From positions 314 through 64,313 of the forward strand of contig JBHLLF010000017.1 in assembly GCA_048885865.1 (NCBI GenBank): DNA of 64,000 bases. Reading direction: 5' to 3'. The DNA is from Candidatus Hermodarchaeota archaeon. GTDB taxonomy: Archaea > Asgardarchaeota > Thorarchaeia > Thorarchaeales > Thorarchaeaceae. Below are positions 1 to 64,000 of this stretch, one piece after another; positions within the stretch are counted from its first letter, which is position 1; each line of letters begins with the position of its first letter. Made by a program: the position numbers and the translations under genes. The notes below the pieces were generated by a model. It was given only the letters and a program-made list of their open reading frames with translations, was not told the origin of the DNA and did no database searches.

Positions 1-197
1 CTGAACGGGATTTCACATTATATGTTAGGAAGCTTGCAATCGATAGGAATTGGACAATCGATTATGGCCCAGAGAAAATGATTCTAACATGTCCATACTG
101 CAACGCACGGTATACCTATCTTGCAGAAGAAGTGAAGGGCAGCTTTGCGGATTCAACAAGGTGCAAGAATTGCGATAGGCTGTTTAGACCAGAGTAG
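1..197 (+). CDS. 3' end of an ORF truncated by the window edge; C-terminal zinc-ribbon, hypothetical
   Basis: The frame is open from the window edge to TAG at 195-197. The tail ...ILTCPYCNARYTYLAEEVKGSFADSTRCKNCDRLFRPE carries CPYC and CKNC pairs. Confidence 0.35.
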   Translation, partial: ERDFTLYVRKLAIDRNWTIDYGPEKMILTCPYCNARYTYLAEEVKGSFADSTRCKNCDRLFRPE

Positions 198-279
198 AGT
201 ATTTCTCGTCTATACCTGACGAAGTCTTAAATGGCATCAGAACGCATGTCCCCCCAGAAATCTCCGAGGAGAGTTTACG

Positions 280-1341
280 ATGAGTTCTGAAGCACAAGCA
301 GTGGACGTATTCAAGTGTCCTGTCTGCAGCGGCAATGTCAAGACCGGCCCTGACGATGTCGTGATAACCTGCACTTATTGCGGTAGCACGACCACTATTG
401 AGGGGAAGGCCATTGGCGACCATCTCATGGAGTCCGGTGTAGACCTTGATGAACGTCTAAGTGGCTTCCGAGAATTCCTTGACAAGAACAAGGGCATGAA
501 CAAATCCCTTGTTCAGAAGGCTAAGGTCGTCGAGAACAAGCTACTTTTCGTGCCTGTCTGGACGGCTAAGGTCAAAGCTGACTCATGGTACAAAGGCTAC
601 AAGACTGTGCAGGTTCCAGTTCAGAAGACAAGAACCGTTCGCGACTCTGATGGCAATACTAGAACTGAGACCTACACGGACTATGAAACAGGCTATGTTC
701 CTGTGCAGGATGAGATTCATACCGATACAAATGAGCGATTGCTAGCAAGGAAAGGAGCCAGGTTCTATGGACTTGAAGAGTACCTGGAAAAGGTCGATCT
801 CAAGAAAACAGAGCCTTATAATTTTGAGAAGATAAAGGACCTAAGGTCCTTTGCGAATAATGAAGAAACGGAACTGACCCTTCTAAATGCAGAGATAGGT
901 GAGGAGGAGTTCGAGAAGACTATCCATGGTCGAGTGGCAGATCGACATCGATCACAAGCCGCAGGCGGACTCACTGAGCTATTTGACTGCAGAACGAACA
1001 CTGAAGTCCGTGGCACCACTTATCTGCAAGCACCTTTTGCTCTGGTACGCTACAAATTTGAAGGCGACCTATACAAGGCCGCGCTAGATGGGCATAGTGG
1101 AAAGGTTGTTCTGGGTGAAATTCCGATCACAAAAGCACAGCGTGCGATGTGGACCTTGTTGGGTCTTATCGGAATCGTGCTGGCGCTAATCGGTGGAGAG
1201 CTTGCATACACTCAAGCGATGCTGGCTGAACCGGAAACTGCTCTCCTACTTGGAGGAGGACTTGCTGCTGTGATTGGATGGATAATGGCGATAGCTGGGT
1301 TCCGAGTGCTGATTATGACTCAGCGGGAGAAGAAGGGGTGA
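280..1341 (+). CDS. Zinc-ribbon membrane protein (N-terminal CPVC..CTYCG ribbon, soluble middle, two C-terminal TM helices); uncharacterised
   Basis: ATG start with GAGGAG 8 nt upstream. Ribbon motif is KCPVCSGN...ITCTYCGS. Hydrophobic C-terminal segments are MWTLLGLIGIVLALIGG and LLLGGGLAAVIGWIMAIAGF. It is a paralog of the next gene. Confidence 0.75.
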   Translation: MSSEAQAVDVFKCPVCSGNVKTGPDDVVITCTYCGSTTTIEGKAIGDHLMESGVDLDERLSGFREFLDKNKGMNKSLVQKAKVVENKLLFVPVWTAKVKADSWYKGYKTVQVPVQKTRTVRDSDGNTRTETYTDYETGYVPVQDEIHTDTNERLLARKGARFYGLEEYLEKVDLKKTEPYNFEKIKDLRSFANNEETELTLLNAEIGEEEFEKTIHGRVADRHRSQAAGGLTELFDCRTNTEVRGTTYLQAPFALVRYKFEGDLYKAALDGHSGKVVLGEIPITKAQRAMWTLLGLIGIVLALIGGELAYTQAMLAEPETALLLGGGLAAVIGWIMAIAGFRVLIMTQREKKG

Positions 1342-2306
1342 TTGAATTGGCAAGATGTGCATTTTGCGACGCAGACTTTGAAGCCGGTCGTGGAGATGTC
1401 CTTTTAGTCTGTCCTTACTGCGGTACTGCACAGACTACTGAGGGCGCGAAATTCACTGACCACTACATGATACGCGTCCATTTTGATCAAGGAGAGGCTC
1501 AGACCACATTGCTGGACTGGGTTTCCAAACAGCTAGGCGCTCCTGCTGATCTGCCTGCCAAAGCCCGTTTCGTTCAGTATCAACAGTACTGGTATCCTTT
1601 CTGGATTAGCAGAGTGGACTCCAATTCGACCTATCGAGGTCTCGGTAGAGATGCGAACTTCTATGACGAGTGGCCTCAGAGAAGAGGTGCCTACAAGCGA
1701 CTCGACTACTTCTGGAAGCCAGAGTCAGGGCAATTCACTAGAAGGCATGAGATCAGTATCCCAGGCGTGAAGGATCTTGATGAAGATGTCAAGAGACATC
1801 CCATCCCGACTAGAGCAAAAGAGTTCTTCAGTCACGCACATGCTGAGGAGTTTGATGGCAAGGTTCTTCACAGCAACATCGGTGAGGATGAGGCAAAAAG
1901 CCTGGCAAAACAAATGGCATATGACAGACAGACGGCCCTTATCATGTCCGAAGTAGACAAGATTGAGGAACGTGATGATACCAATACTGTAGGGGAAACC
2001 TTTCTGGTACATGTGCCGGTTTGGGAACTAGAATACAAATACGGCAATAGCAAGTACAAGGCATCTGTGGCTGCCTCAACTGGCTATGTTATTGAGAGCA
2101 AATACCCGAGGTCCATGGCATTTCGTGCAGCAGGATTGGGATTTGGCCTCATACTCCTTCTCGGAGGAGCTGCACTTTTAGCTTTGGCATTTATGCTAGA
2201 GATGTTTGTGGGCGCTGGTCTTGCTGGTGGAAGCCTGATGGCTATTCTAGGACTGGTCTTAATGTACAAGGGCGTTTCTCGAAAAGAAGCCAAAGAACAG
2301 ATTTAG
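1338..2306 (+). CDS. Zinc-ribbon membrane protein, paralog of 280-1341; uncharacterised
   Basis: An in-frame GTG at 1338 overlaps the upstream stop (GTGA), implying translational coupling. Ribbon motif is RCAFCDA...VCPYCGT, followed by a DHYM motif as in the paralog (DHLM). C-terminal TM segments are GLGFGLILLLGGAALLALAF and GLAGGSLMAILGLVLMY. The ORF track extends the frame back to 1278. Confidence 0.72.
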   Translation: MIELARCAFCDADFEAGRGDVLLVCPYCGTAQTTEGAKFTDHYMIRVHFDQGEAQTTLLDWVSKQLGAPADLPAKARFVQYQQYWYPFWISRVDSNSTYRGLGRDANFYDEWPQRRGAYKRLDYFWKPESGQFTRRHEISIPGVKDLDEDVKRHPIPTRAKEFFSHAHAEEFDGKVLHSNIGEDEAKSLAKQMAYDRQTALIMSEVDKIEERDDTNTVGETFLVHVPVWELEYKYGNSKYKASVAASTGYVIESKYPRSMAFRAAGLGFGLILLLGGAALLALAFMLEMFVGAGLAGGSLMAILGLVLMYKGVSRKEAKEQI

Positions 2307-2339
2307 GGGCTCAGCCCCTATTCTTTCTTTTTTTATTTC
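2306..2339. terminator. Hairpin plus T-tract between convergent genes
   Basis: GGGGC-tca-GCCCC stem-loop at 2306-2318, followed by tattctttctttttttatttc. Confidence 0.5.
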
Positions 2340-3562
2340 TAAATCACAGTGTGAACTAGGGGATGAGCTGTTTCCTCCAGTCCGAGTAGCTCGAGTAGGG
2401 GATTGTTTGAAGCCCATCTCCCTAGTTCTGGTCGGAGGACAGAATCAAGCACTGCCAGAGCATTGCCCTTGTCTTCCATTACAACAGGAGTGGATAGGAG
2501 TGCTTCCTTCACTCCGGCTCTTGTAATCCAAGGGCCGAGAGAATTGTTTCTGACACTGCGAGAGAAATGGAATATGATATTGTGTGAAGCCTGCCTTTCA
2601 GCGGCCATTGTGTAGTAGGTCGAAAACCGGGCATTGTCAGCATGAACTGAAGTCGTGGTGTCGGTTGATGGACAACGAAGATCTTCCAGACTACTTGAAC
2701 AACTGAGGCCTCCTTGCCTCTTTTCCATTCTAAGGTAGTCAACCCTTGCTTCGCCAGGAATGGATAGAACTGTGAAACTATCACCAAGCAACGTTGCCAT
2801 ATAGATCTTCGACTCACGCGCCTGGGGGCAATCAGCTAGTTCTATTATGCATCGGCTGATGATTGTATCAATGGTTTCCTTGTAGGCGCTCCGTAGGGGC
2901 ATCATTCTTCTATGAGCAAATGGACCCAAGAGACCAACTGACATCAGACGGGCAATTTGGTCGAGAGTATAGTCAAAATTCAACAGATTCCATATTGCTT
3001 CAGATGCTGGGATGTCCATCTCAGTAACACGCTTAGCTACCTTGCTGACTTCAGGTTCAGACATTATCTCAATATTACTGGCATTGATTAGTGGACCGCA
3101 TGGCAAAAGCCCTCCCAGTGAATGGAGTTGAGGATGACATACCTCATCGACTTGAACATTGAGAGCTACCGGACTCGCCGAGAGAGCCAGTGTCTGCAGG
3201 ACTTCTATTATTCTTCTTGGTTCAGCTTCTCCCGAATCAATTGGAAGAACGAACCTGAGTAGGTTCTTCCTCATGTTGAAAATCGCATTTCGCTCAAGTC
3301 CTTTCCACGATTCGGGATGGTCATAGATTGATAGCCACTCAGAGGGATTAGGCGTTGCCAAGATTCCAGCAGTTAGAATAGGATATTTCGCAGTTTCAAT
3401 GAATAAGCCAGGGGGGCTGTAGACTATCAGGCTTCTCTTCCGCGAAGCCGATTCAATCTGCGATTGGGATTTGAAGACCTGAGAGACCACCATTGCCAAG
3501 CCCCTGCCTGAGAGTATGGACCCTGCGTCATATGGGGTCGCTTTGCTAAGTTCATTCTCCAA
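2339..3562 (-). CDS. Hypothetical protein (407 aa), no family recognised
   Basis: Long ORF with non-repetitive, globular-looking composition. TTG start at 3562; an alternative ATG lies about 23 codons downstream. I recognised no motifs. Confidence 0.6.
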   Translation of the reverse strand: MENELSKATPYDAGSILSGRGLAMVVSQVFKSQSQIESASRKRSLIVYSPPGLFIETAKYPILTAGILATPNPSEWLSIYDHPESWKGLERNAIFNMRKNLLRFVLPIDSGEAEPRRIIEVLQTLALSASPVALNVQVDEVCHPQLHSLGGLLPCGPLINASNIEIMSEPEVSKVAKRVTEMDIPASEAIWNLLNFDYTLDQIARLMSVGLLGPFAHRRMMPLRSAYKETIDTIISRCIIELADCPQARESKIYMATLLGDSFTVLSIPGEARVDYLRMEKRQGGLSCSSSLEDLRCPSTDTTTSVHADNARFSTYYTMAAERQASHNIIFHFSRSVRNNSLGPWITRAGVKEALLSTPVVMEDKGNALAVLDSVLRPELGRWASNNPLLELLGLEETAHPLVHTVI

Positions 3563-3635
3563 TCCAATAATGCACTATCACGAATCGTTATGTCGTGGGG
3601 AGGCCCCACCGAGACTATTCGCTGATGTACAGGAG

Positions 3636-4841
3636 CTATTCACGTAGTCTAGAGCGCAGACGGTCTAGAATTCTGAAATAGAGTTCATCAGGGTCACTTG
3701 TTTCAGAGAAACCGCCAGTATAGACATCGCGACTTCCTCCACCTCTTCCACCCATCTCATCCACAATGTGAGCTATATATTCACTTGCTTCCAATGGCAT
3801 TTCAATTGTGCTCAGTGTCAGAGTCGATTTTCTACTTGGTATGAAGAGCAGAATTACTGAAGGACCTGAAAGCTGGATCTTCTTTAGGATGCTCTTAATC
3901 TCCTTTGCGTCCAACCCGGGGATGCATTCGTGGATAAGGGTGATGCCCTCAATGTCTTCACAAGTGATTCCTTCTGAGATTAGCTTGACAACCTTTTCCT
4001 TGAGCAGCTTCTGATTAGCGACTTCAGATTTTGCCTTATCAAGAACCTCACCAATTTGTTCCATCTCGAATGGGTAGTGGTGTTTGCGACGAAGGACTTG
4101 ATTGAATGTCGCCATCAAGACTTTCTTGGCCTTTGGTCCAGAAGCAAATGTCACTCTGGTAACATTGTCTTTTGCTTTGAAATCAATGACCTTGAAGAGT
4201 TCAATATCACGCGTATTGGCTACATGTATTCCTGAACAAGCGGAGGTATCGTGATCTCCTACACTCACTATTCTCATCGTTTCGTGCTTGTCAGTCAATC
4301 CCTCTCGTGCTCTGACTTCTGTGCTGACTTCAGATGCTTTCACCAGTTTGGTTTCCACTGGAATACCTTTCTCAATCATATATTGCACGTTGAGTTCTGC
4401 ATCAACCAACTCGTCAATTCCAAGTTCTCCCCCTTCAAGATCCACGGTGCCTCGGTTTCCATCTATCCAGATGTATCCAAGCTCGATTTCTGGATGTTTC
4501 CTCTTTATTGCTGCCACGAACAAATGTTCACCAGTATGATTCCTCATCATTGCTCTACGCCAACTCATGTCAATGTGGATAGTAGCTGTCGTTCCTGGAT
4601 CAATGGGTGAGTCAGCAATAAGCGCCAGATTACCTTTGATTCTAGCAGTTTCATTGAACTTCGAAACTCTATCGCCAAATCGAATCTTGCCTTTGTCACC
4701 ACCCTGCCCGCCTCCTGCGGCCCTGACAACCTCATCGCTGATAATTATCTGGTAATGATCATCAGACTTCATGCAAGCTGCAATTTCAACTGCAAACTGG
4801 CCCTTTTCGGGGTCGGACCAATACGGAAATTCATAAGTCAA
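3636..4841 (-). CDS. alaX: Alanyl-tRNA editing protein AlaX-L type (tRNA synthetase second additional domain plus DHHA1-like C-terminus)
   Basis: HTGEHLF (HxxxH) and ACSGIHV (CxxxH) are the zinc motifs of the AlaRS/ThrRS editing SAD domain. The C-terminus has a GGRGGGSRDVYTGG DHHA1-like motif. TTG start. Confidence 0.85.
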   Translation of the reverse strand: MTYEFPYWSDPEKGQFAVEIAACMKSDDHYQIIISDEVVRAAGGGQGGDKGKIRFGDRVSKFNETARIKGNLALIADSPIDPGTTATIHIDMSWRRAMMRNHTGEHLFVAAIKRKHPEIELGYIWIDGNRGTVDLEGGELGIDELVDAELNVQYMIEKGIPVETKLVKASEVSTEVRAREGLTDKHETMRIVSVGDHDTSACSGIHVANTRDIELFKVIDFKAKDNVTRVTFASGPKAKKVLMATFNQVLRRKHHYPFEMEQIGEVLDKAKSEVANQKLLKEKVVKLISEGITCEDIEGITLIHECIPGLDAKEIKSILKKIQLSGPSVILLFIPSRKSTLTLSTIEMPLEASEYIAHIVDEMGGRGGGSRDVYTGGFSETSDPDELYFRILDRLRSRLRE

Positions 4842-4921
4842 CGAAATTCACATCCGCCGAAATCGATAAAGCAGGGACGCACAGGTTCTATACTAACCTA
4901 CCGGATAAGTAGAGGCGATAA

Positions 4922-6172
4922 TTGATGTCTAGATTCCTCAAAAGAGATCCACTAAAGAAAGCCAAGAAACATGTTGAGAAAGCACTAAAGGAGCTGGAGG
5001 ACGACTACCCGGATTACGCCAGTACGGAATATGAGAAAGCTGCATGCTTGTTCTTTGAGGAGCGGGAGATCGATTTTGCTGTGAAATACTTCAGAGAAGC
5101 AGCCAATTGCGCACTCATTGCTGATGACCACTCACGAGGAGCTGATATGAAAATTGAAGCCGCAAATGCACTTCTGTCAGATGCTAGGTTTGATGAAGGT
5201 GGCGCACTTCTATCTGAGGCTTCTGACCATCTCTTTAGAGTGAAGAAACACAAGGGCTCGCTGAGGGCACTTGCAGTAGCAATCATATGTTATCTTGCTG
5301 CCAGAAACTTCAGTACTGCTGTGAATCTCACACGAAAAGCTGAGAAGCGTTTCTCTGGGTCGCCAGTGAAGGAGCCGATGTTTAGCTTTGCGCAGCTTTC
5401 AACAGAGGTTCTTTGTGAAGGTGCTTCCCCAGATGACAAAGTGGTGAGCAAAGCAATTAGCGCGGTTAAGCCAAGGCCTGCAGAGGGAGATCTGGTCAAA
5501 TTTGTTGCGGAGTCTGTAAAGCTAGCCCAGAAGACCGAGGTTGTGATTGAATGGGCTGGAGCTACTCAGAATGAGATCAATGTCAAAACTCCTATTGAGT
5601 TTGAGTTGCGTTACAAATGCCCTGCTCCAGTAAAGGTGGTGGATCGCAGATATACGTTGTCAAAAAGCTTGAAATTCACAAAGGAGCCAAACATCGAGCC
5701 ACGACTTGGCAAAGAGGACTCCTGGCTCCTCGAGGTTCTTCCAGTTCTGAGCGGTGATGGATCAGTGGGACCATTCAATTTGACGCTTGAAGGAGAAAGC
5801 GTATTGGTTCACAAAATCAGCAATACAATCGATTTTCGAATCGCCCGTGCTCCCTCTGATTTGAAGATGAATCTTACACCTGAACGTTTGTCGTGTGCAT
5901 TGGGTGACGAGTCTATCTTTGACGTTGAGTTTGTGAATGAGGGCGATGGGCCAGCAGACAACATAAAGGTCACAGTCGAGTTGTCGGACGGCCTAGAAAT
6001 ATCGTTGGGCAGCACTGAGAAGACTATCCAATTCATTGGCCCCAGGGAACGAATGAGATTCCAGATTTTTGTCAGAGGAGTTTCTATTGGGGATGAAGTT
6101 GTAACCGTCAAAGCTGTTGATAGCAGAGTTGGTGAGGAGATAGCGAAGTCGTCAACTGTAAGAGTTGCCTAA
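4922..6172 (+). CDS. Cytoplasmic helical-repeat (TPR/SNAP-like) protein fused to two beta-sandwich domains, the last CARDB/DUF11-like
   Basis: No signal peptide. The N-terminal ~170 aa form helical hairpins (YEKAACLFFEEREIDFAVKYFREAANCAL...). The C-terminus, FDVEFVNEGDGPADNIKVTVELSDGLE...VVTVKA, is typical of CARDB-type sandwiches. Start is TTG 4922 or ATG 4925. Confidence 0.7.
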   Translation: MMSRFLKRDPLKKAKKHVEKALKELEDDYPDYASTEYEKAACLFFEEREIDFAVKYFREAANCALIADDHSRGADMKIEAANALLSDARFDEGGALLSEASDHLFRVKKHKGSLRALAVAIICYLAARNFSTAVNLTRKAEKRFSGSPVKEPMFSFAQLSTEVLCEGASPDDKVVSKAISAVKPRPAEGDLVKFVAESVKLAQKTEVVIEWAGATQNEINVKTPIEFELRYKCPAPVKVVDRRYTLSKSLKFTKEPNIEPRLGKEDSWLLEVLPVLSGDGSVGPFNLTLEGESVLVHKISNTIDFRIARAPSDLKMNLTPERLSCALGDESIFDVEFVNEGDGPADNIKVTVELSDGLEISLGSTEKTIQFIGPRERMRFQIFVRGVSIGDEVVTVKAVDSRVGEEIAKSSTVRVA

Positions 6173-6176
6173 AGAC

Positions 6177-7004
6177 TCACTTTCCTCTTCGCCGTTTCTT
6201 CTGGTTCTCTTGGAGGATGTTTAGACAGGCGCCCATTAGCTCCTGAATTGTATCTTGACCTTTGAAGGCCTTGAGATGGTCATCAGCGTCATCAAGTTCA
6301 TTTGCTGTCAGTGCTTCAACAAATGAAACAAGAGTTTCAAGCCATTCTCCTCTTGTCTTCTCGATTGCACGACGCGCCTTCTCTATCCTGTCTTTTGCCT
6401 CCGTTGTCTTCTCAATAGTTGCTAATCCCATGGCTGCCAATGAAAGATCTATGACAGCGCTTTGGGGCTTACCTTCCTTAACAGCTTTTTCTGCAGCCTT
6501 GTCGTACAGATTGCCCATGTTCTCAGCACATGTAAGGAAATATTCACTATTACCGAGCTTGTGACATGCAAAGGCTGCCCAGAGATATGCTTGAGCAGCA
6601 GTTTCGGTTAGATTCTCCTTGAGGGCGTATTCTGCTGCATGCTCAAAGAGCGTCAATGCTGTATCAAATTCACCTACCTGCTTATACTGTGTAGCAGCCT
6701 CGAAATAACCCGTCGCCGCCGCTTTGTTGTCATCCTCAGAAACCTTTTCCTCTGCATACATGTGATAATACTCTGCTGCCTTGCGAGTCATATCAATAAC
6801 TCTGTCGAGATAGCATCCTGCTGCCTGTTTATACTGGTTGGCAGCTTGGTAGAAATTCTCACTATCTGCGAACTCACCAGCGAGGCGTTCCCACTGTGCA
6901 CATTCTTCTTCCATCTCATTCTCGACCTCAGTCAAAGCTAAATGTACGGCGGACTCACTGAGTCTCCCGAGTTGGGTGCGTACGGTACTTCCTGTCAAGC
7001 ACAA
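6177..7004 (-). CDS. TPR-like all-helical protein with SNAP (soluble NSF attachment protein)-like repeat pattern
   Basis: Repeated A..Y..AA..Y hairpins (ENFYQAANQYKQAAGCY, ATGYFEAATQYKQVGEFDTALTLFEHAAEYA, AAQAYLWAAFACHKLG). The C-terminal segment is LVSFVEALTANELDDADDHLKAFKG. TTG start at 7004; an alternative ATG lies near 6914. Confidence 0.65.
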   Translation of the reverse strand: MCLTGSTVRTQLGRLSESAVHLALTEVENEMEEECAQWERLAGEFADSENFYQAANQYKQAAGCYLDRVIDMTRKAAEYYHMYAEEKVSEDDNKAAATGYFEAATQYKQVGEFDTALTLFEHAAEYALKENLTETAAQAYLWAAFACHKLGNSEYFLTCAENMGNLYDKAAEKAVKEGKPQSAVIDLSLAAMGLATIEKTTEAKDRIEKARRAIEKTRGEWLETLVSFVEALTANELDDADDHLKAFKGQDTIQELMGACLNILQENQKKRRRGK

Positions 7005-7081
7005 ATATGTTACTCCGACAGAGTTGCCTCGAAAAATCGAGCATTTCCTGAAAGGCGGACTATTCTCCTAGTGAGTTTATA

Positions 7082-9376
7082 TTGCCAATTGTGAGGCCGG
7101 GTTGTAAGGTGGAGGTATTGAAACGCGTCCTTCCTATGATTCTTATAGCAATATTCCTCGCAAGTCTAACGATCACACCTTCAGCTATCACAATAGCGAG
7201 TTCTGAGGTGTCACCAATGGACTTCGCAATTCCCTCACAGGTTGGAGAGCATACCGCTAGGGTGGCGATCTATGATGAGGATAACACAACAGCTCCCGTC
7301 GAGGCAGGTGCATCGCCCGCACTGTCTGGTCTAACAAACAATGTTGACGAATTGAAGACTCTACTCGAGGGAGCGGGCCATGATGTAACATTGGTTACAA
7401 CTCAAGATATTCTCGACCATGAATTAATCACTGCAAACTTTGACGTATTTGTCTTGGTCAACAATCTTCCAAGACTAGGCATCACGAAGCTTGTCAAAGA
7501 GTTCTGGCTTGGAGGTGGAGGTCTTCTAACTTTCCACAAGGCTTTCAGTTACTTGAACTATGAATCAATTATTTTGCCTGGACTAGCTGCAGATGGTTAT
7601 GGACTTCTCTGGGGCAATCAGAGCTGTGATATCCTGAATGTTGTTGCTCGGCATCCAACCATGAAGGATTATCACATAAATGACACAGTTTCCGAGAGGC
7701 CATATGACTGGACAGTTATTGCGGAGTCTGTGCTAGATGGATCGGATGTGTGGTCATATATGACCCCACTCCTAAAGAATCTAACAAACATCAACTTGAT
7801 CTACGGACTTGCAATGGACAGTAGATATGAAGGCGGCCGACTTGTTCATCTTCCAGGTGATGGACAATCTATAGCAGCTGATTTTGAAAGCATCATAAAG
7901 GACTCCGTAGAATGGCTGGTGCCAAAACCAAAGGGGTGCATTGCATACGACCTCTCTCACCAACCACGCTTGTGTGTGGATCCATGGGATGTTGATTTTG
8001 CCACTGTCTACAATCCTCTTAACAGCTTCACTCAATTCAGATCTCTTGCAGTGAATCACACATTCACCTTTGACAAATTCTATCCTTCAGCTTCAGGAAA
8101 CTTTACAGCTGAGCGACTATCAGACTATGACGTTCTAGTCATTGACTGGCCTGACCTGAACTTCACAACTGCTGAAATACTGGCTGTTGAGCAATGGGTG
8201 AGTGAAGGAGGTAGCCTATTGATGCTCGGGGATAGAACGGGTCTAGGTGGAGATGGAAATGACTACATCAACTCGATGCTTCAGAATTTCGACATGAATC
8301 TTGGCACGTCGGATATTCTAGGAAATCTGGCGATGACGGCTGAAACTCACGTAACATTGGAGAATTGCGTTGAGATTATCCTAGGCAACCGCAATTATCT
8401 GAACGTCATAGGTGCTGCTGTTGAGATTTGGACTGACTCTGGAAATGCTGTTGTGGCAGCACAAGAATTCGGAGAAGGAAGAGCTGTCCTTGCTTCAGAT
8501 ATGAATATCTTTGACAATTCACTGCTGCCTCAAGAGTCGAATGACGTATTTGCGTTGAACGTTTTGAATTGGCTAACCGCCAACGATGCCACAACACTTG
8601 TCTTCACCACTTACGGAGGTTATCATGCAGACGTTGCAACAGCGATGAGGGATCTTGGTCGTCCGTTCCAGCTCGCTACAGCAAATGATTATCTTGATGA
8701 CTTCCTAGATTCCAAGACTTGGGATCTCGTCATTGTGGATCAGTCCAACTACTTCTTTGACACACCTCATCTCGATGCGCTATATGCGTATGTCGATGGT
8801 GGAGGGAAACTGCTAATGTCATATTTTGACATTGATGATGACTCAACGCACCCGCTTTGGTCCAAATTGGGTGTGGAGTTCTCTTCGACACTATCTGGGG
8901 AACCTTCCATGTACATATGGGATGTATCTCATGACATATTTACCGAACCTAATGACCGCAATGCGGCTAACTTTACATCCAATGTGTTCTTTTCAGATGA
9001 TGGCGATACACTGACAGTCTTGTCAGGGTACACAGCACTGGCAGGGAGCACAACAGATGTGCAAGATGGCAATGCGCTCATCATTGTGAGCAATGACAAA
9101 CAGACTCTCTATAACGGCTATCTTATTGATACATGCACAGGTGATGAGGATGATTCGACATATCGAGACTCCGTTGAGCTCTGGCAGAACGAGATAGTGT
9201 TCATGACAACTCCCGGAGGCGGACTGCCCTTTGATCTTGATTTGACGACGCTTCTTATCATTGGTGGAGCTGTTCTTGCTCTCATCCTGATTCTTGTTCT
9301 TGTATCACGCCGCCGTTCTGGTGGCTCTACTCCCAAGAAGCAGCCCAAGAAGAAGCCTGCCAAGAAGAAGAAATGA
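7082..9376 (+). CDS. Membrane-anchored surface protein with three flavodoxin-fold/GATase1-like (DUF4350/ThuA-like) modules
   Basis: N-terminal signal/anchor LPMILIAIFLASLTITPSA. The three modules are ARVAIYDED...FDVFVLVNN...GGGGLLTF; YDVLVIDWPD...GGSLLMLGD; and WDLVIVDQSN...GGGKLLMSY. C-terminal tail is TPGGGLPFDLDL + TM + SRRR..KKKK. Confidence 0.75.
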   Translation: MPIVRPGCKVEVLKRVLPMILIAIFLASLTITPSAITIASSEVSPMDFAIPSQVGEHTARVAIYDEDNTTAPVEAGASPALSGLTNNVDELKTLLEGAGHDVTLVTTQDILDHELITANFDVFVLVNNLPRLGITKLVKEFWLGGGGLLTFHKAFSYLNYESIILPGLAADGYGLLWGNQSCDILNVVARHPTMKDYHINDTVSERPYDWTVIAESVLDGSDVWSYMTPLLKNLTNINLIYGLAMDSRYEGGRLVHLPGDGQSIAADFESIIKDSVEWLVPKPKGCIAYDLSHQPRLCVDPWDVDFATVYNPLNSFTQFRSLAVNHTFTFDKFYPSASGNFTAERLSDYDVLVIDWPDLNFTTAEILAVEQWVSEGGSLLMLGDRTGLGGDGNDYINSMLQNFDMNLGTSDILGNLAMTAETHVTLENCVEIILGNRNYLNVIGAAVEIWTDSGNAVVAAQEFGEGRAVLASDMNIFDNSLLPQESNDVFALNVLNWLTANDATTLVFTTYGGYHADVATAMRDLGRPFQLATANDYLDDFLDSKTWDLVIVDQSNYFFDTPHLDALYAYVDGGGKLLMSYFDIDDDSTHPLWSKLGVEFSSTLSGEPSMYIWDVSHDIFTEPNDRNAANFTSNVFFSDDGDTLTVLSGYTALAGSTTDVQDGNALIIVSNDKQTLYNGYLIDTCTGDEDDSTYRDSVELWQNEIVFMTTPGGGLPFDLDLTTLLIIGGAVLALILILVLVSRRRSGGSTPKKQPKKKPAKKKK

Positions 9377-9385
9377 ATTCTATAA

Positions 9386-9420
9386 AAGCCCTCGTCATGA
9401 GGGCTTCCTCTTCTTTTTTA
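9386..9420. terminator. Hairpin plus T-tract between convergent genes
   Basis: AAGCCCTC-gtcat-GAGGGCTT stem-loop at 9386-9406, then cctcttctttttta. Confidence 0.5.
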
Positions 9421-9436
9421 CACCTTTGAACTGCAG

Positions 9437-10801
9437 CTAAGATGATTGAAGTTCTTTCAGAATCTCCTTGGCACGTTCGACTTTGACCATCTTCTCCTTG
9501 ATGAGTTGCTCAGCAATCTTGTCAACCAAATCGCCTCTTGCGCCAGCAGTGGCAGCAACGTTTCTTGCATGAAGCGACATGTGGCCTTTCTGTATGCCCT
9601 CAGATGCCAGAGCCCTTAATGCAGCGAGGTTCTGAGCCAGTCCAACGCTGGCGATGACTCTGCCAAGTTCTGTTGCTGTTTCAACTCCAAGAATCTTTAC
9701 ACATGCCCTTGCAACCGGATGGACTTTTGTGGCTCCTCCAACAAGTCCCACGGCCATGGGAATCTTAATACTTCCAACAAGATGGCCATCCTTCGACTTT
9801 TCGTATTCTGTCAAAGAGCTGTATCCATCTACTGCGGCATAGCTGTGTGCTCCAGCTTCAATCGCCCTGAAGTCATTACCTGTTGCAATTACTACCGCAT
9901 CAATGCCGTTCATTATCCCTTTGTTATGGGTTGAACACCGATAGGGATCTGCTTCTGCAAAAGCCCAAGCTGCAATTATCCCGTCAACCACCTCTTCTCC
10001 GCCAAGTAGCTCCCTATCAAATATAGCAGAAGACCTAACTACTCTCAGGTCCGCGAGGTTAGAGAGAATTCGGAGAAGGACTTTCCCACCACTTATCGTT
10101 TCAATGCGCGGAGCAAGGGCCTCCGCCATCGTATTAACTGCGTTCGCTCCCATGGCATCTCTCGTATCAACGATGAGTTCTGTGATAACCATAGGCCCAA
10201 CCTTAGTATCTATGACCTTTACTCTGAGGTCTCTTGCACCTCCCCCGAACCTAACCAGGATAGGATCCTGTTCATTTGCGAGGGCTATGAGGTCATCCTT
10301 TGCCTCAAGGATCTTGTCTTTCGCCGCAAATGGCTTTGGAACTTCAACCGCCTGTATCTGACCGATCATGACGGGACCTGTATCTTCTGCGGAGAACCCG
10401 CCGTGTGGTCTTGTCATCCGCGCTGCATTACTTGCGGCCGCGACCACTGACGGCTCTTCCAAGGCCATTGGAATCAAGTAGTCCTTTTCATTTATCCTGA
10501 AGTTTGTCGCGATTCCAAGTGGCATAGTCATAGACCCAATGACATTCTCAATCATATGGTCAAGAACTTCCATGTCAACTGTGCCAGGATCAAAGAGAGG
10601 CTTGAGTTCATCTTCTGGGATTCCAGTAATCTCTTGGATTTTCCTTGCTCTCTCTTCTCGCGTTAGCTTATAGAAACCTGGGATTCGTGAGTCCTCTACC
10701 AAGGTATCTCCCTCTCCCGGACACAGTGCCATGGCCATAAAAAGGATGCTCAACAGCATAGATAATGCAGCAGATGTTATCCTGACCATATTCTTGGTCA
10801 A
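9437..10801 (-). CDS. hmgA: Hydroxymethylglutaryl-CoA reductase, class II type
   Basis: Motifs: ENVIGSMTMPLGIATNFRINEKDYLIPMALEEPSVVAAASNAARM (the EEPS[IV]VAAAS signature of class II enzymes), DAMGANAVNTMAE and GGATKVHP. The catalytic core begins near DSRIPGF. The real start is probably ATG at 10738/10732 rather than TTG at 10801. Confidence 0.9.
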   Translation of the reverse strand: MTKNMVRITSAALSMLLSILFMAMALCPGEGDTLVEDSRIPGFYKLTREERARKIQEITGIPEDELKPLFDPGTVDMEVLDHMIENVIGSMTMPLGIATNFRINEKDYLIPMALEEPSVVAAASNAARMTRPHGGFSAEDTGPVMIGQIQAVEVPKPFAAKDKILEAKDDLIALANEQDPILVRFGGGARDLRVKVIDTKVGPMVITELIVDTRDAMGANAVNTMAEALAPRIETISGGKVLLRILSNLADLRVVRSSAIFDRELLGGEEVVDGIIAAWAFAEADPYRCSTHNKGIMNGIDAVVIATGNDFRAIEAGAHSYAAVDGYSSLTEYEKSKDGHLVGSIKIPMAVGLVGGATKVHPVARACVKILGVETATELGRVIASVGLAQNLAALRALASEGIQKGHMSLHARNVAATAGARGDLVDKIAEQLIKEKMVKVERAKEILKELQSS

Positions 10802-10864
10802 ACTAGTGTATCCTGTTCGATGGATTAATTACTTTAATAGACCTCTAAATGCTGAGTTGGTGGT

Positions 10865-11626
10865 TTGAATCATAGGGGAACATGGTCAGGAATTCTTATG
10901 GCAATTCTAGTTCTTGTTCCTATTTGGATGGCTGAAGCAACTATCAATCATGGATTATATTGGGGAATTGAAGTTGATGATAGGTTCGACTACAACTATA
11001 CGGAACTGGGATGGAGTGCTGATGGAACTAGATACCTAGATCACAGCCTAGACTACTATGTTGTTGTTGACAGTCTCCCTAGTATTCCTGTAAATGTCAC
11101 AGAGATTCCGAAAATATCTGCTACAGTCGCCCATGTGGTGAACATCTACTTTTCATTCTATTTCATGAACGGTACTGAGATTACAGGCGACATTATTTTT
11201 TGGCATGGAAATTTGCGTTGGTCTGCATATCCTGTTGGAAATTGGAGCTTGGTCGAAGAATGCACGATTGATAGGACGTACAGGTTTGATAGATCTTCAC
11301 TTCTTGCAGAAATGAATACTACCATTAGTTTCCCAGTAGATATCGAGATAATTGACACAGAAACTGAATGGGGATTAATCACCTCTGTGGAACTCAATAG
11401 CTTAGGTATTCACATTCAAAATGAAACTGTGAAGTATTCCAAGGCGGATGGTGCACTCAACCTCTTTGAGATGAACTGCCTCTTACAAAACGGCGATTAT
11501 CTGACCTTCAGAGCCTCTCGTACAGGTGGAGGAGTCGATAGTATGGTTCTGCTTGGAATAGGTGCAGTTACGATCGGATTAGCCGCATTTGTGGCGGCTA
11601 TACTCAAGAAGAGAGGCGTCAGATGA
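10865..11626 (+). CDS. Small anchored surface glycoprotein candidate (signal peptide, sequon-rich, C-terminal TM plus KKR)
   Basis: N-terminus is GILMAILVLVPIWMAEA. Sequons include NYT, NVT, NGT, NWS, NTT and NET. Tail is TGGGVDSMVLLGIGAVTIGLAAFVAAILKKRGVR. Confidence 0.65.
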   Translation: MNHRGTWSGILMAILVLVPIWMAEATINHGLYWGIEVDDRFDYNYTELGWSADGTRYLDHSLDYYVVVDSLPSIPVNVTEIPKISATVAHVVNIYFSFYFMNGTEITGDIIFWHGNLRWSAYPVGNWSLVEECTIDRTYRFDRSSLLAEMNTTISFPVDIEIIDTETEWGLITSVELNSLGIHIQNETVKYSKADGALNLFEMNCLLQNGDYLTFRASRTGGGVDSMVLLGIGAVTIGLAAFVAAILKKRGVR

Positions 11627-12066
11627 GCTTGAGACGGATCCCCCTCTTCGCTGAGCAACTACCGACCAATGTCGGTAGAAATCTTAAGCCAAGCCAATTC
11701 CACCAAACTCTCATGACGCAAATCATTGCTCCATGTGGAATCGACTGTGTTGAGTGTGAGGCTTACAAAGCAACAAAAGCTGACGACTGGGAAGAACTTG
11801 CACGGATTGCAGAGTCTTGGTCTGAAGACGAAGACACAGCGTATGAACCAAAGGACATGCTCTGTGATGGCTGCTTTGGACCTCGTATCAATGGTTCCTG
11901 TGTAACCTGCGATGTTCGGAAATGCGCTCTTAATCAAGGATTTCATCTCTGCTCCAACTGTGAGGATTACACCTGCCCAACTCTCGAGAAGCTATGGAAG
12001 AGCTTCTCGAGTCATGATATTGATGACTTGAAGGAGCGTCTCTTGATGGCCAAGTTTGCAATCTAG
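11623..12066 (+). CDS. DUF3795-type cysteine-rich metal-binding protein
   Basis: Motifs CGIDCVECEAY, CDGC and CVTCDVRKCALNQGFHLCSNCEDYTCP match the DUF3795 pattern. ATG at 11623 overlaps the upstream stop (ATGA). An internal ATG at 11713 sits immediately before the first Cys motif and may be the true start. Confidence 0.7.
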   Translation: MSLRRIPLFAEQLPTNVGRNLKPSQFHQTLMTQIIAPCGIDCVECEAYKATKADDWEELARIAESWSEDEDTAYEPKDMLCDGCFGPRINGSCVTCDVRKCALNQGFHLCSNCEDYTCPTLEKLWKSFSSHDIDDLKERLLMAKFAI

Positions 12067-12129
12067 AGAAGAATATCGTTCCTGTATCTGGGACCATACG
12101 TTTAAGTCGGGTGCACTCAAGCATGCGAA

Positions 12130-13650
12130 TTGGTTGTATCTATGAGTTCCGAGAGAGACTTTGGCGAGATTGTGACTGGACTCTGCAAGAAGAGGGGCTT
12201 CTTCTGGGGCCCTTCGCCCGAGATATATGGAGGCAGTTCTGGACTCTACGATCTTGGACCTCTGGGCAAGCTACTGAAGAATAGACTCGAAGACAGAATT
12301 AGATCCTCATTTGTGAGAGCTGACTTCTGGGAGGTGGAGTGCCCAACAGTATCACCTGCCATTGTCTGGAGGGCCTCGGGTCATCTAGAAGGTTTTATCG
12401 ATCCCGTCGTTCAGTGTACAAAGTGTCAGGAAGTATTTCGAGCTGACACACTCATTGAGGAGCAAGCGCCAGACGCGAACATCAAGGGTCAGACGCCTGA
12501 GGAGCTGACAGAATCAATCAAGAAACACGGTATCAGGTGTCCATCCTGCAAAGGAGAAGTCGGCGATGTGACACAGTACAACCTCATGCTCAAGACTCGC
12601 CTTGGAATTGATACTGAAGCCTACATGAGGCCGGAAACCGCAACTTCAACTTACCTGCTATTCAAGCGATTCCTCACATTCTTTCGCGACAAGCTTCCGG
12701 CATCAGTCTTTCAGATTGGGAAGGCATACAGGAATGAAATCTCGCCAAGACAGGGTATGCTAAGGCTCCGGGAGTTCACACAGGTTGAGGGTCAGATTTT
12801 TCTGCTCGAGAAAGATGAGATGGAATGGCCACCTTATGAGGAGGTCAAAGACTTCAAGCTCCCTCTTCTCCCCTATCAGACTCAGGAGAATGACAGCGAG
12901 AAGGTGTCAAAGACTAAGATGTCAGCAGCTCTGAAAAAGGGCTATTTCCAAAAGCCTGCCTATGCATGGTGTGTTTATCTTGCATATCAAATCTTCAAGG
13001 GCATGGGCTTCCGCGATGAGAACATTCGCCTTCGACAGCACCTTCCCACGGAGAGAGCTCATTATGCAGCTGATGCATGGGATGTCGAGATCGACACACA
13101 GAGCTATGGATGGGTAGAGTGCTGTGGAGTTCATGACAGGGGCAATTATGACTTGAGTCGACATCAGGAATACTCCAAGGAGAAGTTGAGCATCAAAATT
13201 GACAAGCAGCCAGTCGTTCCTGAAGTCTTGGAGATTGCCTTTGGTGTTGAGCGACCATTATTCAGCATAATAGACAATTCCTATGTTGAAGACAAAGAGC
13301 GGACTTGGCTCAGATTCCCTCCAGAGATTGCACCAATTCAGGTTGCAGTGTTCCCACTCATGGGCAAGGACGAGCTACTTGGACCAGCTAGAGAGATATA
13401 TGATGAGATAATGGATAGCGGTCTAATCACATACTTTGACCATAGTGGCTCCATCGGAAGACGCTACAGACGACAGGATGAAGTTGGCACTCCTTACTGT
13501 GTTACCGTAGACTATCAGTCATTGGAGGACCAGACTGTTACTGTGCGAGACCGGGATAGCATGGAACAGGTTCGAGTGAGAACCAGTGACCTTATTGGGG
13601 TTCTGAAACAACTCGTAAAGGGAGAACATCAATTTGCCTCTCTGAAGTAA
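12130..13650 (+). CDS. glyS: Glycine--tRNA ligase, archaeal/eukaryotic dimeric type
   Basis: Motifs: FFWGPSPEIYGGSSGLYDLGPLG, RPETATSTYLLF, GKAYRNEISPRQGMLRLREFTQVEGQIF (class II motif 2 region) and FGVERPLF. Start is TTG 12130 or ATG 12142. Confidence 0.9.
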   Translation: MVVSMSSERDFGEIVTGLCKKRGFFWGPSPEIYGGSSGLYDLGPLGKLLKNRLEDRIRSSFVRADFWEVECPTVSPAIVWRASGHLEGFIDPVVQCTKCQEVFRADTLIEEQAPDANIKGQTPEELTESIKKHGIRCPSCKGEVGDVTQYNLMLKTRLGIDTEAYMRPETATSTYLLFKRFLTFFRDKLPASVFQIGKAYRNEISPRQGMLRLREFTQVEGQIFLLEKDEMEWPPYEEVKDFKLPLLPYQTQENDSEKVSKTKMSAALKKGYFQKPAYAWCVYLAYQIFKGMGFRDENIRLRQHLPTERAHYAADAWDVEIDTQSYGWVECCGVHDRGNYDLSRHQEYSKEKLSIKIDKQPVVPEVLEIAFGVERPLFSIIDNSYVEDKERTWLRFPPEIAPIQVAVFPLMGKDELLGPAREIYDEIMDSGLITYFDHSGSIGRRYRRQDEVGTPYCVTVDYQSLEDQTVTVRDRDSMEQVRVRTSDLIGVLKQLVKGEHQFASLK

Positions 13651-13714
13651 GCGGGACTTCTACTTTCTGGGGAAAGAGAGATAAGGTCCCCAAGCATCAT
13701 AGAGCAAAGAGAGG

Positions 13715-14170
13715 GTGTCAATGAGCGAGACTACTGAACCAGTTCAAATCAAGACCGTTCTCGTCGCAGTGGATGGCTCTGACTACTCGGATAAGGCTGT
13801 TCGATATGCATGTGCTATCGGACCAAAGCTGGGAGCAGAGGTAGTCCTTCTTCATGTTGTGCCGATGCTGGTTTCTGCTACCCCATACCATGATACTGTG
13901 TCGGATCAGCCATTCCTTGCTCTCCAAAAGGTAGGAGAGGACATCCTCGCGAAGGCCAAGAAAATCGCAGTCGGTTTGGGATGCGAGGTCACCGAACTCA
14001 TATCTCATGGTGATCCTGCGAACAAAATCGTCGATATCGCTTGTGAGCGTGAGGTGGAACTGATCATCATGGGCTCCAGAGGAGTTAGTGGCATCAAACG
14101 ATTGTTTGTGGGCTCGATAAGCGACAAAGTCGTCAATCATGCGCCTTGTCCGGTGATGATTGTTAGATAG
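13715..14170 (+). CDS. Universal stress protein (UspA family)
   Basis: Motifs: VLVAVDGSDYSDKAVRYA, MGSRGVSGIKRLFVGSISDKVVNHAPCPVMIV. Start is GTG 13715 or ATG 13721. Confidence 0.85.
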   Translation: MSMSETTEPVQIKTVLVAVDGSDYSDKAVRYACAIGPKLGAEVVLLHVVPMLVSATPYHDTVSDQPFLALQKVGEDILAKAKKIAVGLGCEVTELISHGDPANKIVDIACEREVELIIMGSRGVSGIKRLFVGSISDKVVNHAPCPVMIVR

Positions 14171-15476
14171 TCCGTCAACACGCTGCGCTTGGTGGGCGTT
14201 CCTAGTGGTGAAGAGTCCCAGATACGGTGTTTCGGTTGACCTCGGCACGTCTCAAATCACTATGCACCTTGTTGACTTGAATGCTGGGTTGATTGCCGAT
14301 TCCAAATTAGTTCCTAATCCGCAGATTGAATTTGGTTTGGATGTGATTTCAAGAATTGGCTTCCGTCGGAAAAGTGAGACGAACGCCCAACTGGTCACAG
14401 ATGTTGCGAGAACTGCTGTTTCTACTGGAATACTCGAGATGATATCACAAACTAATGTAGATCCCAACTCGGTAAGACTTGTAGTCCTTGTGGGCAACAC
14501 AGTGATGCATCATTTGTTCTATGGACTCTCTACCAAATCGCTTCTAGCTCCTCCATTTCGTGCTACGGGTAAGGATGCCATATCCGTTCCCGCTCTGGAA
14601 GTTGGGCTTCAACTGGGTGAGGGTGCCCTATGCTATTCCCCACCAATTGTTGAGTCCTTTATTGGTCCTGATGCCTTGATGCTGCTTATCGTATCTGGTG
14701 CCTTGGATTCCGAACAGAATCTCGTTGCGATTGATGTCGGAACTAATACTGAGATTGCAGTCCGTAGTCCAAGAGGTCTTTGGATGGCGTCGGCTGCATC
14801 AGGCCCAGCATTTGAAGGCATGTCGCTCACTTGCGGAGTTCCCGGAGAAAACGGTGCAATTGCTGGCGTTGAATTGGGGGAGACTCACGAACCAAGGATT
14901 GCTGTAATAGGAGGCGGCAATCCTAAGGGGATCTGTGGATCTGGTGCTATATCAGCTCTGGCCAGTCTTCGTAATACAGACTTGATGAACGCGAAAGGAT
15001 CTATTCGTCGGGATGTTTCGTTTGAATGGCTGAAAATAGTACCAGGCGGACCACAGCTACTATTGGCCAATGCGTTTAGGTCTGAAACCAAGAAGCCTAT
15101 TTTCTTATCACAATCAGATGTTAGAATGCTCCAACAGTCAAAAGCTGCCATTGCTGGCGCTATGCGACTCTTGTTGCGAAAGGCCAAGTGTTCGGCGTCT
15201 GAGGTCAGCCAATTCTTCCTAACAGGTGCATTTGGTACTGCGCTGAATCTGGAAGATGCCTTCCAAATTGGCCTGTTTCCCCGTTTTGAGAATGCTCATT
15301 TCCAGCAATTTGAGGGAGGAGCTATAGCGGGTGCAGACATGATTTTAAAAGATTCCAGACTCCGCTCCAAGATTGAAGCAGCACCTGAGAGAATTAGCTA
15401 CATCGAGTTGACGGATAATCCTGAGTTTCAGGAGTACTACCTAAAATCCCAACATTTCATACCTATCTCTGATTAA
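14160..15476 (+). CDS. ASKHA-fold ATPase, DUF4445 / RACo C-terminal-domain-like, without the ferredoxin domain
   Basis: Motifs: GVSVDLGTSQITMHLVD, AIDVGTNTEIAV, AASGPAFEG, GICGSGAISALA. The start is uncertain: TTG 14160 overlaps the USP gene, and GTG at 14205/14208 are alternatives. Confidence 0.7.
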   Translation: MLDSPSTRCAWWAFLVVKSPRYGVSVDLGTSQITMHLVDLNAGLIADSKLVPNPQIEFGLDVISRIGFRRKSETNAQLVTDVARTAVSTGILEMISQTNVDPNSVRLVVLVGNTVMHHLFYGLSTKSLLAPPFRATGKDAISVPALEVGLQLGEGALCYSPPIVESFIGPDALMLLIVSGALDSEQNLVAIDVGTNTEIAVRSPRGLWMASAASGPAFEGMSLTCGVPGENGAIAGVELGETHEPRIAVIGGGNPKGICGSGAISALASLRNTDLMNAKGSIRRDVSFEWLKIVPGGPQLLLANAFRSETKKPIFLSQSDVRMLQQSKAAIAGAMRLLLRKAKCSASEVSQFFLTGAFGTALNLEDAFQIGLFPRFENAHFQQFEGGAIAGADMILKDSRLRSKIEAAPERISYIELTDNPEFQEYYLKSQHFIPISD

Positions 15477-15970
15477 TAGACTAAATCGTCTGAGTCAAAT
15501 TCCTCTCCATCTCTAATACGCGAGGAGGATAGTGGTTTCCCATCGGGAGTCCTGACTCTTGGAATGACAATTACGTGAAATCGTTTGAGTCCCTTTTTGA
15601 TTCGCTTGTCGTTAATCACAAAAGCATTCTCAACGACTTTGATTTCGTCAGACACAATAAGGGCTTCGAGATCCTCCATTTCGTCTGCTCCGCCCTCCAT
15701 GGTTTCTATTGGAAAGATGGAGCATTTATCTATGATCTGCTCCTCTCTCAGGAATGCCTCCAGAACACCATGTCTCTGTGAATAGCTCTGGACTAGGTGC
15801 CTCTTGGATTTTGAATCAAGCATTCTGTCAGAGGTCAATCCAATAGCTAACCTTTTTCCTAGTTTACTTGCCGTACGAAGCAAATGCTTGTGTCCTTCAT
15901 GCAAATGGTCAAATGTACCGGCAAATACTACTTTTCCATATGGCCCTGCGTTGTCCTGCAGTTTCAACAC
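15473..15970 (-). CDS. coaD: Phosphopantetheine adenylyltransferase, archaeal/eukaryotic type (cytidylyltransferase family)
   Basis: AGTFDHLHEGHKHLL (the HxGH motif) and a C-terminal SSSRIR motif; length of 165 aa fits. The stop overlaps the stop of the convergent gene (shared TTAA at 15473-15476). Confidence 0.8.
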   Translation of the reverse strand: MLKLQDNAGPYGKVVFAGTFDHLHEGHKHLLRTASKLGKRLAIGLTSDRMLDSKSKRHLVQSYSQRHGVLEAFLREEQIIDKCSIFPIETMEGGADEMEDLEALIVSDEIKVVENAFVINDKRIKKGLKRFHVIVIPRVRTPDGKPLSSSRIRDGEEFDSDDLVY

Positions 15971-16040
15971 ACCCCTGAGTATGGCTGGTTCTGACCCTTA
16001 CAAGAACAGTACTTCTCTGTTGTGGATTATGTCTGAGCCG

Positions 16041-18041
16041 TTATGCTGACTCAGTCTCCTTTGATTCCACGAGGCCCGCTTCAGTCAGGTCTTCCACAAT
16101 CTCCACCAAAATTTTGATTTCGAAGTCTCCGAATTGGAAGCAAAGCGAGTCCCATATCTCATCCAAAGTAGTCCATTCTTCAGATAGGTTTACTATCTCA
16201 TCGATTCGTTCGTACAAGCGGTCCAATGATTTTTGAAGCTCCAGGTATCTAGGTGTCTTGTGCACCATCTTGTTGGCCAAGTAACTAATATTGATTGGAT
16301 ACTTGACCTTGCGGCGAACTGCAAAGCCTAGCGAAACTGTGTCCACAATCAGTTGGTCATCCTTTTGAGCTTCCAGACCCACCTCAACACAAGCGCCCTC
16401 ATAGGCCTTTCTCGCTACAACCATCTCCGTTGTATAGACCATTTTGAGACTTGTTTTGAGCGCTTCCAAGAACGATTTCTGTTCTGAAATCAGATTCCAC
16501 TCCTCAGCTGCAACATCTAGTGTAGCTTGGCCCAGGTCGTGTGCGCGACCTAGCCATCTCAAGGCTTTGGGGTAGATCTCCTCGGGGTCTCCTAGGCATT
16601 GAGACAGCTTCCAGACACTCTCATGAGAAACCTTTCGCATAAGCTCTACAGCCTCATCTCTTGCCCAAGTAAGCAGGATCTCTCTGCAAACATGTTTCGG
16701 GAGCATGTAGGTGAGAGACGATAATACTGCAATTCTCGAAACATACGCCATCTGGTTTGGGTCGATTTTCTCTATGGTATCTGTTGATGTATGATAGAAT
16801 CTGTCCGGGCTCTGGTTCAACATGACCGCTGGAATTCCAACAGTCTTGTCGGTAAACATGAAATGATCACTTCCTGCAGAGTAGATGGAATAATCAAATG
16901 GAAGTGGTGTCATGGTTCCTCCTAGCGATCTGTCAATCTTTCGCTTCCCTTCTTTCTCAAGCCAGTATCTGACAACATTATTGAAGGTTGTAGGCAACGA
17001 GAAAGGAGTTCTGAACAAATGAAGCACTGAGCCTGACTTTGCGGGATCTGCGCCAACCATGTCTAAATTGAGAACTGCGAGACATTTGCCTAGGATGGAT
17101 TTCTCGTTCTGGATGAACTCAATGGTTCCCGACCACTCAGGAACCCATAGGAATCGGAGCGAGCATTCGGGCTTTGGGATGATTCCCTCACGAATCATGT
17201 CTGAAATCACTCTCAGCGTTTCCATGAGTGCACCACTACCTGATGCATTGTCATTAGCTCCTTCATGAGGATGGCAAACATGCGCGATCAGCCAGAATTC
17301 TTTGCTTGCATCTTTCCCTTCTATTAGTGCTGAAAGGACCGAAGTCTTCCCTGTCTTAAGGGCGGCGTCAACTTTCGCCCGTACCTTGACGGTCCTTCCA
17401 TTCTCGAGAAAGCCCTTCAGCTCCAGTCCATCCCTTTGTCGTAGCGAGAATCCAAAAGCACCAGTCTTCCCTTCCTCTGCTTCTGGCCAAAATGCGTCAT
17501 ATCTTCGAAGGCTAGCAATTTCGTCTTGACCTGAAGGTGGAACATAGGTTAGTAGACCGGCAGCTCCGCCCATGACACACAGAGGTTTGAATGCTATACG
17601 CGCTAGATTCTCTGTCAGCACTATCTTGCCTTTGATGTCTTTCTCTTTCAGGTCTTCAGGTGACAATGCTTTTCCAATGTAGACAACTTCAGATTCAATC
17701 TCGGCGCTGACTGAATGAGCAATGAGTGAGATTGGCTCCGCTTTGAAATCCGCCAACAGCTTCCGCTCCGGTTCCAGGAGTTCTAGAGTTCCAGAAGATG
17801 GGAACCAACCAAATGGCGCGACGAAAGTTTCTATCTGTCGTTTGCCATCCGCTGGATATTCATAGATCTCAACTTTCGCGTCAGAGACCTTGCCTATCTC
17901 GCCTTTTAGATAATTGATGGCTTCGAGGATCCCAGGGCTAGCCTGGATCCTATGGAACCTCGAAATTGATGCCACATAGTCCTTTGCTCGAATCCCAGAG
18001 ACCATCCTGTTGACAGCCTCGACCATCTCTTCTGGTAGCAT
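16041..18041 (-). CDS. M28-family aminopeptidase-like protein (DUF2172/DUF4910 architecture) with helical C-terminal domain
   Basis: Motifs typical of the M28 metal-binding core: HVCHPHEGANDNASGSGALMETLRVI, LRFLWVPEWSGT and LNLDMVGAD. Confidence 0.7.
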   Translation of the reverse strand: MLPEEMVEAVNRMVSGIRAKDYVASISRFHRIQASPGILEAINYLKGEIGKVSDAKVEIYEYPADGKRQIETFVAPFGWFPSSGTLELLEPERKLLADFKAEPISLIAHSVSAEIESEVVYIGKALSPEDLKEKDIKGKIVLTENLARIAFKPLCVMGGAAGLLTYVPPSGQDEIASLRRYDAFWPEAEEGKTGAFGFSLRQRDGLELKGFLENGRTVKVRAKVDAALKTGKTSVLSALIEGKDASKEFWLIAHVCHPHEGANDNASGSGALMETLRVISDMIREGIIPKPECSLRFLWVPEWSGTIEFIQNEKSILGKCLAVLNLDMVGADPAKSGSVLHLFRTPFSLPTTFNNVVRYWLEKEGKRKIDRSLGGTMTPLPFDYSIYSAGSDHFMFTDKTVGIPAVMLNQSPDRFYHTSTDTIEKIDPNQMAYVSRIAVLSSLTYMLPKHVCREILLTWARDEAVELMRKVSHESVWKLSQCLGDPEEIYPKALRWLGRAHDLGQATLDVAAEEWNLISEQKSFLEALKTSLKMVYTTEMVVARKAYEGACVEVGLEAQKDDQLIVDTVSLGFAVRRKVKYPINISYLANKMVHKTPRYLELQKSLDRLYERIDEIVNLSEEWTTLDEIWDSLCFQFGDFEIKILVEIVEDLTEAGLVESKETESA

Positions 18042-18094
18042 ATGGCGGTTTCACCAGAATATGCGAAGGAAAGGTGACATAAGTAGTATCCTAC

Positions 18095-18144
18095 TGAAGA
18101 AAAAGAAGGAGTAACGCCGGTTCACTGCATAAGTGGTGAACCGG
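18095..18144 (-). terminator. Hairpin plus T-tract downstream of the ferritin gene
   Basis: 9-bp stem CCGGTTCAC / GTGAACCGG (18117-18125 / 18136-18144). On the minus strand it is followed by ttactccttctttttcttca. Confidence 0.5.
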
Positions 18145-18165
18145 GCAATATCTCGACTTGATGAT

Positions 18166-18693
18166 TTAGGGAGCAAATGACTCGACTGGTGGAGCCGCGA
18201 CGGGCGGCCTGGCGCCAAGCTCTTGGTCAAGGTGGTAAAGACCTGGGATGTTGTCTCCAATGAACTTCAGTTTGTCACGAATTGTCATGGTCTTCTCTTC
18301 TTCCTCGACCTGTTCTGTATAGAACCAATGAAGCATAGTCAGTGCTGCACGATCGCCTTCCTTCTCAGCCAATTCACCTATCTTGTAGATTCGTGAGGTG
18401 ACAAGTTTTTCATGCTCGTAGGCGGTCTCCCAAGCCTCGAGGACGGACGCATAGTCCTTTTGGGGCTTCTGAATCTCCCTCAAATCGACTCTGCCACCGC
18501 GTTCAAAGATATGGCGATAGAACCGCATTGCATGATTGTATTCTTCAAAGAATTGCATCTCCATCCAATGTGCCATTCCGCTGAGGTTGATATCTTCAAA
18601 ATACGCGGCCATTCCCAAATAGATGTAGGCGCTATACAGCTCAAAGTTGAGCTGGTCATTCATCATCTCTTCTAGTTCCGTACTGATTTCCAC
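18166..18693 (-). CDS. ftn: Ferritin (non-heme, Ftn-like)
   Basis: MNDQLNFELYSAYIYLGMAAYFE and MAHWMEMQFFEEYNHAMRFYRHIFERGG give the di-iron ligand pattern. There is a short Pro/Ala-rich C-terminal extension. GTG start. Confidence 0.85.
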   Translation of the reverse strand: MEISTELEEMMNDQLNFELYSAYIYLGMAAYFEDINLSGMAHWMEMQFFEEYNHAMRFYRHIFERGGRVDLREIQKPQKDYASVLEAWETAYEHEKLVTSRIYKIGELAEKEGDRAALTMLHWFYTEQVEEEEKTMTIRDKLKFIGDNIPGLYHLDQELGARPPVAAPPVESFAP

Positions 18694-18734
18694 TGTACAT
18701 TCCTCAACACACTTGTTGATTCAAGCCATCTTAA

Positions 18735-18755
18735 TTAACTATAGTATATAAGTCT
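18735..18755. promoter_or_regulatory. TATA-like element in a divergent promoter region (ferritin / 934-aa membrane protein)
   Basis: ttaattaACTATAGTATATAAg lies 42-59 nt upstream of the ferritin start and about 100 nt upstream of the 18850 start. Orientation is not resolvable by eye. Confidence 0.35.
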
Positions 18756-18849
18756 CATCATAAGGAGAAATGGGCTGAGTCTGTCCAACGAAGCTTTTTG
18801 AGTTGGCTCCGATTTGTTTGAGTTCTATAGCTAGACTAGGTGCTATGAT

Positions 18850-21654
18850 ATGGCCGACCTAACGCTACTGACTTTAGTTTTCGAGTTTATGTCTCCTCTT
18901 GTTGTGACTGTTGTCTATTTGATTCTCTTCAATAAGAGGCGGAGCAAGTTTATCGAAGCGTTCATCGGGCTCATGTACGCCCTGACTATTACATTCAATA
19001 TCTTCTACATCTGGTTCATTCCAGCAACGAATCCTCCAACATTTACTGAGATTGGCGGAACTGGTCTGATGTGGGCATTCTTTCTTGACCTAGTATTCCA
19101 GTTCGTGTACACTCTGCAGCAATATCTGATCTGGGTAATGGTTGCTTTCTTTGCTGTGCTTTTCGGGATGGTAGTTCTTGCTCTGAAACTGACATTGCAG
19201 GATCCATTGAAAATGAGATTCAGCAACCTCATTCGAAGAATAGTTGGCAGTGAGCCTGAGACCGACGGATACACAGGTCTTAGAGACCGATTAAACCATA
19301 TCACATTCGAAGGCGTCGAGCCTCAGCCCCTTGATCCTGAAGTTTTAGGAAGAGCATGGCGTGAAGCTTGGAAAGACTATCTCATCATTGGACTTGCTAC
19401 ACTCCTACCCTCCATCGGAGCTTATGTAGGAGATGTTGTGTCATATACGGCATTCATCAACACTGGCAACCCTGCGTATCTCATCAATCCCTACATTACA
19501 GGTGTATTCATCTTCCTAACTTGGATCTACAGATTTGGATACCCCGCGTCAAACAGGATTGCAAAGGGAGCAGGTATGTATCTAGGCGAGAGGGACCTTG
19601 GACAAGAGATGATGCGAGGTGTTCTGGGATGGTTCTTCAGACTGAACATTCTACTTTCCATATTCCTCATAGCAACTAGCGTCTTCAACGCGTTCAATGC
19701 CCCGTTACTAATTGGAAGTGGACCTGGGCAGCTCAATCTGAGTCAGGCCGTCATAACTGATTCAGTCATCCGATACTTCCGAGATGGATTGATCTATGCA
19801 TTGCCTCCTATTCTGATAGCTATCATCATTCTTCCACTCGTGGAAGACTTTGCCGTGGTGTTGTACAAGAAGGCATTCGAAAAGCTCGCTAGGAAAAAGG
19901 CAGATGCGGTTGATGACACTCCAAAGAGCAGAGCATCCAGCATAGGAAGCGGAATTGGCATAGGTACGCTAGTAACCGGCGCCTTCTTGGGAGGAGTAAT
20001 GGGCGCCACACTGCATTTCTCATTCAATAATCCCTTGAATCCTGGTCAATTTAGATTCATACCAGGTCAAGTCGATACCTTTGTCGAAACCCTACTCATC
20101 GCTCCATTTACGAATGACCAGCTCATTCTCCCGGTATCATGGACTCTACTAATGCTAGCTATACCTTTTGCTGCCATGCTGTTGCTTGGTATTCTAGGAC
20201 ATATAGTTCGATCAAGAGCTATTGGCAGCACAGAGCTCTATGCATTTGTTGCTGGAGTCCTTGTTTCAGTCGCAACATATTTCCTGCTTCCCAATATGGA
20301 CTATCTGCTCAATGTTCTTCCCACACCTGCAGTGATTGATGGAGAGCTATTCTATAGACTTAGACCAATCATTGGTCCAACAACTGGAAATCTGCTATTC
20401 AGACTGGCTCTGCAGTATATTGTCAATCTACCAACCTATGTCTTCACTGCTCTATTCATCATGTACTACATGGAGTATCGTGAGAAATGGCGTGAACAGA
20501 CTGGAGAAGAATCAAAATCAATACTGAATCTGGAATCTCGAGATGTCTATCAATCTATTGGCATGTTTGTTGCGGGACTAGTCATAGCAATAGTCGCCGT
20601 ATTTGCGCTAGCAATGATGATTGACCCTGGTCTGCTCACCAATACATTAGTAGGCCTCTTTTCAGAAATAGGTGATCCAAATGGACTCGAAGGAGTATTG
20701 GCATGGATTGCTGAAGTGGACTATCACACTCCGTTCATTATTATCGCTGAGCACAACATAATTCGTACTCTGATTATGCTTGTATTTGGGCCCATGTTCT
20801 GGGCAGCAGTACTGTGGTTGGTTGGTGTCAAGAAGACAGCAGAGGAATCGAGCGTAGCAAGGATTGGGCTTGCGGTGACTGTAGTGGGTGTCGTTGCGAC
20901 ATTCCTATGGACCTACTTCGATATGACGAGAGGTGTATTCACGCCAGCACCTACATTGAATTGGATGATTCCTCTACATATTCAGGATCCATGGAGCCTA
21001 GCCGCTCAGATGGGTCTCCGTGCCATTCTCGTTTTTGGAGCTCTAGCTCTGGTCTACGCAATTATCATTGGAGCTCGAGTAAGTGGCGGCAAAGGTGCTG
21101 GTGCATGGTGGTTCCCTCTGTTCCTGTCCATCTTCGCATTGGAGTACTTCATATATGATGACCAATTCACCCTAATTGCTGTAATAGTAATACCGATGTT
21201 TCTGGCGATTCTGTATAAGGGAGCATATATGGGTCGTGAAGAAGTTCGGCGTGAAGATATACTGCTGACCTATATCAAGTTCAGCTTCATGTCAATCGCC
21301 ATTGCAGAGGTCTTGTCTACAGCTCTAATTATTGGAGGCATTAGCATTATCGATATGACCTTCACAGGATCTGCGCTGCCATTCCTCTCTAGTATAATAC
21401 CACACGCCGTGATCGAGATACCTACATTTCTGATTGCCGCGGCAATTTCGCTCAGGATAGCAAAGAACCTCTCTCCCAGCGTGGAACAAGAGAACTGGGA
21501 AGAGCTTCCCACCAAGACCAGGGCGCTATTGACTGACGAGAGGACTTGGAGGATATACCTGCTAATCGTATTCTTCCTTTTGGTTTCTGCGCTCATTGAG
21601 GCGTTTGTCACTCCACTAATTGTGGAATGGGTCCTAACTTTCGTCATGGCCTAG
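18850..21654 (+). CDS. Large polytopic membrane protein (about 20 TM) with SpoIIM/DUF95-like C-terminal module
   Basis: 934-aa ORF that is almost entirely hydrophobic helices. The C-terminal motif IIPHAVIEIPTFLIAAAISLRIAK resembles the conserved H-x-x-x-E-[IL]-P helix of the stage II sporulation protein M family. Confidence 0.8.
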   Translation: MADLTLLTLVFEFMSPLVVTVVYLILFNKRRSKFIEAFIGLMYALTITFNIFYIWFIPATNPPTFTEIGGTGLMWAFFLDLVFQFVYTLQQYLIWVMVAFFAVLFGMVVLALKLTLQDPLKMRFSNLIRRIVGSEPETDGYTGLRDRLNHITFEGVEPQPLDPEVLGRAWREAWKDYLIIGLATLLPSIGAYVGDVVSYTAFINTGNPAYLINPYITGVFIFLTWIYRFGYPASNRIAKGAGMYLGERDLGQEMMRGVLGWFFRLNILLSIFLIATSVFNAFNAPLLIGSGPGQLNLSQAVITDSVIRYFRDGLIYALPPILIAIIILPLVEDFAVVLYKKAFEKLARKKADAVDDTPKSRASSIGSGIGIGTLVTGAFLGGVMGATLHFSFNNPLNPGQFRFIPGQVDTFVETLLIAPFTNDQLILPVSWTLLMLAIPFAAMLLLGILGHIVRSRAIGSTELYAFVAGVLVSVATYFLLPNMDYLLNVLPTPAVIDGELFYRLRPIIGPTTGNLLFRLALQYIVNLPTYVFTALFIMYYMEYREKWREQTGEESKSILNLESRDVYQSIGMFVAGLVIAIVAVFALAMMIDPGLLTNTLVGLFSEIGDPNGLEGVLAWIAEVDYHTPFIIIAEHNIIRTLIMLVFGPMFWAAVLWLVGVKKTAEESSVARIGLAVTVVGVVATFLWTYFDMTRGVFTPAPTLNWMIPLHIQDPWSLAAQMGLRAILVFGALALVYAIIIGARVSGGKGAGAWWFPLFLSIFALEYFIYDDQFTLIAVIVIPMFLAILYKGAYMGREEVRREDILLTYIKFSFMSIAIAEVLSTALIIGGISIIDMTFTGSALPFLSSIIPHAVIEIPTFLIAAAISLRIAKNLSPSVEQENWEELPTKTRALLTDERTWRIYLLIVFFLLVSALIEAFVTPLIVEWVLTFVMA

Positions 21655-21671
21655 TGACATTTAGCTTGATG

Positions 21672-21711
21672 GCCTGCCTCTGGCAGGCTCTCTCCACTTT
21701 TTTCGATTTTT
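21672..21711 (+). terminator. Hairpin plus T-tract after the 934-aa gene
   Basis: GCCTGCC-tct-GGCAGGC stem-loop at 21672-21688, then tctctccacttttttcgattttt. Confidence 0.45.
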
Positions 21712-21926
21712 GGAATCTTCTATTCGTTCCTAACCAAAAGTTCACCCAACGTAGTCTTATATTTCTTGGATTCTGCTTGAACTTCATATGCGCCGCTGCT
21801 CTGGAGAGCCTCATCCTTTGACGTCAGACGTTGCGGAGCGTCTGAGCCGACATTGAGCAGAGAATTCAGACATATCTGCATGCCCTGGATTTCTTGGTGC
21901 AATAAACGCACAGCTGTGATGAAATC

Positions 21927-24900
21927 ATGATTAAACCGAGCAGTAAGATGATAACACTGTTCGCCCTTGCCCTTTTCACATTATCTCTTATGACAGCCCC
22001 AGCATCAGTGCCACCCTCTTCGGCACCAGAGAATTGGGTAGTCAATACGCAGACTCCTTTGAGGTCTGGAGTCCTTTCTGATTACCCCGACAACTATACT
22101 CGAGTGGAATGGGATCAGGGTACATGGAATGAACAGTGGGTTGATTCATGGAACCAAAGTCATTATCAGTTTGGTCCAACGGTCACATATCAAACTCGAA
22201 ATGCCACGAATAGCGCTCTTATCAGATGGAACGAAACAATTGACCTGGATGGTTGGGTCAATCTTATTATGAAAGTCCCGAAGACGGCCCTTTCCTATGA
22301 GATTCCTTTTGCAGTGCTCTTCCAGGCATCATACTACAATATGTCAGAGCTTGGCCCTGAGGGAAGAATGACTGAAGCAGGTTCTACTCCTATCACCGCT
22401 ATGGGCATGTATTTCGTGAATGAGTCTAGATGGGATTTCTATTCTTCAATGAATATGACTTTTCCAGAAGAGCCTCCATCTGACCTACCTGCAGGAACAA
22501 CGATAGAAGACGTTTTTGGGCCGCCAATAGATCCATTCATGGAGCTCGATGTAGCTGGCTGCTCAGCAGCGGCTGGAGTCGATTATTACTGGGCGACTTT
22601 CAAATTTAGGTTCAATCAATCTGCTCAGACAGGATTCTATCATATTATGGCCATGGCTATGGATTCAAGTCTTCAACCGATTGCTCAAAGCATAACGGAC
22701 GAATTTGGCGGACGGATTTTTGGTGCAACCTTTGATGATCTGGTCCATCAGGCTGTAGGAGGCTATTACTCTTGGAGTAGATTGGGCGACGATGGTAATA
22801 TACTGCTATCTGCTACAAGAGGAGAAGACTTCAATCAGACGGCAACCATCACGAATGGTACACTGCTAGCCAACGTGACATTCTATATTGACGTGCCTAG
22901 TCAAGTACTAACCACACAGTGGGTCTATGGTCCTTATACTGAAGTTCAGCAATCGACTGGAGGTTGGGAGTACGATACAATAAGTGAGACCTACATATGG
23001 AACGCCACAGTTCCAGTTACTCGAACGCTGCACTTTGATGGACTTCATCCGGAAACCTACTATACGGGTATCGACCTATCAATTGAGTATCAATTTTGGG
23101 ACGGATTTCAGTTCCATAATGACTGGGCATGGCCCAGACAAGCGGTTACATACCATTTCCATAATGACTCCTTTACAGTCAATCTGGCCTATGATTTCCG
23201 TACTTACGAATACATGGATGATCCGAAAGGTGGCTATTGGTATGAAACTTGGAGGACTCAGTACCTCCCATGGCCTGGCGCTGATGTACCTCTGACCTAC
23301 ATTTTGAATGCAAGCACTAGTGGTCACTCTTTGGCTGGCCAGAGGCATGTTGTCAACTTTAGAGGTCATATCAGTGAAGATGTACTACCTACAGGTGGAG
23401 AATTCGGCATGGGGCCTCTTCATATTAGGGATAGAGTAACCAACTTCGAAGGCAGGGATCTTGCGCAAGCAGCAGATCTCCCAATATCTTCTGAGGAAGA
23501 GAAGGCGGCATCTGAGATGCTACGCCAGCTTGGTGTTGAGTCTCCTACTGCAGTTGTGCGTCTAGTCCAGAAGGGACAGCCCTATCATCCAAGCTGGATG
23601 TTCCAGAGCGATGTGGGTGAAACTTTCACCGTACAGTCCCTCCTTCAAGGTGGTGCGGAGCTTGCAGCAGACATCGATGGTGTCGGATTGTTCTTACGTG
23701 CTTGGGATGAGAAATGGGGCTGGGACATGGGGGAGGACTGGCAACAGCATTCAGAGATTGAAGTGCAAATCCGAATAGATGACACCGGCGTTGTTGATGT
23801 GAAGGTCTTCAACTACACACGTAGGACATCTTGGGGTACGGGTCTACATTATGAATGGATGTACGTAGAGGTGATTCCAGGTGTTTGGGAATGGCGAGAA
23901 GTCGAGATTATAGGTGATTATTGGCAGGAATTGATTTGGGATCACAAGCTTGGTGATTGGACTAACGAGTGGTTCCCATTCCATGATAGTCGGTCAATCA
24001 TGAGTGTAGACTATTTCGATGTTGGTAATCTGACATATGGCCTAGTCGGAAATGATCTGCGAATAGTCTTCGATGTCACACCTAGGTCTGGGATACCTGG
24101 CCTTGAATGGAATTGGGACTTCTTCTATGGCAATCTGACTTGGGTTACAGACTACGAATCAGGAGAAGACTTCCATCTTGTAACAGGTTGGATTGAGGAT
24201 ACTGTCTATTCATACAAGAATGGAACAGACACGCTCCATCTATCAACTCCATATCACGATGTAGTCTTCAGGAATAATGTTACAGACGAACTCTACGTCC
24301 AAGAGAGCTTCCCCTTCATCGTCATTGATGGCACTGAGTATGAAGTGGAAAAGTACTATGTCGACACGGGCGGCGGCCTAGAAGAACGAGTCGTCTTTGA
24401 GAGATGGGACCACGAGGGTTGGGATGAAAACACTCAGTCCTACTCAGGCAATTGGAAACACTGGTATCAGTTAACAAACGGCACCGAAATTGATATCCAT
24501 CTCGGAACGAGTGCCATGATTTTCAACATCACCCTTGATGATGGAAGATGGTTCTTGGCTCCAGAAGACTTTCCACGTTACAATCCTTTCCTCAATGAAG
24601 AGTTCTTCATAATGCTAAATGGAACTCAAATTGTCGTGAGGAATGAAACAGGCCAGATATACTTCTACACCCCTGCACCATTGAGTACCACTCCTGTGAA
24701 GTTTGATGACACCTATGTGATCTATGCCAACGGAAGGAAACCAGTTTACTTGGCTGTGGAGCCATTCTGGGAAGTAGATCATTATGTGCTATATCTGAAC
24801 TCAACCCATGAGCGATTAGATGTATGGTGGGATGACTTCATGGGCCGCTATTTCTACTGGAATACGACAGATTTCACCCAGTACTATTTCGATGGCATGC

Positions 24901-27900
24901 ACTGGTCTCGGGTGTTTGAGGGCAAGTGGATGGGTGAGGATTTCCTAATAGATGAACTGGGTTATGGAATCAGGTATAAAGCATTTACAGAATTACATGG
25001 CAATGTCTATCCTCTGCCAATGCCCGGAATGGATGTATGGGATATCTTTGATCTCAACTACATTACCCCCAAGAAACATTTCGTACACATCAATGGCGGT
25101 ACTTATGAGGCGTACCCCCTGCCGCAGGGCTATGATCCAGTTCTGTCCTATTGGTACAACCAATACCAGGCAGATGTTGAGGGAGTACTGTATAATCTCA
25201 CTGAGTACAGCTGGAATCCATTCACTCCATGGACGCCCATGTCTGAACTCGACAGACCGTTCACAGCAATCGCTAATGGTTCAATTGGTGTTCCCGAAAT
25301 CTTCCACAAAGATTGGACAGTAGCGCTGGGACACACGAATTCCGACACCAGACGGTTTACTGTTGACCAGTGGCTGGAACTCAAGTCTGGAAATTATCAA
25401 GATCCAATGTGGCCAGATAGGATTTTCTTTGATGATCTTGGATATCCCTATGTTGTGACCATGAATGATGAGATGATGAATTACACCCAACATGCTCGTG
25501 CATATTTCTTCAACATTACACTTCAAAATGGGACGAGCTTCCATAGCATTGATCCATGGTTCAATGTATACGAAACATGGAATGAAACATCTCAGTTTTG
25601 GGAAGTTCATTACTACTATTTCCTGGATCTGAATGGTAGTGAAATTCGGCTCTACGATTTACCCGAATTCAACTTCACTCAGGAGAACTCAACCATTGTT
25701 GATGATATTTACAACCCGACGTACTATTGGGTAGATGGACAACAGTACGAGATCTTCAGGGTGGAGTGGCAGCCATTCTTCACTCTAGATGCAGCTAATG
25801 GCACTTCGTGGGAAGTTGTGGACCTACAGAATGACTGGGAGCACAGATTCAATATTCCATCATTCAACTTCACATTGGATAGTGGTGTGACTTGGTATAA
25901 AGTGACAGGCAGTCGCGATATGATATACCAAGCATTTTGGACTCATGGTTGGTCTCAGAAGCTGGATTACAGGCCACTTCCAGTTACCATATTGCGCGAA
26001 CAATGGTCGATAGTCATTGGAACGCCACGCTATGGAATGTGGGATATAGATTCATGGACAGTTGATGAAACGACTGGGGCACTCGATCTTGACGGCAACC
26101 TTGATACGACCAACGACCAGTACTACGTAGGGAGCTCCTATCAGTCCTCACACAGCTACAATGTTACTCAAGAGTATCTTTGGGTCAACATAGTTTGGGA
26201 GCCGAATTCAACACTTTGGCAAGATGAATTCTATTTGAACTCGTACGCCGGAATGGTCACCACGAACTGGTCCTACACCTGGGCAGACAATTACTACTGG
26301 TATCATGCTGATACCGGCGACCAATTGACGAGTGTGGAGATGACAGAGATTCAGAATCAACTTCTCGATCCAATGGGTCACCCAGCCCCTGGATATTGGG
26401 GCATTAGCTGGATGGCGCAGAATTTCACGTCCGAATTGATGAAGGCACAAGCCCAGGCTGAGGGGTGGGAATGGTTTGACACTTCTCAGGAATGGTCATG
26501 GATTTGGTGGGAACTGCAAGAGGGCTACACTACTGATGTTAACAATGGAACTCACATAGTTCCAATGGATATCAGTCTCGCATACCAGTATGCTGGAATG
26601 ATGGCTTGGAATGATACCAGCAATGATTCATTCCTGGATATCAATGTGGCTAGTCTGGGCAGTGCAGAACTGACCCACTACTGGATGCCAGCAAGTGTAG
26701 ACTCTGTGACCTTCACCACACCAGGTGAAGCTTGGGGCAATACCAACTCCACTGACGTTGAGTATCGCCCAGTCAATGAAACAATCGATTTTGGAGTCGC
26801 ATTCTTCAATATCAGCGGAGAAGTATTCCCATTTGGTGATTGGTCCTACTGGGATTGGTACGATGGTCAATACTATGGTTCGGACTTTTCCTCATTTGAG
26901 GAACGACCATCTCTTGCTGAAGTAGACGAGTTCTCCATTGATGTACATTTCACTGGAAACGTGAATACTACAGGCGGTCCCAATTATGCAAGTGTCAAAT
27001 TTGACATGCTAATTGGCGACTGGTATCTTGATTCACCAGGAGGCCGTGAAAGCAACCTTGATGGGTACAGTCTTGCAGTTGCTTTCTATAGCGATTTGAC
27101 AATAGTGACTCCTGAAGGGACTGAGATTCCGCCTTGCTATACCAATGACCTGGGACAACCGCTTTTCAACAATCAGGCAAACGCATCAAGCAGCTATGGA
27201 ATGGGGACTACTCTTTCCAGAGTGGCTTTGATGAACATGGGCGGTTCAACCTATAGCTGGGCACGAAACGCTTCAATGGCTCCAACCGTTTCAGCGCAAA
27301 CAGTGCCATTGTCCACATTCAGCACAATGTATGTATCCGATGCTGGAGGGTCTGCTACGGCATTTGATGTCACCTCATCACAGTTCTACACTGTGATCAG
27401 TTTCAAGCACTGGGCTGGTTATCAAGTTGAGGTCGACCCGGTGTTTGTAAGCTATGTTTCGCGTGGTGCAGATGATGCAACGTCTCCTTCGATTGATTAC
27501 TGGAATGAAGCGTCGGTTGATGTGCTAGGGACAGAGAATCTACGATTGGAGATTCAGGCATCTGACGAAGGCGGTTCAGAAATTTCCAAGGTTGTTGTCA
27601 TGGACCTTGACAATGTCGTGAACTACACAGCAACTTGGGAGGAGCCTGCTGGAGCATATGTAGTTGAGGTGCCACGATCTCAAGATGGCAGATACAACTT
27701 CAATTACCGAATTGTGGTGGTGGATGGTGCTGGCAACCAAGTCACGATTGATGATACCTATATGTTCAGAGACAACATCGATCCTATCATCAATAGTGTG
27801 GATGCTGACAATTCCACTGATGTGTTTGGACTTGAGATTGCGGTTATATCAGCTGATGTTTCTGACCTTGGCGGGTCAAACATCGCGTCTGTGACACTGA

Positions 27901-28544
27901 CCTACTCCAACACATCGGGCAACTATGATGTTGCGATGGTCGATACAGGTTTGGTGTACGAGGGTACTATACCCAACCATGCACCAGGTACCTTTGTGGA
28001 CTACTGGGTAACAGTTGAAGACGGAGATGGGAACTCGGTTCTGAGTTCTACAGGCAATTTCCAGTTCGCTACTGGTGGTGGTCCTGACACACTTGGGCCA
28101 TCAATAACCTCGGTCAGCGAACCCCCGTCGTCTCCTACAACCTCGGATTCCGTCACAGTTACCGCAACTGTCCAGGATGCCTCAGGTGTCAATGCGGTTA
28201 CTCTCCAATACAAGATTGACGATGGCACTTGGAATAATGTGTCTATGAGCGCTATTGGAAATACCTACACTGGTGTAATACCTGCTCAGGCTGGAGGCAG
28301 CCTAGTCACTTACAGGATTGTCGCTACCGACACTGTCGGAAACGAAGCCATCTCAGTTGAGAGGAACTACACTGTTGCCAGTGACACTACTACTCCAACA
28401 ACAGAGCCTACCACTCCAACTGAACCCCCACCACCTCCGCCACCTCCGGGATTGGATGACACCATGGTCATGATGGTCATGGGCGGATTGTTTGGACTTG
28501 TATTCATCTTCATTGGTGTGAATGTGGTTCGTCGAAGAAGGTAA
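21927..28544 (+). CDS. Giant secreted, C-terminally anchored W/Y-rich glycoprotein candidate (2205 aa), family unknown
   Basis: Uninterrupted 6.6-kb ORF with signal peptide MITLFALALFTLSLMTAPASV. I count 14 N-x-S/T sequons in the first ~480 aa by eye, and Trp/Tyr content is very high. Conserved TGALDLDGNLDTTNDQYY Ca-loop-like block. The C-terminus has three Ig-like repeats, a Pro/Thr linker, then a TM helix plus RRRR. Confidence 0.9.
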   Translation: MIKPSSKMITLFALALFTLSLMTAPASVPPSSAPENWVVNTQTPLRSGVLSDYPDNYTRVEWDQGTWNEQWVDSWNQSHYQFGPTVTYQTRNATNSALIRWNETIDLDGWVNLIMKVPKTALSYEIPFAVLFQASYYNMSELGPEGRMTEAGSTPITAMGMYFVNESRWDFYSSMNMTFPEEPPSDLPAGTTIEDVFGPPIDPFMELDVAGCSAAAGVDYYWATFKFRFNQSAQTGFYHIMAMAMDSSLQPIAQSITDEFGGRIFGATFDDLVHQAVGGYYSWSRLGDDGNILLSATRGEDFNQTATITNGTLLANVTFYIDVPSQVLTTQWVYGPYTEVQQSTGGWEYDTISETYIWNATVPVTRTLHFDGLHPETYYTGIDLSIEYQFWDGFQFHNDWAWPRQAVTYHFHNDSFTVNLAYDFRTYEYMDDPKGGYWYETWRTQYLPWPGADVPLTYILNASTSGHSLAGQRHVVNFRGHISEDVLPTGGEFGMGPLHIRDRVTNFEGRDLAQAADLPISSEEEKAASEMLRQLGVESPTAVVRLVQKGQPYHPSWMFQSDVGETFTVQSLLQGGAELAADIDGVGLFLRAWDEKWGWDMGEDWQQHSEIEVQIRIDDTGVVDVKVFNYTRRTSWGTGLHYEWMYVEVIPGVWEWREVEIIGDYWQELIWDHKLGDWTNEWFPFHDSRSIMSVDYFDVGNLTYGLVGNDLRIVFDVTPRSGIPGLEWNWDFFYGNLTWVTDYESGEDFHLVTGWIEDTVYSYKNGTDTLHLSTPYHDVVFRNNVTDELYVQESFPFIVIDGTEYEVEKYYVDTGGGLEERVVFERWDHEGWDENTQSYSGNWKHWYQLTNGTEIDIHLGTSAMIFNITLDDGRWFLAPEDFPRYNPFLNEEFFIMLNGTQIVVRNETGQIYFYTPAPLSTTPVKFDDTYVIYANGRKPVYLAVEPFWEVDHYVLYLNSTHERLDVWWDDFMGRYFYWNTTDFTQYYFDGMHWSRVFEGKWMGEDFLIDELGYGIRYKAFTELHGNVYPLPMPGMDVWDIFDLNYITPKKHFVHINGGTYEAYPLPQGYDPVLSYWYNQYQADVEGVLYNLTEYSWNPFTPWTPMSELDRPFTAIANGSIGVPEIFHKDWTVALGHTNSDTRRFTVDQWLELKSGNYQDPMWPDRIFFDDLGYPYVVTMNDEMMNYTQHARAYFFNITLQNGTSFHSIDPWFNVYETWNETSQFWEVHYYYFLDLNGSEIRLYDLPEFNFTQENSTIVDDIYNPTYYWVDGQQYEIFRVEWQPFFTLDAANGTSWEVVDLQNDWEHRFNIPSFNFTLDSGVTWYKVTGSRDMIYQAFWTHGWSQKLDYRPLPVTILREQWSIVIGTPRYGMWDIDSWTVDETTGALDLDGNLDTTNDQYYVGSSYQSSHSYNVTQEYLWVNIVWEPNSTLWQDEFYLNSYAGMVTTNWSYTWADNYYWYHADTGDQLTSVEMTEIQNQLLDPMGHPAPGYWGISWMAQNFTSELMKAQAQAEGWEWFDTSQEWSWIWWELQEGYTTDVNNGTHIVPMDISLAYQYAGMMAWNDTSNDSFLDINVASLGSAELTHYWMPASVDSVTFTTPGEAWGNTNSTDVEYRPVNETIDFGVAFFNISGEVFPFGDWSYWDWYDGQYYGSDFSSFEERPSLAEVDEFSIDVHFTGNVNTTGGPNYASVKFDMLIGDWYLDSPGGRESNLDGYSLAVAFYSDLTIVTPEGTEIPPCYTNDLGQPLFNNQANASSSYGMGTTLSRVALMNMGGSTYSWARNASMAPTVSAQTVPLSTFSTMYVSDAGGSATAFDVTSSQFYTVISFKHWAGYQVEVDPVFVSYVSRGADDATSPSIDYWNEASVDVLGTENLRLEIQASDEGGSEISKVVVMDLDNVVNYTATWEEPAGAYVVEVPRSQDGRYNFNYRIVVVDGAGNQVTIDDTYMFRDNIDPIINSVDADNSTDVFGLEIAVISADVSDLGGSNIASVTLTYSNTSGNYDVAMVDTGLVYEGTIPNHAPGTFVDYWVTVEDGDGNSVLSSTGNFQFATGGGPDTLGPSITSVSEPPSSPTTSDSVTVTATVQDASGVNAVTLQYKIDDGTWNNVSMSAIGNTYTGVIPAQAGGSLVTYRIVATDTVGNEAISVERNYTVASDTTTPTTEPTTPTEPPPPPPPPGLDDTMVMMVMGGLFGLVFIFIGVNVVRRRR
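27470..28378 (+). repeat. Three tandem ~100-aa Ig-like domain repeats (protein level) inside giant protein 1
   Basis: The recurring pattern ...GGS.I..V.L.Y......Y.V.M......Y.G.IP....G..V.Y.V.V.D..GN... occurs three times: SEISKVVVMDL..., SNIASVTLTYS... and SGVNAVTLQYK.... It is followed by the TTTPTTEPTTPTEPPPPPPPPG linker. Confidence 0.6.
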
Positions 28545-28558
28545 TTTCAAACAGAGAC

Positions 28559-28598
28559 CTGAGGGTGTACCCCTCAGAGTTCTCTTCTCTTTTTCTTC
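28559..28598 (+). terminator. Hairpin plus T-tract after giant gene 1
   Basis: CTGAGGG-tgtac-CCCTCAG stem-loop at 28559-28577, then agttctcttctctttttcttc. Confidence 0.5.
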
Positions 28599-28704
28599 AT
28601 CCAGTCATCTAGGAGAGATTCCCACGTAAATATGCATGGCTAGACCTTTACAATTCATTCATTGTCTCCATAAAAACCATGCAACAATATCTTATATTCA
28701 ACAA

Positions 28705-28728
28705 TAATACTATAGATTATATATTGAT
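28705..28728 (+). promoter_or_regulatory. TATA-like element upstream of giant gene 2
   Basis: aataaTACTATAGATTATATATTGata lies about 80-95 nt upstream of ATG 28805, in an AT-rich spacer downstream of a terminator. Confidence 0.35.
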
Positions 28729-28804
28729 AGCGCGCCAAGCTCGCTTCTTCGTTGAGATTAAGGCTATCATGCATGTGGCCTGTGGTCTCGCCACCTATTG
28801 AGTC

Positions 28805-31800
28805 ATGGTGCGCAAGGAGTTAACGAATTTGCGACGACGAGAATCCAGACGTGCACTGTTTTCTCTAGTTGCTGTTATGCTATTTCTACTTTCAATGACA
28901 TATGCGGGAAGTACTGCAGCTGTTCCAGCCACCACGACAGCGGCTATTTCACCATTATATTATACACCATCCGCAATCACCAGCCAGGAGCCTGAGAATG
29001 GCACCTATGTCTGGTGGAATCAGGACAGTAACAGCACTAGTGACGAGTGGACGTGGAACAACAGGAATTGGCTGTTTGGTCCAAGGCCTTCATTTGAGAT
29101 ATTCCATGCAAATGGAAGCCTTCTGACCAAGGACAGCTATGCTGAGATAGGCGAAATCCTGAGGTTCGTGGTGACTGTGCCCAGAGGCGTCTTTACTCAA
29201 GATGCCGACATTGGGCGTGTCCAGTTCTACGGATGGTATATGACTCAAGATTACAACTACTCAGCAAACTTCGATTTCAGCTACGACAGCTGGAATATCG
29301 ACAATCATTGGTGGGCATATAGCAGTCAGTGGAACTACACTGAGGAGCCTAATCCGATTAATCCAATTGATCCCTACGAACCACCGCCACCAATGCCGAG
29401 CTTCATTGACATTTATCCGGGTCAATGTTCCATTACAAGTGATCCTGATGCATATTATCTGACTTTTGCTGTGAGCTTCATTGCAGAGGCTCCATTGGGT
29501 CTCTATGAGCTGAACATGAATGTAGAGGATGACCAATGGAACTGGATTGGTTCCTACAACTATGGTTCAGGCTGGGAGTTCACAGGAATAGCAGTAGGAA
29601 TGTATGCAGACATGGCCTGGGCCACATCCTATGGTGGATCTTACACCCTACAGAAGCTGGACATGTCCGGAGATGCACTCTACTCAGTAGCAAGGGGTAC
29701 AGACTTCATGATGAGGTTCAACATCTCGGGCGATATTGAGTATGCGATGCTTGGCTTTAGAATGCCTTCTGACATGTATGTCACTGTCAATGTTACAGGA
29801 TGGCATGATGAAATGGTCACAACTACAGGTGCTTGGGAATACGATGATTTTGTGCAGACATATATCTGGAATGCTTCCAAGCAGGTGACCTACATGCAAC
29901 ATGTCTTTGGCCCTTATGAGCAACGTCAATATACATCGCTTGGCATTTCTGAAGAAGTCAATGTGACTGTCATCCGTGAAGACTGGAACAATGTCACAAT
30001 GACCTATGACAAGTATTTGGCAAATGAAACCTATTGGGTCGAGCGCCAATTCTTCTACATCTATAATCAGACAACTTCTTCGTTCGAAAGCTACTACGGA
30101 TACACATACTATGGCTATCCCCACGACTACATAGTCAATGAATGGGACTGGAACGAGGAGATCATGATTGTAGAGCCAATCCCTGCAGATCTACCAGTAT
30201 TCTTCGAGCTTAACACGACAAGGAGCTCTGCTCAGCTGAAAAATAACGAGCTGGTAGTAGACTTTGTTGGTCACTTCACGGACAAGATGCCAAAGACAGG
30301 CGAAGGCATGTACTTCGAGTTCTTTGACAGAGTAGTTGGTCCTGACAACTGGTACTATGGCCCAGCCACTTGCGGAGAAAGACCTCGCCAGACAGAGAGC
30401 GAATATCAAATGGCTAGGCGAATCACCATTGAGACCCCTGTGACAATTGCTAGACTTCTGAGGCCCGATGGTTCTGAGCCATCTGGATGGATGTTCCAGG
30501 CGGACAAGGGTGCGCCTTTCAAAGTCCGTGGAAGGCTTCAAGGCGGCAGTGACATCGCTGATGATATCGATGCAGCCAGTCTTATGCTAAGGGCCTATGA
30601 TGGCTACTGGACAGAGGAAGAATATGGTTGGTCAGAACTGACATATGAGATCGAGGTGGGCGTTGATGGAACTCCCAGATTGCGTGCGTTCAACTTCACC
30701 GAGAAGCACAACTATACTTGGGGTATGTACATGGACTATGTCTACTCTAACGTCACTGGTTGGCATGACGCATACAATGAGGAAACCAATGCTTGGGAGT
30801 GGACCTATGGTGAATACCAAGAATGGCTTTGGACCGAGGTTGAAGGTTGGCATTGGCAATGGTGGTACTTTAACCAGCTAACTGGCAAATGGCAGACCGA
30901 TTACATCCCTTACCAGAGCGCAGAGACCGAGGTTGTTGCAGACTTCTGCACAACATCTGGATTCTCTAGCTGGTCCGAGGGCGGCGACTTCTTCTTGGAG
31001 TTCGATGTTGTCATGGCTCCTCACGTACCTGACACAAACTACTGGTGGGAGTTCGCCTTCATGAACAACACTTGGTTTGAGGACTACTCAAGCAATTATG
31101 GTGAGCATGAAGTCCTGAGCTGGGACCGTGAGTGGATATACAGCTTTGACTACCTCGGTGAGAAGGTTTACATGGATCCTGTAGCGGAGAACCAGCTTGC
31201 CTTTTTCAATGGAACTCTGAGTTCAGACTTCATGATTGGCAAGGAAAGCCCATACATTGTTATCAACGACGAGAAGCTACCAGTCAAGGTTCGAGAGAAC
31301 TTCGACCCCGGCTGTGGGACCACTTGGACTGAGATGTTCTTCTATAGTCACATGGACCCAGCAACTGGCAAAGATGTCTACTTCTATGAGCTAATGAATG
31401 GTACAAAGATCTATGTCAGCTACACAGACGTAGTTTACATCTTCAATGTCACATCTCTTTTCGGAGACTCATTCCTCACAGCAATGAGTTACGATTGGGG
31501 TTGGTTTGATGGCACTAATTCCTACAATTATTGGATCGATATCTATGGTGGAATACACCAAGGTGGTTTGGAATACTATTGGGGTAATAGCGTTATTGAG
31601 CTATATGACAGGGTCGAGGTAGATTTCAACAATATAGGCTATTTCATGAGATACGGTACCGATAAGATGCTGAACGTTTCGAATTGGTACTGGAGCAGCA
31701 GAGATGGGATGTACTTTGTTGAAGGTACTGACCACAATCTCTACGAGATGGTCTATAACGAGACAGACTACTACTATCATATCTTCATTGAAGGCAAGTG

Positions 31801-34681
31801 GCAACTCTGTAGCTGGCCCGAGCGGTACTACATAGCTGATTTCGAGGGATCTGAAGCAATGCTGTTTACATACGACCAGCATCGGTTCTGGTTCCACGAG
31901 TCTGAAGGCGTTAAACATGAAATGCCATATCCTGGCGCGAACGCTCCTTGGCACTATGAGATGAGTCACACAATCTCTGAGGGCGGCTTTGTGCCAACTA
32001 CCAAGTCACTGCTGTACAATGACAGGGCCTATCCAGTATACAACATCTCGATGGACTACTTTGTAGACATTGCAGGTGCAACATACTCTCTGGACATGAC
32101 CTATGTTCCCCACTCTGTTGCTAATGGGACAGACATCTGGGCTCCACTTAGAGTAGGAGTCGAGGGTGTCGTTGGTGACTTCGATAACGATCTGCTCTTC
32201 TCTGAAGTTGAGACGATCCAATACTACACTCCTGACATGATGGGTCAGCCCCGTTGGGACTCAATGCATGGCTATTATGTCATCGACCTCTTCAATGGGA
32301 CGAAGTGGATTGCCAACTACTCTTATGCGATGCTCCTGAATGAATTTGATTACTCTGGAGTGACATTCTATTCTGCTCAGGACTATCCATACTACTACGA
32401 AGATGGCAACTCGTCCTGGTACGAGTACTGTCTTATCAATGGCACATATCTTGAGGTTCCTGACTTTGATAGTGCCACACGAGTTGGCAGACATTTGGTA
32501 TATACCTATGAAAGCCCAATGAATGGCACCGTCTTTGACTTCATGTCAGAAACCTATCTCATCTATTACTGGGGCATGAATGTTTGGGGATACACAGTCC
32601 ACAATGCCACATATTCAGGAACGCTATTCTTGAATATGCAGATGGGCGGCCATGATGTCCTCCAGTTTGACTATCTTGGAACTCCTGTCACTGCTACTGC
32701 AGCCTTTGAGAGCATCGAACGGATGCGTCAGAGATGGGGCTATGCTCTAGTATATGGTCCATCTCCGATTCAGAGTGATGTCTACAAGAACTTCTACGAC
32801 CTCATTATTGGTGTTCCCGAATGGGGCATGTGGGGCTTGAAGAACTGGGATATCAATCCTGATAACGGCGCGCTTGACCTTGACGGAGACCTTGAAACAG
32901 TGGATGATCAGTACTTCGTACAGGAGCAGTACACTTCAACTGATAGCTGGACCCATACTTGGGACCGAATGGATGTCCACATAACTTGGGATCCGAACGG
33001 CACGATCTGGGGTGATGAGATGAATGTCAATTCCTGGCTAGGTTTAGACATCTTCTCATGGACCTATGAATGGTCACAGACTTTCTATTGGTACACGACC
33101 GATATGGTTCAACTTGATGCTTTACAAATGCAGAGCGTCAAGGACACTCTGTTGACTGCTGAAGGCGATGCCCGCCCAGGATACTGGGACATATCTTGGA
33201 TGGCTAAGAATGTGACATGGGCTGATCTGGTGGCTGAAGCAGAGGCCAACGGTTGGGACTGGATCACATCGAATGAACAGACCTGGACTTGGATGAGCTT
33301 CGGCGTGGGTCAAGATTACGGCACAAGTTACGATGACTTCGGTACAGAGCACTGGGCTCGTATCGGAATGCACTATGAGTATAGCGGTCTAATGATCTGG
33401 GAAGACCTGAACGACAACGGTCAGATGGATGTCGACTTATTCGACCCCGGCAGTGGTGAACTCAGTCATTATCTGATTCCTGATTCTGTCGGCAGCGTTG
33501 GATTTGTCACTCCAGGCCAGGCTTATGGCAATCCCGACTCCCAGGGCTACATGCATCTAGACCTCTTGGATGAGGTCACTTGGGGCGTGAACTTCTATGA
33601 GATTAATGGGACATCGTTCCCATTCACTCTGGATGGCTATTGGGGTTGGTACGATGGTTTCATGACTGGTTCTGACCTTAGAGGCTTCGATCAGCGACCC
33701 ACTGAGGTGGTTATCGATGAGATCTCGTTCTTAGTGCACTTCCAGGGATACATTGACGCAGAGTCACTGAACAACTACGCTGACATCAAAGTCGACAACT
33801 ATGTTGGCAACTGGGATGTCGACATGATTGGTGGTCGCGACAACTTGAAGAACCGCTCTCTGGCTCTCAATTACTTCGCAGACGTGAATATGCACGACTT
33901 CGCCTTCAAGGCAGAAGGGTCCGTCGCGGACAATGAGATGACCGTTAGCGCAGATGTCTTCGAGTTTGAGACTGCAACAGCACAGTTTGCGAAGATGATC
34001 ATGGGCGGTGTCACCTACGACTGGGGCAAGAACACTTCTGCCTCCTATGATGTCGTTAGCTACACCACACCTGTTGGTACATTCCGAACGGCGTTCGAGT
34101 CAGATAACGGCAAGTCGGCGACTTCCTGGTCATTTGGCTCTAACATGTTCTACGTGACTATTGGCTTCCCGCAATGGGATGGCTACAGTGTCTACCAAGA
34201 CCCAGTGTTTGTGAGCTACGTATCAAGGGCTGGTGCACCAGACCTGCCTGAGGGCATGTACATCGGTCCATTGACCCTTGATATAGCCACACCTACTGCG
34301 ACCGACACCGTTACAGTGAGAGTAGATGTCTATTCTGAAACTGAACCAATCTATGGGGTTGACCTCATGTACGGCACAGACGGCGAGAATTGGTGGTCTG
34401 ATCCGATGTCGAAGGAAGGAGAATACACCTATGTTGGTATAATTCCACCTTTCGAAGACCAGACAGAGGTCTTCTACATGGTTATGGTCCACACACAGGG
34501 TGGCGACTATCAATCTCAGGTCAGTAGCTACATTGTCGGTGGCAGACAGACAACATATCCTGGAGGATTTGATCTTGACATGGACATGCTGATGCTTCTT
34601 GGAGGCGGAGGATTTGTCCTTGCCATGATCGGCGGTCTTGTCCGTAGGCGACGCCGAGGTCGTACATCTTACGAATGGTAA
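28805..34681 (+). CDS. Giant secreted, C-terminally anchored W/Y-rich glycoprotein candidate (1958 aa), collinear paralog of 21927-28544
   Basis: Signal/anchor ALFSLVAVMLFLLSMTYAGSTAA. Shared blocks with giant 1: GVPEWGMWGLKNWDINPDNGALDLDGDLETVDDQYFV; ARPGYWDISWMAKNVTWADLVAEAEANGWDW; QDPVFVSYVSRAG. It has one C-terminal Ig-like domain. Tail is YPGGFDLDMDMLMLLGGGGFVLAMIGGLVRRRRRG. Confidence 0.9.
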   Translation: MVRKELTNLRRRESRRALFSLVAVMLFLLSMTYAGSTAAVPATTTAAISPLYYTPSAITSQEPENGTYVWWNQDSNSTSDEWTWNNRNWLFGPRPSFEIFHANGSLLTKDSYAEIGEILRFVVTVPRGVFTQDADIGRVQFYGWYMTQDYNYSANFDFSYDSWNIDNHWWAYSSQWNYTEEPNPINPIDPYEPPPPMPSFIDIYPGQCSITSDPDAYYLTFAVSFIAEAPLGLYELNMNVEDDQWNWIGSYNYGSGWEFTGIAVGMYADMAWATSYGGSYTLQKLDMSGDALYSVARGTDFMMRFNISGDIEYAMLGFRMPSDMYVTVNVTGWHDEMVTTTGAWEYDDFVQTYIWNASKQVTYMQHVFGPYEQRQYTSLGISEEVNVTVIREDWNNVTMTYDKYLANETYWVERQFFYIYNQTTSSFESYYGYTYYGYPHDYIVNEWDWNEEIMIVEPIPADLPVFFELNTTRSSAQLKNNELVVDFVGHFTDKMPKTGEGMYFEFFDRVVGPDNWYYGPATCGERPRQTESEYQMARRITIETPVTIARLLRPDGSEPSGWMFQADKGAPFKVRGRLQGGSDIADDIDAASLMLRAYDGYWTEEEYGWSELTYEIEVGVDGTPRLRAFNFTEKHNYTWGMYMDYVYSNVTGWHDAYNEETNAWEWTYGEYQEWLWTEVEGWHWQWWYFNQLTGKWQTDYIPYQSAETEVVADFCTTSGFSSWSEGGDFFLEFDVVMAPHVPDTNYWWEFAFMNNTWFEDYSSNYGEHEVLSWDREWIYSFDYLGEKVYMDPVAENQLAFFNGTLSSDFMIGKESPYIVINDEKLPVKVRENFDPGCGTTWTEMFFYSHMDPATGKDVYFYELMNGTKIYVSYTDVVYIFNVTSLFGDSFLTAMSYDWGWFDGTNSYNYWIDIYGGIHQGGLEYYWGNSVIELYDRVEVDFNNIGYFMRYGTDKMLNVSNWYWSSRDGMYFVEGTDHNLYEMVYNETDYYYHIFIEGKWQLCSWPERYYIADFEGSEAMLFTYDQHRFWFHESEGVKHEMPYPGANAPWHYEMSHTISEGGFVPTTKSLLYNDRAYPVYNISMDYFVDIAGATYSLDMTYVPHSVANGTDIWAPLRVGVEGVVGDFDNDLLFSEVETIQYYTPDMMGQPRWDSMHGYYVIDLFNGTKWIANYSYAMLLNEFDYSGVTFYSAQDYPYYYEDGNSSWYEYCLINGTYLEVPDFDSATRVGRHLVYTYESPMNGTVFDFMSETYLIYYWGMNVWGYTVHNATYSGTLFLNMQMGGHDVLQFDYLGTPVTATAAFESIERMRQRWGYALVYGPSPIQSDVYKNFYDLIIGVPEWGMWGLKNWDINPDNGALDLDGDLETVDDQYFVQEQYTSTDSWTHTWDRMDVHITWDPNGTIWGDEMNVNSWLGLDIFSWTYEWSQTFYWYTTDMVQLDALQMQSVKDTLLTAEGDARPGYWDISWMAKNVTWADLVAEAEANGWDWITSNEQTWTWMSFGVGQDYGTSYDDFGTEHWARIGMHYEYSGLMIWEDLNDNGQMDVDLFDPGSGELSHYLIPDSVGSVGFVTPGQAYGNPDSQGYMHLDLLDEVTWGVNFYEINGTSFPFTLDGYWGWYDGFMTGSDLRGFDQRPTEVVIDEISFLVHFQGYIDAESLNNYADIKVDNYVGNWDVDMIGGRDNLKNRSLALNYFADVNMHDFAFKAEGSVADNEMTVSADVFEFETATAQFAKMIMGGVTYDWGKNTSASYDVVSYTTPVGTFRTAFESDNGKSATSWSFGSNMFYVTIGFPQWDGYSVYQDPVFVSYVSRAGAPDLPEGMYIGPLTLDIATPTATDTVTVRVDVYSETEPIYGVDLMYGTDGENWWSDPMSKEGEYTYVGIIPPFEDQTEVFYMVMVHTQGGDYQSQVSSYIVGGRQTTYPGGFDLDMDMLMLLGGGGFVLAMIGGLVRRRRRGRTSYEW

Positions 34682-34686
34682 GACGG

Positions 34687-34720
34687 AGGGGGGAAACCCC
34701 CTCTACCCTTTCTTTTTCTC
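34687..34720. terminator. Hairpin plus T-tract at the junction of the two convergent giant-protein operons
   Basis: GAGGGGG-aaa-CCCCCTC stem-loop at 34687-34703, then taccctttctttttctc. Confidence 0.5.
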
Positions 34721-34750
34721 ATATCAAATTCCAGAAGTAGATTTGCCGTT

Positions 34751-35197
34751 CTACGAAATGAGAGTCGGCTTTAGCTTGTTATGGAAGAACCTGATTCCTG
34801 CAAGATGTGCTTCGTATGTTGTGTTGAAGATATCATATGAGATACCAGTGACTGGCATCGCATTTCTGATTATTAGATAGTTCTTCTTGTCTATGCCAAA
34901 GGTCATCTCTGCTAGCCTTGCATTTGATTTCAGAAGAGCCTCATACAGCTTGGTCCTTTTTGAAACGGAGCTTAAGTCCATGAGTCTTGTTGTTAGGGTG
35001 ATCCAATGCTTGCCCGGAAATACTTCGATCTCCTTGGTTTCAGTCGGTCCATATGGGTACAAACTGAAAGTCTTTCTTCCATGTTCCTCGAAATTGACCT
35101 CCAGTCTCTTAAGATACTCTTTTGCAATGAACCACGTAGTGCTCATATTTATCGACTCGTCTCGGGCAGAGCTGTGCATGGGATTCTGTCTCAGCAT
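34751..35197 (-). CDS. Small soluble protein, possible YbjN / type-III-secretion-chaperone-like fold
   Basis: 148-aa ORF with ATG start, no TM helix and no signal peptide. The pattern FIAKEYLKRLEVNFEE...ITLTTRLMDL...LYEALLKSNARLAEMTFGIDKKNYLIIRNAMPVTGISYDIF resembles YbjN-family proteins. This is memory-based and weak. Confidence 0.55.
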   Translation of the reverse strand: MLRQNPMHSSARDESINMSTTWFIAKEYLKRLEVNFEEHGRKTFSLYPYGPTETKEIEVFPGKHWITLTTRLMDLSSVSKRTKLYEALLKSNARLAEMTFGIDKKNYLIIRNAMPVTGISYDIFNTTYEAHLAGIRFFHNKLKPTLIS

Positions 35198-35291
35198 GAC
35201 CTAATGATAACTCCATTGCAGAAAGCTAGTAAAAGTCTTCGCTTTTTCTAGTGAAGCTCTCTTTTCCTCATGTTTCGATTCGTTTCCATTG

Positions 35292-36173
35292 TTATTCATA
35301 ATGCATTGAGCCATCATCAAGTCTTCTAACAGTCAGCTCGAATTCATTCCTTATACCAAGCCTTTTGGCAAATCCGAGAATGTAGCTGCGTCTCCTTCCT
35401 TCCGTTGCACCTACAAGCATTATTGCAGGAATTACCCAAAGCGTCACGATAATTGGTAGGATGAACAGGAAGAGAACTGCGGACCAATGCACTTGGCTAC
35501 CATATGTCCCCAGAAAGTCGAAGGTGAATTGGTACAAGGCAATGACGACGCCTATGCCTGCATAGCCTTTCAGAAGTGCCAGATACCACTTGCCAACTGC
35601 CTGTAGTTCTGCCGCACCATATTTGCTCATTAGCACAATTCCAGATTCATCGATTATCCAGGCGGCGGAAAAGAGAGCAAACGCAGGAGCCTGCAATAAG
35701 GCACCTAGGACAAAGAACAGGAAGATGATACTGTTCCATTGTAGATAATAGTCCTGGAAAAATGGGATGCCCATTATTGTAGAATCGAATATCAGAGTCA
35801 GAGTGAAGTTCGTCGCCATCAATGCGGGGAAGAATCCCATACGCATACCATGCGACCTCTCCATTGCATGCTGTTCCTGTATAGCAAACAGGTTATTTCT
35901 TCCCATATACTTCTTGTAGACCCACAGGAGGAGAGGGGCTAATGCGAAGCCAATTAGGGTTCCAATAATAGCAGAAACGGGAAACAGTAGGACTACCCAC
36001 CCTGCAGCACTTGTTACACTGAACAACACCGTCAAGGGAATGATCGCGATAATGGACACTATTGCTGGTCTTGTGTATTTCATTTCAATCCCCCACTGAA
36101 TATCATCTAAGATGGATAATTGATGCAATCTTTCCCTGCACCTTATATTTATGCTGAAACTCAAATTGAGCAC
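35292..36173 (-). CDS. Polytopic membrane protein (about 6-7 TM), uncharacterised
   Basis: Hydrophobic helices run throughout the ORF. GTG at 36173; the more likely start is ATG at 36083 (MKYTRPAIVSIIAIIPL...). No Cys, His or Ser catalytic motifs recognised. Confidence 0.7.
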   Translation of the reverse strand: MLNLSFSINIRCRERLHQLSILDDIQWGIEMKYTRPAIVSIIAIIPLTVLFSVTSAAGWVVLLFPVSAIIGTLIGFALAPLLLWVYKKYMGRNNLFAIQEQHAMERSHGMRMGFFPALMATNFTLTLIFDSTIMGIPFFQDYYLQWNSIIFLFFVLGALLQAPAFALFSAAWIIDESGIVLMSKYGAAELQAVGKWYLALLKGYAGIGVVIALYQFTFDFLGTYGSQVHWSAVLFLFILPIIVTLWVIPAIMLVGATEGRRRSYILGFAKRLGIRNEFELTVRRLDDGSMHYE

Positions 36174-36334
36174 AGAAGCCTATATTCCACATTTCTGAAG
36201 TTCAGCCCCTTTTTCTGCGGTTTGGAGAGTTGACAACGGTGTACCTGCAATTATCGCGTCACAGCTTTTGATGAAGAACACTTGCTATCTTCAACCATTT
36301 CTTATCATTGCGATAGATTGGCAGATTTTCCATT

Positions 36335-39300
36335 TCATTCCGTAAGGCTGCTGAAGTCTGCTTCAAATTCAGGCATCGACTTGCGTCTTCTAATCCAAAC
36401 TGCTACGACAGCTATTCCTATGAAACCACCCAGAACAACTAAAATCAAAAGCAGGTTTGGTGGAGTTATCACTATTGCATTCAATTTCCCTCCAATGCCA
36501 TAGAGTGAGAGATGAGTAACTCGAGCCCAGACACATCCTGCATATGCCTCGCCATAGACTTCGATGTCCGTGGTGTTGACACCCATGTCCAACACCCACT
36601 CTAAATCTCTTGACAGCTTTGTCCATGTATCAGCGACATCATCGTACCAATACATTGTCAGAGTAGTTTCATTGAAGTCCATAAAGCCATCAAAGCTTCC
36701 ATCTCCATCCCGATCAATATCAGAGAACCGATAATAGACCAAGATGAGAGCTTCATGCACAGGGATACTCGCCACTCCGTTAGAGGTGACTGAAACCTCT
36801 AGAAATCTTGACATAGCCTCATCCCCTTCTTCAAGGCCATTTTGATGGGTCAGCATATGTGGCGTATTTGTGGTGTTATATCGAGTCACTTGAATAAGTG
36901 GTAGTTCTGAACTCATCAACACCACTCCAATTACTGAGTCTGTTGCTTTTACCATGTCTATACAATCCAATGCAAAGGAGTATTCAACATTTAGCGCATG
37001 ACTCACTGGTATTATTTGATACTCCGCTATGAACGAATTGGCCAATATCGTCACATTTCTACATCTGAGAATCTGCAGCACATTATAGACATCCGCTGAA
37101 TACGCACTAGAGAGGATGACAACTGTCTGAGGACTATTCCAGACACAGTGGCGAATGGCAATCTCATGTGAACCAGGTTGCATCATGTCTGCAAGTACAC
37201 TACCAGTATCCTCCAAGATTTCATAGGTGAGTCCAGCAACAGTTTCACTCCCAGGATCTGGTCGCCCGACAAGGACTATGTACTGATAGTGTGTGTAGCT
37301 TGCCATCAATTCCTCCAATGAAACTACTATGACCTCGGTGTAATTTCCAAGACCCTGTGCGAAATCACGAGTGTAATTATATTCATCCCAATCACATGCT
37401 AGAATCACAGGCCCAGCAAACTCAGCAAATGTGTCGGGATCCTGCATGTCCGGGACGCCATCGAAGTCAGAATCGGAATTCCAGGGGTTGCTGCCCCACT
37501 CAAGCTCTTCTAGATCAAGGATGCCATCACCATCTGTATCATTATTTAATGGATCCAGCATGACTGACACCTCATACCCATCAGGCGCTCCGTCGTCATC
37601 TGAATCATTGTTTAGAGGGTCTGTACCGTAGAGGTACTCATCGCCATCTCTTAGCCCGTCTCCATCCGCATCTGGATTTGTGGGATCTGTGCCGAGTATA
37701 TTCTCAGCACCATCAAAACTGAAGTCACCGTCAGAGTCCGGTTGAAGCAGGTTCGTTCCATGAAGGTACTCCCAGAAATCAGTGAGTCCATCCTCGTCTG
37801 TATCTATGCTTCTCGGATTTGAGCCATATTGAAACTCAAGAAGGTCTGATAATCCTTCGCTGTCTGAGTCTGGTTCGAGGGGGTTACTTCCGAAGGTGAC
37901 CTCGGTGCCGTCTCCCAACGCTTCTCCGTCGGTGTCCCAGCATGTGATGTTTGTTCCCAGAATGCTCTCATCAAGGTCTGATAATCCATCGAGGTCTGTA
38001 TCCGGAATTAGCGGATTCGAACCAAGGATGAACTCGTCGTAATCAGAAAGTCCATCGAAATCTGTATCATTGAGTCGCGGGTCACTCGTCACATTGAATG
38101 TGCATGCATAAGTTGCGTTGAATTCGACATTGAGCTCCCATCCATCATCCTCATCAATATTCGACAGTCCATCTGCATCCCAGTCAGGATTTGTATTTGG
38201 TATGACATCACTAGCGTTTACTTGCGTCTGTGAGAACTTCGTAAAATTGCCCTCGCCCCCACCATTCCAGGCCGCTACTATAATATTCAGGTTGGAATCA
38301 ATATCCATTGACAACCCTGGTGTGTGGGATTCGTCCCAGGTGAAATTCTCGGAGTCAGTTCCTCGAATTATGAAGTTCGTGTCTTCAAATCCGTTTGGGT
38401 CAAACTTCCTGATACATCTACCTTCATTGTCGACAACATAGACTTGCTGATTCGAATCAACAACCACTCCCTGTGGATTAATGAAGCCATCTGGTAGAGC
38501 GGTCATAATCGAACCGTCACTCATATCTATCTTCGCTACTCGATTTGGCTGACCAAACTCTTCGCGATTATCAGCGACGTAGACATATTCATTCACATCA
38601 TCAACGGCTATAGCCTGAATTGTACCAAATTGATCAGGGCTGGGACCATTGCCTCCCCACGGTCCTGCTAGCACATCTCCCGTGGGACTTCGCTTCTCAA
38701 CTGTGGAGTCTGCATAAGAACTATCAAAGGCTAGATAAATATCTCCTGAAGAATCGACGTCTAATGAATTGACAAACTCATTTTCTTCAAACATGAGCGT
38801 CGGATCGAAAGAGCTGGGATCAGTCCTGTGTACTCCTTCCTCATTCCAATAGTACAGCCACCCGTTGCTCTCATCAATGGCGAGCGTAGATGCATAATCA
38901 CCCCAATCTTCAATAAACGTGCCATCAGGCGAGAACTTGAGGATTCCATACCTAATGTCATCCCCCTTAACGATTCCTACCTCAGTGCCTGCATAGATGA
39001 ACCCATTCGAGTCTATCGCGACATCAGGGCAGTAATCTTCTCGTTCTAGGTGATAGGTCGTCTTCCATTCAAAGTGAGATTCTGTTACGAACCTAGGGCC
39101 AGCCTTGTCCTTCTTGCCATCGCCATCAGTATCCTGTGACTTGGGATTGAGATTGCTCAGATATTCCTCACAATCATCGACGCCATCTCCATCAGAATCC
39201 TGAACCACTGGATTTGAAAACACTCTGGTTGAGAAGAGGATTTGGTTTGGGTCAGTGGATATATTATATTTGAAAGTCATTACCCAGCCGGCAACCTCCA

Positions 39301-42300
39301 TGTAATCATCCAAGCCATCTCCGTCGCTGTCCTTGTTCGTTGCATTTGTCCCATAGACAAGTTCGTAATAGTCTATGAGGCGGTCTTCATCCGTGTCGAA
39401 CGATGTTGGATCTGTTCCGATATCACGTTCGTACTTGTCGCTGAGCTCATCCGAGTCGGTGTCATATTTCCAAATGTTTGTCGCCCACAAATTGGCCTCC
39501 TCAGTGTTGTTGAGACCGTCACCGTCGTGATCGTTAGAAGTAATGCCTCTCCAGTTGGCAAAGTCATTGATATTCTCAGGAAGCACATCGAAATACAGCC
39601 TGGTGTAGACAAAGGAGTGTGTAGTTCTTGTTGCATCTTCATGCGTGCATTTGAATATGCCAAGCCACCGATGATACCAGATGTTCCATATCTGGAAGTA
39701 GGAGTTTATTCTGATAGCCACCGGGAAGTTAGGCATTCCTATTCCTGGCTCAATCCAAGCACTAGTATTATAGAACTCAGCTCTCCAACCAGCTCCGTAT
39801 TGAGTATCTAATGGACTCCTAATCGGATAGCCAAAAATATTCGGGATGTAAGGTGCACCTGTTTCACTCGTATTAGAGAATGAACCAGGTGGTGCATCAA
39901 TGCTTATCCAAGGCACGTTCCAGCTTCTTGACACCCAATAATCTGCACCTCTACCTTTTGCGGTCAAGTTGCCTACGAGCTGACAAAGCAGTTCGATTCT
40001 GTCCCCGACATCCAGTCCATTATTATCAACATCGTAGGTGTTTATTGTTGGATAACCAGAGATATCACTCACTGGTACCACATTGCAGATTTGATTTGGA
40101 CTTCCAAAGATAGCTTTTGTGAGCCATTCTATGATAGTGCTCTTAGCATCAAAAAGGAAGTCAAATATTGCCAAGAATATTTCGAAAACCCATCCGACAA
40201 CAGGTATTGTTCCTATAGCGGCGCTAAGAAGTGCCCAAATGATGGTTATAACCGTTGCAACTACCCCATAGGCAATAGCCAACTCAGTACCCAGGGTTCC
40301 TCCAATTGCCATGCCAATCTCAATCGCCATCCATATGGATAGACCGATGTCCACAAGAAAACAAATGACATCAAGAGAATTACCGATTGCTCTGGCGAAT
40401 TTGATTGTTCCTGTGCCGACTTTATTGATGGCTCGACATGACTTGAACCAAGAACGTGTACTTTTTCCAGCAGCTACAGCACCTTTACTAAAGCCCTTCG
40501 CAGGCAATGTTTTCAGAGATCTAAATGCCTTCATGGTGGTTTGTGTAATATCACCAAGGTAACCAAGTCCGTCGATTCCCCAGGAAATGACATTACCTAC
40601 AGTATCTATGATAGCAGCTTCAGGAAAGTCGAAGCTCACTGGCGAGTCGCCCACTTGTGTAATAATTGTCTGTCCAGCGTGCCAATTCAGCATCATGGCT
40701 AGTAGATTGTAAACAGAAAGCTCGTCTTGACCCCAATTCAGAATCTCAGTCATTATTTCCTCCAAGACTAGATAGCGGAAGCTGGAGGTGTTGTAGAGAT
40801 TGGTCTTCAGTGTCTTTGCAATGGTGATTTCTTCCGCAACCATATCGAATGTGCATGAACTGCCCATGACATAAGTCCCAGACAAGGCCTCGGAGAGTTC
40901 CAAGATCTTGCTATGATCTTCATTGGCGATTATGATTGGTACATTCTCGCTCTCTGGAAAGAATGGAGCTAATCCTTGAAGCGCTGCTGGCAACATATCA
41001 TTGCTCATCGATACAAATGCCTCATCACGATTCGAGAATGATGCAATTAAGTTGTAGACATCAATACCGTGATTGGCCAAAACTCCAGGCATGTCTGCGA
41101 GGGTAGTGGTGGAGTTCCTCATGAAATCGTATGCAAGCAACAGATTTGCCGCAATTGTCTGATTTCTGTTTTCACTATAGAATAATCCCAAATCAGAACC
41201 ATGGCACTCTTCTACAGCCAGGCCAGAGAGCATGAATGGCTCCTCATAAGTGACAAGGTTTATTGGTTCAGAATAATAGCCGACGTCATCAACTTCAAAT
41301 CCCACAAACTCAGAAGAATTAGCGATTAGTATGCCATCATATCTGGGGGAAACATAAAGCCCATTGTGCCCGACAAATCCTGTCTTGCCCGATTCACTCT
41401 TGACTGAAAGAAATGATTCCTGCTCGCCAATCTCAGAGGCATTAAACACAAGAATTCCGCTATCAGATACTGTGAGGTATGGGCCATTTGGAATCTTGAA
41501 AGCAACTATGTCATTGCCAAGATCCAGTATTTGAAGCCCGCCACTCATCGGCTTGGTTGCATTAGCTACTGCTACTCCTTCAGATCCGATGGATACATAC
41601 GTGCCATTAGGAGTAGTTAATGCGCTTACACCCACATCACTGTATCCTATTACTTTCCATATCAGTTCAACCTGAAGTGATAGGTTCACTGGATCTGATT
41701 CAGGGTAGAACATCCTACCAACGAACCCAACTATATTACCATACTCCAACACTGGTGCAAGAGGTAGATGCACATAACCTGCCATAGCAGTTATTCCGTG
41801 CTCGTTTAGAATCTCCTGATCAGGAATCACATTAGTTGTAACATTTAGTTTCGGCACTATACTAACGTCTCTCTTTGAATTGTCAAGATCCTTCATTCTA
41901 CCCTCGGCATCGTACGGCCAATCCCAAGTCTGATAGAACAGCTTTAGATTTTCAGGATTCTGAGGAACGATTTGAAATGTCACATAGGTTGGCTTGCCAT
42001 CCGTCAGAATATCAATATCGAACCGGGGTTGGATTAATGACTTGGCAAAGGGAGATAGGTCAGGTTCATCATTCACGCCATCGCCATCATTATCAAAATC
42101 CCATTGATTCGCAAGACCATCGCCATCAAGGTCAGAACTAACTCCTTCAGGCAACTCAAAGAAATCAGGGAGACCGTCATCATTTGTGTCTGGATTTGTT
42201 GGATCCAAATTGTTGAATACCTCGAATGTGTCATTTAGTCTATCGAAGTCTGAATCTGTGTTGTTGTAGTCAGTTCCAATTATGTTTTCAATGGCATCAT

Positions 42301-42580
42301 ACAAACCGTCATTATCAGTGTCATTGGCGTCGCCTGGAGTCACAGCTTCTAAGGCAAGCACCAATTCTTTCAACGAGAAGGGTGCTCTGGGAGGACTGAC
42401 TGATTCAAGAAATGATTCCACAAAAGGAACCATATCCAATAACTCATCTTCTGACTCATCTTTCAAAAATGCAGGCTGATCGACAGCTCGCTGAACATCA
42501 ACTGCAATCAGCATAACTATCAATGATACAGAAAATGCGGCACATGCTACTCTTCTCAAGGCGCTCCTCCTCTTAACCAC
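36335..42580 (-). CDS. Giant mosaic surface protein (2081 aa): TSP3-like Ca-binding repeats, beta-trefoil-like triplet, internal TM bundle, NHL-like beta-propeller, C-terminal TM anchor
   Basis: Uninterrupted 6.2-kb ORF with N-terminal anchor AAFSVSLIVMLIAV. Many D-x-D-x-DG-x-x-D-x-x-E repeats (e.g. GSNPLEPDSDSEGLSDLLE). NHL-like strands IAVDDVNEYVYVADN and PQGVVVDSNQQVYVVDNEGRCIRKFDPNG. Tail is LLLILVVLGGFIGIAVVAVWIRRRK. Confidence 0.9.
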   Translation of the reverse strand: MVKRRSALRRVACAAFSVSLIVMLIAVDVQRAVDQPAFLKDESEDELLDMVPFVESFLESVSPPRAPFSLKELVLALEAVTPGDANDTDNDGLYDAIENIIGTDYNNTDSDFDRLNDTFEVFNNLDPTNPDTNDDGLPDFFELPEGVSSDLDGDGLANQWDFDNDGDGVNDEPDLSPFAKSLIQPRFDIDILTDGKPTYVTFQIVPQNPENLKLFYQTWDWPYDAEGRMKDLDNSKRDVSIVPKLNVTTNVIPDQEILNEHGITAMAGYVHLPLAPVLEYGNIVGFVGRMFYPESDPVNLSLQVELIWKVIGYSDVGVSALTTPNGTYVSIGSEGVAVANATKPMSGGLQILDLGNDIVAFKIPNGPYLTVSDSGILVFNASEIGEQESFLSVKSESGKTGFVGHNGLYVSPRYDGILIANSSEFVGFEVDDVGYYSEPINLVTYEEPFMLSGLAVEECHGSDLGLFYSENRNQTIAANLLLAYDFMRNSTTTLADMPGVLANHGIDVYNLIASFSNRDEAFVSMSNDMLPAALQGLAPFFPESENVPIIIANEDHSKILELSEALSGTYVMGSSCTFDMVAEEITIAKTLKTNLYNTSSFRYLVLEEIMTEILNWGQDELSVYNLLAMMLNWHAGQTIITQVGDSPVSFDFPEAAIIDTVGNVISWGIDGLGYLGDITQTTMKAFRSLKTLPAKGFSKGAVAAGKSTRSWFKSCRAINKVGTGTIKFARAIGNSLDVICFLVDIGLSIWMAIEIGMAIGGTLGTELAIAYGVVATVITIIWALLSAAIGTIPVVGWVFEIFLAIFDFLFDAKSTIIEWLTKAIFGSPNQICNVVPVSDISGYPTINTYDVDNNGLDVGDRIELLCQLVGNLTAKGRGADYWVSRSWNVPWISIDAPPGSFSNTSETGAPYIPNIFGYPIRSPLDTQYGAGWRAEFYNTSAWIEPGIGMPNFPVAIRINSYFQIWNIWYHRWLGIFKCTHEDATRTTHSFVYTRLYFDVLPENINDFANWRGITSNDHDGDGLNNTEEANLWATNIWKYDTDSDELSDKYERDIGTDPTSFDTDEDRLIDYYELVYGTNATNKDSDGDGLDDYMEVAGWVMTFKYNISTDPNQILFSTRVFSNPVVQDSDGDGVDDCEEYLSNLNPKSQDTDGDGKKDKAGPRFVTESHFEWKTTYHLEREDYCPDVAIDSNGFIYAGTEVGIVKGDDIRYGILKFSPDGTFIEDWGDYASTLAIDESNGWLYYWNEEGVHRTDPSSFDPTLMFEENEFVNSLDVDSSGDIYLAFDSSYADSTVEKRSPTGDVLAGPWGGNGPSPDQFGTIQAIAVDDVNEYVYVADNREEFGQPNRVAKIDMSDGSIMTALPDGFINPQGVVVDSNQQVYVVDNEGRCIRKFDPNGFEDTNFIIRGTDSENFTWDESHTPGLSMDIDSNLNIIVAAWNGGGEGNFTKFSQTQVNASDVIPNTNPDWDADGLSNIDEDDGWELNVEFNATYACTFNVTSDPRLNDTDFDGLSDYDEFILGSNPLIPDTDLDGLSDLDESILGTNITCWDTDGEALGDGTEVTFGSNPLEPDSDSEGLSDLLEFQYGSNPRSIDTDEDGLTDFWEYLHGTNLLQPDSDGDFSFDGAENILGTDPTNPDADGDGLRDGDEYLYGTDPLNNDSDDDGAPDGYEVSVMLDPLNNDTDGDGILDLEELEWGSNPWNSDSDFDGVPDMQDPDTFAEFAGPVILACDWDEYNYTRDFAQGLGNYTEVIVVSLEELMASYTHYQYIVLVGRPDPGSETVAGLTYEILEDTGSVLADMMQPGSHEIAIRHCVWNSPQTVVILSSAYSADVYNVLQILRCRNVTILANSFIAEYQIIPVSHALNVEYSFALDCIDMVKATDSVIGVVLMSSELPLIQVTRYNTTNTPHMLTHQNGLEEGDEAMSRFLEVSVTSNGVASIPVHEALILVYYRFSDIDRDGDGSFDGFMDFNETTLTMYWYDDVADTWTKLSRDLEWVLDMGVNTTDIEVYGEAYAGCVWARVTHLSLYGIGGKLNAIVITPPNLLLILVVLGGFIGIAVVAVWIRRRKSMPEFEADFSSLTE
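37425..38195 (-). repeat. Array of thrombospondin-type-3-like calcium-binding repeats (protein level)
   Basis: At least 10 consecutive units of the form G[ST]NP(L).PD[ST]D.DGL.D..E (e.g. LGSNPLIPDTDLDGLSDLDE, YGSNPRSIDTDEDGLTDFWE, YGTDPLNNDSDDDGAPDGYE). Shorter arrays lie near 42030-42330 and 39090-39560. Confidence 0.75.
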
Positions 42581-43110
42581 TCTCTCGAATCTTAGGGAAA
42601 TGAATTGCTCTTGCCAGAAGGCCGCCTATTCTTCATATTCCACTGAACCACGAGCGAATATCATAGGCAAACCAGGTTTTAGTCATAAATATTCCGAGAT
42701 ATTTCTGGAACCCAATAATTCGAATAAACATTTCTTTTTTTGGCTATTAGAACGAAATTTGCTTATTCGAATGGAGTCAAGTAGATCTTCGCTTGGATAA
42801 CGTCGACATCGAATAGCAGTTCTAGAGGAGTTGCAGGAATTGAACGTGTCGGCTTAGAATGAGGCCATCCATCACCAACTCTGCTGAGTCCAGTCTTTAT
42901 GTCATCGAACTATGACTACATAATCCTCCTTTCTCCCAGTGTTGATGTACTTGTGAGCCTGACAACGTCCCACTTAACAATATTTAAATAGTTATCAAAC
43001 CAGTAATCCTTTTAATAGGAAAAACATTATACAAACCATTTGCATTTTGTATAGACTAAATATTATGCAAATAATATGTGTTTTAAATCGCTCCAAATTT
43101 AAATTTATTA

Positions 43111-43398
43111 ATGTCATATAGAATAGCTTATAAGCGAATGAAAAAACTGCGCTCTAATCATTGCTGGATGGATTCCTTACACAAACTATTAGGTGATAGA
43201 CAGATGATGATACCCGATTTGGTCGAAATGTTTGAGATACTTGAGGAACTTATGGTATCTGTCACATTGATGCTCTTTGCCGCACTGCTATCTTTGCTAT
43301 TATACAAAGCCAAGAACTACGTTACTGAACGCCTAACAGGTTCAAAGGAAGTCATTTACAATCCTCAATTGACCACGACAACTCCTCCTCTAGTCTAG
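43111..43398 (+). CDS. Possible small membrane protein (95 aa), doubtful
   Basis: ORF in an AT-rich spacer with one hydrophobic segment (VSVTLMLFAALLSLLLY). It ends 9 nt before the antiporter gene. No other support. Confidence 0.2.
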   Translation: MSYRIAYKRMKKLRSNHCWMDSLHKLLGDRQMMIPDLVEMFEILEELMVSVTLMLFAALLSLLLYKAKNYVTERLTGSKEVIYNPQLTTTTPPLV

Positions 43399-43406
43399 GT
43401 AAAGAA

Positions 43407-44723
43407 TTGGGTAGCAACACACAATCAAACCATGGAGTGCTTGTTTTGGAAAACATACCAATAATCATCGGAATAGGCCTTGTTCTTGCCTTCGCAGCCT
43501 CAAAGATATTCAAGAGATTTGGGATACCGCAAGTTGTCGGGTTCATGGCAGTGGGAATACTACTCCGTATGTTTGGAGTTATCACTCCTGAATACATCGA
43601 CACACTTGGTGTGATTTTCACGCTTGCACTTGGTTTAATCGGCTACAACATTGGCTTGGAACTCAAGATGAGTATTTTGAAGGGGAAGATTCGCAGAATC
43701 TTGCTTATTGTTATTCTTGAAGCCACATCGGCGTTTTGGATAGTTACGCTCTTGGTCCTTGCTGTCACTCAGCAAATGTATGTTGCTTTAATCCTCGGCT
43801 CTATCGCAAGTGCAACAGCTCCAGCTGCAACTGCAGATGTAGTCTGGGATCATGAATGTAAGGGACCAGTAACAGAATCTCTTATGTTTGTATTAGCAAT
43901 GGATGATATAATCGCCGTTGTGTTAACTAATGCAGCCATAGCCTATGCGCTCTTTCTACTTACATCTGCATCTGATACCATATTCTCCGTACTCCTCAGC
44001 CCACTAGTCATGACTGCCGGGTCAATAATCATTGGTGTGATCTTCGGCCTTGTGTTCATACAATTCGTTAAGATTGAGGAAGAGAAGAGCGTTATTGTTG
44101 AATTAGAACTTGCATTAGTCATTCTTCTAGTTGGTGTAGTTGATTATCTTGCCTTCAATGACATTCTCGCCGCCATTGCATTTGGCGTAATTGTTGGAAA
44201 TGGCGTACCGAAAGAAAAGCAGAATGGGCCCCATATGTTAGAGATAATTATGGCCCCAATCGTGATGTTGTTCTTTGTTCTAGCTGGAGCGAAGACCGAT
44301 TTTTCAGTATTCGTTGGTGGTCTTGGTAGTATCGTTATTATCCTCACCTTCCTATACATTGGTGGGCGAACCCTCGGAAAAGTAGTTGGTGCGCGTATAG
44401 GAGGGATTGCAACATCATCTGAACCAACTGTTAAGAAATATCTTGGAATCTGCCTCCTTAGTCAAGCTGGCGTTGCCTTAGGACTCAGTGTGATTATAGA
44501 AACTGAATTTGCTGCGCTGGGTGGAGAGGCGGCGCTTTTTGGAACTATAATTCTGAGTGTTGTAGCCATTTCAACTATGTTTCTCGAGATTGTTGGTCCA
44601 ATTGCAGCAAAATGGGGATTGGAAAGAGCTGGAGAGGTTGGAAATGGTAGAATAGACTGTTACGAATCAGTTCCCGTCAAATCTCCAGAAATTCTACAAT
44701 CATCAAAGGAAAGGGATTCATAG
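43407..44723 (+). CDS. Cation:proton antiporter (CPA2 / Kef-NapA-like Na+/H+ exchanger family)
   Basis: About 12 TM. The N-terminal motif AASKIFKRFGIPQVVGFMAVGILL is typical of CPA2. TTG start; an alternative GTG lies about 10 codons in. Confidence 0.8.
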   Translation: MGSNTQSNHGVLVLENIPIIIGIGLVLAFAASKIFKRFGIPQVVGFMAVGILLRMFGVITPEYIDTLGVIFTLALGLIGYNIGLELKMSILKGKIRRILLIVILEATSAFWIVTLLVLAVTQQMYVALILGSIASATAPAATADVVWDHECKGPVTESLMFVLAMDDIIAVVLTNAAIAYALFLLTSASDTIFSVLLSPLVMTAGSIIIGVIFGLVFIQFVKIEEEKSVIVELELALVILLVGVVDYLAFNDILAAIAFGVIVGNGVPKEKQNGPHMLEIIMAPIVMLFFVLAGAKTDFSVFVGGLGSIVIILTFLYIGGRTLGKVVGARIGGIATSSEPTVKKYLGICLLSQAGVALGLSVIIETEFAALGGEAALFGTIILSVVAISTMFLEIVGPIAAKWGLERAGEVGNGRIDCYESVPVKSPEILQSSKERDS

Positions 44724-44899
44724 GTGTTACCCTGAACCAATCGCATTCGTCCTGCATCACTACCTCACACCTTAGGTTGGAATGCCTGCCGCAGCGACAT
44801 TATTTTCTTCTCATTATTGCAGAAAAATGCAGGTTTGTCATTGGATAGCTTGTCGCTCAAGTCCCAGTAGAAAGATGTAGAAATAAAGGAATCACCAAG

Positions 44900-45814
44900 T
44901 CATTCTTCTTGGTTAACAATTATGACCAAATTCCCTCTCTTATGGCCTGTATCAACGTACCTATGAGCCTCTACGATGTCCTCTAGGGGATATGTTCTAT
45001 CAATGAAAGCCTTGAGGTGGCCATCTTCAACGAGCTCTCTGAGGAAAATAAGATTCTCAGCTTCCTCTTTGGTCGAAGATCTGCTGGAGAGAAAGACTCC
45101 ACTCTCATTTAGCGAACCTGCGCACTTGGAAGAGGATAGCTTGCGGACAGCATCAAAAATCACATCATACATTTCGCCACCTTGGGTGAAATCCTCCTTC
45201 TTGTAGTCGATCATTTTTTCGGCTCCAAGATCTCGCACCCACTCGTGATTTGAAGCACTACTAACTCCAGTAACCTCCGCTCCCCAATACTTTGCTAGCT
45301 GCACTGCATAACTCCCTACACTCCCTGAAGCACCGTAAATGAGGACCTTCTGCCCATTCTGAATATTCGCTTTTCTAAGAATGTCATATGCGGTATGTGC
45401 ACCTATAGGAACTGCCGCGGCTTCTTCGAAGCTCATCATATCCGGCTTCAAAGCAACCATGCTTTCTTCTGATGTGCACAAGTATTCGACATATGTTCCT
45501 CCTCTCATACCTGCGGATCCGAAGACTAGGTCCCCCGGCTTGAATAACCTTACCTCATCGCCAACTGCCTCTACTTCCCCTGAATACTCATGGCCCAGTA
45601 TTTTGCTCTTTCCAAGACCGCCCATGAAGAGACCAAGTACTAGTCTGGAGGTGAGCCCCATTCTTCGAAGCATCGCATCTCCAAAAGTCACCGTTGTTGC
45701 GTTAATCTTCACTAGTAGTTCCCTAGCTTTTGGCTCTGGCCTATCAATGTCGACGAGCTCAAGCCCTTCTGGTGGTCCGTATCTTGAAACAACTACCGCT
45801 TTCATTTTCGCCAC
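44900..45814 (-). CDS. NAD(P)H-dependent medium-chain dehydrogenase/reductase (quinone oxidoreductase-like), paralog 1
   Basis: MKAVVVSRYGPPEGLELVD..., GDEVRLFKPGDLVFG, and Rossmann motif VLIYGASGSVGSYAVQLAK. Confidence 0.8.
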   Translation of the reverse strand: MAKMKAVVVSRYGPPEGLELVDIDRPEPKARELLVKINATTVTFGDAMLRRMGLTSRLVLGLFMGGLGKSKILGHEYSGEVEAVGDEVRLFKPGDLVFGSAGMRGGTYVEYLCTSEESMVALKPDMMSFEEAAAVPIGAHTAYDILRKANIQNGQKVLIYGASGSVGSYAVQLAKYWGAEVTGVSSASNHEWVRDLGAEKMIDYKKEDFTQGGEMYDVIFDAVRKLSSSKCAGSLNESGVFLSSRSSTKEEAENLIFLRELVEDGHLKAFIDRTYPLEDIVEAHRYVDTGHKRGNLVIIVNQEE

Positions 45815-46192
45815 ATTTACTGAGCCAAATTTCTCTTAGGTAAAAAACCCTTGTCTATTCACGACGTTTTGAGGCATTCCGCTTGAGTTAGGAGAGATAC
45901 TTGCCAATCGCTGGAAGAGATTCGCCCTTTTTGCTAGGACTGCCTCTTCTTGTGTGAATCTCTTATTGGAACGAAGCAAAGAGTCATTATCCTTCCCCAT
46001 GTTTCAACGAGGTCAAACGAACGTCGCTTCTTCCTTGGTACACTATCAGCCATTTCGCATCACCATTATTCGAAATGTAGTTTCATATTCTAGTGTACCT
46101 AGAATAGTAAGAGTATTAACCCGTCTTAAGACGGGCGCATTTATAATTCAGGCAAATTGGCTTCTGACTCGATAAGCATTAAGGATACTGAA

Positions 46193-46756
46193 TTAAGTCG
46201 CCTTCTTTGCAAGTATCCAGTATTGCCTTTCTCCACCTAATTTCAGTACTCCCTCAAGAAGTATCTCAAATCCCAAATCTTTCACAACTTCTAGAGTCTT
46301 CTTAGGATCACTTGTGCTCCACAGCATTGGTTCCCCAAAGAATTCACTCATTCCTTCCGACTCATGGATTCCCGTATTGAGCATCAGTATGCCATCATCC
46401 TTCAACATTCTATGGAAATTCTTGATTATGGCTGGGTGGCTTACTCTTGGGATATGCCATAAAGTGTACACGCAAACAATCCCGTCAAATGACTTGTTTG
46501 GAAAATCAAGTGAGAGAATGTTCTTCTGATAGAATCTGGCATCAGGAACATTCTTTCTAGCAAGTTCAATCATCTTTTCCGAGATATCAATCCCTGTTAC
46601 ATTGAATCCCTTTCTCGTCAGGAATTCTGAAGTTGGTTTTCCAACCCCGCAACCTGCATCCAGTACTTCACCCAATCGAGGTAGTAGCTCAGAGAATTTC
46701 TTTAATTGAGGAATGAATTTCTCGTTATCACGAGATTTGTGATAAGTTTCCCCCAT
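46193..46756 (-). CDS. Class I SAM-dependent methyltransferase
   Basis: Motif I VLDAGCGVGKPT, and post-I/II FDGIVCVYTLWHI. Confidence 0.8.
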   Translation of the reverse strand: MGETYHKSRDNEKFIPQLKKFSELLPRLGEVLDAGCGVGKPTSEFLTRKGFNVTGIDISEKMIELARKNVPDARFYQKNILSLDFPNKSFDGIVCVYTLWHIPRVSHPAIIKNFHRMLKDDGILMLNTGIHESEGMSEFFGEPMLWSTSDPKKTLEVVKDLGFEILLEGVLKLGGERQYWILAKKAT

Positions 46757-46848
46757 CTTATCATAGCTTTCTTCGACTGTCTTGAATATGTTAGAAATTG
46801 CCGAGTCCTCCTAGGCAAATGATTTTCGTCCAAGAATCTATTCTCAAA

Positions 46849-46882
46849 TTAACTATATTTAAGCATTGGTTTACGATACAAA
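46849..46882. promoter_or_regulatory. Conserved intergenic element, copy A (TATA-like core plus a conserved flank)
   Basis: ttaactatatttaagcattggtttacgatacaaa matches 48613-48646 at 29 of 34 ungapped positions. It lies between the divergent methyltransferase and GNAT genes. Confidence 0.45.
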
Positions 46883-46975
46883 TAATGATTAGAAGTACGA
46901 ATCTCAAATTGGCCTAGTTGGAAAGATATTAAGAAGAACTGAGTTGGCTTCTGTGATGAGCAAGGAGGTCTATAA

Positions 46976-47872
46976 TTGAGTGAATCACGGCGATACATAG
47001 TGGCTAGCGACCCAACTGAAGAAGAGGTGAAGAGGTTTAAGCAGGGATTAGAGTCTTACAACATGGAAAAGACCAATGGGGAGTACAACAGCCCACAACC
47101 CTGGCACAATCTGGTTCTGAAAGATGAAAAGGGTAACGTCATTGGTGGCATCTCCACGAGTACGCTCTACTGGACTCAATATCTTGAAGTGCTGTGGGTC
47201 GACGAAAATTACCGGGGCCTAGGATATGGAAAAGACCTTGTCATAGAATCGCAGAGATTGGCTAAGGATATTGGATGCATATCATCCCATGTATACACAT
47301 TCTCCTGGCAAGCGCCAGAGTTCTATCAGGCAGTTGGTTATGACCTTCTTGTGACCTATGATGGCTATCATAGCGGGATCAAAGAACATGTCTTGATGAC
47401 CCGCCTTGACTCTTTGGATGACAAGCCAGCCTCAAGAGTTGACCCAAATCGGTTTGCAGTAGAATCAGACCCCACAGAAGAAGAGCTCAAAACGGTTCGT
47501 TCGGGGCTTACTGGGAACTTCAACAAGCATGTTCAGAGTGTTATGAAAGAACATCCGCATACCGACTATTGTTCAGTAGCAAAGAATGATGATGGAGAAG
47601 TGATTGGGGGAATAAGTGGTTATACAACCCTTGGGATATTGAACATAGCTGAATTCTGGGTTGATGAGAAACATCGTGGTCTGGGATACGGAAAGGCCCT
47701 ATTGATGCATGCCGAAAATCTTGCCAAAGGAAGGGGATGCATAGCTGGACAGATTGCATGTTTCTCATTTCAGAATCTGGAGTTCTTGAAGAGTCAGGGG
47801 TACGAGATTCTTGGTTTTTCGGATGCGTATCCAAACGATGTTAAGGAGTACTATCTAACCAAGATTTTCTGA
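46976..47872 (+). CDS. Tandem double-GNAT N-acetyltransferase
   Basis: Two acetyl-CoA binding motifs: VDENYRGLGYGKDLV and VDEKHRGLGYGKALL. TTG start with AAGGAGG 7 nt upstream. Confidence 0.8.
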   Translation: MSESRRYIVASDPTEEEVKRFKQGLESYNMEKTNGEYNSPQPWHNLVLKDEKGNVIGGISTSTLYWTQYLEVLWVDENYRGLGYGKDLVIESQRLAKDIGCISSHVYTFSWQAPEFYQAVGYDLLVTYDGYHSGIKEHVLMTRLDSLDDKPASRVDPNRFAVESDPTEEELKTVRSGLTGNFNKHVQSVMKEHPHTDYCSVAKNDDGEVIGGISGYTTLGILNIAEFWVDEKHRGLGYGKALLMHAENLAKGRGCIAGQIACFSFQNLEFLKSQGYEILGFSDAYPNDVKEYYLTKIF

Positions 47873-47956
47873 ATCCTCGTTACGGTCTCTATGAGAGTTC
47901 ATATTCCTAATGGCATGATTCATTTTGATAGAAACGCCAGAATTCAAAGTCCAGAT

Positions 47957-48553
47957 TTAGACCCTGATCGAGCCACGAAATGCCCTAACGCTATAGAAAG
48001 AGGGCGCACTGTTATGATAGACGAAGACATGGTCGTATCTGCGATCAGCGAAAATCGCGCCGCCGAGTTTTCTAATCTCAGCAGGTGTTTTCACCCAACT
48101 CGACGTCTTTGTATCGAACTCTCCAAGTTTCTGCAACTCCCGATATTGCTCTTCCGTTAGAAGCTCAATGCCCATGCCAGCTGCCATGTCAATAGCGTTG
48201 CCCGCTGGACCACCATCTCCCTTCTTTCCCCCACTTCGCTTTTTCCTCGCCTCCTGCCCTTCGTGGTCGTAACAAACATACCTGCGGCCTTCAGGGCTTT
48301 CAGCTGAACAATCATAGAAGATGTATTCGCCCGTCTTCTTATCATGGCCAACAATATCCGGTTCGCCACCAGTTCTTTCCATTTCATTGAGTGACCACAG
48401 TTTTCCAGTATCAGCTTCCAGCTTTGCTCTAACTTTCGCCCATTCAAGACCCTTATGTCGGTTCATGTTCTCTTCAAAACGAGCTTTCAATTTTCTGAGT
48501 AGTTCTTCACGTTGTTTTGGTGACAACTCCCGCTTTGGACTTTCCATTCTCAA
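47957..48553 (-). CDS. DUF4256 family protein
   Basis: LKARFEENMNRHKGLEWAKVRAKLE, WSLNEMERTGGEPD, GEYIFYDCSAESPEGRR and FDTKTSSWVKTP...RYDHVFVYHN match my recollection of DUF4256 sequences. Confidence 0.65.
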   Translation of the reverse strand: MRMESPKRELSPKQREELLRKLKARFEENMNRHKGLEWAKVRAKLEADTGKLWSLNEMERTGGEPDIVGHDKKTGEYIFYDCSAESPEGRRYVCYDHEGQEARKKRSGGKKGDGGPAGNAIDMAAGMGIELLTEEQYRELQKLGEFDTKTSSWVKTPAEIRKLGGAIFADRRYDHVFVYHNSAPSFYSVRAFRGSIRV

Positions 48554-48612
48554 GTTTTGGTCCGCTCCCTTTTCTTGACAATTATTACGATGACCTGATC
48601 ACAGTGGGCGTG

Positions 48613-48646
48613 TTAACTATTTTTAAGCATTGATTTATGGTACGAA
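48613..48646. promoter_or_regulatory. Conserved intergenic element, copy B
   Basis: ttaactatttttaagcattgatttatggtacgaa has 29/34 identity with 46849-46882. It lies 60-93 nt upstream of the DUF4256 start on the minus strand. Confidence 0.45.
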
Positions 48647-48656
48647 ACAACTATAG

Positions 48657-49037
48657 CTAAAGCGGAGCCACAAAGACCCAATTCCATGCATACCAAACAA
48701 TGACCACGTTGAACAGAAGGCTAACAACTATGAGAAATCTATCATAAAGCCCTGGGTACGAACGCACTCCTGCGAGGTTGAAGAGGAAGAGGAATATCGA
48801 AAGGATGATGTTTAGCCATCCAATGATTGGCATTGGTACCACTAAGGTCAGGAAGACCATGACAATTGGAATCAGCATTACTGCTGCCGCCATCATCCAC
48901 ATTGCCTGAGTCGCTTTCTGGCCATCAATTTCTCCCGGCACAAATTCACCACTAAAAATGCGGAGACTATCTCCTAAGAGATAAGTTAACATTAGAGATA
49001 CCCATAATGCTGCTAGGATTATCTGCACATCTTCCAT
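48657..49037 (-). CDS. Small 4-TM membrane protein, DUF6326-like
   Basis: ILAALWVSLMLTYLLGD near the N-terminus and VIVWYAWNW near the C-terminus resemble the DUF6326 pattern. Confidence 0.5.
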   Translation of the reverse strand: MEDVQIILAALWVSLMLTYLLGDSLRIFSGEFVPGEIDGQKATQAMWMMAAAVMLIPIVMVFLTLVVPMPIIGWLNIILSIFLFLFNLAGVRSYPGLYDRFLIVVSLLFNVVIVWYAWNWVFVAPL

Positions 49038-49106
49038 TATTCAATCACCTTCTCGAGTTTATTTCGTGCTGAGATATAACATCTGCTGAATACAACATTC
49101 ACTATA

Positions 49107-50921
49107 TTGGACCTTGAGAGAGAAAGAATAACAGATATCATATGGATAAGTCGTTCTTCTTTTTGTCCTAGAAATGTCGACTTGTGGTGTCAAGCTGTGT
49201 CACGAATCATGAAACTGGGTTATCTGTTCTCCCCTTTTATCAGGTTGATTAATTCTCTGAGAAGGATTGTCTCTACACGTATCAGACTCTATTTCGAACC
49301 GGAACCATCAGACCACATCTACGAAATTGGCACCTGGAAAAATGAACCAACTGTTCAAACGAAATATGGCTTAGTCGTTGGTTTCTCTGACAAAGGCACT
49401 TGGTGCTGGAAAGGAATTCCGTACGCCACTCCTCCAGTAGGGCTGCTACGGTGGAAGGCACCACTTGATCCTATTCCATGGCTTGGTACCCGTAAGGCAA
49501 AGAAATTTGGTAGTTCAGCAGCACAAATAATGATGTTTCTAGGTCCAGGTGGGTCGGAAGACTGTCTCTACCTCAACATCTGGCGTCCAAAGAGCTCAGA
49601 AAGCGATTTGCCAGTTTACCTGTATATTCATGGAGGAGGTAATTCCATAGGTTCCTCTGCCACGTCATCATACTACGGAAATGCCGTGGCTGAAAAATCA
49701 AACTTGCTCTACATCTCTGTCAATTATCGTCTCAGCGCAATGGGCTGGTTTATCCATCCAGCAGTGACAAGCACTGGCTCTCCGGAAGACCAGAGCGGGA
49801 ATTATGGGACTCTTGACCTTATGAAGGCCCTGGAATGGGTGCGGGACAACATCAAGGCTTTTGGCGGAGACCCAAGCAACGTGACAATTGCTGGTGAATC
49901 TGGAGGAGCTTTCAATGCCCTCTCACTTCTAGCTTCTCCCCTTGCAAAGGGACTCTTCCACCGCGCTATTGTTGAGAGTGGTCTGTCATTAATATGGAGT
50001 AATGAACTAGCGGAAAGTCAGAGCAACAAGCTTCTTGCTACCCTCTTGGTGAAGGATCGAAAAGCCAAGGATGAGGATGAAGCCCAGGAGGTCATCAGCA
50101 AGATGCATGATGATGAGATAAACACATACTTCAGATCGAAATCTGCGTTCACAATCATGAAGAACATCCCAGCTAGAGATTTCGGAATGGCAGAGTGGCG
50201 CACTATCTTTACTGACGGAACTGTGATACCCAAGGAGGGGTATGATATCTTTTCATCCGTAGAGTGGACAAACAAAGTTCCAATAATCATTGGTTGTACA
50301 AAGGATGAGATGAAACTCTTTGGATGGTTCAGAAGGAATCCACCACTGAACACTCGACAATACGATCTTGTCTGGAGCTATTCTTCCATGCTATGGCGTG
50401 CAAATGGTGTTGATGAATTGGCCATAAAGATGACCTCTGGAGGTGAAGCACCTGTCTACGTGTATAGGTTCGATTGGGGAAGTGTAGATGAACATGGTGA
50501 GAGCGTTCTTCCAGGAAAGAAGGGTCGAGAACTGGGAGCACATCATGCAGCTGAGATTCCTTTCTTCCTAGGAATGGGTGGAGGCGACATAGCACTGTTG
50601 ACAGGCAAGACACATAGCAAACGTAACCAGCCAGGTCGCCAAAAACTGATTGACCTCTGCATGCAATACCTGGCCAATTTCGCTAGGACCGGGAATCCCA
50701 ACAATGATGACTTGCCTATTTGGCCAGTCTGGGACAACGCAGATGGTGTCGATAAGGGCCTCGTACTTGATGCGGGATTTGACGATTTGCGAATATCCTA
50801 CTTGAAAGAGAAGGTAACCCCTCAGGTTGTATTCAATCTGGTAACGACTGAACTTGAGGGATCCGAACGAGATTTAGTTCTGGCTATGATTAATGATGAT
50901 TTCTTGTCTTTTGGACAATAG
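49107..50921 (+). CDS. Carboxylesterase, type B family (para-nitrobenzyl-esterase-like)
   Basis: GIPYATPPVGLLRWKAP, EDCLYLNIW and the nucleophile elbow IAGESGGAFNA. The real start is probably ATG at 49209 (MKLGY...) rather than TTG at 49107. Confidence 0.85.
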   Translation: MDLERERITDIIWISRSSFCPRNVDLWCQAVSRIMKLGYLFSPFIRLINSLRRIVSTRIRLYFEPEPSDHIYEIGTWKNEPTVQTKYGLVVGFSDKGTWCWKGIPYATPPVGLLRWKAPLDPIPWLGTRKAKKFGSSAAQIMMFLGPGGSEDCLYLNIWRPKSSESDLPVYLYIHGGGNSIGSSATSSYYGNAVAEKSNLLYISVNYRLSAMGWFIHPAVTSTGSPEDQSGNYGTLDLMKALEWVRDNIKAFGGDPSNVTIAGESGGAFNALSLLASPLAKGLFHRAIVESGLSLIWSNELAESQSNKLLATLLVKDRKAKDEDEAQEVISKMHDDEINTYFRSKSAFTIMKNIPARDFGMAEWRTIFTDGTVIPKEGYDIFSSVEWTNKVPIIIGCTKDEMKLFGWFRRNPPLNTRQYDLVWSYSSMLWRANGVDELAIKMTSGGEAPVYVYRFDWGSVDEHGESVLPGKKGRELGAHHAAEIPFFLGMGGGDIALLTGKTHSKRNQPGRQKLIDLCMQYLANFARTGNPNNDDLPIWPVWDNADGVDKGLVLDAGFDDLRISYLKEKVTPQVVFNLVTTELEGSERDLVLAMINDDFLSFGQ

Positions 50922-50930
50922 ATTGGTGAT

Positions 50931-53321
50931 TCAGGTGGCTTCCACTATTTCATTGATTATTTCTATTGTATTTTCAGCAATCCTTGTCGATAGTGCTTTT
51001 TGAATCGTTTTCTTTGCTAGTCTATAGGCTCCTCCGGCTTCAACTTCGAGTTCCAGAAAGACTCCAATACCTGGAGCTTTGTCTTCGAAACTTATTGTGT
51101 ATGTCGTTTTGATTGGGGTGTCAGGCACGAGTTGGAATTTTGTGGATCGTTCAGTTCTAGGTCCTATTTCAACAGTTGAGATTTCTACTCCCCGCTCCAC
51201 AGTAGTTCGCTGTACAACCTTCTCAATTAGCTTACCCATGAATTCTTTGAAATCGGACGGAGCCTCCTTTAGCTCGAGAATTAGTTCCTTACCATCTTCT
51301 TCTTTCTTCTTGCCTTCCACAACAACCCTCACACGTCCGATGTTCTGGACTCGTGCATAGGGAGTTTCAGGATTACCGTTCCTATGCAAGGTTGCTCGAA
51401 TCGCTGGGAAGTACGTGCCCCCATTGGAGAAAGCATAGGTGGTTTCCACCTTCACACGACTGCTCTTTGTATTCTTGAGCTTATGCACTTCCGGATAGTC
51501 TCCATTACCTTCGAAGTCCCATTCCGCACCAACTATTGAACCGACATTTGGCGGTGCTTCGATGACTGCGGAGAACTTGACCTTCTTCCCAGCCTTAACA
51601 TCCGTACGAATACGACCATTCGCTTCGACAGTAATTAGAGGTTGCACACCTTTACGTTCAGAAGGCTTGGCTGGAACTTGGACTTGACCATCTACTACTT
51701 TGTACGAAGTGCTTAGCGGAGGTGATACACCCTTTTCAACCCAGGCGGCTACATCGCGTAGTGCTTGCTGGAGAACTCCTCCATAGTTGATAATACGTGT
51801 AGTGATAAAGGGAGGGGAGTCAAGTGGTGTGATTACTGGGGGTGTGTGTAATGCATTGTCGATATACCATAGTCGGTAATTATCCTCAAAACGCTCACGC
51901 AGTGCCTCTTTCACCTTTGAGCGATACCAATCGGCCTGCCACGCGTAGGCAATCTCGTCTGTGAGCATCTGTACTACAATCATCTTGCCATTGAACTTAC
52001 CTGATTGAATAGAACCAGCACCTGTGTCAGCTCTGAACTCCTCTGTTCGTTGTGGATACAAGGGTTTACCATCTGCATCTCGGAAATAGTCGTAGACATA
52101 GTATTCACGTGACGGAAGCTGATGGCGATGATATGTTTGGGAGGCAAGATATACAGAGTTGTCGATCTCCACTTTGTCTCCAGCCTTGAGACCGGTCAGC
52201 CCCCGAAAGTTCTCCTCACCGAAGGCGATCATGACCATGCTTTCGAATCCCCCTGCAATGTAACAAACACGACCTTCAGCGTCGCCGCTTTTAATGAATA
52301 CTGAGGCACCCTGTAGGTCTCCCTCCGGCAAATCCTCCATTTCCAATGCTGCAGGGACTTCTATGTCACCTTTTGCTCCAGCGGAGTACGATACTGGAAA
52401 GCCCATCTCTCTCAAGTCGTTCAACATCAATGTTTTACTGATAGTAGTCTCGTGATGAATCCGATATGGCTCAAGTGACTCAGGTTTGTCTGCACCGAGG
52501 TAACCTGGAACCTTCCAAAAATCGTCAAAGTATGTCGGATCACGCCTAATAATCTGGTCAAATAAAGTAGTCAATACTCCTGTGTACCCGAATGCAATCA
52601 TTCTGTAATGGAACCAAGCTCGTGGTGGAAATCCCATCATAGTCACTTCTTCGAGAGCGGCGCGTTCCTCGTCGTTTAAGCCGGCATACATGTCGCCGCT
52701 ACCACCAGGCTCTACTGCATCAACAATTGAAGGCATCTTATCTTTCAGTATACGCATAGCATGGGCCTGTACCGAGAAGTTGTGCGGAATGGCTATCGGT
52801 GTAGCGTGAATAAATGGAACAATGCCGTCCCAGACGCCATCTGTGTTCTCTATGCAGCTGATGGTCTTGAATGCACCCCCACTTCCACCCCAAGCATAGC
52901 CATAGGGTCGGTGGTCCCCGTACATCTCAGAGGCCAAGACGCGTGAATACTTTGCCACCGCAGCACTGGTCCTATACCCAACAATAGTGGGATCATCACC
53001 AGTGAACATGTCCATTCTGCCTAGGTTTGATATCACTAGATAGCTGCCACTGTCGATGGCAAAGCCTATTGAGTAGCTTGAAGTCTGAGCCCCTGGTGTT
53101 TCTGCAGTATGCTCATCCCCGGATATCGGTTGGATATATTGGAAGAAACGTCCTTCATATTGCTCCTTTGGGGGGAAGTAGATTGAGAATCGGGCATCAG
53201 TACCTTTGAATCCACCATGGACATGACGATGACGTACGGGCTCGTCTCTCCACTCATCTACATCCACATATGGTTCAGTGAAAAGTGGATCACTTGATTC
53301 GGCAGTCACTCTTGCATTCAA
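50931..53321 (-). CDS. Large alpha/beta-hydrolase-like protein (tannase/feruloyl-esterase-like guess) with a PKD-like beta-sandwich and an extra C-terminal domain
   Basis: Candidate nucleophile elbow YAWGGSGGAFKT. VGAEWDFEGNGDYPE is a PKD-type motif. There is no signal peptide. Confidence 0.45.
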   Translation of the reverse strand: MNARVTAESSDPLFTEPYVDVDEWRDEPVRHRHVHGGFKGTDARFSIYFPPKEQYEGRFFQYIQPISGDEHTAETPGAQTSSYSIGFAIDSGSYLVISNLGRMDMFTGDDPTIVGYRTSAAVAKYSRVLASEMYGDHRPYGYAWGGSGGAFKTISCIENTDGVWDGIVPFIHATPIAIPHNFSVQAHAMRILKDKMPSIVDAVEPGGSGDMYAGLNDEERAALEEVTMMGFPPRAWFHYRMIAFGYTGVLTTLFDQIIRRDPTYFDDFWKVPGYLGADKPESLEPYRIHHETTISKTLMLNDLREMGFPVSYSAGAKGDIEVPAALEMEDLPEGDLQGASVFIKSGDAEGRVCYIAGGFESMVMIAFGEENFRGLTGLKAGDKVEIDNSVYLASQTYHRHQLPSREYYVYDYFRDADGKPLYPQRTEEFRADTGAGSIQSGKFNGKMIVVQMLTDEIAYAWQADWYRSKVKEALRERFEDNYRLWYIDNALHTPPVITPLDSPPFITTRIINYGGVLQQALRDVAAWVEKGVSPPLSTSYKVVDGQVQVPAKPSERKGVQPLITVEANGRIRTDVKAGKKVKFSAVIEAPPNVGSIVGAEWDFEGNGDYPEVHKLKNTKSSRVKVETTYAFSNGGTYFPAIRATLHRNGNPETPYARVQNIGRVRVVVEGKKKEEDGKELILELKEAPSDFKEFMGKLIEKVVQRTTVERGVEISTVEIGPRTERSTKFQLVPDTPIKTTYTISFEDKAPGIGVFLELEVEAGGAYRLAKKTIQKALSTRIAENTIEIINEIVEAT

Positions 53322-53507
53322 TATAATTCACCTACTTCCTTTCAATACAATAAGTGTCAGAAATCGACCTTCTGAAATCTCCATGGCACTAGCAAACAGA
53401 AAAGTCTTGCTTCAGAGATTCGTACATATGAACTTCGAAATATCAGTATCTGTTTCAATTGTGTAGATCTTCAGGGATCAGTGTTGCGGGTTTTCTGGAA
53501 TTAGATT

Positions 53508-53520
53508 AGATATTTAAATG
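53508..53520 (+). promoter_or_regulatory. TATA box upstream of the glycyl-radical enzyme gene (near-leaderless geometry)
   Basis: agATATTTAAATg is centred about 30 nt upstream of ATG 53543. Confidence 0.4.
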
Positions 53521-53542
53521 ACTGAATTACATCATATCCTTT

Positions 53543-56038
53543 ATGACAATTCAGGAGTATAGAGTAGATCCTCTACAGGGAGTTCCTTCTGATCGAGTTC
53601 TAAAGATTAGAGATAGAATGCTATCGATGCCTCGAGAACTTGACATTGAGCGAGCACGATGCTATACAAGAATTTGGAAACAGATGGTAGATTCACCACC
53701 CTGTATGCGAGATGCTAAGGCATTAGAGGAATTCTTACGGTGCATTCCAATTAGGATTGATGATGATGAGCTTCTGGTAGGAGTGAAATCCAGTAAAGTA
53801 AGAGCAGATCCTTTCGAAATAGAACGTGGAATGCACGTGAATCTTCTTAATGTCATCTTTGATGACAGGTTGAAGACAAGACTTACGAAGGGATTTCTCG
53901 GACTTGTTGGAAAGGTAAACAAGAGTGCGAATGCAGCGGTCGATCATCTTTTCCATGCACTTGATCGCTATGTTCCTCTTCCAGAGCAAGAAATCAATGA
54001 GCTGAAACACGAGATTATCCCCTTCTGGAAGGACAAGACGCTGTCTAGTCGAAAATTGGAACTCTTGAGGAATGAGGGGCTATACAGGGATGCTACTGGA
54101 CCAATGGCTGAAATGCTAAACAGTTTTCTAGCCCAGAATCCAGATACTTATACATTAGCAGCCGATACCCAGGGACATGTGATTCCAGGTTTTAGACGGG
54201 TTCTGAAGATAGGCTTCAAGGGAATAGAAGATATGGCTGAAAAAGGCCTCAAAAAGCTCAAAGAAACTGACGAAAACTATGAGCAACGAAAAGACTTCTA
54301 TGAATCAGTTTTGGTAACTTCCAAAGCTGTCTGTGACTATTCTAACCGGTATGCTAAACTTGCTTTGGAGATGGCTGAGAATGCTACGGAGCCAAGAAGT
54401 TCAGAGCTCTTGGAAATAGCTGAACGAGCAAGGAGAGTACCAGCTCTTCCGCCCAGATCATTTATGGAAGCAATTCAATCGGTTTGGATGACGAATGTAG
54501 TCATGGAAATGAGCTACGGTGACGGGAATGTTTTCTCTCAGGGACGAGTAGATCAATATCTCTATCCTTACTATGCCACGGATTTAGCAGAGGGTCGGAT
54601 TACCTATGAAGAGGCCTTAGAACTCGTTGAAGAATACTTGGTCAAGCTTGCATCCGTTGTAATAGCAGGACAGAATAACATTACAATTGGAGGGGTAGAC
54701 AAGGATGGAAATGATGCGACTAATGCTGTGACATATATGTTTCTTGAGGCTATTGCAAATGTAAAGAGCCTTCTAAACACATTATCAATACGAATCTCCT
54801 CCAAATCCTCACATGAGTTTATGAAAAGAGTGATTGAAACGTTTCGATATACTGCGGGAATGGCCATTCACAATGATGATATTCAGATACCACATCTTCA
54901 ACAAGATGGCTATTCGCTAGAAGATGCCCGTGATTACTCAGTTGTTGGATGTGTAGAGCTTACAGGCACCGGAAATGATTTTTCCTACACAGGAGGCAAC
55001 GGAATTTTCATGGCAGTCGTTTTCCATATGGCATTGAATGAAGGACGTGTTCCTATGTCAAGAGGACGACAAGTTGGTGCAAAAACTCCCGACCCTAGTA
55101 CCTTCGAATCCTTTGAGGATGTTAAGCAAGCCTTTGTTGATCAGCTTACTTATGCCATAGATAGATCCGTGAAAATGGCTGAGCTAAAAGACAAAGTATT
55201 TGCAGAACACTTTCCTTCTCCCTTGATTTCTTCTACAATAGAAGGATGTCTGGAGAGTGGAATGGACATCACCCGAAATGGCGCACGCTACAATAATAGC
55301 TGTATGAATGGGCAGGCATTAGGGACAGTAGCTGACTCACTTGCAGCAATTCGATGGGCCGTTTTCGAGGAAAAAATAGTGACAATGGGCGAATTGGTTG
55401 AGCATGTTCGTAATAATTTCAAAGGCGCAGAAGAGCTCAGGCAACAACTAGTGAATAAAGCTCCCAAATATGGAAATGGTGACGAAAAGGCAGATAAAAT
55501 CGCCAAATGGGTCGCAGATGTATTTAGCGAGATTCCAAGAAAATACCATGTGAGGGGTGGGACAGGTATATACCGGGCCAGCCTTGTATCTGCAGCAGGA
55601 TCGCAAGTTAGCGAAGGTCAGATGATAGGAGCTACACCAGATGGAAGATTGCGAGGAGAACCTGTATCTAACGGACTTTCTCCTGTAAATGGCACAGAAA
55701 GGAACGGTCTTACTATGGTACTCCGCTCAGTCGCCGAAGCCTCAAGAGATGCTCTCCTAACTGACGGAGTAGGAGTAAATGTGAGACTTAATCCAAGCTT
55801 GATTGAGGATGATGAGGGAAGAGACAAAATAGCATCTGTAGTAGAAGCCTATTTTGAGCTAGGAGGAAGAGAGCTTCAAATCAATCCAATAAGTTCAGAA
55901 ACGCTGAGAGATGCACAGATTCATCCAGAAAAGTACCCTGACCTATCAGTCAAGGTGACAGGTTACTCTGCACGGTTTATTGACTTAACTAAACCTCTTC
56001 AGGATGATATTATCGCACGAACCGTCTTCAATGAATGA
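53543..56038 (+). CDS. Glycyl radical enzyme, PFL2 / dehydratase-eliminase-like clade
   Basis: C-terminal glycyl radical motif SVKVTGYSARFIDL, and catalytic thiyl loop YSVVGCVELTG (the Cys-x-Glu arrangement of the 1,2-eliminase type). Length is 831 aa. Confidence 0.88.
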   Translation: MTIQEYRVDPLQGVPSDRVLKIRDRMLSMPRELDIERARCYTRIWKQMVDSPPCMRDAKALEEFLRCIPIRIDDDELLVGVKSSKVRADPFEIERGMHVNLLNVIFDDRLKTRLTKGFLGLVGKVNKSANAAVDHLFHALDRYVPLPEQEINELKHEIIPFWKDKTLSSRKLELLRNEGLYRDATGPMAEMLNSFLAQNPDTYTLAADTQGHVIPGFRRVLKIGFKGIEDMAEKGLKKLKETDENYEQRKDFYESVLVTSKAVCDYSNRYAKLALEMAENATEPRSSELLEIAERARRVPALPPRSFMEAIQSVWMTNVVMEMSYGDGNVFSQGRVDQYLYPYYATDLAEGRITYEEALELVEEYLVKLASVVIAGQNNITIGGVDKDGNDATNAVTYMFLEAIANVKSLLNTLSIRISSKSSHEFMKRVIETFRYTAGMAIHNDDIQIPHLQQDGYSLEDARDYSVVGCVELTGTGNDFSYTGGNGIFMAVVFHMALNEGRVPMSRGRQVGAKTPDPSTFESFEDVKQAFVDQLTYAIDRSVKMAELKDKVFAEHFPSPLISSTIEGCLESGMDITRNGARYNNSCMNGQALGTVADSLAAIRWAVFEEKIVTMGELVEHVRNNFKGAEELRQQLVNKAPKYGNGDEKADKIAKWVADVFSEIPRKYHVRGGTGIYRASLVSAAGSQVSEGQMIGATPDGRLRGEPVSNGLSPVNGTERNGLTMVLRSVAEASRDALLTDGVGVNVRLNPSLIEDDEGRDKIASVVEAYFELGGRELQINPISSETLRDAQIHPEKYPDLSVKVTGYSARFIDLTKPLQDDIIARTVFNE

Positions 56039-56041
56039 CAG

Positions 56042-56998
56042 TCAGCGAGTTAGACCAGACCACTTAACATGTTCCACTCCAGTGGTTTTTGCAATATCCA
56101 GAAAATGTCCCATCTGCTCTTCTGTCATTAAAGGCTCGTCTTCCAGAGGCCATGGTATCCCCAGCCTTGAGTATTTTATTGCACAGAGTTTATTGAAGGC
56201 TAACAAGTCCCAGACATCGGGAATATTGCTCAATTCATTTACAATGAATTCTCCAATCCCTTTGACATTCTCTTCCGTGGCAGTGTAGTTGGGGATTAGT
56301 GGTGTACGTATCCACATTATCTTTCCACTTTCTTTGACATAATGAGCCAGCCATTTGGCGTTTTCCAAAATAGTGTTATTTCCAACTCCTGTATATTCCT
56401 GATGCTGTACAGAATCGATGACCTTTAGATCTAAAAGAACTATGTCAATATAGGGAAGCAAATCTTGGTAGACCTTCTGACTTGAGTAGCCACATGTATC
56501 TAATGCAGTAGAGATGTCATTGTCCTTACATAGTTTCAACAATTGCAACAGAAAGTCCGGCTGTAATGTAGGTTCGCCACCAGAAGCAGTGATACCTCCT
56601 TTAGTTTTCTTGAAGAATATCTTTTCCTTCTCAATTTCGCGAAAAATCTCTTCTAGGTCCCACCATTGTCCAAACATAGTCAATGCAGTACTAGGACAAG
56701 CTTCAACGCATTCTCCGCAACTTGTACATCTCTCTCTGTGAATATGCAAAACATCCTTTTCGAATTGCAGAGCCTCTTCTTGACAAGCATTCATACAACG
56801 TTTGCATCCAATACATTTGTGGTCTATCCACTGAAGCTGAGGGTCATTTGGAATTGATTCCGGATTATGACACCAAACGCAATTTAATAGGCATCTATTG
56901 AAATAGATCGTTGTACGAAGACCAGGCCCATCGTCAGTTGTCATTCTTTCAATTTTGAAGATTAATCCTTTCGATTTTGATTCTATAATCGATGCCAC
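56042..56998 (-). CDS. Glycyl-radical enzyme activating protein (radical SAM with two auxiliary 4Fe-4S motifs)
   Basis: Radical-SAM cluster CLLNCVWCHN; ferredoxin-like motifs CIGCKRCMNACQE and CTSCGECVEACP; GGEPTLQ SAM motif. Confidence 0.88.
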   Translation of the reverse strand: MASIIESKSKGLIFKIERMTTDDGPGLRTTIYFNRCLLNCVWCHNPESIPNDPQLQWIDHKCIGCKRCMNACQEEALQFEKDVLHIHRERCTSCGECVEACPSTALTMFGQWWDLEEIFREIEKEKIFFKKTKGGITASGGEPTLQPDFLLQLLKLCKDNDISTALDTCGYSSQKVYQDLLPYIDIVLLDLKVIDSVQHQEYTGVGNNTILENAKWLAHYVKESGKIMWIRTPLIPNYTATEENVKGIGEFIVNELSNIPDVWDLLAFNKLCAIKYSRLGIPWPLEDEPLMTEEQMGHFLDIAKTTGVEHVKWSGLTR

Positions 56999-57099
56999 AT
57001 TGACTCTGAATCGTACATCACCTAATAAGGTTCCTAATCATCAAGGATTATTCAGGTGATTATCTTGACTTTTGGTTGATACTTCCATGCAGTTGGTGG

Positions 57100-57135
57100 G
57101 TAGTTTGATATGCCGGTAGTGAGTAGTTTGATATG
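57100..57135 (+). repeat. Two copies of a 13-bp direct repeat, GTAGTTTGATATG
   Basis: Copies lie at 57100-57112 and 57123-57135, 23 bp start-to-start. The second copy ends 23 nt upstream of ATG 57159. Confidence 0.6.
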
Positions 57136-57158
57136 AAACGCTAATGTGAGGAGATATT

Positions 57159-58082
57159 ATGAGAGTCAAGGATCTTCGACGTTATATCAAGACTACCGAG
57201 AAGATGGTCGTGCCTGCCAAGGTTGCGTCCACGACCCAGGGTAGTGGTTTTCTCCGCAAGCTGCCGCTCAGACTCCAGCGGTACATCGTTAAAAGAGGGG
57301 CGCGCTCCAACCCGTACATGAGCTTCATCGTTGAGCCGTACAGCGTGTTCCTTTCCTTTGAGGTCACCGATACTGAAACGGTCGAGCGGTGGTTGCCGCC
57401 GAACTACAGCTTGTTACCTTCGGCGATGTTTAGCGATACTCCCAAGCGACTGTGCGCCATCGTTAGTGCCTTTAACGTTCACACGAGCGTGTTTTGGGGG
57501 AGCCGCGTGGAGTTCTATCTGATTGCTGAGAACTGCGAGACAGGGCTTCTCTCTTGGGTCATCGTTGAGTATGAGAGCAACACGCACAGCTACGATCCCA
57601 GTCAGGGCTTCATCGGTCCGAGTACGTCACATTCAGTAGTCACGACATCTTATCTCGGAGAGATCATCATTGATGTTGCGAGCGCGCAGTCTGACAACAG
57701 CCTCGTCCTCGTCGCTGACATGAAAAACGGCGCGCTCACGGAACTCGATCAGCGCCTGTGGGTCGAGGGAAATCTCTCAGTCGACTACGGCGGGGATCTA
57801 CAACAGTGCACCAAGCCGTTTAGTCTGGTGTTCGATCCGAAGGAGATGTCGCAAGCGCTGAAACTCCCTCTCGAGGATATTTCACTTTGCACCAACACCT
57901 TCGGCGCCGGCGCACTGAACCCGATGCCGTTCGAGGCTGCGTGCTTCCCGTACGCGCAACACTTCGTCACGACGAGCGTCCCGACAGCTACCTCGATGCG
58001 GACAGCGGAGGATCTCGAGGAGGCCGTGAACGAGATCAACGACGAGATGAATACCTCTCAGGAAACGGACTGCCAAGAGTGA
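57159..58082 (+). CDS. Hypothetical protein encoded by a GC-rich (foreign-composition) gene; possible acetoacetate-decarboxylase-like/DUF2071-like fold
   Basis: GAGGAG Shine-Dalgarno site 7 nt upstream of the ATG. Hand counts on 60-nt samples give 55% and 70% GC inside the gene versus 35-45% in both flanks. The segment VFLSFEVTDTETVERWLPPNYSLLP...FNVHTSVFWGSRVEFYLIAEN is reminiscent of ADC-like/DUF2071 proteins, but weakly. Confidence 0.7.
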   Translation: MRVKDLRRYIKTTEKMVVPAKVASTTQGSGFLRKLPLRLQRYIVKRGARSNPYMSFIVEPYSVFLSFEVTDTETVERWLPPNYSLLPSAMFSDTPKRLCAIVSAFNVHTSVFWGSRVEFYLIAENCETGLLSWVIVEYESNTHSYDPSQGFIGPSTSHSVVTTSYLGEIIIDVASAQSDNSLVLVADMKNGALTELDQRLWVEGNLSVDYGGDLQQCTKPFSLVFDPKEMSQALKLPLEDISLCTNTFGAGALNPMPFEAACFPYAQHFVTTSVPTATSMRTAEDLEEAVNEINDEMNTSQETDCQE

Positions 58083-58206
58083 ACGATGATTGAACTTTAT
58101 GGGGGCATCCCAACAGCATTTGTGAAGTTCTACATGGAATAGGATTTAGGGGTCCATTGGAATGAATTGTTGGGCATTAGGGCGACTTGCCATTGATTCT
58201 TGCCAT

Positions 58207-59310
58207 CTACGCACTTCGACCATCTGTTGCGTCGTTCTGGCTTTCTTTCAAAGCAACTTCAATCAAATTATTGAGGTACTTCTCCTTTTCCTCTAACATT
58301 GGATAGTGTGCTGAGTTTTCGAATATGACTAGTCTTTTCCCTCCTTCAGCCTTTAATTGATTGAAGAACTCTTTCACAACGACTGCAGGAGTGATCATAT
58401 CGTGTTTGCCTTCAAAGAAGAATATAGGAACTTCAATCGAATCTATCTCTTTTCCAAAATCGACTTTTGCTAATTCCTCCCACAAAGCATACGTAGTAAA
58501 ATTCCGTCCTTTTCCCATCAGCGTTCTAATTCCTTCCAACAATGAATATTCAGGCGAAGTCAAATAGGGTAGAACTAGTCCAATCATTTTCACAATGGAG
58601 AAATCTGCCATCATACCTCCATATCGAACAATGTAGTTAGCTTTTTCCCATAGCTTTTTGGGAGTTTCATATGGTGGAAGTCCAATTGCTTCAATCGCAG
58701 CTTGATGTTTTTCATTACCTAATCTTCTAGCTTCTTCAACAATGAAATTGTAGTTTATTGTTTCATGCTCGCAGTCGTTGATAATTTGCGCTGCTCCAAC
58801 ATAAGCATGAATTTTCTCTGGATATCTATGAGCTGTTTTAATTCCGATCACTGTTCCAGTAGAGTGTGCAACAATGAAGACTTTTGGAGTGTCAAACCTA
58901 TTCCGCAAATGATCAATCAATTCGTTACAATCTTCGACCAGCCTGTCTAGGGTCATTGATTCGACTGGGATACTAGGACTATATGACTTCCCTCCTCCTC
59001 GCTGATCCCAATGAACCACTGTGAAATGCTTTATCAACTCGGCATCTAATCTTCGGGAACTTGACATACCTACTGAAGGTTCGCCAGGACCGCCATGTAG
59101 GAAAATCAAGACAGGGTTATTTTGGTCCATACCTCTGATGAATATCCATTGCTTCAAATTTCCGAGTGTAATCTCCTCCAATGAGCTAATCCCATTTGGT
59201 GTTTCTATTCTTGTTGAATATTTCAAATATTGCTTATACAGCAGTAATCCGATGATTAGAAACAAAAGAATCCCAGATATACCAATGATGATTAGCAGAA
59301 CGATATCCAT
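58207..59310 (-). CDS. Membrane-anchored alpha/beta hydrolase (proline-iminopeptidase/epoxide-hydrolase-like)
   Basis: N-terminal TM MDIVLLIIIGISGILLFLIIGLLLY; oxyanion motif LIFLHGGPG; nucleophile elbow IVAHSTGT. Confidence 0.75.
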   Translation of the reverse strand: MDIVLLIIIGISGILLFLIIGLLLYKQYLKYSTRIETPNGISSLEEITLGNLKQWIFIRGMDQNNPVLIFLHGGPGEPSVGMSSSRRLDAELIKHFTVVHWDQRGGGKSYSPSIPVESMTLDRLVEDCNELIDHLRNRFDTPKVFIVAHSTGTVIGIKTAHRYPEKIHAYVGAAQIINDCEHETINYNFIVEEARRLGNEKHQAAIEAIGLPPYETPKKLWEKANYIVRYGGMMADFSIVKMIGLVLPYLTSPEYSLLEGIRTLMGKGRNFTTYALWEELAKVDFGKEIDSIEVPIFFFEGKHDMITPAVVVKEFFNQLKAEGGKRLVIFENSAHYPMLEEKEKYLNNLIEVALKESQNDATDGRSA

Positions 59311-59316
59311 GTCATT

Positions 59317-60291
59317 TCATCCCATAGTAACAACAACGTTTCCCAATTTGCCACCTTTTTCCACAAATCGGTGGACATCAACCATCTGTTCCAGGGGGAA
59401 GGTTCTATCTATCACTGTCCTTATCGTACCAGCTTCGATGAGCTCTCTGAGCTCGACAAGACGTTCAGTAGTATAGTCCGTGTACTTATCATACACACTC
59501 ATGTTGCTCTTCCTTGCAGTCGATTTGTCTCCTCTAGATACCGACCCATTTCCTTGAAGATAGATCCCATTCTCATTTAGTGATTTCATGCATCCTGAGA
59601 ATTTGGTCACACCCACAACATCAAAGATGACATCATAGTTTTCATCTCTCTCGGTGAAGAGCTCCTTTTTGTAGTCTATGAGATGGTCTGCTCCAAGTGA
59701 GCTCAGCATGTCAAATTTCCCAGCACTGTCCACAGCAGTAACCTCAGCTCCCTTAGATTTGGCAAGCTGTAGTGCAATAGTGCCTATACTTCCTCCTGCT
59801 CCATTGATCAGGACTGATTGGCCTTTCTGAATGTTTGCTTCACTCATGAAATGAAGCGCTTCATTTCCACCAATGGGAATAGTGGAGGCTTCCTCAAAAC
59901 TCATGTTAGTCGGTTTTGATGTTACTAGTCCTGTTTCAGGCATAGATTTGTACTCCGCGTACGCTCCCAGGGTGCGGTCTGTACATGCAAACACCTGATC
60001 ACCTGGCTTGAATCGGGCCACTTCGTTTCCTACTTCTTCCACAGTGCCAGCCAACTGCTGACCAATTATTTTCTTCCTTGGGCCTCTGATACCAAATCCA
60101 AGTCGTATGAGGAGCCGAAGTCCCAAGCCATAGTAAGGGAAGTTGAAACCTCGAAGCTCGCAATCTCCTAGGACTACAGTCGTTGCATGATTCTTGATTA
60201 GAATCTCATTGGGTTTGGGTTTGGGTTTTGGTACTTCAATTAGCTTTAGGACTTCAGGAGGTCCATATCTTGTACATACAATTGCTTTCAT
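59317..60291 (-). CDS. NAD(P)H-dependent MDR oxidoreductase (quinone oxidoreductase-like), paralog 2
   Basis: MKAIVCTRYGPPEVLKLIEV..., RFKPGDQVFA and VLINGAGGSIGTIALQLAK. Confidence 0.8.
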   Translation of the reverse strand: MKAIVCTRYGPPEVLKLIEVPKPKPKPNEILIKNHATTVVLGDCELRGFNFPYYGLGLRLLIRLGFGIRGPRKKIIGQQLAGTVEEVGNEVARFKPGDQVFACTDRTLGAYAEYKSMPETGLVTSKPTNMSFEEASTIPIGGNEALHFMSEANIQKGQSVLINGAGGSIGTIALQLAKSKGAEVTAVDSAGKFDMLSSLGADHLIDYKKELFTERDENYDVIFDVVGVTKFSGCMKSLNENGIYLQGNGSVSRGDKSTARKSNMSVYDKYTDYTTERLVELRELIEAGTIRTVIDRTFPLEQMVDVHRFVEKGGKLGNVVVTMG

Positions 60292-60352
60292 GAGTTACAG
60301 AACCCTTTTGAGAGAGGACTGCTTCTCATCTTAAATCTGGTTGTGAAAGCGA

Positions 60353-60880
60353 ATGTCGGAAGCACAGCGTCAAGAGCTATTCTTCCTGAGGATATTTCCA
60401 AAGTGCCCCTTTTTTGGATCAGCAACCGCCATTTCAATTATCCTAGCTCTAATTGGCTTGGGGACCTGGGGGACATATTATCTCAATTCTTGGGTAGCTG
60501 TAGGATATATGTCCTACTCCCTTGTATTCTACTTCCTAGTGATGCCATTAACAATGTGCAGATATTGCTATTTCAAAATAGTAGAAACGGCAACAGATGA
60601 AGAAACGGGAAAAGGTGCAGAGAAGCTGTTGTCGGTGGAAAGATGGACTAAATCGCACTTGCACTTGCATGTAGGTCAAAAGGGCTGGTCCTATGCAATG
60701 GCCATAGTTTGGCTTGCACCCATATTCTTGATTGGCGCTTCTCTCTTTCTAGATTTCTCTTTGTTTGCTCTAGCAGCATTATTTGGCTTTGCAGTGGTGC
60801 TAGTTGGAAACTACTTCTTCATGGTACGAATAAAATGTCCAACATGCCCCATCCAAGAGCAGTGCCACTCAGCTTTCTGA
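60353..60880 (+). CDS. 4-TM membrane protein with Cys motifs (CRYC, CPTCPIQEQCH), uncharacterised
   Basis: Hydrophobic segments plus MCRYCYF and a C-terminal KCPTCPIQEQCHSAF. Confidence 0.55.
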   Translation: MSEAQRQELFFLRIFPKCPFFGSATAISIILALIGLGTWGTYYLNSWVAVGYMSYSLVFYFLVMPLTMCRYCYFKIVETATDEETGKGAEKLLSVERWTKSHLHLHVGQKGWSYAMAIVWLAPIFLIGASLFLDFSLFALAALFGFAVVLVGNYFFMVRIKCPTCPIQEQCHSAF

Positions 60881-60930
60881 AACTAAAAAGGAAGGGAAGA
60901 GACCGGGTCTACGGTCTCTTGGTAGGTGGT

Positions 60931-61347
60931 TTATTGTTCTTCTAAGAGGAGTCCTGGGAGGAGGATGAGGAATCCCGGAAGACTCCAACCAACAAGTAGC
61001 AAGAGGATGCCGATAATAGTAAACCCAGTTCTGTGGGCCATCGGATCTTGTCTCCACATGTATATGACTATGAGAAATATGAGTTGGACAACCCCTAATG
61101 CCATTACCGCCAATGGGATGGCTCCTGGGTAATCTGTAATGAACGCCAAAATTGTGGGGTCGGTGATGAAGGTTCCTACGTCAACATATGTGAAGGCTAA
61201 GAAGATTAAGACTCCACCTATTAGAAAGACTATAGTGGTTAGAAGGATGAAAATCACTGCAAACCACAATATTCTCTGCGCTGTTTCAGTTTTCATTCTC
61301 TCTCTCTCCAATTTCAGGTTAAACGCCGTAACCAGAGCAAATGGCAT
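60931..61347 (-). CDS. Small membrane protein (3-4 TM), uncharacterised
   Basis: Hydrophobic ORF; the probable start is the internal MKTETAQRILWF. Confidence 0.5.
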   Translation of the reverse strand: MPFALVTAFNLKLERERMKTETAQRILWFAVIFILLTTIVFLIGGVLIFLAFTYVDVGTFITDPTILAFITDYPGAIPLAVMALGVVQLIFLIVIYMWRQDPMAHRTGFTIIGILLLLVGWSLPGFLILLPGLLLEEQ

Positions 61348-61460
61348 GTGCTACCTCTATCATAAATGTTCCGAGAAACTGATTTTGATTTGGTCATTCA
61401 ACTTGAGGTTCGCAATGGTTGGGCCAGTCATAGAGTCAGAAGACGAATAATCGAAGTAGC

Positions 61461-61775
61461 CTAATCTGGAGCAACCATTACTTGATAGTGTGCTGAACGA
61501 TTGTCAAATCTCGACAATAGCTGCCTTGCCTCCGGCGGAACAACTGCAACTTCATACTCTTCGCCTGCAAATGCTTTTACTGCTTCAAGGGTTTCAAACC
61601 ACATTATAGTCACAAACTCTACACCATCGTCAATATCCCGACGAAGCAAGTGGATGTCTCGGTAACCTGGAATTGATTGCTTCTCTATATTAGCAAATAT
61701 CTCAGTACGCAGCAATTCTTCATATGCATCAGCGTTTTCGTGATTTGTCCACCCGTGCCATATGCGACTAATCAT
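61461..61775 (-). CDS. Antibiotic-biosynthesis-monooxygenase (ABM/Dabb-fold) domain protein
   Basis: 104 aa. The sequence ISRIWHGWT...ADAYEELL...FVTIMWFETLEAVKAFAGE fits the ferredoxin-like ABM family pattern. Confidence 0.65.
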   Translation of the reverse strand: MISRIWHGWTNHENADAYEELLRTEIFANIEKQSIPGYRDIHLLRRDIDDGVEFVTIMWFETLEAVKAFAGEEYEVAVVPPEARQLLSRFDNRSAHYQVMVAPD

Positions 61776-61791
61776 TCAGAATCTTCTCCTT

Positions 61792-62763
61792 CTAAACCAT
61801 AGCTACTACGATTTTTCCTAGAACCTTTCCCTCTTCGAGTTGCTTGAGCGCATTAGGAACCTCACTTAGCGATACAGACCGATCGATAACAGGCACGACC
61901 TTGCCATCTTCAAAAAGCTCCCCTATGAACTCATAATCCTCTCTAGGATTTTGGTCCATTGGATTAAGACCGAGTTTCCTGCTCCCCATCCTTGAAATCA
62001 AGGAGCCTAGAAACACAGTCTGGAATATCGCAGACCTGGAGCCTCCGACCATGATGAACATCCCGTCTGGTTTCAATGCCCGCCTATATGCCAATATTGA
62101 ACGACGTGCAACAGTATCGAGAATCAGATCATAGCGTTCCCCGGTTTTAGTATAGTCTGTTTCCATGTAGTCAATGACATAATCAGCTCCTAGCGAGCGC
62201 AACATGTCAAATTTCATCGCGCTATCGACGGCAGTCACCTCTGCTCCATAGTACTTGGCAATCTGCACACCGAAGCTGCCCATTCCGCCCCCCGCTCCAT
62301 TGATTAGAACCCTATCTCCTGGCTGTATCTCTCTCTTGCCACGAAGGCTCTGCAGGGCGATAATTCCCGCTTGAGGAATGGTTGCAGCTTGATCGAATGT
62401 CATACTGGCTGGTTTCTTTGCCAGTACCTTTTCAGGTGCTACCGCATACTCGGCAAATGCGCCATAGCCATTCGGGAATAGCAAATCAGCCACAACCTCA
62501 TCTCCCGGCTGAAATTGCGTCACGTTACTGCCAACTACCTCCACCTCTCCTGCAATGTCGGTCCCGAGAATCTTGTGTTTTGTCTTCATTGGGCCTCCAA
62601 GACGGGATGCCCAGGAGCCTCTCATGGCCTCGAAATCAGCTGCATTCAGCGATGACGCATGAATCTTCACAAGCACTTCATTCTCAGTGGGATGCGGCTT
62701 GTTCACCTCTCTATACTGTAATACTTCTGGACCTCCATATTTCGTTATGACAATCGCTTTCAT
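61792..62763 (-). CDS. NAD(P)H-dependent MDR oxidoreductase (quinone oxidoreductase-like), paralog 3
   Basis: MKAIVITKYGGPEVLQYREV..., QFQPGDEVVA and VLINGAGGGMGSFGVQIAKYYGA. Confidence 0.8.
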   Translation of the reverse strand: MKAIVITKYGGPEVLQYREVNKPHPTENEVLVKIHASSLNAADFEAMRGSWASRLGGPMKTKHKILGTDIAGEVEVVGSNVTQFQPGDEVVADLLFPNGYGAFAEYAVAPEKVLAKKPASMTFDQAATIPQAGIIALQSLRGKREIQPGDRVLINGAGGGMGSFGVQIAKYYGAEVTAVDSAMKFDMLRSLGADYVIDYMETDYTKTGERYDLILDTVARRSILAYRRALKPDGMFIMVGGSRSAIFQTVFLGSLISRMGSRKLGLNPMDQNPREDYEFIGELFEDGKVVPVIDRSVSLSEVPNALKQLEEGKVLGKIVVAMV

Positions 62764-63164
62764 GGGGATTCACTCATTGATTTTCGACTGAAGTGATCTC
62801 TTGTGGTGGGCAATAGCAGGTAGGCCGCCATAACAAGGCTGAGGAATAGCAGGAAGTAATTCTCAGATATCGTGGGATCAAGGATAATGTTGAAGATCAC
62901 TTGAGCAGGGAATCCAAACAGAAGTATGAGTCTAGCCCAATTCATGAGTTTCAATGTACCGTAGAAGAGAAACAAGCCAACGAATCCACCAAATACCAGA
63001 AGAAGCCCATAGAATTCTCCAAGGGCAGTGTAGATAGGGGGTATTGGCATGATTCCAAGAATCATCGATATGCCATTGTAGAAATCCATACAAAAGGCTA
63101 CAATCAATAATAGTGCTATGAGGATGACTCCAATTGGTCTACCATACAACATCTCTTGCTCCAC
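62760..63164 (-). CDS. Small 4-TM membrane protein, uncharacterised
   Basis: Hydrophobic ORF. Its stop overlaps the start of the MDR gene by 4 nt, and it abuts the upstream DUF4386-like gene, so it looks like an operon member. Confidence 0.55.
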   Translation of the reverse strand: MEQEMLYGRPIGVILIALLLIVAFCMDFYNGISMILGIMPIPPIYTALGEFYGLLLVFGGFVGLFLFYGTLKLMNWARLILLFGFPAQVIFNIILDPTISENYFLLFLSLVMAAYLLLPTTRDHFSRKSMSESP

Positions 63165-63833
63165 CTAGAAGGGGATGAAAGAAGAAAACAACAGCCATCC
63201 TCCCAATACCAATTCGAATATCCAAATCAGCAGACCCCCCAAGTTCCAGAGTGCTTTGGAGTTTGGCCTCACCATGTTTATGCCATTGCCTAGTCCATAG
63301 ATACTGGCGGCAACAATTCCAAACCATCCGATAATTTCTGGGATGGCACCATAGAGAGCAAACACGATTGAGTAGGCAAGTGTACCAATTGAGAATAGAA
63401 TCTGTGCAAATGAGAATGTGGAGTTCTTTGATTTGAGATTGGCAAGACCCGAATCAACTAATGCATCTCTTTCAACACCACTAGCTCCGGAGTATTGACC
63501 TGCTATGTCAAGAAGGCCCCAGTAGTCGCGTTTTCTGTAGATTTGACTCAGACCTTCTGCTCCTCGAGCGATAACCCAAACGACTCCAAGTAGTAGGTTG
63601 TAAGGACTGAAAGCAATGAACATAGTGACTGCCAGAGTAACTATGAGTACATGCTCAACGATTACCAGCATGGTGCCTGTTCTGAATTTCTGTGGATTCT
63701 CGTTAATCTTCTGGAGTTGAGCCTCTGAGTCCAACTCACTGAATATCTCGTAGCCATATCTCGAAGTTGCAGTGACTATAATCGCAATGATCAACAGAAA
63801 AAGGAATCCCGATATTTCGATGAACATGAGCAA
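63165..63833 (-). CDS. DUF4386-like membrane protein
   Basis: About 6 TM. IPEIIGWFGIVAASIYGLG and FELVLGGWLLFSS resemble conserved C-terminal motifs of DUF4386. Confidence 0.5.
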   Translation of the reverse strand: MLMFIEISGFLFLLIIAIIVTATSRYGYEIFSELDSEAQLQKINENPQKFRTGTMLVIVEHVLIVTLAVTMFIAFSPYNLLLGVVWVIARGAEGLSQIYRKRDYWGLLDIAGQYSGASGVERDALVDSGLANLKSKNSTFSFAQILFSIGTLAYSIVFALYGAIPEIIGWFGIVAASIYGLGNGINMVRPNSKALWNLGGLLIWIFELVLGGWLLFSSFIPF

Positions 63834-64000
63834 TCCCCCGTGATACGATGATTGGCATCATTTAAAGATGGTCCAAAGTGATGACGACGATTTTTCGAAT
63901 ATCAATTCCTCAGACTCAGTTCTCATGTATAGTCTATCTCCTCAATCCTAATGCAAACTCCTCCGCCTGTATGAAATCCTCTTCATTAGGTCTGCCTTTG

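What the first reader, a model, noticed from the sequence alone, without database searches (positions are those of the whole stretch)
18850..42580. Convergent two-operon, ~24-kb locus: three giant anchored surface proteins with dedicated membrane partners and no known machinery
Seen in sequence. On the plus strand a 934-aa ~20-TM protein (18850-21654) is followed by 2205-aa (21927-28544) and 1958-aa (28805-34681) ORFs. On the minus strand a 2081-aa ORF (42580-36335) is followed by a polytopic membrane protein (36173-35292) and a 148-aa soluble protein (35197-34751). The two arms meet at a single hairpin/T-tract (34687-34720). All three giants have an N-terminal signal or anchor and a C-terminal TM helix plus Arg cluster. 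Nothing in the locus resembles an ATPase, protease, glycosyltransferase, pilin, archaellin or known secretion component. The locus occupies about 37% of the window. Inference: this is a self-contained cell-envelope, adhesion or cell-cell-contact module built from Ca-binding, glycan-decorated giant proteins. I cannot assign the two W/Y-rich giants to any family I know, so it is the best candidate in the window for an undescribed system.
Basis: partly seen in the sequence, partly recalled or inferred. Interest (0 to 1): 0.85.

Follow-up and report, generated by a model that had tools for sequence, protein, structure and literature searches.

The report
Variable giant surface-protein island in Thorarchaeota
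The 24-kb stretch is not one six-gene machine: it is a gain-and-loss hotspot in a Thorarchaeota (Asgard archaeon) chromosome that holds three independently acquired genes for giant sugar-coated surface proteins, two of them from a previously undescribed family.

Summary
The [quoted passage not shown] reading does not hold up.

The window comes from a Thorarchaeota genome. In 51 informative related loci, two genes form a conserved backbone: the 934-aa membrane protein, which ends in a SpoIIM/PF01944 domain, and the 148-aa protein, which is CesT/YbjN-like. The slot between them is variable. It holds a G1-type giant, a G2-type giant, both in tandem as here, or nothing (11 of 51).

G1 is a 7-kb indel relative to the closest relative. 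The third giant plus the 293-aa membrane gene form a block that is 89% identical in DNA to a genome whose backbone is only 65-72% identical, which points to lateral exchange. Elsewhere, homologs of the 293-aa gene occur without any giant. Each of the three plus-strand genes is followed by its own hairpin and T-tract.

G1 and G2 are ancient paralogs of an Asgard-restricted, unannotated family. The family has a conserved ~480-aa all-beta core with no detectable fold relative, Ig-like domains, a Thr/Pro stalk and a C-terminal anchor. The most likely role is variable, N-glycosylated surface coat or adhesin proteins. Interest is moderate.

The parts
18850..21654 (+). TM934. A Thorarchaeota-specific polytopic membrane protein (~18 TM) with a C-terminal SpoIIM/PF01944 domain at residues 821-922. 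It is a conserved backbone gene, not specific to the giants.
   Evidence: Pfam hit. Hydropathy. 163 full-length homologs at 46-88% identity, nearly all labelled Thorarchaeota or Promethearchaeota. Present in 72 GTDB loci with or without giants. No PDB relative and no internal repeats.
21672..21703 (+). Hairpin GCCTGCC-TCT-GGCAGGC followed by a T6 run, 18 nt after the TM934 stop codon. Terminator-like.
   Evidence: Read directly from the sequence. A similar hairpin follows the TM934 homolog in L010. The consensus scan did not list it, and its function is inferred.
21633..28681 (.). A 7-kb segment carrying G1. It is absent from the closest relatives: L010 (90-93% nt identity on both sides), L013 and L043.
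   Evidence: blastn breakpoints at 21632-21731 and 28682 in three comparisons.
21927..28544 (+). G1, a 2,205-aa giant. It has a signal peptide, a variable W/Y-rich N-glycan-rich head, a conserved core, three to four Ig-like domains, a Thr/Pro stalk, a TM helix and RRRR.
26034..27491 (+). Conserved core domain of G1 (residues 1370-1855). It is all-beta with strands up to 27 residues long, and it defines the family.
   Evidence: AlphaFold2 model with pLDDT 81 and pTM 0.75. No convincing fold neighbour in PDB or BFVD. It is the most conserved stretch of the protein. The core profile finds 155 cluster representatives.
27489..28376 (+). Tandem Ig/FN3-like domains of G1 (residues ~1855-2150). They include the CBM_56-like Pfam hit at 2071-2130.
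   Evidence: Model. The Foldseek top hits, by inference from this Ig-like part (the output gives no query ranges), are SiiE BIg domains and FnIII tandems at E 5e-11 but low TM-scores. Pfam hit.
28559..28594 (+). Hairpin plus T5 tract just after the G1 stop codon. Terminator-like.
28683..28730 (+). AT-rich, TATA-like region 75-120 bp upstream of G2. It is conserved with L010, where it directly follows TM934. Probably G2's own promoter.
   Evidence: inference.
28805..34681 (+). G2, a 1,958-aa giant and ancient paralog of G1. The core domain is encoded at 32735-34243, followed by a region corresponding to one of G1's Ig-like domains (read from the G1/G2 alignment, not modelled), a TM helix and an Arg cluster.
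34685..34718 (.). Hairpin and T-rich tract between the convergent G2 and 148-aa genes.
34751..35197 (-). S148, a small cytoplasmic CesT/YbjN-like protein (probable start at 35146). It is a backbone gene, convergent with TM934 or the giants in all relatives.
   Evidence: 59-95% identity in relatives. Pfam CesT_Tir_1/CesT/YbjN hits in 6 of 6 orthologs.
35308..42654 (.). Laterally exchanged block containing TM293 and G3. It is 89.4% identical in DNA to L007, whose backbone is only 65-72% identical.
   Evidence: Truncated remnants lie at the same site in L047, at 84% against 68% for the backbone.
35292..36173 (-). TM293, a polytopic membrane protein (probable start at 36083, giving 263 aa). No family assigned.
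   Evidence: Homologs occur without any giant, next to an ADH homolog in 5 of 11 loci.
36335..42580 (-). G3, a 2,081-aa giant unrelated to G1/G2. It carries TSP3 calcium-binding repeats, an FRG1/fascin-like domain, an internal TM cluster, an NHL beta-propeller and a C-terminal anchor.
40151..40390 (-). Internal cluster of three to four TM helices in G3 (residues ~731-810). Conserved in G3 homologs.
38339..38782 (-). NHL-repeat beta-propeller of G3 (residues ~1267-1414).
   Evidence: PDB sequence hits to the TRIM2/TRIM3 NHL domains at E 2e-8. Pfam NHL hit.

Best explanation
The region is a hypervariable surface-protein island in a Thorarchaeota chromosome, not one system.

Backbone (shown). Two vertically inherited genes frame the island: a ~900-aa membrane protein ending in a SpoIIM domain, and a convergent CesT/YbjN-like small protein. 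The simplest relatives read ferritin(-), TM934(+), S148(-), ADH(-).

Insertions in this genome (shown). About 13 kb lies between TM934 and S148: G1 and G2, ancient tandem paralogs that relatives keep singly, together or not at all. About 9 kb lies on the other side of S148: TM293, G3 and a Na+/H+ antiporter gene. The TM293-G3 block was exchanged laterally between distant Thorarchaeota.

How each giant most likely works (inferred).
- It is transcribed on its own.
- It is exported through Sec by its N-terminal signal.
- It is N-glycosylated at its many NxS/T sequons.
- It is held in the membrane by its C-terminal helix, with the Arg cluster on the cytoplasmic side.

In G1 and G2 the predicted order outward from the membrane is a Thr/Pro stalk, Ig-like domains, the conserved novel-fold beta core, and then a large fast-evolving W/Y-rich head. 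Together such proteins would form the non-crystalline glycoprotein coat or adhesins of the cell. The gain, loss and exchange pattern fits diversifying pressure from viruses or partners.
For: Taxon and family.
- The homologs of G1 and TM934 that carry a source name are Thorarchaeota/Promethearchaeota hypothetical proteins, apart from single 'Odinarchaeota' and 'Sifarchaeia' labels.

Slot variability in 51 informative GTDB loci.
- G2-type only: 12.
- G1-type only: 6.
- G1+G2 tandem: 5-6.
- Giant first, then the contig ends: about 15.
- No giant, with TM934 directly followed by S148: 11.

Variation among close relatives.
- L010, L013 and L043 lack exactly window 21633-28681 (G1).
- L011 and L012 lack both G1 and G2.

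Lateral exchange.
- Window 35308-42654 is 89.4% identical in DNA to L007, against 65-72% for the flanks. At protein level the figures are 89% against 49-73%.
- L047 carries truncated remnants of the block at the same site.

Partners are not dedicated.
- TM293 homologs lack any nearby giant in 11 of 11 metagenome loci and adjoin an ADH homolog in 5 of them.
- L034 and L068 show the bare TM934/S148/ADH backbone.
- Third-type giants with the same core domain stand alone at unrelated loci.

Separate transcription units.
- Hairpins with T-tracts follow TM934, G1 and G2.

Surface-protein features.
- Signal peptides, sequon excess and C-terminal anchors.
- Ig-like domains.
- The core is more conserved than the head.

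Biological context.
- Cultured Asgard cells show unordered surface proteins rather than an S-layer (PMC9834061, PMC11284389).
Against: - About 75% of Thorarchaeota species keep a giant of this family directly downstream of TM934, always in the order G1 then G2. Both families appear restricted to the same lineage. This could reflect functional coupling rather than mere synteny.
- S148 belongs to a secretion-chaperone-like superfamily.
- No expression, proteomic or localisation data exist, so the surface-coat function rests on sequence features only.
- The lateral-transfer inference rests on MAG contigs (L007, L047). A chimeric assembly would mimic it, although finding the block at the same site in four genomes argues against that.
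- Transcription-unit boundaries are inferred from hairpins and T-tracts only.
Confidence: 0.65

Rival explanations
1. TM934 (SpoIIM-like membrane protein) and S148 (CesT-like chaperone) would be a Thorarchaeota-specific export, sorting or anchoring apparatus. The slot between them would hold its cargo genes, the G1/G2 giants.
For: - A giant of the family lies immediately downstream of TM934 in about 38 of 51 loci, always in the same orientation and order.
- The TM934 and G1/G2 families are both confined to Thorarchaeota/Promethearchaeota.
- S148 orthologs hit the CesT/YbjN chaperone-like families in 6 of 6 cases.
- G1 and G2 have a conserved tripartite C-terminal tail (Gly/Pro, acidic residue, TM helix, terminal RRRK) that resembles sortase-type sorting signals. 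Such signals are usually cleaved by polytopic membrane enzymes (PMC11980579, title and abstract as listed).
Against: - 11 of 51 species keep TM934 and S148 adjacent with no giant.
- Giants with the same core domain occur alone at unrelated loci.
- The whole neighbourhood (aaRS, RACo, M28 peptidase, ferritin) is equally syntenic, so adjacency by itself is weak evidence.
- TM934 is followed by its own terminator-like hairpin and T-tract.
- The window's TM934 has no cysteine and matches no protease or sortase family.
Confidence: 0.18
2. G1 and G2 are the true S-layer lattice proteins of Thorarchaeota, analogous to the haloarchaeal S-layer glycoprotein.
For: - They share the overall architecture of the haloarchaeal S-layer glycoprotein (recalled from background knowledge of that protein, not tested here): signal peptide, dense N-glycosylation sequons (one per 41 residues in G1, close to the one per 30-40 quoted for thermoacidophile S-layer proteins in PMC11284389), a Thr-rich stalk and a C-terminal anchor.
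- They are widespread in the lineage.
Against: - The gene is absent from this locus in 22% of species and varies between close relatives, which is unexpected for an essential lattice protein.
- Two or three deeply divergent types coexist.
- The PGF-CTERM and other sorting models score only below their cut-offs.
- Cultured Asgard archaea lack an ordered S-layer.
- Lattice formation cannot be tested here.
Confidence: 0.12
3. The G3 block, or the whole island, is cargo of an Asgard mobile element of the 'aloposon' type, which carries tandem giant genes.
For: - The G3 block shows clear lateral exchange.
- Tandem G3-like giants occur in another Thorarchaeota MAG, L008.
- Wu et al. 2022 report tandem giant genes in Thorarchaeota that are distantly related to aloposon giants (PMC8813620).
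Against: - There is no tRNA gene anywhere in the window.
- None of the six island proteins or the ten flanking ORFs scanned matches a ParA/MinD ATPase, integrase or transposase.
- G3 is a single 2,081-aa gene, not a 3,000-6,000-aa pair.
- The block lies at the same chromosomal site in four genomes, which fits homologous recombination better than transposition.
- TM293 has no relative in the viral contig collection.
Confidence: 0.05

Closest known systems
Haloarchaeal S-layer glycoprotein with a PGF-CTERM anchor processed by archaeosortase ArtA
   Same: Sec signal peptide, many N-glycosylation sequons, a Thr-rich stalk just before a C-terminal TM helix, and a terminal basic cluster.
   Different: - There is no sequence or profile similarity.
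- The PGF-CTERM model scores 10 bits against a cut-off of 24.5.
- No archaeosortase is found among the 16 window proteins scanned.
- The gene varies by presence and absence.
- The proteins are about 2.5 times larger.
- Lattice formation is unknown.
Giant Ig-repeat adhesins such as Salmonella SiiE (BIg domains)
   Same: The tandem Ig-like domains of G1 are presumably what gives the best Foldseek hits, to SiiE at E 5e-11 (no query ranges are given). Both are giant surface proteins, and calcium-binding motifs are present (TSP3 repeats in G3, one DxDxDG-like loop in G1/G2).
   Different: - G1 has only 3-4 Ig-like domains, not dozens.
- TM-scores are low (0.13-0.32).
- The bulk of G1/G2 is non-repetitive and has an unmatched core fold.
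- There is no type I secretion system.
- The anchor is a C-terminal TM helix.
SpoIIM family (PF01944, COG1300, arCOG01994)
   Same: The C-terminal ~100 residues of TM934 match the SpoIIM model above its cut-off. The family is known in archaea as uncharacterised membrane proteins proposed to act in membrane remodelling (PMC5898192).
   Different: - TM934 is about five times longer than the 163-position Pfam model. It has ~800 extra residues of polytopic membrane region with no family, no repeats and no PDB relative.
- The DMP partners SpoIID and SpoIIP do not exist in archaea.
- The arCOG02177/AliA partner reported for some archaeal SpoIIM genes is not seen among the neighbours examined.
Myxococcus CglD / MtsD and other bacterial TSP3-repeat surface proteins
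   Same: G3 shares runs of thrombospondin type-3 calcium-binding repeats with them.
   Different: The scores are far below the family cut-offs (75.6 against 400, and 71 against 800). G3 also adds an FRG1/fascin-like domain, an NHL propeller and an internal TM cluster.
Asgard C-terminal sorting-domain surface proteins (NCBIfam Loki-CTERM, Heimdall-CTERM)
   Same: Asgard surface proteins that end in a TM helix plus a basic cluster. The G3 tail gives its best named hit to Loki-CTERM.
   Different: All hits are below their cut-offs (15.6 against 19.9 for G3, 8.8-11.9 against 24 for the two G2-type orthologs that hit Heimdall-CTERM). The tail shared by G1 and G2 (Gly/Pro, acidic residue, TM helix, RRRK-COOH) would be a separate, unmodelled variant.
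Aloposons of Heimdallarchaeum (PMC8813620)
   Same: Giant genes in Asgard archaea that move laterally. Tandem giants are reported in Thorarchaeota.
   Different: No tRNA integration site, no ParA-like gene set, and smaller genes.

Membership tests
SpoIIM (PF01944 / arCOG01994), for TM934 | Match to the family HMM above the curated cut-off | tested here: met
   54.1 bits against a cut-off of 26.9, E 2.3e-14. Only model positions 74-163 of 163 are matched, at residues 821-922.
SpoIIM (PF01944 / arCOG01994), for TM934 | Association with the SpoIID/SpoIIP autolysins (the DMP engulfment complex) | tested here: not met
   No such Pfam hits among the locus or neighbour proteins. The literature reports no archaeal homologs.
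Archaeosortase-dependent S-layer glycoprotein (PGF-CTERM type), for G1/G2 | PGF-CTERM or another curated CTERM sorting-domain HMM above its cut-off | tested here: not met
   C-terminal peptides of G1, G2 and six orthologs were scanned. PGF_CTERM scored 10.4 against 24.5, GG_III-CTERM up to 16 against 22, and PVV-CTERM up to 18.8 against 27. One ortholog marginally passed the generic LPXTG_anchor model, 16.1 against 15.9.
Archaeosortase-dependent S-layer glycoprotein (PGF-CTERM type), for G1/G2 | Signal peptide, dense N-glycosylation sequons, and a Thr-rich stalk before the anchor | tested here: met
   Sequence inspection and sequon counts.
Archaeosortase-dependent S-layer glycoprotein (PGF-CTERM type), for G1/G2 | Forms a two-dimensional lattice and is among the most abundant cell proteins | not testable with these tools
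   Needs cryo-ET and proteomics of Thorarchaeota cells.
CesT / YbjN secretion-chaperone-like superfamily, for S148 | Match to the CesT, CesT_Tir_1 or YbjN HMM above its cut-off | tested here: inconclusive
   The window protein scores 19.3 against 27. All 6 orthologs give near-full-length hits at E 6e-5 to 2e-3, and one passes the CesT cut-off at 23.7 against 22.
CesT / YbjN secretion-chaperone-like superfamily, for S148 | Encoded next to a type III secretion effector or apparatus | tested here: not met
   No type III secretion component appears among the neighbours scanned.
CglD / MtsD TSP3-repeat surface proteins, for G3 | Equivalog HMM above its cut-off | tested here: not met
   75.6 against 400, and 71.4 against 800. 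Only the TSP3 repeats are shared.
Aloposon mobile element, for the G3 block or the island | Tandem 3,000-6,000-aa genes, integration at a tRNA gene, and an upstream four-gene set with a MinD/ParA ATPase | tested here: not met
   No tRNA in the 64 kb. None of the ten flanking ORFs scanned is ParA-like. G3 is a single 2,081-aa gene.
   Only L010, at 90% nt identity, has five of the six. 11 of 51 loci have only TM934 and S148. TM293 occurs without G3 in 11 of 11 metagenome loci.

The most novel reading that the evidence does not exclude
TM934 (a SpoIIM-type, ~18-TM protein) and the CesT-like S148 could together form a previously unknown Thorarchaeota-specific machine. It would chaperone, sort or membrane-anchor giant glycoproteins that carry the conserved Gly/Pro, acidic, TM, RRRK C-terminal tail. 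The genome would keep a 'cargo slot' between the two machine genes. This would give the widespread SpoIIM/DUF95 family its first function outside sporulation, and would define a new sorting-signal and sorting-enzyme pair in the archaea closest to eukaryotes.
Probability: 0.15. Interest if true: 0.7.

Novelty: new variant of a known kind. Interest (0 to 1): 0.4.

Why it matters
Nothing is known about the cell surface of Thorarchaeota. In the cultured Asgard archaea examined so far, the envelope is an unordered set of surface proteins, thought to mediate the cell-cell contacts relevant to eukaryogenesis (PMC9834061).

G1 and G2 define a lineage-wide, unannotated family of ~2,000-aa glycoproteins. 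Its core domain has no detectable fold relative. The genes sit in a chromosomal hotspot that gains, loses and exchanges them. That makes them concrete candidates for the Thorarchaeota surface coat, for virus receptors and for strain-level surface variation. They are also targets for metaproteomics and for antibody or cryo-ET labelling.

The negative result matters too. The apparent six-gene 'system' is produced by insertions on both sides of a small conserved gene, so it should not be taken forward as a new machine.

Tried and rejected
- Sequence and profile searches of G1, the G1/G2 alignment, TM934 and its alignment, and S148 against all PDB chains found nothing.
- hhalign self-comparison of six TM934 segments found no internal duplication and no extra SpoIIM-like repeats.
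- blastp self-comparison of G1, G2 and G3 found no long internal repeats.
- Foldseek with the 876-residue C-terminal tile returned only tandem Ig/FnIII proteins, presumably matching its Ig-like domains, so the core could not be judged from it. I re-modelled the core alone. It has no real neighbour in PDB: the best hit is E 7e-4 with probability 0.2 and TM 0.11, and GLMP reaches probability 0.91 with TMq of only 0.26. BFVD gave nothing either.
- The resemblance to outer-membrane beta-barrels such as FadL, BtuB and OmpF reflects only the long beta-strands. I rejected it because the TM-scores are about 0.1.
- Pfam found no family in 10 remote core-domain relatives.
- Rfam found no RNA family in the window, and there are no tRNAs.
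- A viral-contig scan with TM293 found no relatives.
- I considered a twin-arginine (Tat) signal for G2, because of 'SRRALF' in this genome. I rejected it because G2 orthologs lack the RR motif.
- I considered TM934 divergence among close relatives (84% against 94-98% for its neighbours) as a sign of recombination. The differences are spread evenly along the protein, so it is simply fast-evolving.

Full report

All six ORFs are at the stated coordinates. Hydropathy analysis gives about 18 TM segments for the 934-aa protein (TM934). It gives an N-terminal hydrophobic segment plus a C-terminal helix followed by an Arg/Lys cluster in each giant.

NxS/T sequons are two to three times over expectation: G1 has 54 against 18, G2 35 against 13.5, and G3 33 against 17. 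The hairpin at 34685-34704 with its T-rich tail exists, although its folding energy is unremarkable.

- TM934 ends in a SpoIIM/PF01944 domain (E 2e-14).
- The 148-aa protein (S148) and its orthologs match the CesT/CesT_Tir_1/YbjN chaperone-like families.
- G3 has a conserved internal cluster of TM helices at residues ~731-810.
- TM934, G1 and G2 are each followed by their own hairpin and T5-T6 run. They are separated by 260-270 bp, and G2 has its own conserved AT-rich upstream region. 'Two operons' is therefore doubtful.

G1 and G2 are paralogs (26% identity over ~1,900 aa, E 8e-155). G3 is unrelated to them.

**2. Where does the window come from?**

Nearly all named homologs of G1 and TM934 are hypothetical or 'SpoIIM' proteins of Candidatus Thorarchaeota/Promethearchaeota MAGs; one G1 homolog is labelled Odinarchaeota and one TM934 homolog Sifarchaeia. 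The flanks are housekeeping genes: a class II aminoacyl-tRNA synthetase, RACo, a cytidylyltransferase, an M28 peptidase and ferritin on one side, and a Na+/H+ exchanger, an ADH and a methyltransferase on the other.

**3. Comparative genomics breaks the 'module' apart.**

*The first six relatives.*
- In six relatives looked up individually (TM934 45-50% identical), the upstream order is conserved (with a few genes missing in some loci): aaRS, Usp, RACo, cytidylyltransferase(-), M28(-), ferritin(-), TM934(+).
- In five of them one giant(+) and then S148(-) follow TM934. The giant is G1-type in some and G2-type in others.
- L007 has no giant at that position.
- Only L007 has TM293 or G3.

*The GTDB scan.* A scan of GTDB species representatives returned 72 Thorarchaeota loci. 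I classified the 51 informative ones:

| Content of the slot after TM934 | Loci |
|---|---|
| G2-type only, then S148 | 12 |
| G1-type only, then S148 | 6 |
| G1 then G2 in tandem, as in the window | 5-6 |
| Giant first, then the contig ends | ~15 |
| No giant; S148 begins 74-408 bp after TM934 | 11 |

*Close relatives also differ.* L010 is 90-93% identical in DNA on both sides but lacks exactly window 21633-28681, the G1 gene. L013 and L043 resume homology at the same right-hand breakpoint (28682), with the left edge at 21716 and 21731. L011 and L012 lack both G1 and G2.

*The TM293-G3 block.*
- On the other side of S148, window 35308-42654 (TM293 plus G3) is 89.4% identical in DNA to L007. 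The shared backbone with L007 is only 65-72% identical.
- At protein level the contrast is 85-89% against 49-73%.
- L047, a complete chromosome, carries truncated TM293 and G3 remnants at the same site. They are 84% identical in DNA, against 68% for the backbone.

*TM293 and the bare backbone.*
- TM293 homologs in 11 metagenome contigs have no giant nearby. In five of them TM293 adjoins a homolog of the window's ADH.
- L034 and L068 show the bare backbone TM934(+), S148(-), ADH(-).
- The window's 24 kb therefore results from insertions on both sides of S148.

*Giants elsewhere.* Third-type giants that share the G1/G2 core (P0027, P0028) sit alone among unrelated housekeeping genes.

**4. What are the proteins?**

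*G1 and G2.*
- The only Pfam hit is an Ig-like CBM_56 match in G1. There is no NCBIfam hit and no PDB relative by sequence or by profile.
- The family alignment shows the most conserved stretch at G1 residues ~1400-1800. The least conserved stretch is at 800-1300.
- AlphaFold2 on residues 1300-2175 (pLDDT 74) shows an all-beta core with strands up to 27 residues long, followed by three to four Ig/FN3-like domains.
- Foldseek with that tile returns only tandem BIg/FnIII proteins (SiiE first), which I attribute to its Ig-like domains; the output gives no query ranges.
- The core modelled alone (residues 1370-1855, pLDDT 81, pTM 0.75) has no convincing neighbour in PDB or BFVD. TM-scores are about 0.1, and the best-probability hit, GLMP, reaches TMq of only 0.26.
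- A profile of the core finds 155 cluster representatives among 1.84 billion proteins. They are ~1,800-2,500-aa giants, ~1,000-1,250-aa proteins and ~500-750-aa proteins. The ten checked by Pfam have no family, and those that carry a name are Thorarchaeota/Promethearchaeota.
- The C-terminus is conserved in form: a Thr/Pro-rich stalk, Gly/Pro, an acidic residue, a Gly-rich TM helix, and a terminal RRRK. It scores only below the cut-off against curated CTERM sorting models.

*G3.*
- It combines TSP3 calcium-binding repeats, an FRG1/fascin-like domain, an NHL propeller (TRIM2/3 NHL, E 2e-8) and the internal TM cluster.
- Its N-terminal 820 residues have only five homologs among 5.8 billion proteins. 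The three that carry a label are from Thorarchaeota or a Heimdall-group family, Kariarchaeaceae.
- One Thorarchaeota MAG has two G3-like giants in tandem.

*TM934.* It has no PDB relative and no internal repeats. It evolves faster than its neighbours, and the differences are spread evenly along the protein. SpoIIM-family proteins in archaea (arCOG01994) are uncharacterised and have been proposed to act in membrane remodelling (PMC5898192; PMC12462473).

**5. Most likely mechanism.**

What is shown:
- The backbone and island structure.
- The independent gain and loss of G1, G2 and the TM293-G3 block.
- The lateral exchange of the TM293-G3 block.
- The domain layout.

What is inferred: each giant is separately transcribed, exported through Sec, N-glycosylated, and retained by its C-terminal helix with the basic cluster inside the cell. 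The stalk and Ig-like domains would lie near the membrane, then the conserved core, with the variable head pointing outward. Such proteins would make up a non-crystalline glycoprotein coat or adhesins, like the 'surface densities' seen on Lokiarchaeum cells, which lack an ordered S-layer (PMC9834061; PMC11284389). The presence/absence and replacement pattern is what one expects of surface proteins under diversifying pressure.

**6. Rivals.**
- *TM934 and S148 as a dedicated apparatus with a cargo slot.* This stays possible. About 75% of loci show the adjacency, both families have the same lineage restriction, S148 has a chaperone-like fold, and the giants carry a sorting-signal-like tail. It is weakened by the 11 empty slots, the stand-alone giants elsewhere, the general synteny of the region, and the terminator-like element after TM934.
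- *A true S-layer protein.* This is unlikely given how dispensable the gene is at this locus.
- *An aloposon-type mobile element (PMC8813620).* This fails its defining features, because there is no tRNA gene, no ParA-like gene and no 3-6-kaa gene pair.
- *Assembly artefact.* This is unlikely. The window is collinear with L010 on both sides of G1, the G1-then-G2 tandem recurs in five or six distant genomes, and G1's 90%-identity cluster holds a second member sequence (its contig of origin was not determined).

**7. Verdict.**

The interpretation as one self-contained system is not supported. What is real and new is a Thorarchaeota-restricted family of giant surface glycoproteins with an unmatched core fold, encoded in a variable island. 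This is a new variant of a known kind (anchored giant archaeal surface proteins) and is of moderate interest.

Noticed in passing
window 40151-40390 (-), G3 residues ~731-810: G3 has an internal cluster of three to four TM helices, conserved in its 33-37%-identical homologs. The protein would cross the membrane in mid-chain, giving two large ectodomains. This is unusual for a giant surface protein.
   Followed up: partly
L006 / L036 13558-14472: In one Thorarchaeota MAG (JAWOEX010000028.1), the G2-type giant is interrupted near its 5' end by a DDE_Tnp_1 transposase gene.
   Followed up: no
window 18850-21654 compared with L010, L011, L012: TM934 is only 83-84% identical to close relatives, while its neighbours (aaRS, M28, ferritin) are 90-98% identical. 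The differences are spread evenly, so this membrane protein evolves unusually fast.
   Followed up: partly
L047 13415-15233 (CP070658.1, complete chromosome): Truncated C-terminal fragments of TM293 (108 aa) and G3 (436 aa, 83% identical) lie next to S148. This looks like a decaying copy of the exchanged block at the same site.
   Followed up: partly
L008 3359-13890 (JBHLQM010000052.1): Two G3-like giants (2,162 aa and at least 1,297 aa, 36-37% identical to G3) sit in tandem with no TM293 homolog. They may be the 'tandem giant genes in Thorarchaeota' mentioned by Wu et al. 2022.
   Followed up: no
window 42581-43406: An 826-bp stretch without a long ORF lies between the G3 start and the divergent Na+/H+ exchanger gene. 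It includes a very AT-rich part at ~43000-43130. Similarity to L007 extends at least to 42654, where the L007 locus ends, so the right edge of the exchanged block is undefined.
   Followed up: no
window 28805-28930, G2 N-terminus: This genome's G2 signal peptide contains 'RRRESRRALF', which resembles a twin-arginine motif. It is shared with L010 but absent from more distant G2 orthologs, so it is probably not a Tat signal.
   Followed up: partly
window 34751-35197 and 35292-36173: Orthologs indicate shorter real genes. S148 probably starts at M18 (35146, giving 131 aa), and TM293 probably starts at M31 (36083, giving 263 aa).
   Followed up: yes
P0203-P0225 and P0259-P0297: The core domain also occurs in shorter Promethearchaeota proteins of ~1,000-1,250 aa and ~500-750 aa. 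None has a Pfam family, so the domain family is broader than the giants.
   Followed up: partly
window 16041-18041 (-) and 18166-18693 (-): A 666-aa M28/DUF4910 peptidase gene lies upstream of TM934 on the opposite strand in every relative whose locus reaches that far, and a ferritin gene lies between them in most. No functional link to TM934 was examined.
   Followed up: no

Follow-up and report, generated by a model that had tools for sequence, protein, structure and literature searches.

Two very long genes lie side by side in the stretch of DNA analyzed here (64,000 nucleotides of a Thorarchaeota genome, an Asgard lineage; called the window below), and the locus raises the question of what these aromatic-rich giants are and what they may do at the cell surface. 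Coordinates are positions in the window, and numbering along A or B refers to amino acids.

21927 to 28544, + strand: giant A, an ORF of 2205 aa, predicted type-I membrane protein of the A clade; probable true start at 21948
28805 to 34681, + strand: giant B, an ORF of 1958 aa, predicted type-I membrane protein of the B clade

In the stored gene call (P0001), A begins at Met8 (21948), 7 codons downstream of the ORF start, and has 2198 aa. A and B are true collinear paralogs, and the original prediction of a pair matching block by block is borne out by BLASTP, which joins them in a single collinear alignment (505/1937 identities, 26%; 44% positives; E 8e-155). Identity per 100 aa lies between 11 and 39% throughout the shared body, with a peak of 31 to 39% at A 1400-1800, so that the similarity reaches beyond the C-terminal anchor. 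The sequence blocks quoted in that prediction are all present (A 539, 1486, and 1836; B 544, 1456, 1798, and 682), with one string misread: "WEWMYVEV..." is correctly "YEWMYVEV...", with EWMYVEVIPGVWEWREVE at A 643. A third giant in the window (36335 to 42580, minus strand) was considered as a further paralog and rejected, as BLAST shows no similarity with either of the two and its domains (TSP3, NHL) are different.

Sequence features and structure models combine into one predicted architecture for each giant, consisting of a signal peptide, an all-beta ectodomain, a Trp-rich module of about 500 aa, Ig-like domains, a Thr/Pro stalk, one C-terminal transmembrane (TM) helix, and an Arg tail.

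21927 to 22004, + strand: predicted signal peptide of A; hydrophobic at aa 6-24 by hydropathy, modeled as a helix at 6-21 followed by a low-confidence segment
25944 to 27476, + strand: Trp-rich core module of A (aa 1340-1850), with the highest conservation in the 61-sequence alignment
32735 to 34240, + strand: core module of B (aa 1311-1812) in the A1/A4 alignment register, 37% identical to the core of A
27489 to 28373, + strand: three predicted tandem Ig/FN3-like domains of A (aa 1855-2149), from the AF2 strand pattern, Foldseek, hhalign, and Pfam
28374 to 28541, + strand: Thr/Pro-rich stalk, predicted TM helix (aa 2180-2198, 28464 to 28520), and RRRR tail of A, from sequence and hydropathy
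34574 to 34630, + strand: predicted C-terminal TM helix of B (aa 1924-1942), followed by RRRRRGR

Hydropathy thus agrees with the earlier proposal that both proteins are ectodomains, placed between a signal peptide and a single C-terminal helix. The same ending recurs across the family, with a Thr/Pro-rich run, a single TM helix, and RRR(K/R) at the extreme C-terminus; A ends in ...PPPPGLDDTMVMMVMGGLFGLVFIFIGVNVVRRRR and B in ...PGGFDLDMDMLMLLGGGGFVLAMIGGLVRRRRRGRTSYEW. This is the tripartite C-terminal layout of the PGF-CTERM/archaeosortase A type (short motif, TM helix, basic cluster), and it is found in A, B, and the family. Instead of PGF, the family has a variable motif before the helix (PG.., GPG.., acidic residues), neither A nor B has an NCBIfam match to the PGF-CTERM model at E <= 0.1, and Pfam scans of 34 larger ORFs within the window (most of them) found no archaeosortase.

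Both halves of A are predicted to be all-beta (AF2, mean pLDDT 74), as a succession of beta-sandwich-like domains whose strands are very long, ending in the three Ig-like domains. The latter are detected as repeats by hhalign (97.6%) and match SiiE BIg and FN3 tandems in Foldseek at 5e-11. The core module contains a GALDLDGxL..DDQ acidic loop, most of the invariant Trp residues, and many invariant Asp, Glu, His, and Lys residues. As had been suggested, no known domain is recognized in the N-terminal ~1800 aa: Pfam and NCBIfam match nothing there in A, B, or 23 diverse family members, the core module of these members has no Pfam match, and a search of PDB sequences with whole-length and core-module profiles gave no match below E 0.038. 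For the two half-length models of A, the structural check that had been proposed returned no solenoid or propeller in Foldseek. The matches are confined to serial beta-sandwich domains of surface proteins (SiiE, PrgB, antigen I/II, and, weakly, Sulfolobus SlaA), with all TM-scores below 0.4 and most below 0.2, and a comparison with viral structures gave only generic ConA-like, LamG, and Ig matches. A fold assignment for the body or core from the half-length models was considered and rejected, since the matches are mostly generic Ig/FN3 tandems and the TM-scores are too low. Self-BLAST finds no internal repeat, and profile-profile comparison limits repeats to one pair of ~60-aa units and the terminal Ig-like domains; unlike in repeat-type giant adhesins, tandem homologous domains do not make up most of the length of A or B.

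The description of both proteins as acidic and very rich in Trp and Tyr holds when set against 30 other ORFs of the window. Trp makes up 4.3% of A and 4.6% of B versus 1.39% in those ORFs (~3-fold), and Tyr makes up 6.2% and 8.4% versus 3.46% (~2-fold). Asp and Glu together reach 13.5% in A and 14.4% in B, Lys and Arg only 4.4% and 4.9% versus 10.7% in other window ORFs, and both proteins are almost free of Cys. Acidic, Lys/Arg-poor, and nearly Cys-free composition is also that of archaeal surface glycoproteins. The extreme aromatic content is family-wide (Trp 3.5-5.9% and Tyr 5.2-9.9% in 61 homologs), and as many of the Trp residues are invariant across the family, they are no less compatible with structural cores than with ligand binding.

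N-x-S/T sequons are 2.6 to 3 times more frequent than composition predicts, with 54 in A versus 18.1 +/- 3.9 in shuffles (z = 9.1) and 35 in B versus 13.6 +/- 3.4 (z = 6.4). The reversed motif [ST]-x-N is not enriched (20 in A, 10 in B), and the count of 14 sequons given previously for the first ~480 aa of A is exact for A 1-480. Across the 61 homologs the mean is 47.8 versus 18.3 expected, 27 alignment columns bear a sequon in at least 50% of the homologs, and the columns at A N629, N851, and N1499 do so in 60-61 of 61. Both properties looked for in an archaeal N-glycoprotein, sequons above chance and conserved in position, are thus present in A and B, and the two proteins and their family are probably heavily glycosylated. 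Many of the conserved sequons read N-G-T and could be kept as beta-turns instead of as glycosylation sites. AglB/OST homologs are reported to be encoded in Asgard genomes (PMC11284389; PMC11417166).

The family is rare and Asgard-centered. A search with the core-module profile recovered 164 clusters among 1.84 billion protein representatives, and the source names that state a lineage are all Asgard except for Bathyarchaeota labels and two odd bins. Where the genome of a locus of the giants has a lineage label, it is Thor-, Hermod-, Baldr-, or Njord-; shorter proteins of 500-750 aa, from Hodarchaeales and other Asgard archaea, hold only the distal two-thirds of the core module. The sole Lokiarchaeota-labeled homolog (P0048) is on a contig whose genome is labeled Promethearchaeota. 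About nine loci carry the "Bathyarchaeota" label, and one such sequence is, in the tree, the close sister of a Baldrarchaeota-labeled one, so that mis-binning or transfer is possible. A scan of viral contigs found no relative of the giants, and a literature search found no description of the family. On this basis A and B are assigned to an undescribed family of giant proteins, predicted to be membrane anchored and surface exposed.

Within this family, A and B fall in separate clades, and one of each stands side by side in eight divergent Thorarchaeota genomes. The A/B split predates the sampled Thorarchaeota radiation, and the duplication is as ancient as had been supposed. Homologs of A show 40-85% identity and are nearly all labeled Thorarchaeota, with one from Odinarchaeota; those of B (n = 36) show 40-59% identity, and nearly all are 1926-1982 aa long. 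Purifying selection acts on the giants, with dN/dS of 0.04 for A against its counterpart in L006 and of 0.07 for B, versus 0.11 for the neighboring M28 peptidase.

The genes occupy a slot whose borders are conserved and whose content varies.

18850 to 21654, + strand: left flank, a 934-aa polytopic membrane protein with ~16 hydrophobic segments and a C-terminal SpoIIM domain (Pfam PF01944, 2.3e-14)
34751 to 35197, - strand: right flank, a soluble protein of 148 aa, with CesT-like secretion chaperones as a sub-threshold match (PF22550, E 0.0016, 18.9 bits, below the cutoff of 27)
21633 to 28681, + strand: A cassette of 7.05 kb (A with upstream and downstream DNA), shared with L006 but lacking in the closest relatives
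28682 to 28804, + strand: region upstream of B, with AT-rich TATA-like boxes, conserved with B-only relatives from 28682
28553 to 28600, + strand: terminator-like hairpin after A, GC-rich and then a T-rich run (RNAfold, -17.6 kcal/mol)
34685 to 34720, + strand: terminator-like hairpin after B, GC-rich and then a T-rich run (RNAfold, -17.0 kcal/mol)

The SpoIIM-like gene was found at 65 genome loci, one per contig, and those with a lineage label are all Thorarchaeota/Promethearchaeota. A giant directly follows it in 36 of the 47 loci with room for one, the right-flank gene is kept at its position in most Thorarchaeota loci, and the order of SpoIIM-like gene, giant or giants, and small gene on the opposite strand is found in most of them. 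Between these two conserved genes lie 0, 1, 2, or 3 giants. Seven species-level genomes have an empty slot, with the SpoIIM-like and small genes adjacent and, in some, B-like copies elsewhere. In the closest relative (L052), B is 95% identical and the flanks are 93-97% identical, while A is entirely missing, and by blastn the homology with L052, L060, and L073 resumes at position 28682 in all three. The idea that the duplicate is maintained is consequently not supported as worded, since A is missing in these three genomes and the whole slot is empty in seven; by the same observations, the locus is not an indispensable single-copy envelope gene. Direct repeats upstream of A and of B, sought as an explanation for the 7-kb indel, amounted to a 9-bp chance match. 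Next to this indel, the synonymous divergence of the SpoIIM-like gene is 3 to 4 times above that of its flanks. A, B, and the upstream gene each have a terminator-like hairpin of their own.

When these results are placed together, the reading we favor, with confidence evenly poised, is that A and B are paralogs in an undescribed, Asgard-centered family of giant type-I cell-envelope glycoproteins and candidates for a cell coat. The giants would be exported via Sec by their N-terminal signal peptide and tethered to the cytoplasmic membrane by the single C-terminal helix, with the Arg-rich end as a cytoplasmic stop. The Thr/Pro-rich stalk and one to three Ig-like domains would space them off the membrane, so as to display a non-repetitive, all-beta ectodomain of ~1800 aa that may carry N-glycans on dozens of sequons, many of which keep their place throughout the family. 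Next to the spacers, the Trp-rich module of ~500 aa, with its invariant acidic DxDxDG-like loop, would be the constrained part and could serve in folding or oligomer contacts, possibly in a Ca2+-dependent manner, and the less conserved N-terminal ~1300 aa would face outward. B-type proteins may be the constrained core component and A a second one that is optional and comes or goes as a 7-kb cassette. From these features we infer that the giants would be glycosylated in the cell, abundant, and oligomeric, and that together they may form much of its protein coat, either as a true lattice or as a non-crystalline coat like that on cultured Asgard cells.

Comparison with known systems gives this reading some context. 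Haloarchaeal csg has a signal peptide, an acidic Ig-like beta-sandwich ectodomain, many N-glycosylation sites, a Thr-rich stretch, and a C-terminal anchor with a basic end. A and B share with csg of Haloferax volcanii and Halobacterium the signal peptide, acidic beta-sandwich ectodomain, sequons, Thr-rich stalk, and basic-ended anchor. However, A and B are ~2.5 times longer, have no detectable sequence similarity to csg and no PGF-CTERM model match, and carry a large non-Ig body and a Trp-rich core without counterpart in csg. SlaA of Sulfolobales (PDB 7ZCX), a protein of the outer envelope that is very large, all-beta, composed of many domains, and heavily N-glycosylated, resembles the giants as predicted here. 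Among the structural matches to the N-terminal half of A no other S-layer protein occurs, but the match to SlaA is weak (E 1.4e-4, probability 0.25, TM 0.08) and SlaA has no sequence similarity to the giants. For its attachment to the membrane SlaA depends on SlaB, as it lacks an anchor itself.

The surfaces of cultured Asgard cells offer a further comparison. Numerous surface proteins without assigned identity and no ordered S-layer are described for them, and Lokiarchaeum ossiferum, Promethearchaeum, and Ca. Y. umbracryptum share with the organisms studied here the Asgard lineage, and show a single membrane with protruding protein densities (PMC9834061; 10.1101/2025.11.06.686947). To those densities no genes are assigned, and the lineage-labeled loci of the giants are Thor-, Hermod-, Baldr-, and Njord-. 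No S-layer-type glycoprotein was found in the glycoproteome of Promethearchaeum syntrophicum (PMC11284389), and heavy surface glycosylation is therefore not a given in Asgard archaea.

The best-surviving alternative, which we consider unlikely, is that the giants are adhesins or ligand-capturing receptors, with an aromatic-rich distal ectodomain that binds polysaccharide, detrital particles, or partner cells, and with A and B as alternative specificities swapped as cassettes. The very high Trp/Tyr content would suit such a role, although the family-wide invariance of many Trp residues suggests core packing and not an evolving binding site. Pfam reports a borderline CBM_56 domain (PF22184) at A 2071-2130 (E 1.4e-6; 28.8 bits, with the cutoff at 27), and 6 of the 23 family members scanned give a match, but in A it falls in the third, membrane-proximal domain of three generic Ig-like ones, a place expected for a spacer, and B has none; beyond this one match carbohydrate binding is not supported, and lectin, CBM, and enzyme families do not match the ~1800-aa body. 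Structurally, the closest matches are domains of bacterial adhesins (SiiE, antigen I/II, and PrgB), which use Ig-like domains for membrane-distal display: the last three domains of A match SiiE BIg, and PrgB and antigen I/II domains weakly match its N-terminal half. These adhesins are, however, long arrays of near-identical repeats in variable number, whereas A and B are non-repetitive, fixed in length, and under strong purifying selection. The variable copy number in a hot-spot slot is typical of accessory surface genes, and the co-habiting sediment lineages with mixed Asgard and "Bathyarchaeota" labels hint at ecological sharing; against this, B evolves as slowly as its housekeeping neighbors. 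With few repeats, near-constant B-type length, and low dN/dS, the giants are unlike modular adhesins.

A second alternative, very improbable in our view, would make the giants the extracellular arm of a membrane machine for transport, sensing, or envelope remodeling, built with the 934-aa SpoIIM-domain protein and serviced by the CesT-like protein. The recurrent gene order, the finding of the SpoIIM-like protein in no genome labeled outside Thorarchaeota/Promethearchaeota, the raised divergence of its gene beside the A indel, and the weak resemblance of the small protein to a type III secretion chaperone family would be in line with such a partnership. Yet in seven genomes the two partners lie adjacent with no giant between them, while Hermod-, Baldr-, Njord-, and "Bathy"-labeled members and extra Thorarchaeota copies have neither neighbor. 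The three genes also have separate terminator-like elements, and the CesT match is under the Pfam cutoff. Strict functional coupling of the giants to the SpoIIM-like neighbor was accordingly downgraded, given the empty slots.

That the core module is an unrecognized enzyme or a membrane-active (e.g., fusogen-like) domain delivered by the giant body as a scaffold is least probable of all, for although its many invariant Asp, Glu, His, and Lys residues, its unusually long predicted beta-hairpins (20-27 residues), and the Asgard proteins holding only part of the module could be read that way, the module has no Pfam family, no PDB chain matches it in sequence at E < 0.038, and no fusogen, toxin, or hydrolase is among the Foldseek matches listed.

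The cell-envelope glycoprotein reading may be extended into a bolder and more tentative one, which we consider somewhat unlikely as it stands. It can be speculated that the family is the main cell-coat building block of Thorarchaeota and several other Asgard lineages and constitutes a new archaeal envelope class, unrelated in sequence to known S-layer proteins. The Trp-rich module would then bind Ca2+ and assemble homo- or hetero-oligomers of A and B, and the slot with 0 to 3 giants would be a recombination hot spot for surface swapping, e.g., under virus pressure.

In conclusion, the giants are concrete candidates for the surface coat or densities of Thorarchaeota, which are uncultured relatives of eukaryotes, at a time when cryo-ET of cultured Asgard strains shows many densities without assigned genes and no S-layer. 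The family supplies a new domain of ~500 aa without a Pfam or PDB relative, and its presence in 0 to 3 copies between fixed flanks provides a natural presence/absence series for archaeal envelope remodeling. Metaproteomics, glycoproteomics, and labeling by antibody or for cryo-ET also gain defined targets in the giants. Eukaryogenesis models rely on contacts that partner cells make through their surfaces. If the giants are the main building block of the coat, they would offer, for the first time, access at the level of genes to the Asgard cell surface through which such cell-cell contacts are made.

The two giant ORFs A and B are members of one family and lie in tandem in an interval, here called the slot, between a SpoIIM-like gene and a small gene on the opposite strand.

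Features of the slot and the adjoining third giant ORF
18850-21654, forward strand: SpoIIM-like polytopic membrane protein, 934 aa, with a C-terminal SpoIIM domain as the only recognised domain
21927-28544, forward strand: giant A, ORF of 2205 aa
28805-34681, forward strand: giant B, ORF of 1958 aa
34751-35197, reverse strand: slot-closing protein, 148 aa, soluble, conserved in most Thorarchaeota loci
36335-42580, reverse strand: third giant ORF, 2081 aa, unrelated to A and B

BLASTP yields one alignment of A with B, collinear over 1937 columns (26% identity, E 8e-155). When the family is aligned (61 sequences), identity between the two is 11 to 39% in each bin of 100 residues along the shared body and maximal at A 1400-1800; the collinearity proposed in the original prediction therefore extends along the proteins and is not limited to the C-terminal anchor. 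The peptide blocks quoted there were all found, with one letter wrong in one of them (YEWMYVEV, not WEWMYVEV).

Against the 30 other ORFs of the window, both proteins are indeed extreme in Trp (4.3% in A and 4.6% in B versus 1.39%) and Tyr (6.2% and 8.4% versus 3.46%), and Lys plus Arg amount to 4.4% and 4.9% versus 10.7%. Of the N-x-S/T sequons, noted as frequent, A has 54 and B has 35, versus 18.1 and 13.6 in composition-preserving shuffles (z = 9.1 and 6.4), and the count of 14 made by eye for A 1-480 is exact; the reversed motif is not enriched in A or B. The 61 homologs average 47.8 sequons versus 18.3 expected, and at 27 alignment columns at least half of the sequences carry one: all 61 at the column of A N629, 60 at those of N851 and N1499, 57 at N1291, and 56 at N1781. 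Thr is preferred over Ser at position +2 by about 2.5 to 1. Aromatics precede the sequon Asn directly in 30.5% of cases in the family alignment, versus 18.3% before other Asn residues and a background of 16.7%, which joins the two compositional oddities of these proteins. Family-wide, aromatics are also enriched at -3 to -5. As Gly is the most frequent +1 residue, some N-G-T sites may be conserved as beta-turns.

A and B each begin with a hydrophobic signal segment and have exactly one more TM helix, at the extreme C-terminus and followed by RRRR; a Thr/Pro-rich run lies ahead of this helix family-wide. In agreement with the initial reading that no known domain is recognisable there, Pfam and NCBIfam give no match in the first ~1800 aa of either protein, and Pfam gives none in the body of 23 diverse family members or in the short distant relatives. 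The core module is the Trp-rich stretch of ~500 aa at A 1340-1850. No sequence relatives of the family profiles were found in the PDB. Pfam matches to Ig-like families are limited to the variable C-terminal domains; one subfamily has TSP3 repeats in their place, and the C-terminal region of A has a borderline match to CBM_56 (28.8 bits, cutoff 27).

AlphaFold2 models of A 1-1200 and A 1006-2205, each built with the 61-sequence alignment, have mean pLDDT of 74.3 and 74.1 and pTM of 0.50 and 0.44, so that single segments are reasonably confident and their overall arrangement is not. Both halves are predicted to consist of beta structure almost throughout, and many strands, at 20-28 residues, are unusually long. 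The models place three helices in the core module and a row of three Ig/FN3-like domains at A 1855-2149. In Foldseek searches of the PDB, this Ig-like tail matches SiiE BIg and FN3 tandems (5e-11). The N-terminal half weakly matches strings of beta-sandwich domains, namely PrgB (3.8e-7), SlaA (1.4e-4, probability 0.25), antigen I/II, and complement MG domains, with TM-scores all below 0.4 and mostly below 0.2; the viral structure library gave generic lectin-like and Ig matches only. As the queries were undivided multi-domain half-models, the lack of a fold match for the body and core is a weak result rather than a negative one. Profile-profile comparison detects slight internal repetition, namely the Ig-like domains and one pair of ~60-aa "Y.L.NGT" hairpin units (A ~841-920 and ~1161-1240, 98%).

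The core module is the best-conserved ~500 aa of the family: dozens of its positions are invariant, Trp occupying many of them, and so is an acidic loop, GALDLDG(N/D)L..T.DDQ. Its profile, searched exhaustively against 1.84 billion cluster representatives, matched only 164 clusters (91 at E <= 1e-30), which include giants (1900-2500 aa), shorter versions (about 1100-1240 aa), and 500-750 aa proteins matching only the distal two-thirds of the module; named clusters are Thor-, Hod- or "Promethearchaeota"-labelled. A has 24 full-length relatives (40-85% identity) and B about 35 (40-89%), nearly all of the latter 1926-1982 aa, and the source name of every one is "hypothetical protein". Where the source of a homolog states a lineage, the label is nearly always Thorarchaeota (Asgard); one Odin-labelled and one Loki-labelled sequence are the exceptions. 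Most of the 76 family loci in species-representative genomes are likewise from Thorarchaeota, the remainder being Hermod-, Baldr- and Njord-labelled plus about nine MAGs labelled Bathyarchaeota, a ~2300-aa subfamily that includes P0026-28. A scan of viral contigs found no members. Baldrarchaeota- and Bathyarchaeia-labelled sequences (L062/L064) are close sisters in the core tree, so their labels look inconsistent, and bins labelled Micrarchaeota and Aenigmatarchaeota gave single matches (L069, L083); these odd labels could reflect mis-binning or lateral transfer. A Hermodarchaeota MAG (L084) has two tandem ~1230-aa members at 4047-7763 and 7991-11677, so tandem duplication recurs beyond Thorarchaeota; beside them lies a Sec23/Sec24-like gene (2189-3850, reverse strand) with trunk, beta-sandwich, and zinc-finger domains.

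Within Thorarchaeota the giants occupy a fixed slot, in the order M28 peptidase, ferritin, ~930-aa polytopic SpoIIM-domain membrane protein, giants, and ~148-aa protein on the opposite strand. Its content is A alone or B alone in some loci, A then B here and in the complete genome CP070761.1, and A, B, and a second B in locus L008. In seven genomes (L091, L097, L108, L111, L115, L121, L137) the slot is empty, with the 148-aa gene directly after the SpoIIM-like gene. A giant directly follows the SpoIIM-like gene in 36 of the 47 loci with room; that protein occurs in 65 genome loci, one per contig, none labelled outside Thorarchaeota/Promethearchaeota. A match of the 148-aa protein to the CesT/Tir family of type III secretion chaperones stays below threshold (E 0.0016). 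Each of the three genes, SpoIIM-like, A, and B, is closed by a GC-rich hairpin with a T-run behind it, and they are likely to be separate transcripts.

Other genes of the window may be mentioned here. The third giant has bacterial TSP3 repeats, NHL/beta-propeller matches, and an FRG1-like match, TM segments at both termini, four internal hydrophobic segments clustered at aa 731-810, and 33 sequons versus 17 expected; it is 95% identical in L052, the nearest relative. A 253-aa ORF (10865-11626, forward strand) has no Pfam match; with 3.2% Trp and 6 sequons versus 1.9 expected, it may encode a further small surface glycoprotein. A 275-aa ORF (6177-7004, reverse strand) has a match just over the cutoff (PF14938, E 2.1e-6) to the eukaryotic SNAP family of soluble NSF attachment proteins and could be a eukaryotic-signature-type TPR protein. 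An 831-aa pyruvate formate-lyase-like glycyl radical enzyme and a radical-SAM/ferredoxin-type activase, on opposite strands at 53543-56998, also occur near the giants in L008.

In a neighbour-joining tree of the core module, A and B fall into separate clades, and copies at other loci make up a further, B-related clade. Eight genomes have adjacent members of the A and B clades, and the duplication, proposed to be ancient, is thus older than the sampled Thorarchaeota radiation. In an M28-based proxy tree, loci with both are dispersed among deep branches; in one large clade the slot contains A or is empty, and some members have a B-like copy at a distance of 15-20 kb. This pattern is consistent with repeated loss from an ancestral AB pair. 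L052 has no A but a B that is 95% identical, with flanks at 93-97%; its homology ends near 21632 and restarts at 28682, a right-hand breakpoint common to L052, L060, and L073. The more distant L006 has both giants. No direct repeats flank the 7-kb A segment. The SpoIIM-like gene beside this indel has a dS of 1.21 from L052 versus 0.28-0.48 in neighbours (3-4 times), which suggests a recombination tract. dN/dS is 0.07 for B and 0.04 for A, similar to the values for the M28 peptidase in the respective comparisons (0.11 and 0.03). Strong purifying selection acts on both A and B, which are functional genes.

There is good support for A and B being acidic, all-beta surface proteins that are exported, anchored at their C-termini, and furnished with conserved glycosylation sequons. 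In overall architecture they resemble archaeal envelope glycoproteins, for instance haloarchaeal csg and, less closely, SlaA. Neither shares sequence with these proteins, and both failed a PGF-CTERM model test. The best reading, to which we give roughly even chances, is that the family supplies glycoproteins of the cell coat, B-like members forming the core component and A being an optional partner. A role as adhesin or ligand receptor is a less probable alternative; fixed length, little internal repetition, and housekeeping-level purifying selection on B argue for a structurally constrained envelope component over a modular adhesin, and variable copy number and empty slots argue that the locus, A in particular, is dispensable or exchangeable. 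The carbohydrate or surface binding first suggested may occur and has no specific support here. We consider it improbable that the giants and the SpoIIM-like protein belong to one machine, and the least probable reading is an unrecognised enzyme or membrane-active module.

Cultured Asgard archaea have abundant surface proteins and no S-layer (PMC9834061; 10.1101/2025.11.06.686947), and the one Asgard glycoproteome contained no S-layer-type glycoprotein (PMC11284389). No description of the A/B family was found in the literature searched. Membrane-anchored surface glycoproteins are known in archaea as a kind; what is new here is the A/B family and its core domain.

Follow-up and report, generated by a model that had tools for sequence, protein, structure and literature searches.

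Why do several secreted proteins encoded within one stretch of archaeal DNA end in nearly the same way, and what might such an ending do? The stretch at issue, hereafter the window, is 64,000 nucleotides long and comes from a genome of the Thorarchaeota, a lineage of the Asgard archaea. Little has been established about how Asgard archaea construct the cell surface. Predicted lipoproteins carrying a lipobox make up a small share of Asgard secreted proteins (PMC12462473), and therefore C-terminal tails are probably the main route by which proteins are held at the surface of these cells.

A sequence-only reading had singled out five tail peptides, and all five are indeed found at the coordinates given there, each terminating its ORF. 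The proteins concerned (T1 to T5) are type-I surface proteins that begin with a signal-peptide-like segment and carry a single C-terminal helix followed by an Arg/Lys cluster. Among the ORFs of the window, a hydropathy scan finds the combination of a signal peptide and a single C-terminal helix in these five only. The proteins and their tails are as follows.

T1, 7082..9376, plus strand: DUF4350 / GldG-like / ThuA-like type-I surface protein of 764 amino acids (752 from the database start).
T1 tail, 9209..9316, plus strand: TPGGGLPFDLDLTTLLIIGGAVLALILILVLVSRRR, comprising motif, helix and basic cluster (by translation).
T1 cytoplasmic polybasic extension, 9317..9373, plus strand: SGGSTPKKQPKKKPAKKKK, 19 residues, with a pattern conserved in the T1 family.
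T2, 10865..11626, plus strand: secreted protein of 253 amino acids with no family match.
T2 tail, 11522..11614, plus strand: TGGGVDSMVLLGIGAVTIGLAAFVAAILKKR.
T3, 21927..28544, plus strand: giant surface protein of 2198 amino acids from the database start at 21948, a paralogue of T4.
T3 tail, 28440..28541, plus strand: PPPGLDDTMVMMVMGGLFGLVFIFIGVNVVRRRR, with a Thr/Pro stalk upstream; the motif is matched by eye, not statistically.
T4, 28805..34681, plus strand: giant surface protein of 1958 amino acids.
T4 tail, 34556..34657, plus strand: YPGGFDLDMDMLMLLGGGGFVLAMIGGLVRRRRR, then GRTSYEW.
T5, 36335..42580, minus strand: adhesin-like protein of 2081 amino acids with TSP3 repeats, an NHL repeat and an FRG1-like domain (Pfam, NCBIfam).
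T5 tail, 36380..36466, minus strand: TPPNLLLILVVLGGFIGIAVVAVWIRRRK, then a cytoplasmic extension of 14 amino acids (36338-36379).

There are more than 120 homologues of T1, which matches Pfam DUF4350 with 40 bits, and they are from Thorarchaeota nearly throughout. T2 has no match in Pfam or NCBIfam. T3 has a CBM_56 match in Pfam (28.8 bits), and orthologues of T4 are present in four other loci (L001, L010, L083 and L066). One correction concerns T3 and T4, which are 38% identical across 518 residues and are therefore paralogues. Thus, the tail is carried by four independent families in the window, not five.

The peptides as originally quoted stop at the basic cluster, but four of the five proteins run further. 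By translation, T1 continues for the 19 residues given above, T2 for GVR, T4 for GRTSYEW and T5 for SMPEFEADFSSLTE. The shared consensus is [P/G]-Φ-D-x-T-[T/M]-L-L-I-I-G-G, followed by about 13 hydrophobic residues of generic helix and then RRR. This is sharper than the short Pro/Gly plus acidic motif initially proposed. T5 lacks an acidic residue. Among 78 unique tails of T1 orthologues, the entropy minima fall on D(-23), T(-20), L, L, I, I, G(-15) and the Arg residues. Apart from the Arg residues, conservation is confined to a single uninterrupted block, D..TLLIIG, and the remainder of the helix varies freely. Some orthologues in the T5 family (P0131, P0132 and P0129) also possess the motif, and the tail of P0131 reads QDNTLLLLGLGGAG. 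The motif is nevertheless degenerate, and there is no residue that is invariant across families.

One possibility is that these features mark a helix-helix association motif, in which Gly-Gly, small-xxx-small spacing and outer-leaflet Thr or Asp cluster the surface proteins with one another or with a common base protein, with no enzyme involved. Small residues do recur at -15, -14, -13 and -10 in the T1 tails, and GGxxG or GxxxA spacing is present in T2, T3 and T5. However, the conserved residues form a single run of 8-10 positions rather than the i, i+4, i+7 pattern of a helix face, and the extracellular P-Φ-D portion lies outside the helix. We regard an association motif of this kind as quite improbable.

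Another possibility is that the tails are ordinary single-pass anchors whose likeness stems from local amino-acid preferences and generic rules, wherein acidic residues and Pro/Gly lie outside the membrane, the middle is hydrophobic and positive charge is inside. The arrangement of a helix followed by basic residues is, after all, common to every single-pass type-I protein. A model trained solely on T1-family tails, with zone-shuffled tails as the null (mean 0.1, SD 4.1, 99th percentile 12.6 bits), gives unrelated Thorarchaeota tails scores of 40.3, 31.4, 28.8, 23.1, 22.0, 17.3 and 14.0 bits. Thus, 7 of 19 such tails reach at least 14 bits, against the shuffled 99th percentile of 12.6, and the T4 tail receives 28.8 bits. 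When the model leaves out the family being scored, T2 and T4 obtain 18.0 and 24.7 bits, respectively, and neither score is equalled in any of 500 shuffles.

The same T1-only model assigns a maximum of 7.8 bits to helix-plus-basic segments within polytopic Thorarchaeota proteins. A Thor-trained model gives Loki- and Heimdall-type tails no more than 2.2 bits, and all 13 C-terminal anchors in approximately 650 kb of non-Thorarchaeota Asgard DNA score 2.0 bits or less. Generic rules would not be expected to leave shuffled tails, internal helices and Loki-, Heimdall-, Hel- and Hod-type anchors near zero while unrelated Thorarchaeota tails score 14-40 bits. They also fit poorly with the T2 orthologue in L003, which retains the tail GGLDTTMLLIIGG despite an overall identity of only 27%.

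The support is not uniform, and this is where the reading as ordinary anchors finds its footing. T3 scores 6.5 bits under the T1-only model and -3.1 bits when its own family is left out, and T5 scores 8.1 bits under the latter scheme, a value that 9% of shuffles reach. Neither is significant alone, and T3 and T5 are weak members of the motif group. In addition, motif scores grade continuously among Thorarchaeota anchors instead of separating into two classes, and a recognizable motif is absent from about half of the single-pass anchors sampled.

An exact DNA pattern for D-x-T-T-L-L-I-I-G-[G/A] was sought across 185,579 GTDB species genomes, and there are 51 matching stretches. Of 12 matches in Thorarchaeota-type archaeal contigs, 10 are in a confirmed C-terminal-anchor context and an eleventh meets the end of the retrieved stretch. 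Matches in genomes labelled bacterial show that context in L196 only, which is probably a mis-binned Thorarchaeota contig. Across these species genomes, the exact motif is found in a C-terminal-anchor context in Thorarchaeota-type contigs only, and the carriers in L182/L196 and in L189 belong to families without meaningful similarity to T1-T5. This exact match of 10 residues in unrelated families of one lineage is a further argument against ordinary anchors, a reading that is already disfavoured and that we consider very unlikely.

In total, about ten unrelated families carry the tail, and this one window alone contributes three or four independent carriers. Protein databases added little: a profile of nine tails returned only two fragments from an index of 5.8 billion proteins, and the five window tails, run through full HMMER against 1.84 billion representatives, returned only five matches, all of them orthologues of T1, T2 or T3. 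These low numbers reflect the shortness of the profile, since 37 positions do not suffice in databases so large. The tripartite C-terminal module is genuine, recurs on unrelated secreted proteins and is specific to Thorarchaeota.

The sequence-only reading held that the motif matches none of the usual signatures (PGF, PEF, VPXXXP, PEP and LPXTG), and this is borne out by the NCBIfam and Pfam cut-offs with one borderline case. The T4 tail scores exactly the 15.9-bit cut-off of LPXTG_anchor (TIGR01167), through profile positions 13-32 only, which cover the helix and the basic part. No LPXTG motif is present in the aligned region or elsewhere in the tail, as a cell-wall anchor of that type would require. 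Loki-CTERM (NF033507, cut-off 19.9) is approached most closely by T5 with 15.7 bits; the other four tails are unmatched, and IPG[FY] is absent. For GG_III-CTERM (NF041738, cut-off 22), the T1 tail obtains 14.5 bits and the L003 tail 12.8 bits, and the positive controls P0125 (28.4 bits) and the L082 tail (27.9 bits) are above the cut-off. Heimdall-CTERM (NF045529, cut-off 24) gives 10.7 bits for T5 and no match for the other window tails, PEP-CTERM (TIGR02595, cut-off 16) gives 7.5 bits for T5, and neither PGF-CTERM (TIGR04126) nor PEF-CTERM (TIGR03024) matches any window tail up to E = 10.

Novelty of kind, by contrast, cannot be upheld, because three of these models (Loki-CTERM, Heimdall-CTERM and GG_III-CTERM) already describe Asgard-specific tails in NCBIfam. 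The Thor-type tail is recognized by no curated model, and it is the Thorarchaeota counterpart of Loki-CTERM and GGIII-like tails. Homologues of T1 from other Asgard lineages carry a curated tail at the same position, either Loki-CTERM (P0117, 23.0 bits) or GG_III-CTERM (P0125), and further tails in those sister lineages likewise exceed the cut-offs of these two models. This is the pattern expected for a signal that is read by a lineage-specific factor. Among the papers searched, there is no description of Loki-CTERM or its enzyme, of Heimdall-CTERM, or of any Thorarchaeota tail.

Each of the known tails resembles the Thor-type tail in part. Like it, Loki-CTERM is specific to an Asgard lineage and has a signature motif followed by a helix and a Lys/Arg cluster, but its signature is the PGF-like I-P-G-[F/Y] rather than P-Φ-D-x-T-T-LLIIGG. 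GG_III-CTERM and Heimdall-CTERM share the Gly-Gly(-Gly) that opens an aliphatic helix and the basic cluster that follows, and the T1 helix aligns with the GG_III model from GG onward. In Heimdall-labelled genomes, GGIII-like and Heimdall-type tails also occur both on homologues of T1 and on proteins unrelated to it. These two tails differ in having no D-x-T-T block and in placing an aromatic run (W-Y-Y-Y or F-Y-I-I) ahead of GGG.

The signals of the PGF-CTERM/archaeosortase A and PEP-CTERM/exosortase systems share the tripartite logic: the signature contains Pro and lies immediately ahead of the helix, Thr-rich stalks come before it, and the surface proteins that carry it are many and unrelated. 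The Thor-type tail differs from both in its scores, with no PGF-CTERM match for the window tails and only 7.5 bits for PEP-CTERM, on T5. GlyGly-CTERM, the signal of rhombosortase, has Gly-Gly beside or within the C-terminal helix and a basic cluster after it; the Gly-Gly precedes the helix there, whereas it lies 6-8 residues into the helix in the Thor-type tail, which does not match the model. The type-I orientation of the proteins that carry the Thor-type tail is also that of rhomboid substrates.

These likenesses raise the possibility of a sortase-type signal, which could be called 'Thor-CTERM'. A dedicated polytopic enzyme, perhaps exosortase/archaeosortase-like, rhomboid-like, CPBP-like or of unknown family, would read P-Φ-D-x-T-T / LLIIGG and remove the helix and basic tail, and the ectodomain would either gain a new anchor, such as a lipid, or be released. 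The style of the motif, with Pro plus an acidic residue, Thr and LLxxGG, is similar to the PEP-CTERM consensus, a likeness that is not an HMM match. At the equivalent position, homologues bear Loki-CTERM, a sorting domain by its NCBI name, and most carriers finish within 3-4 residues of the basic cluster.

Tripartite C-terminal sorting domains have been described as a class by the order of signature motif, hydrophobic helix and basic cluster, and by their presence on several unrelated secreted proteins of one lineage and absence elsewhere (bioRxiv 10.1101/2023.06.07.544157). The Thor-type tails show this order and this distribution, and the Thr/Pro-rich stalks and the concerted evolution within the lineage also fit. 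In all the worked-out cases known to us, tails shared in this way are cleaved (same source).

As had been observed, the window encodes no sortase, exosortase, rhomboid or CPBP protease when every polytopic ORF and most other large ORFs are compared with Pfam and/or NCBIfam. Similarly, there is no exosortase or rhomboid among the Pfam families listed for 73 polytopic ORFs of Asgard loci (49 plus 24; the best 25 of 37 for the first set); the families listed include transporters, ICMT, and Rce1-like (CPBP) matches for two members per scan. The degenerate motif, without a residue common to all families, also counts against such a signal, and the cytoplasmic extensions of T1 and T5 would be wasted on a discarded peptide. 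On balance, a dedicated sortase-type enzyme seems possible but doubtful. Cleavage by a membrane enzyme that has escaped recognition, possibly non-homologous to known sortases, with the proteins again re-anchored or released, is in our view unlikely. If true, such orphan sorting would be a new pathway, located in the archaea most closely related to eukaryotes.

Several individual candidates were rejected. A motif screen had suggested two possible CPBP proteases, one of which (L072, 4714-5553) occurs once and is matched in none of the other loci, and the other (L042, 3540-4733) is MFS transporter-like with its sole homologue in L041. A gene for a 17-helix protein with a SpoIIM domain lies upstream of T3, but is not a dedicated partner, as it adjoins orf148 in L023 and L038 with no giant gene between. 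A GPI-like signal is ruled out by the basic tail, and a KKXX-type retrieval motif in the T1 extension by inconsistent lysine positions.

We favour, with a probability of roughly 0.45, a Thorarchaeota-specific anchoring module for type-I surface proteins, whose conserved block would be read by a shared factor and whose helix would tend to be retained. Perhaps the N-terminal signal peptide directs export and the ectodomain remains outside the cell, often on a Thr/Pro/Gly stalk, while the helix of about 21 residues and the Arg/Lys stop-transfer cluster hold the C-terminus in the membrane such that its basic end faces the cytoplasm. The block [P/G]-Φ-D-x-T-[T/M]-L-L-I-I-G-G at the outer face would most likely be the recognition element for one lineage-specific membrane factor, because it is common to unrelated proteins and evolves in concert within the lineage. 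At least for the T1 and T5 families, the mature protein would then keep its helix permanently as the anchor.

Retention is suggested for these families by what follows the basic cluster. After RRR, T1-family tails continue for about 16-20 residues in a polybasic extension, whose pattern is conserved in nearly all full-length tails read, and every member of the T5 family has a cytoplasmic extension of roughly 10-30 residues. Such extensions are atypical of sortase-type signals. Thus, of the original proposal of a novel sorting or anchoring signal, the shared, lineage-specific tripartite tail stands, and it is qualified by the known kind, the weakness of T3 and T5, and these extensions.

Some observations count against retention or against the favoured proposal as a whole. 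Outside the T1 and T5 families, the majority of carriers finish 3-4 residues past the helix, in the manner of sorting signals. A contiguous block beside a Gly-Gly helix is also typical of sites recognized by proteases or transpeptidases. The graded scores and the roughly half of sampled anchors that have no recognizable motif weigh against the anchoring module itself.

The definition of the Thor-type tail supplies a marker of practical use for the surface proteome of Thorarchaeota. It closes a gap next to the Loki-CTERM and GGIII-like models as a potential new annotation model, and it can serve as a query for phylogenetic profiling toward the factor that reads the tail. In addition, the occurrence of the same protein with different tails in different Asgard lineages offers a clear way into how signal and machinery co-evolve.

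At the DNA level, likeness between the tails is at chance, except for a marginal value for T1 versus T4 (17 against a shuffle maximum of 16). This indicates that the resemblance among the tails lies at the protein level and does not stem from recent gene conversion.

The five peptides that the sequence-only reading quoted as a shared tripartite tail are indeed located at the 3' ends of five ORFs, which encode the surface proteins T1 to T5:

7082-9376, plus strand: T1 (DUF4350/GldG-like), quoted tail at the 3' end
10865-11626, plus strand: T2, quoted tail at the 3' end
21927-28544, plus strand: T3 (giant), quoted tail at the 3' end
28805-34681, plus strand: T4 (giant), quoted tail at the 3' end
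36335-42580, minus strand: T5 (adhesin-like), quoted tail at the 3' end

Each protein carries a signal-peptide-like N-terminal segment and a single C-terminal hydrophobic helix followed by an Arg/Lys cluster, and a hydropathy scan of the window revealed no other ORF that combines such a segment with a lone C-terminal helix. The sequences show features of type-I topology, and Thr/Pro/Gly stalks often precede the tails. The tripartite layout is present in all five, but the quoted peptides stop at the basic cluster, and four tails extend past it (by 19 residues in T1, 3 in T2, 7 in T4 and 14 in T5). The Pro/Gly plus acidic motif attributed to every tail does not hold for T5, which lacks any acidic residue there. 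The carriers had been described as unrelated or distantly related; T1, T2 and T5 show no relationship to T3 and T4 or to one another, and T3 and T4 are paralogues (38% identity across 518 residues).

Alignments indicate that the motif is sharper than this description. T1 FDLDLTTLLIIGG and T4 FDLDMDMLMLLGG share an identical register when aligned on the Gly-Gly pair, and the T2 orthologue in locus L003 has the tail GGLDTTMLLIIGG despite only 27% overall identity to T2. There are more than 120 T1 homologues, almost all from Thorarchaeota, whose tails read GG-[L/F]-P-[F/L/I]-D-x-T-T-L-L-I-I-G-[G/A], followed by a variable helix, RRR and a polybasic extension. Some T5-family orthologues also carry the motif (P0131, QDNTLLLLGLGGAG; P0129, YPDLMLTIVLLCGGG). 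Among 78 unique T1-family tails, the entropy minimum comprises one contiguous block plus the Arg residues, with block values of 0.52 bits for D(-23), 0.47 for T(-20), 0.65 and 0.76 for the two L, 1.09 and 0.20 for the two I and 1.14 for G. The helix is ~21 residues long, with Asp on the outer side and Arg/Lys on the inner side; the conserved block lies at its outer end, and in the T1 family its distal two-thirds is variable (1.2-2.1 bits). That the conserved positions represent a pure helix-packing motif seems improbable.

An HMM trained solely on T1-family tails was applied to C-terminal anchors of proteins without BLAST similarity to T1. Seven of 19 Thorarchaeota tails score at least 14 bits (40.3, 31.4, 28.8 for T4, 23.1, 22.0, 17.3 and 14.0), and the remainder form a graded series falling below zero. 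Zone-preserving shuffles of those tails have a mean of 0.1 (SD 4.1, 99th percentile 12.6), and internal helix-plus-basic segments of Thorarchaeota polytopic proteins (n = 29) reach 7.8 bits at most. Loki- and Heimdall-type tails score -2.5 to 2.2 bits. In a second, unbiased control, consisting of loci fetched with the glycyl-radical enzyme of the window (~650 kb of non-Thorarchaeota Asgard DNA), all 13 C-terminal anchors score 2.0 or less. In leave-family-out models T2 (18.0) and T4 (24.7) exceed every one of 500 shuffles, whereas T3 (-3.1) and T5 (8.1, with 9% of shuffles as high) are not significant alone. We regard the shared tail as real in T1, T2 and T4, as arguable in T3 and as weak in T5. 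It is unlikely that the tail is a generic anchor. At the DNA level the tails are not alike, with only T1 versus T4 giving a marginal score, which rules out recent gene conversion as the source of their resemblance.

A scan of all 185,579 GTDB species genomes for DNA that encodes precisely D-x-T-T-L-L-I-I-G-[G/A] gave 51 matches, close to a rough chance estimate of ~40. Of 12 archaeal matches of Thorarchaeota type, ten are in a confirmed C-terminal-anchor context, and one more is truncated at the edge of the fetched stretch. The remaining matches, with few exceptions from bacteria, lie inside proteins or in non-coding DNA; among those labelled bacterial, L196 alone has a C-terminal-anchor context. 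This 2.9-kb contig (CAZACO010000665.1), binned as an uncultured Desulfobacteraceae bacterium, encodes a 326-aa protein that has a DSTTLLIIGG tail and is a close homologue of the Thorarchaeota protein L182; the contig is probably mis-binned. Carriers L182/L196 and L189 represent families without meaningful similarity to T1-T5.

The motif had been judged unlike known signatures and, consistent with this, no curated model in NCBIfam release 20 or Pfam recognises the tail in full proteins or in isolation. Scores remain below the cut-offs (in parentheses) for GG_III-CTERM 14.5 (22), Loki-CTERM 15.7 (19.9), Heimdall-CTERM 10.7 (24), GVDTG_CTERM 19.1 (29) and PEP_CTERM 7.5 (16). The one exception is the isolated T4 tail (34556-34681), which matches LPXTG_anchor (TIGR01167) at 15.9 bits, exactly the curated cut-off, through the helix and basic part only and with no LPXTG. 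Matches of this type may be one way in which archaeal proteins come to be misannotated as 'LPXTG cell wall anchor'.

As these matches reveal, C-terminal tails specific to Asgard archaea are already under curation at NCBI. T1 homologues of other lineages end GIPG[F/Y] and pass or nearly pass Loki-CTERM (P0117 23.0, P0123 19.7, P0116 18.7), and P0125, which ends LPWYYYVAAGGGLLLII, passes GG_III-CTERM at 28.4, whereas five Thorarchaeota T1 homologues matched no C-terminal model. Further proteins encoded by the non-Thorarchaeota control loci likewise pass Loki-CTERM, in five of seven tails tested, or GG_III-CTERM. Homologues thus bear different tails across lineages, and inside one lineage unrelated proteins share a tail. 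Concerted change of this kind is the classical case for a signal that a lineage-specific factor reads, and the same logic serves to define such C-terminal domains (bioRxiv 10.1101/2023.06.07.544157). The Thor-type tail ([P/G]-Φ-D-x-T-[T/M]-L-L-I-I-G-G block, helix, RRR) is a lineage-specific tripartite module, kin in kind to the curated Asgard tails and missed by current models. The proposal of a novel sorting or anchoring signal is supported to that extent, but NCBI already curates this kind of tail for Asgard lineages. A literature search found no description of Loki-CTERM, Heimdall-CTERM or any Thorarchaeota tail. There is also a further apparent lineage-specific tail (...IGLD[Y/F]F..., helix, (H)SKKR), found in 'Promethearchaeota' MAGs without class assignment:

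L058, 2664-5486: IGLD[Y/F]F-type tail
L058, 5781-7484: IGLD[Y/F]F-type tail
L047, 12806-14644: IGLD[Y/F]F-type tail

The single tail of this type that was scanned matched no NCBIfam C-terminal model.

We favour, at slightly under even odds (roughly 0.45), the reading that the anchor is retained and its recognition block shared: the helix and basic cluster would hold the protein in the membrane and the conserved block would serve as recognition element for a shared factor. Somewhat less probably, the tail is instead a cleaved sorting signal, as suggested by analogy with all members of the class that have been worked out, by the Pro-plus-acidic style of the motif with its helix-breaking Gly-Gly, and by the very short endings of most carriers. 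However, the T1 family pairs the best-conserved motif with a Gly/Ser linker and a Lys/Pro-rich extension ending KKK(K) in almost all full-length tails, every T5-family member has an extension of roughly 10-30 residues, and motif scores form a graded series, not a bimodal one. A further point for retention is that no enzyme was found in the DNA sampled: the window has no polytopic protease, in line with the sequence-only reading, which saw no sorting enzyme there, and neither exosortase nor rhomboid is among the Pfam families listed (25 of 37 in the first table) for 73 polytopic ORFs of the Asgard loci that were fetched, which sample only a tiny part of each genome. The T1 extension (9317-9373), located after RRR, is polybasic, Lys/Pro-rich and cytoplasmic, for example SGGSTPKKQPKKKPAKKKK. 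This pattern is kept in almost all T1 orthologues read (P0007-P0122) and is similar in the T5 homologues P0131 and P0132. A KKXX-type motif was rejected because the lysine positions do not fit consistently.

T3 and T4 (21927-34681) lie between two genes:

18850-21654: SpoIIM-domain gene, 934 aa, 17 helices
34751-35197: 148-aa gene

These flanking genes adjoin directly in L023 and L038, and thus the giant genes appear to form an island that varies between lineages while the backbone around it is conserved. Divergent from T1 is a 275-aa ORF (6177-7004, minus strand) with a 27.9-bit hit to Pfam SNAP (soluble NSF attachment protein; cut-off 25), which may only reflect a TPR-like fold. T1 (7082-9376, plus strand) has a 31.2-bit hit to the IFT52 GIFT domain; like SNAP, this family takes its name from a eukaryotic protein.

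A PFL-like glycyl-radical enzyme (53543-56038) has relatives in L098-L141, with 65-80% identity across MAGs labelled Hel-, Hod-, Hermod- and Odinarchaeota and unclassified Promethearchaeota. By contrast, the glycyl-tRNA synthetase of the window, whose 96% identity to that of one Candidatus Thorarchaeota MAG marks the window as Asgard DNA, shares just 71-76% with other Thorarchaeota. This comparison suggests transfer of the glycyl-radical enzyme between Asgard lineages or its unusually strong conservation. Finally, adjacent paralogous genes (280-1341 and 1278-2306) encode Gly-rich hydrophobic C-terminal segments ending ...QREKKG and ...YKGVSRKEAKEQI, with weak zinc-ribbon or RING-like matches at the N-terminus, and the pair is kept in tandem in the Thorarchaeota loci examined (L001-L003, L010, L012, L073, L087).
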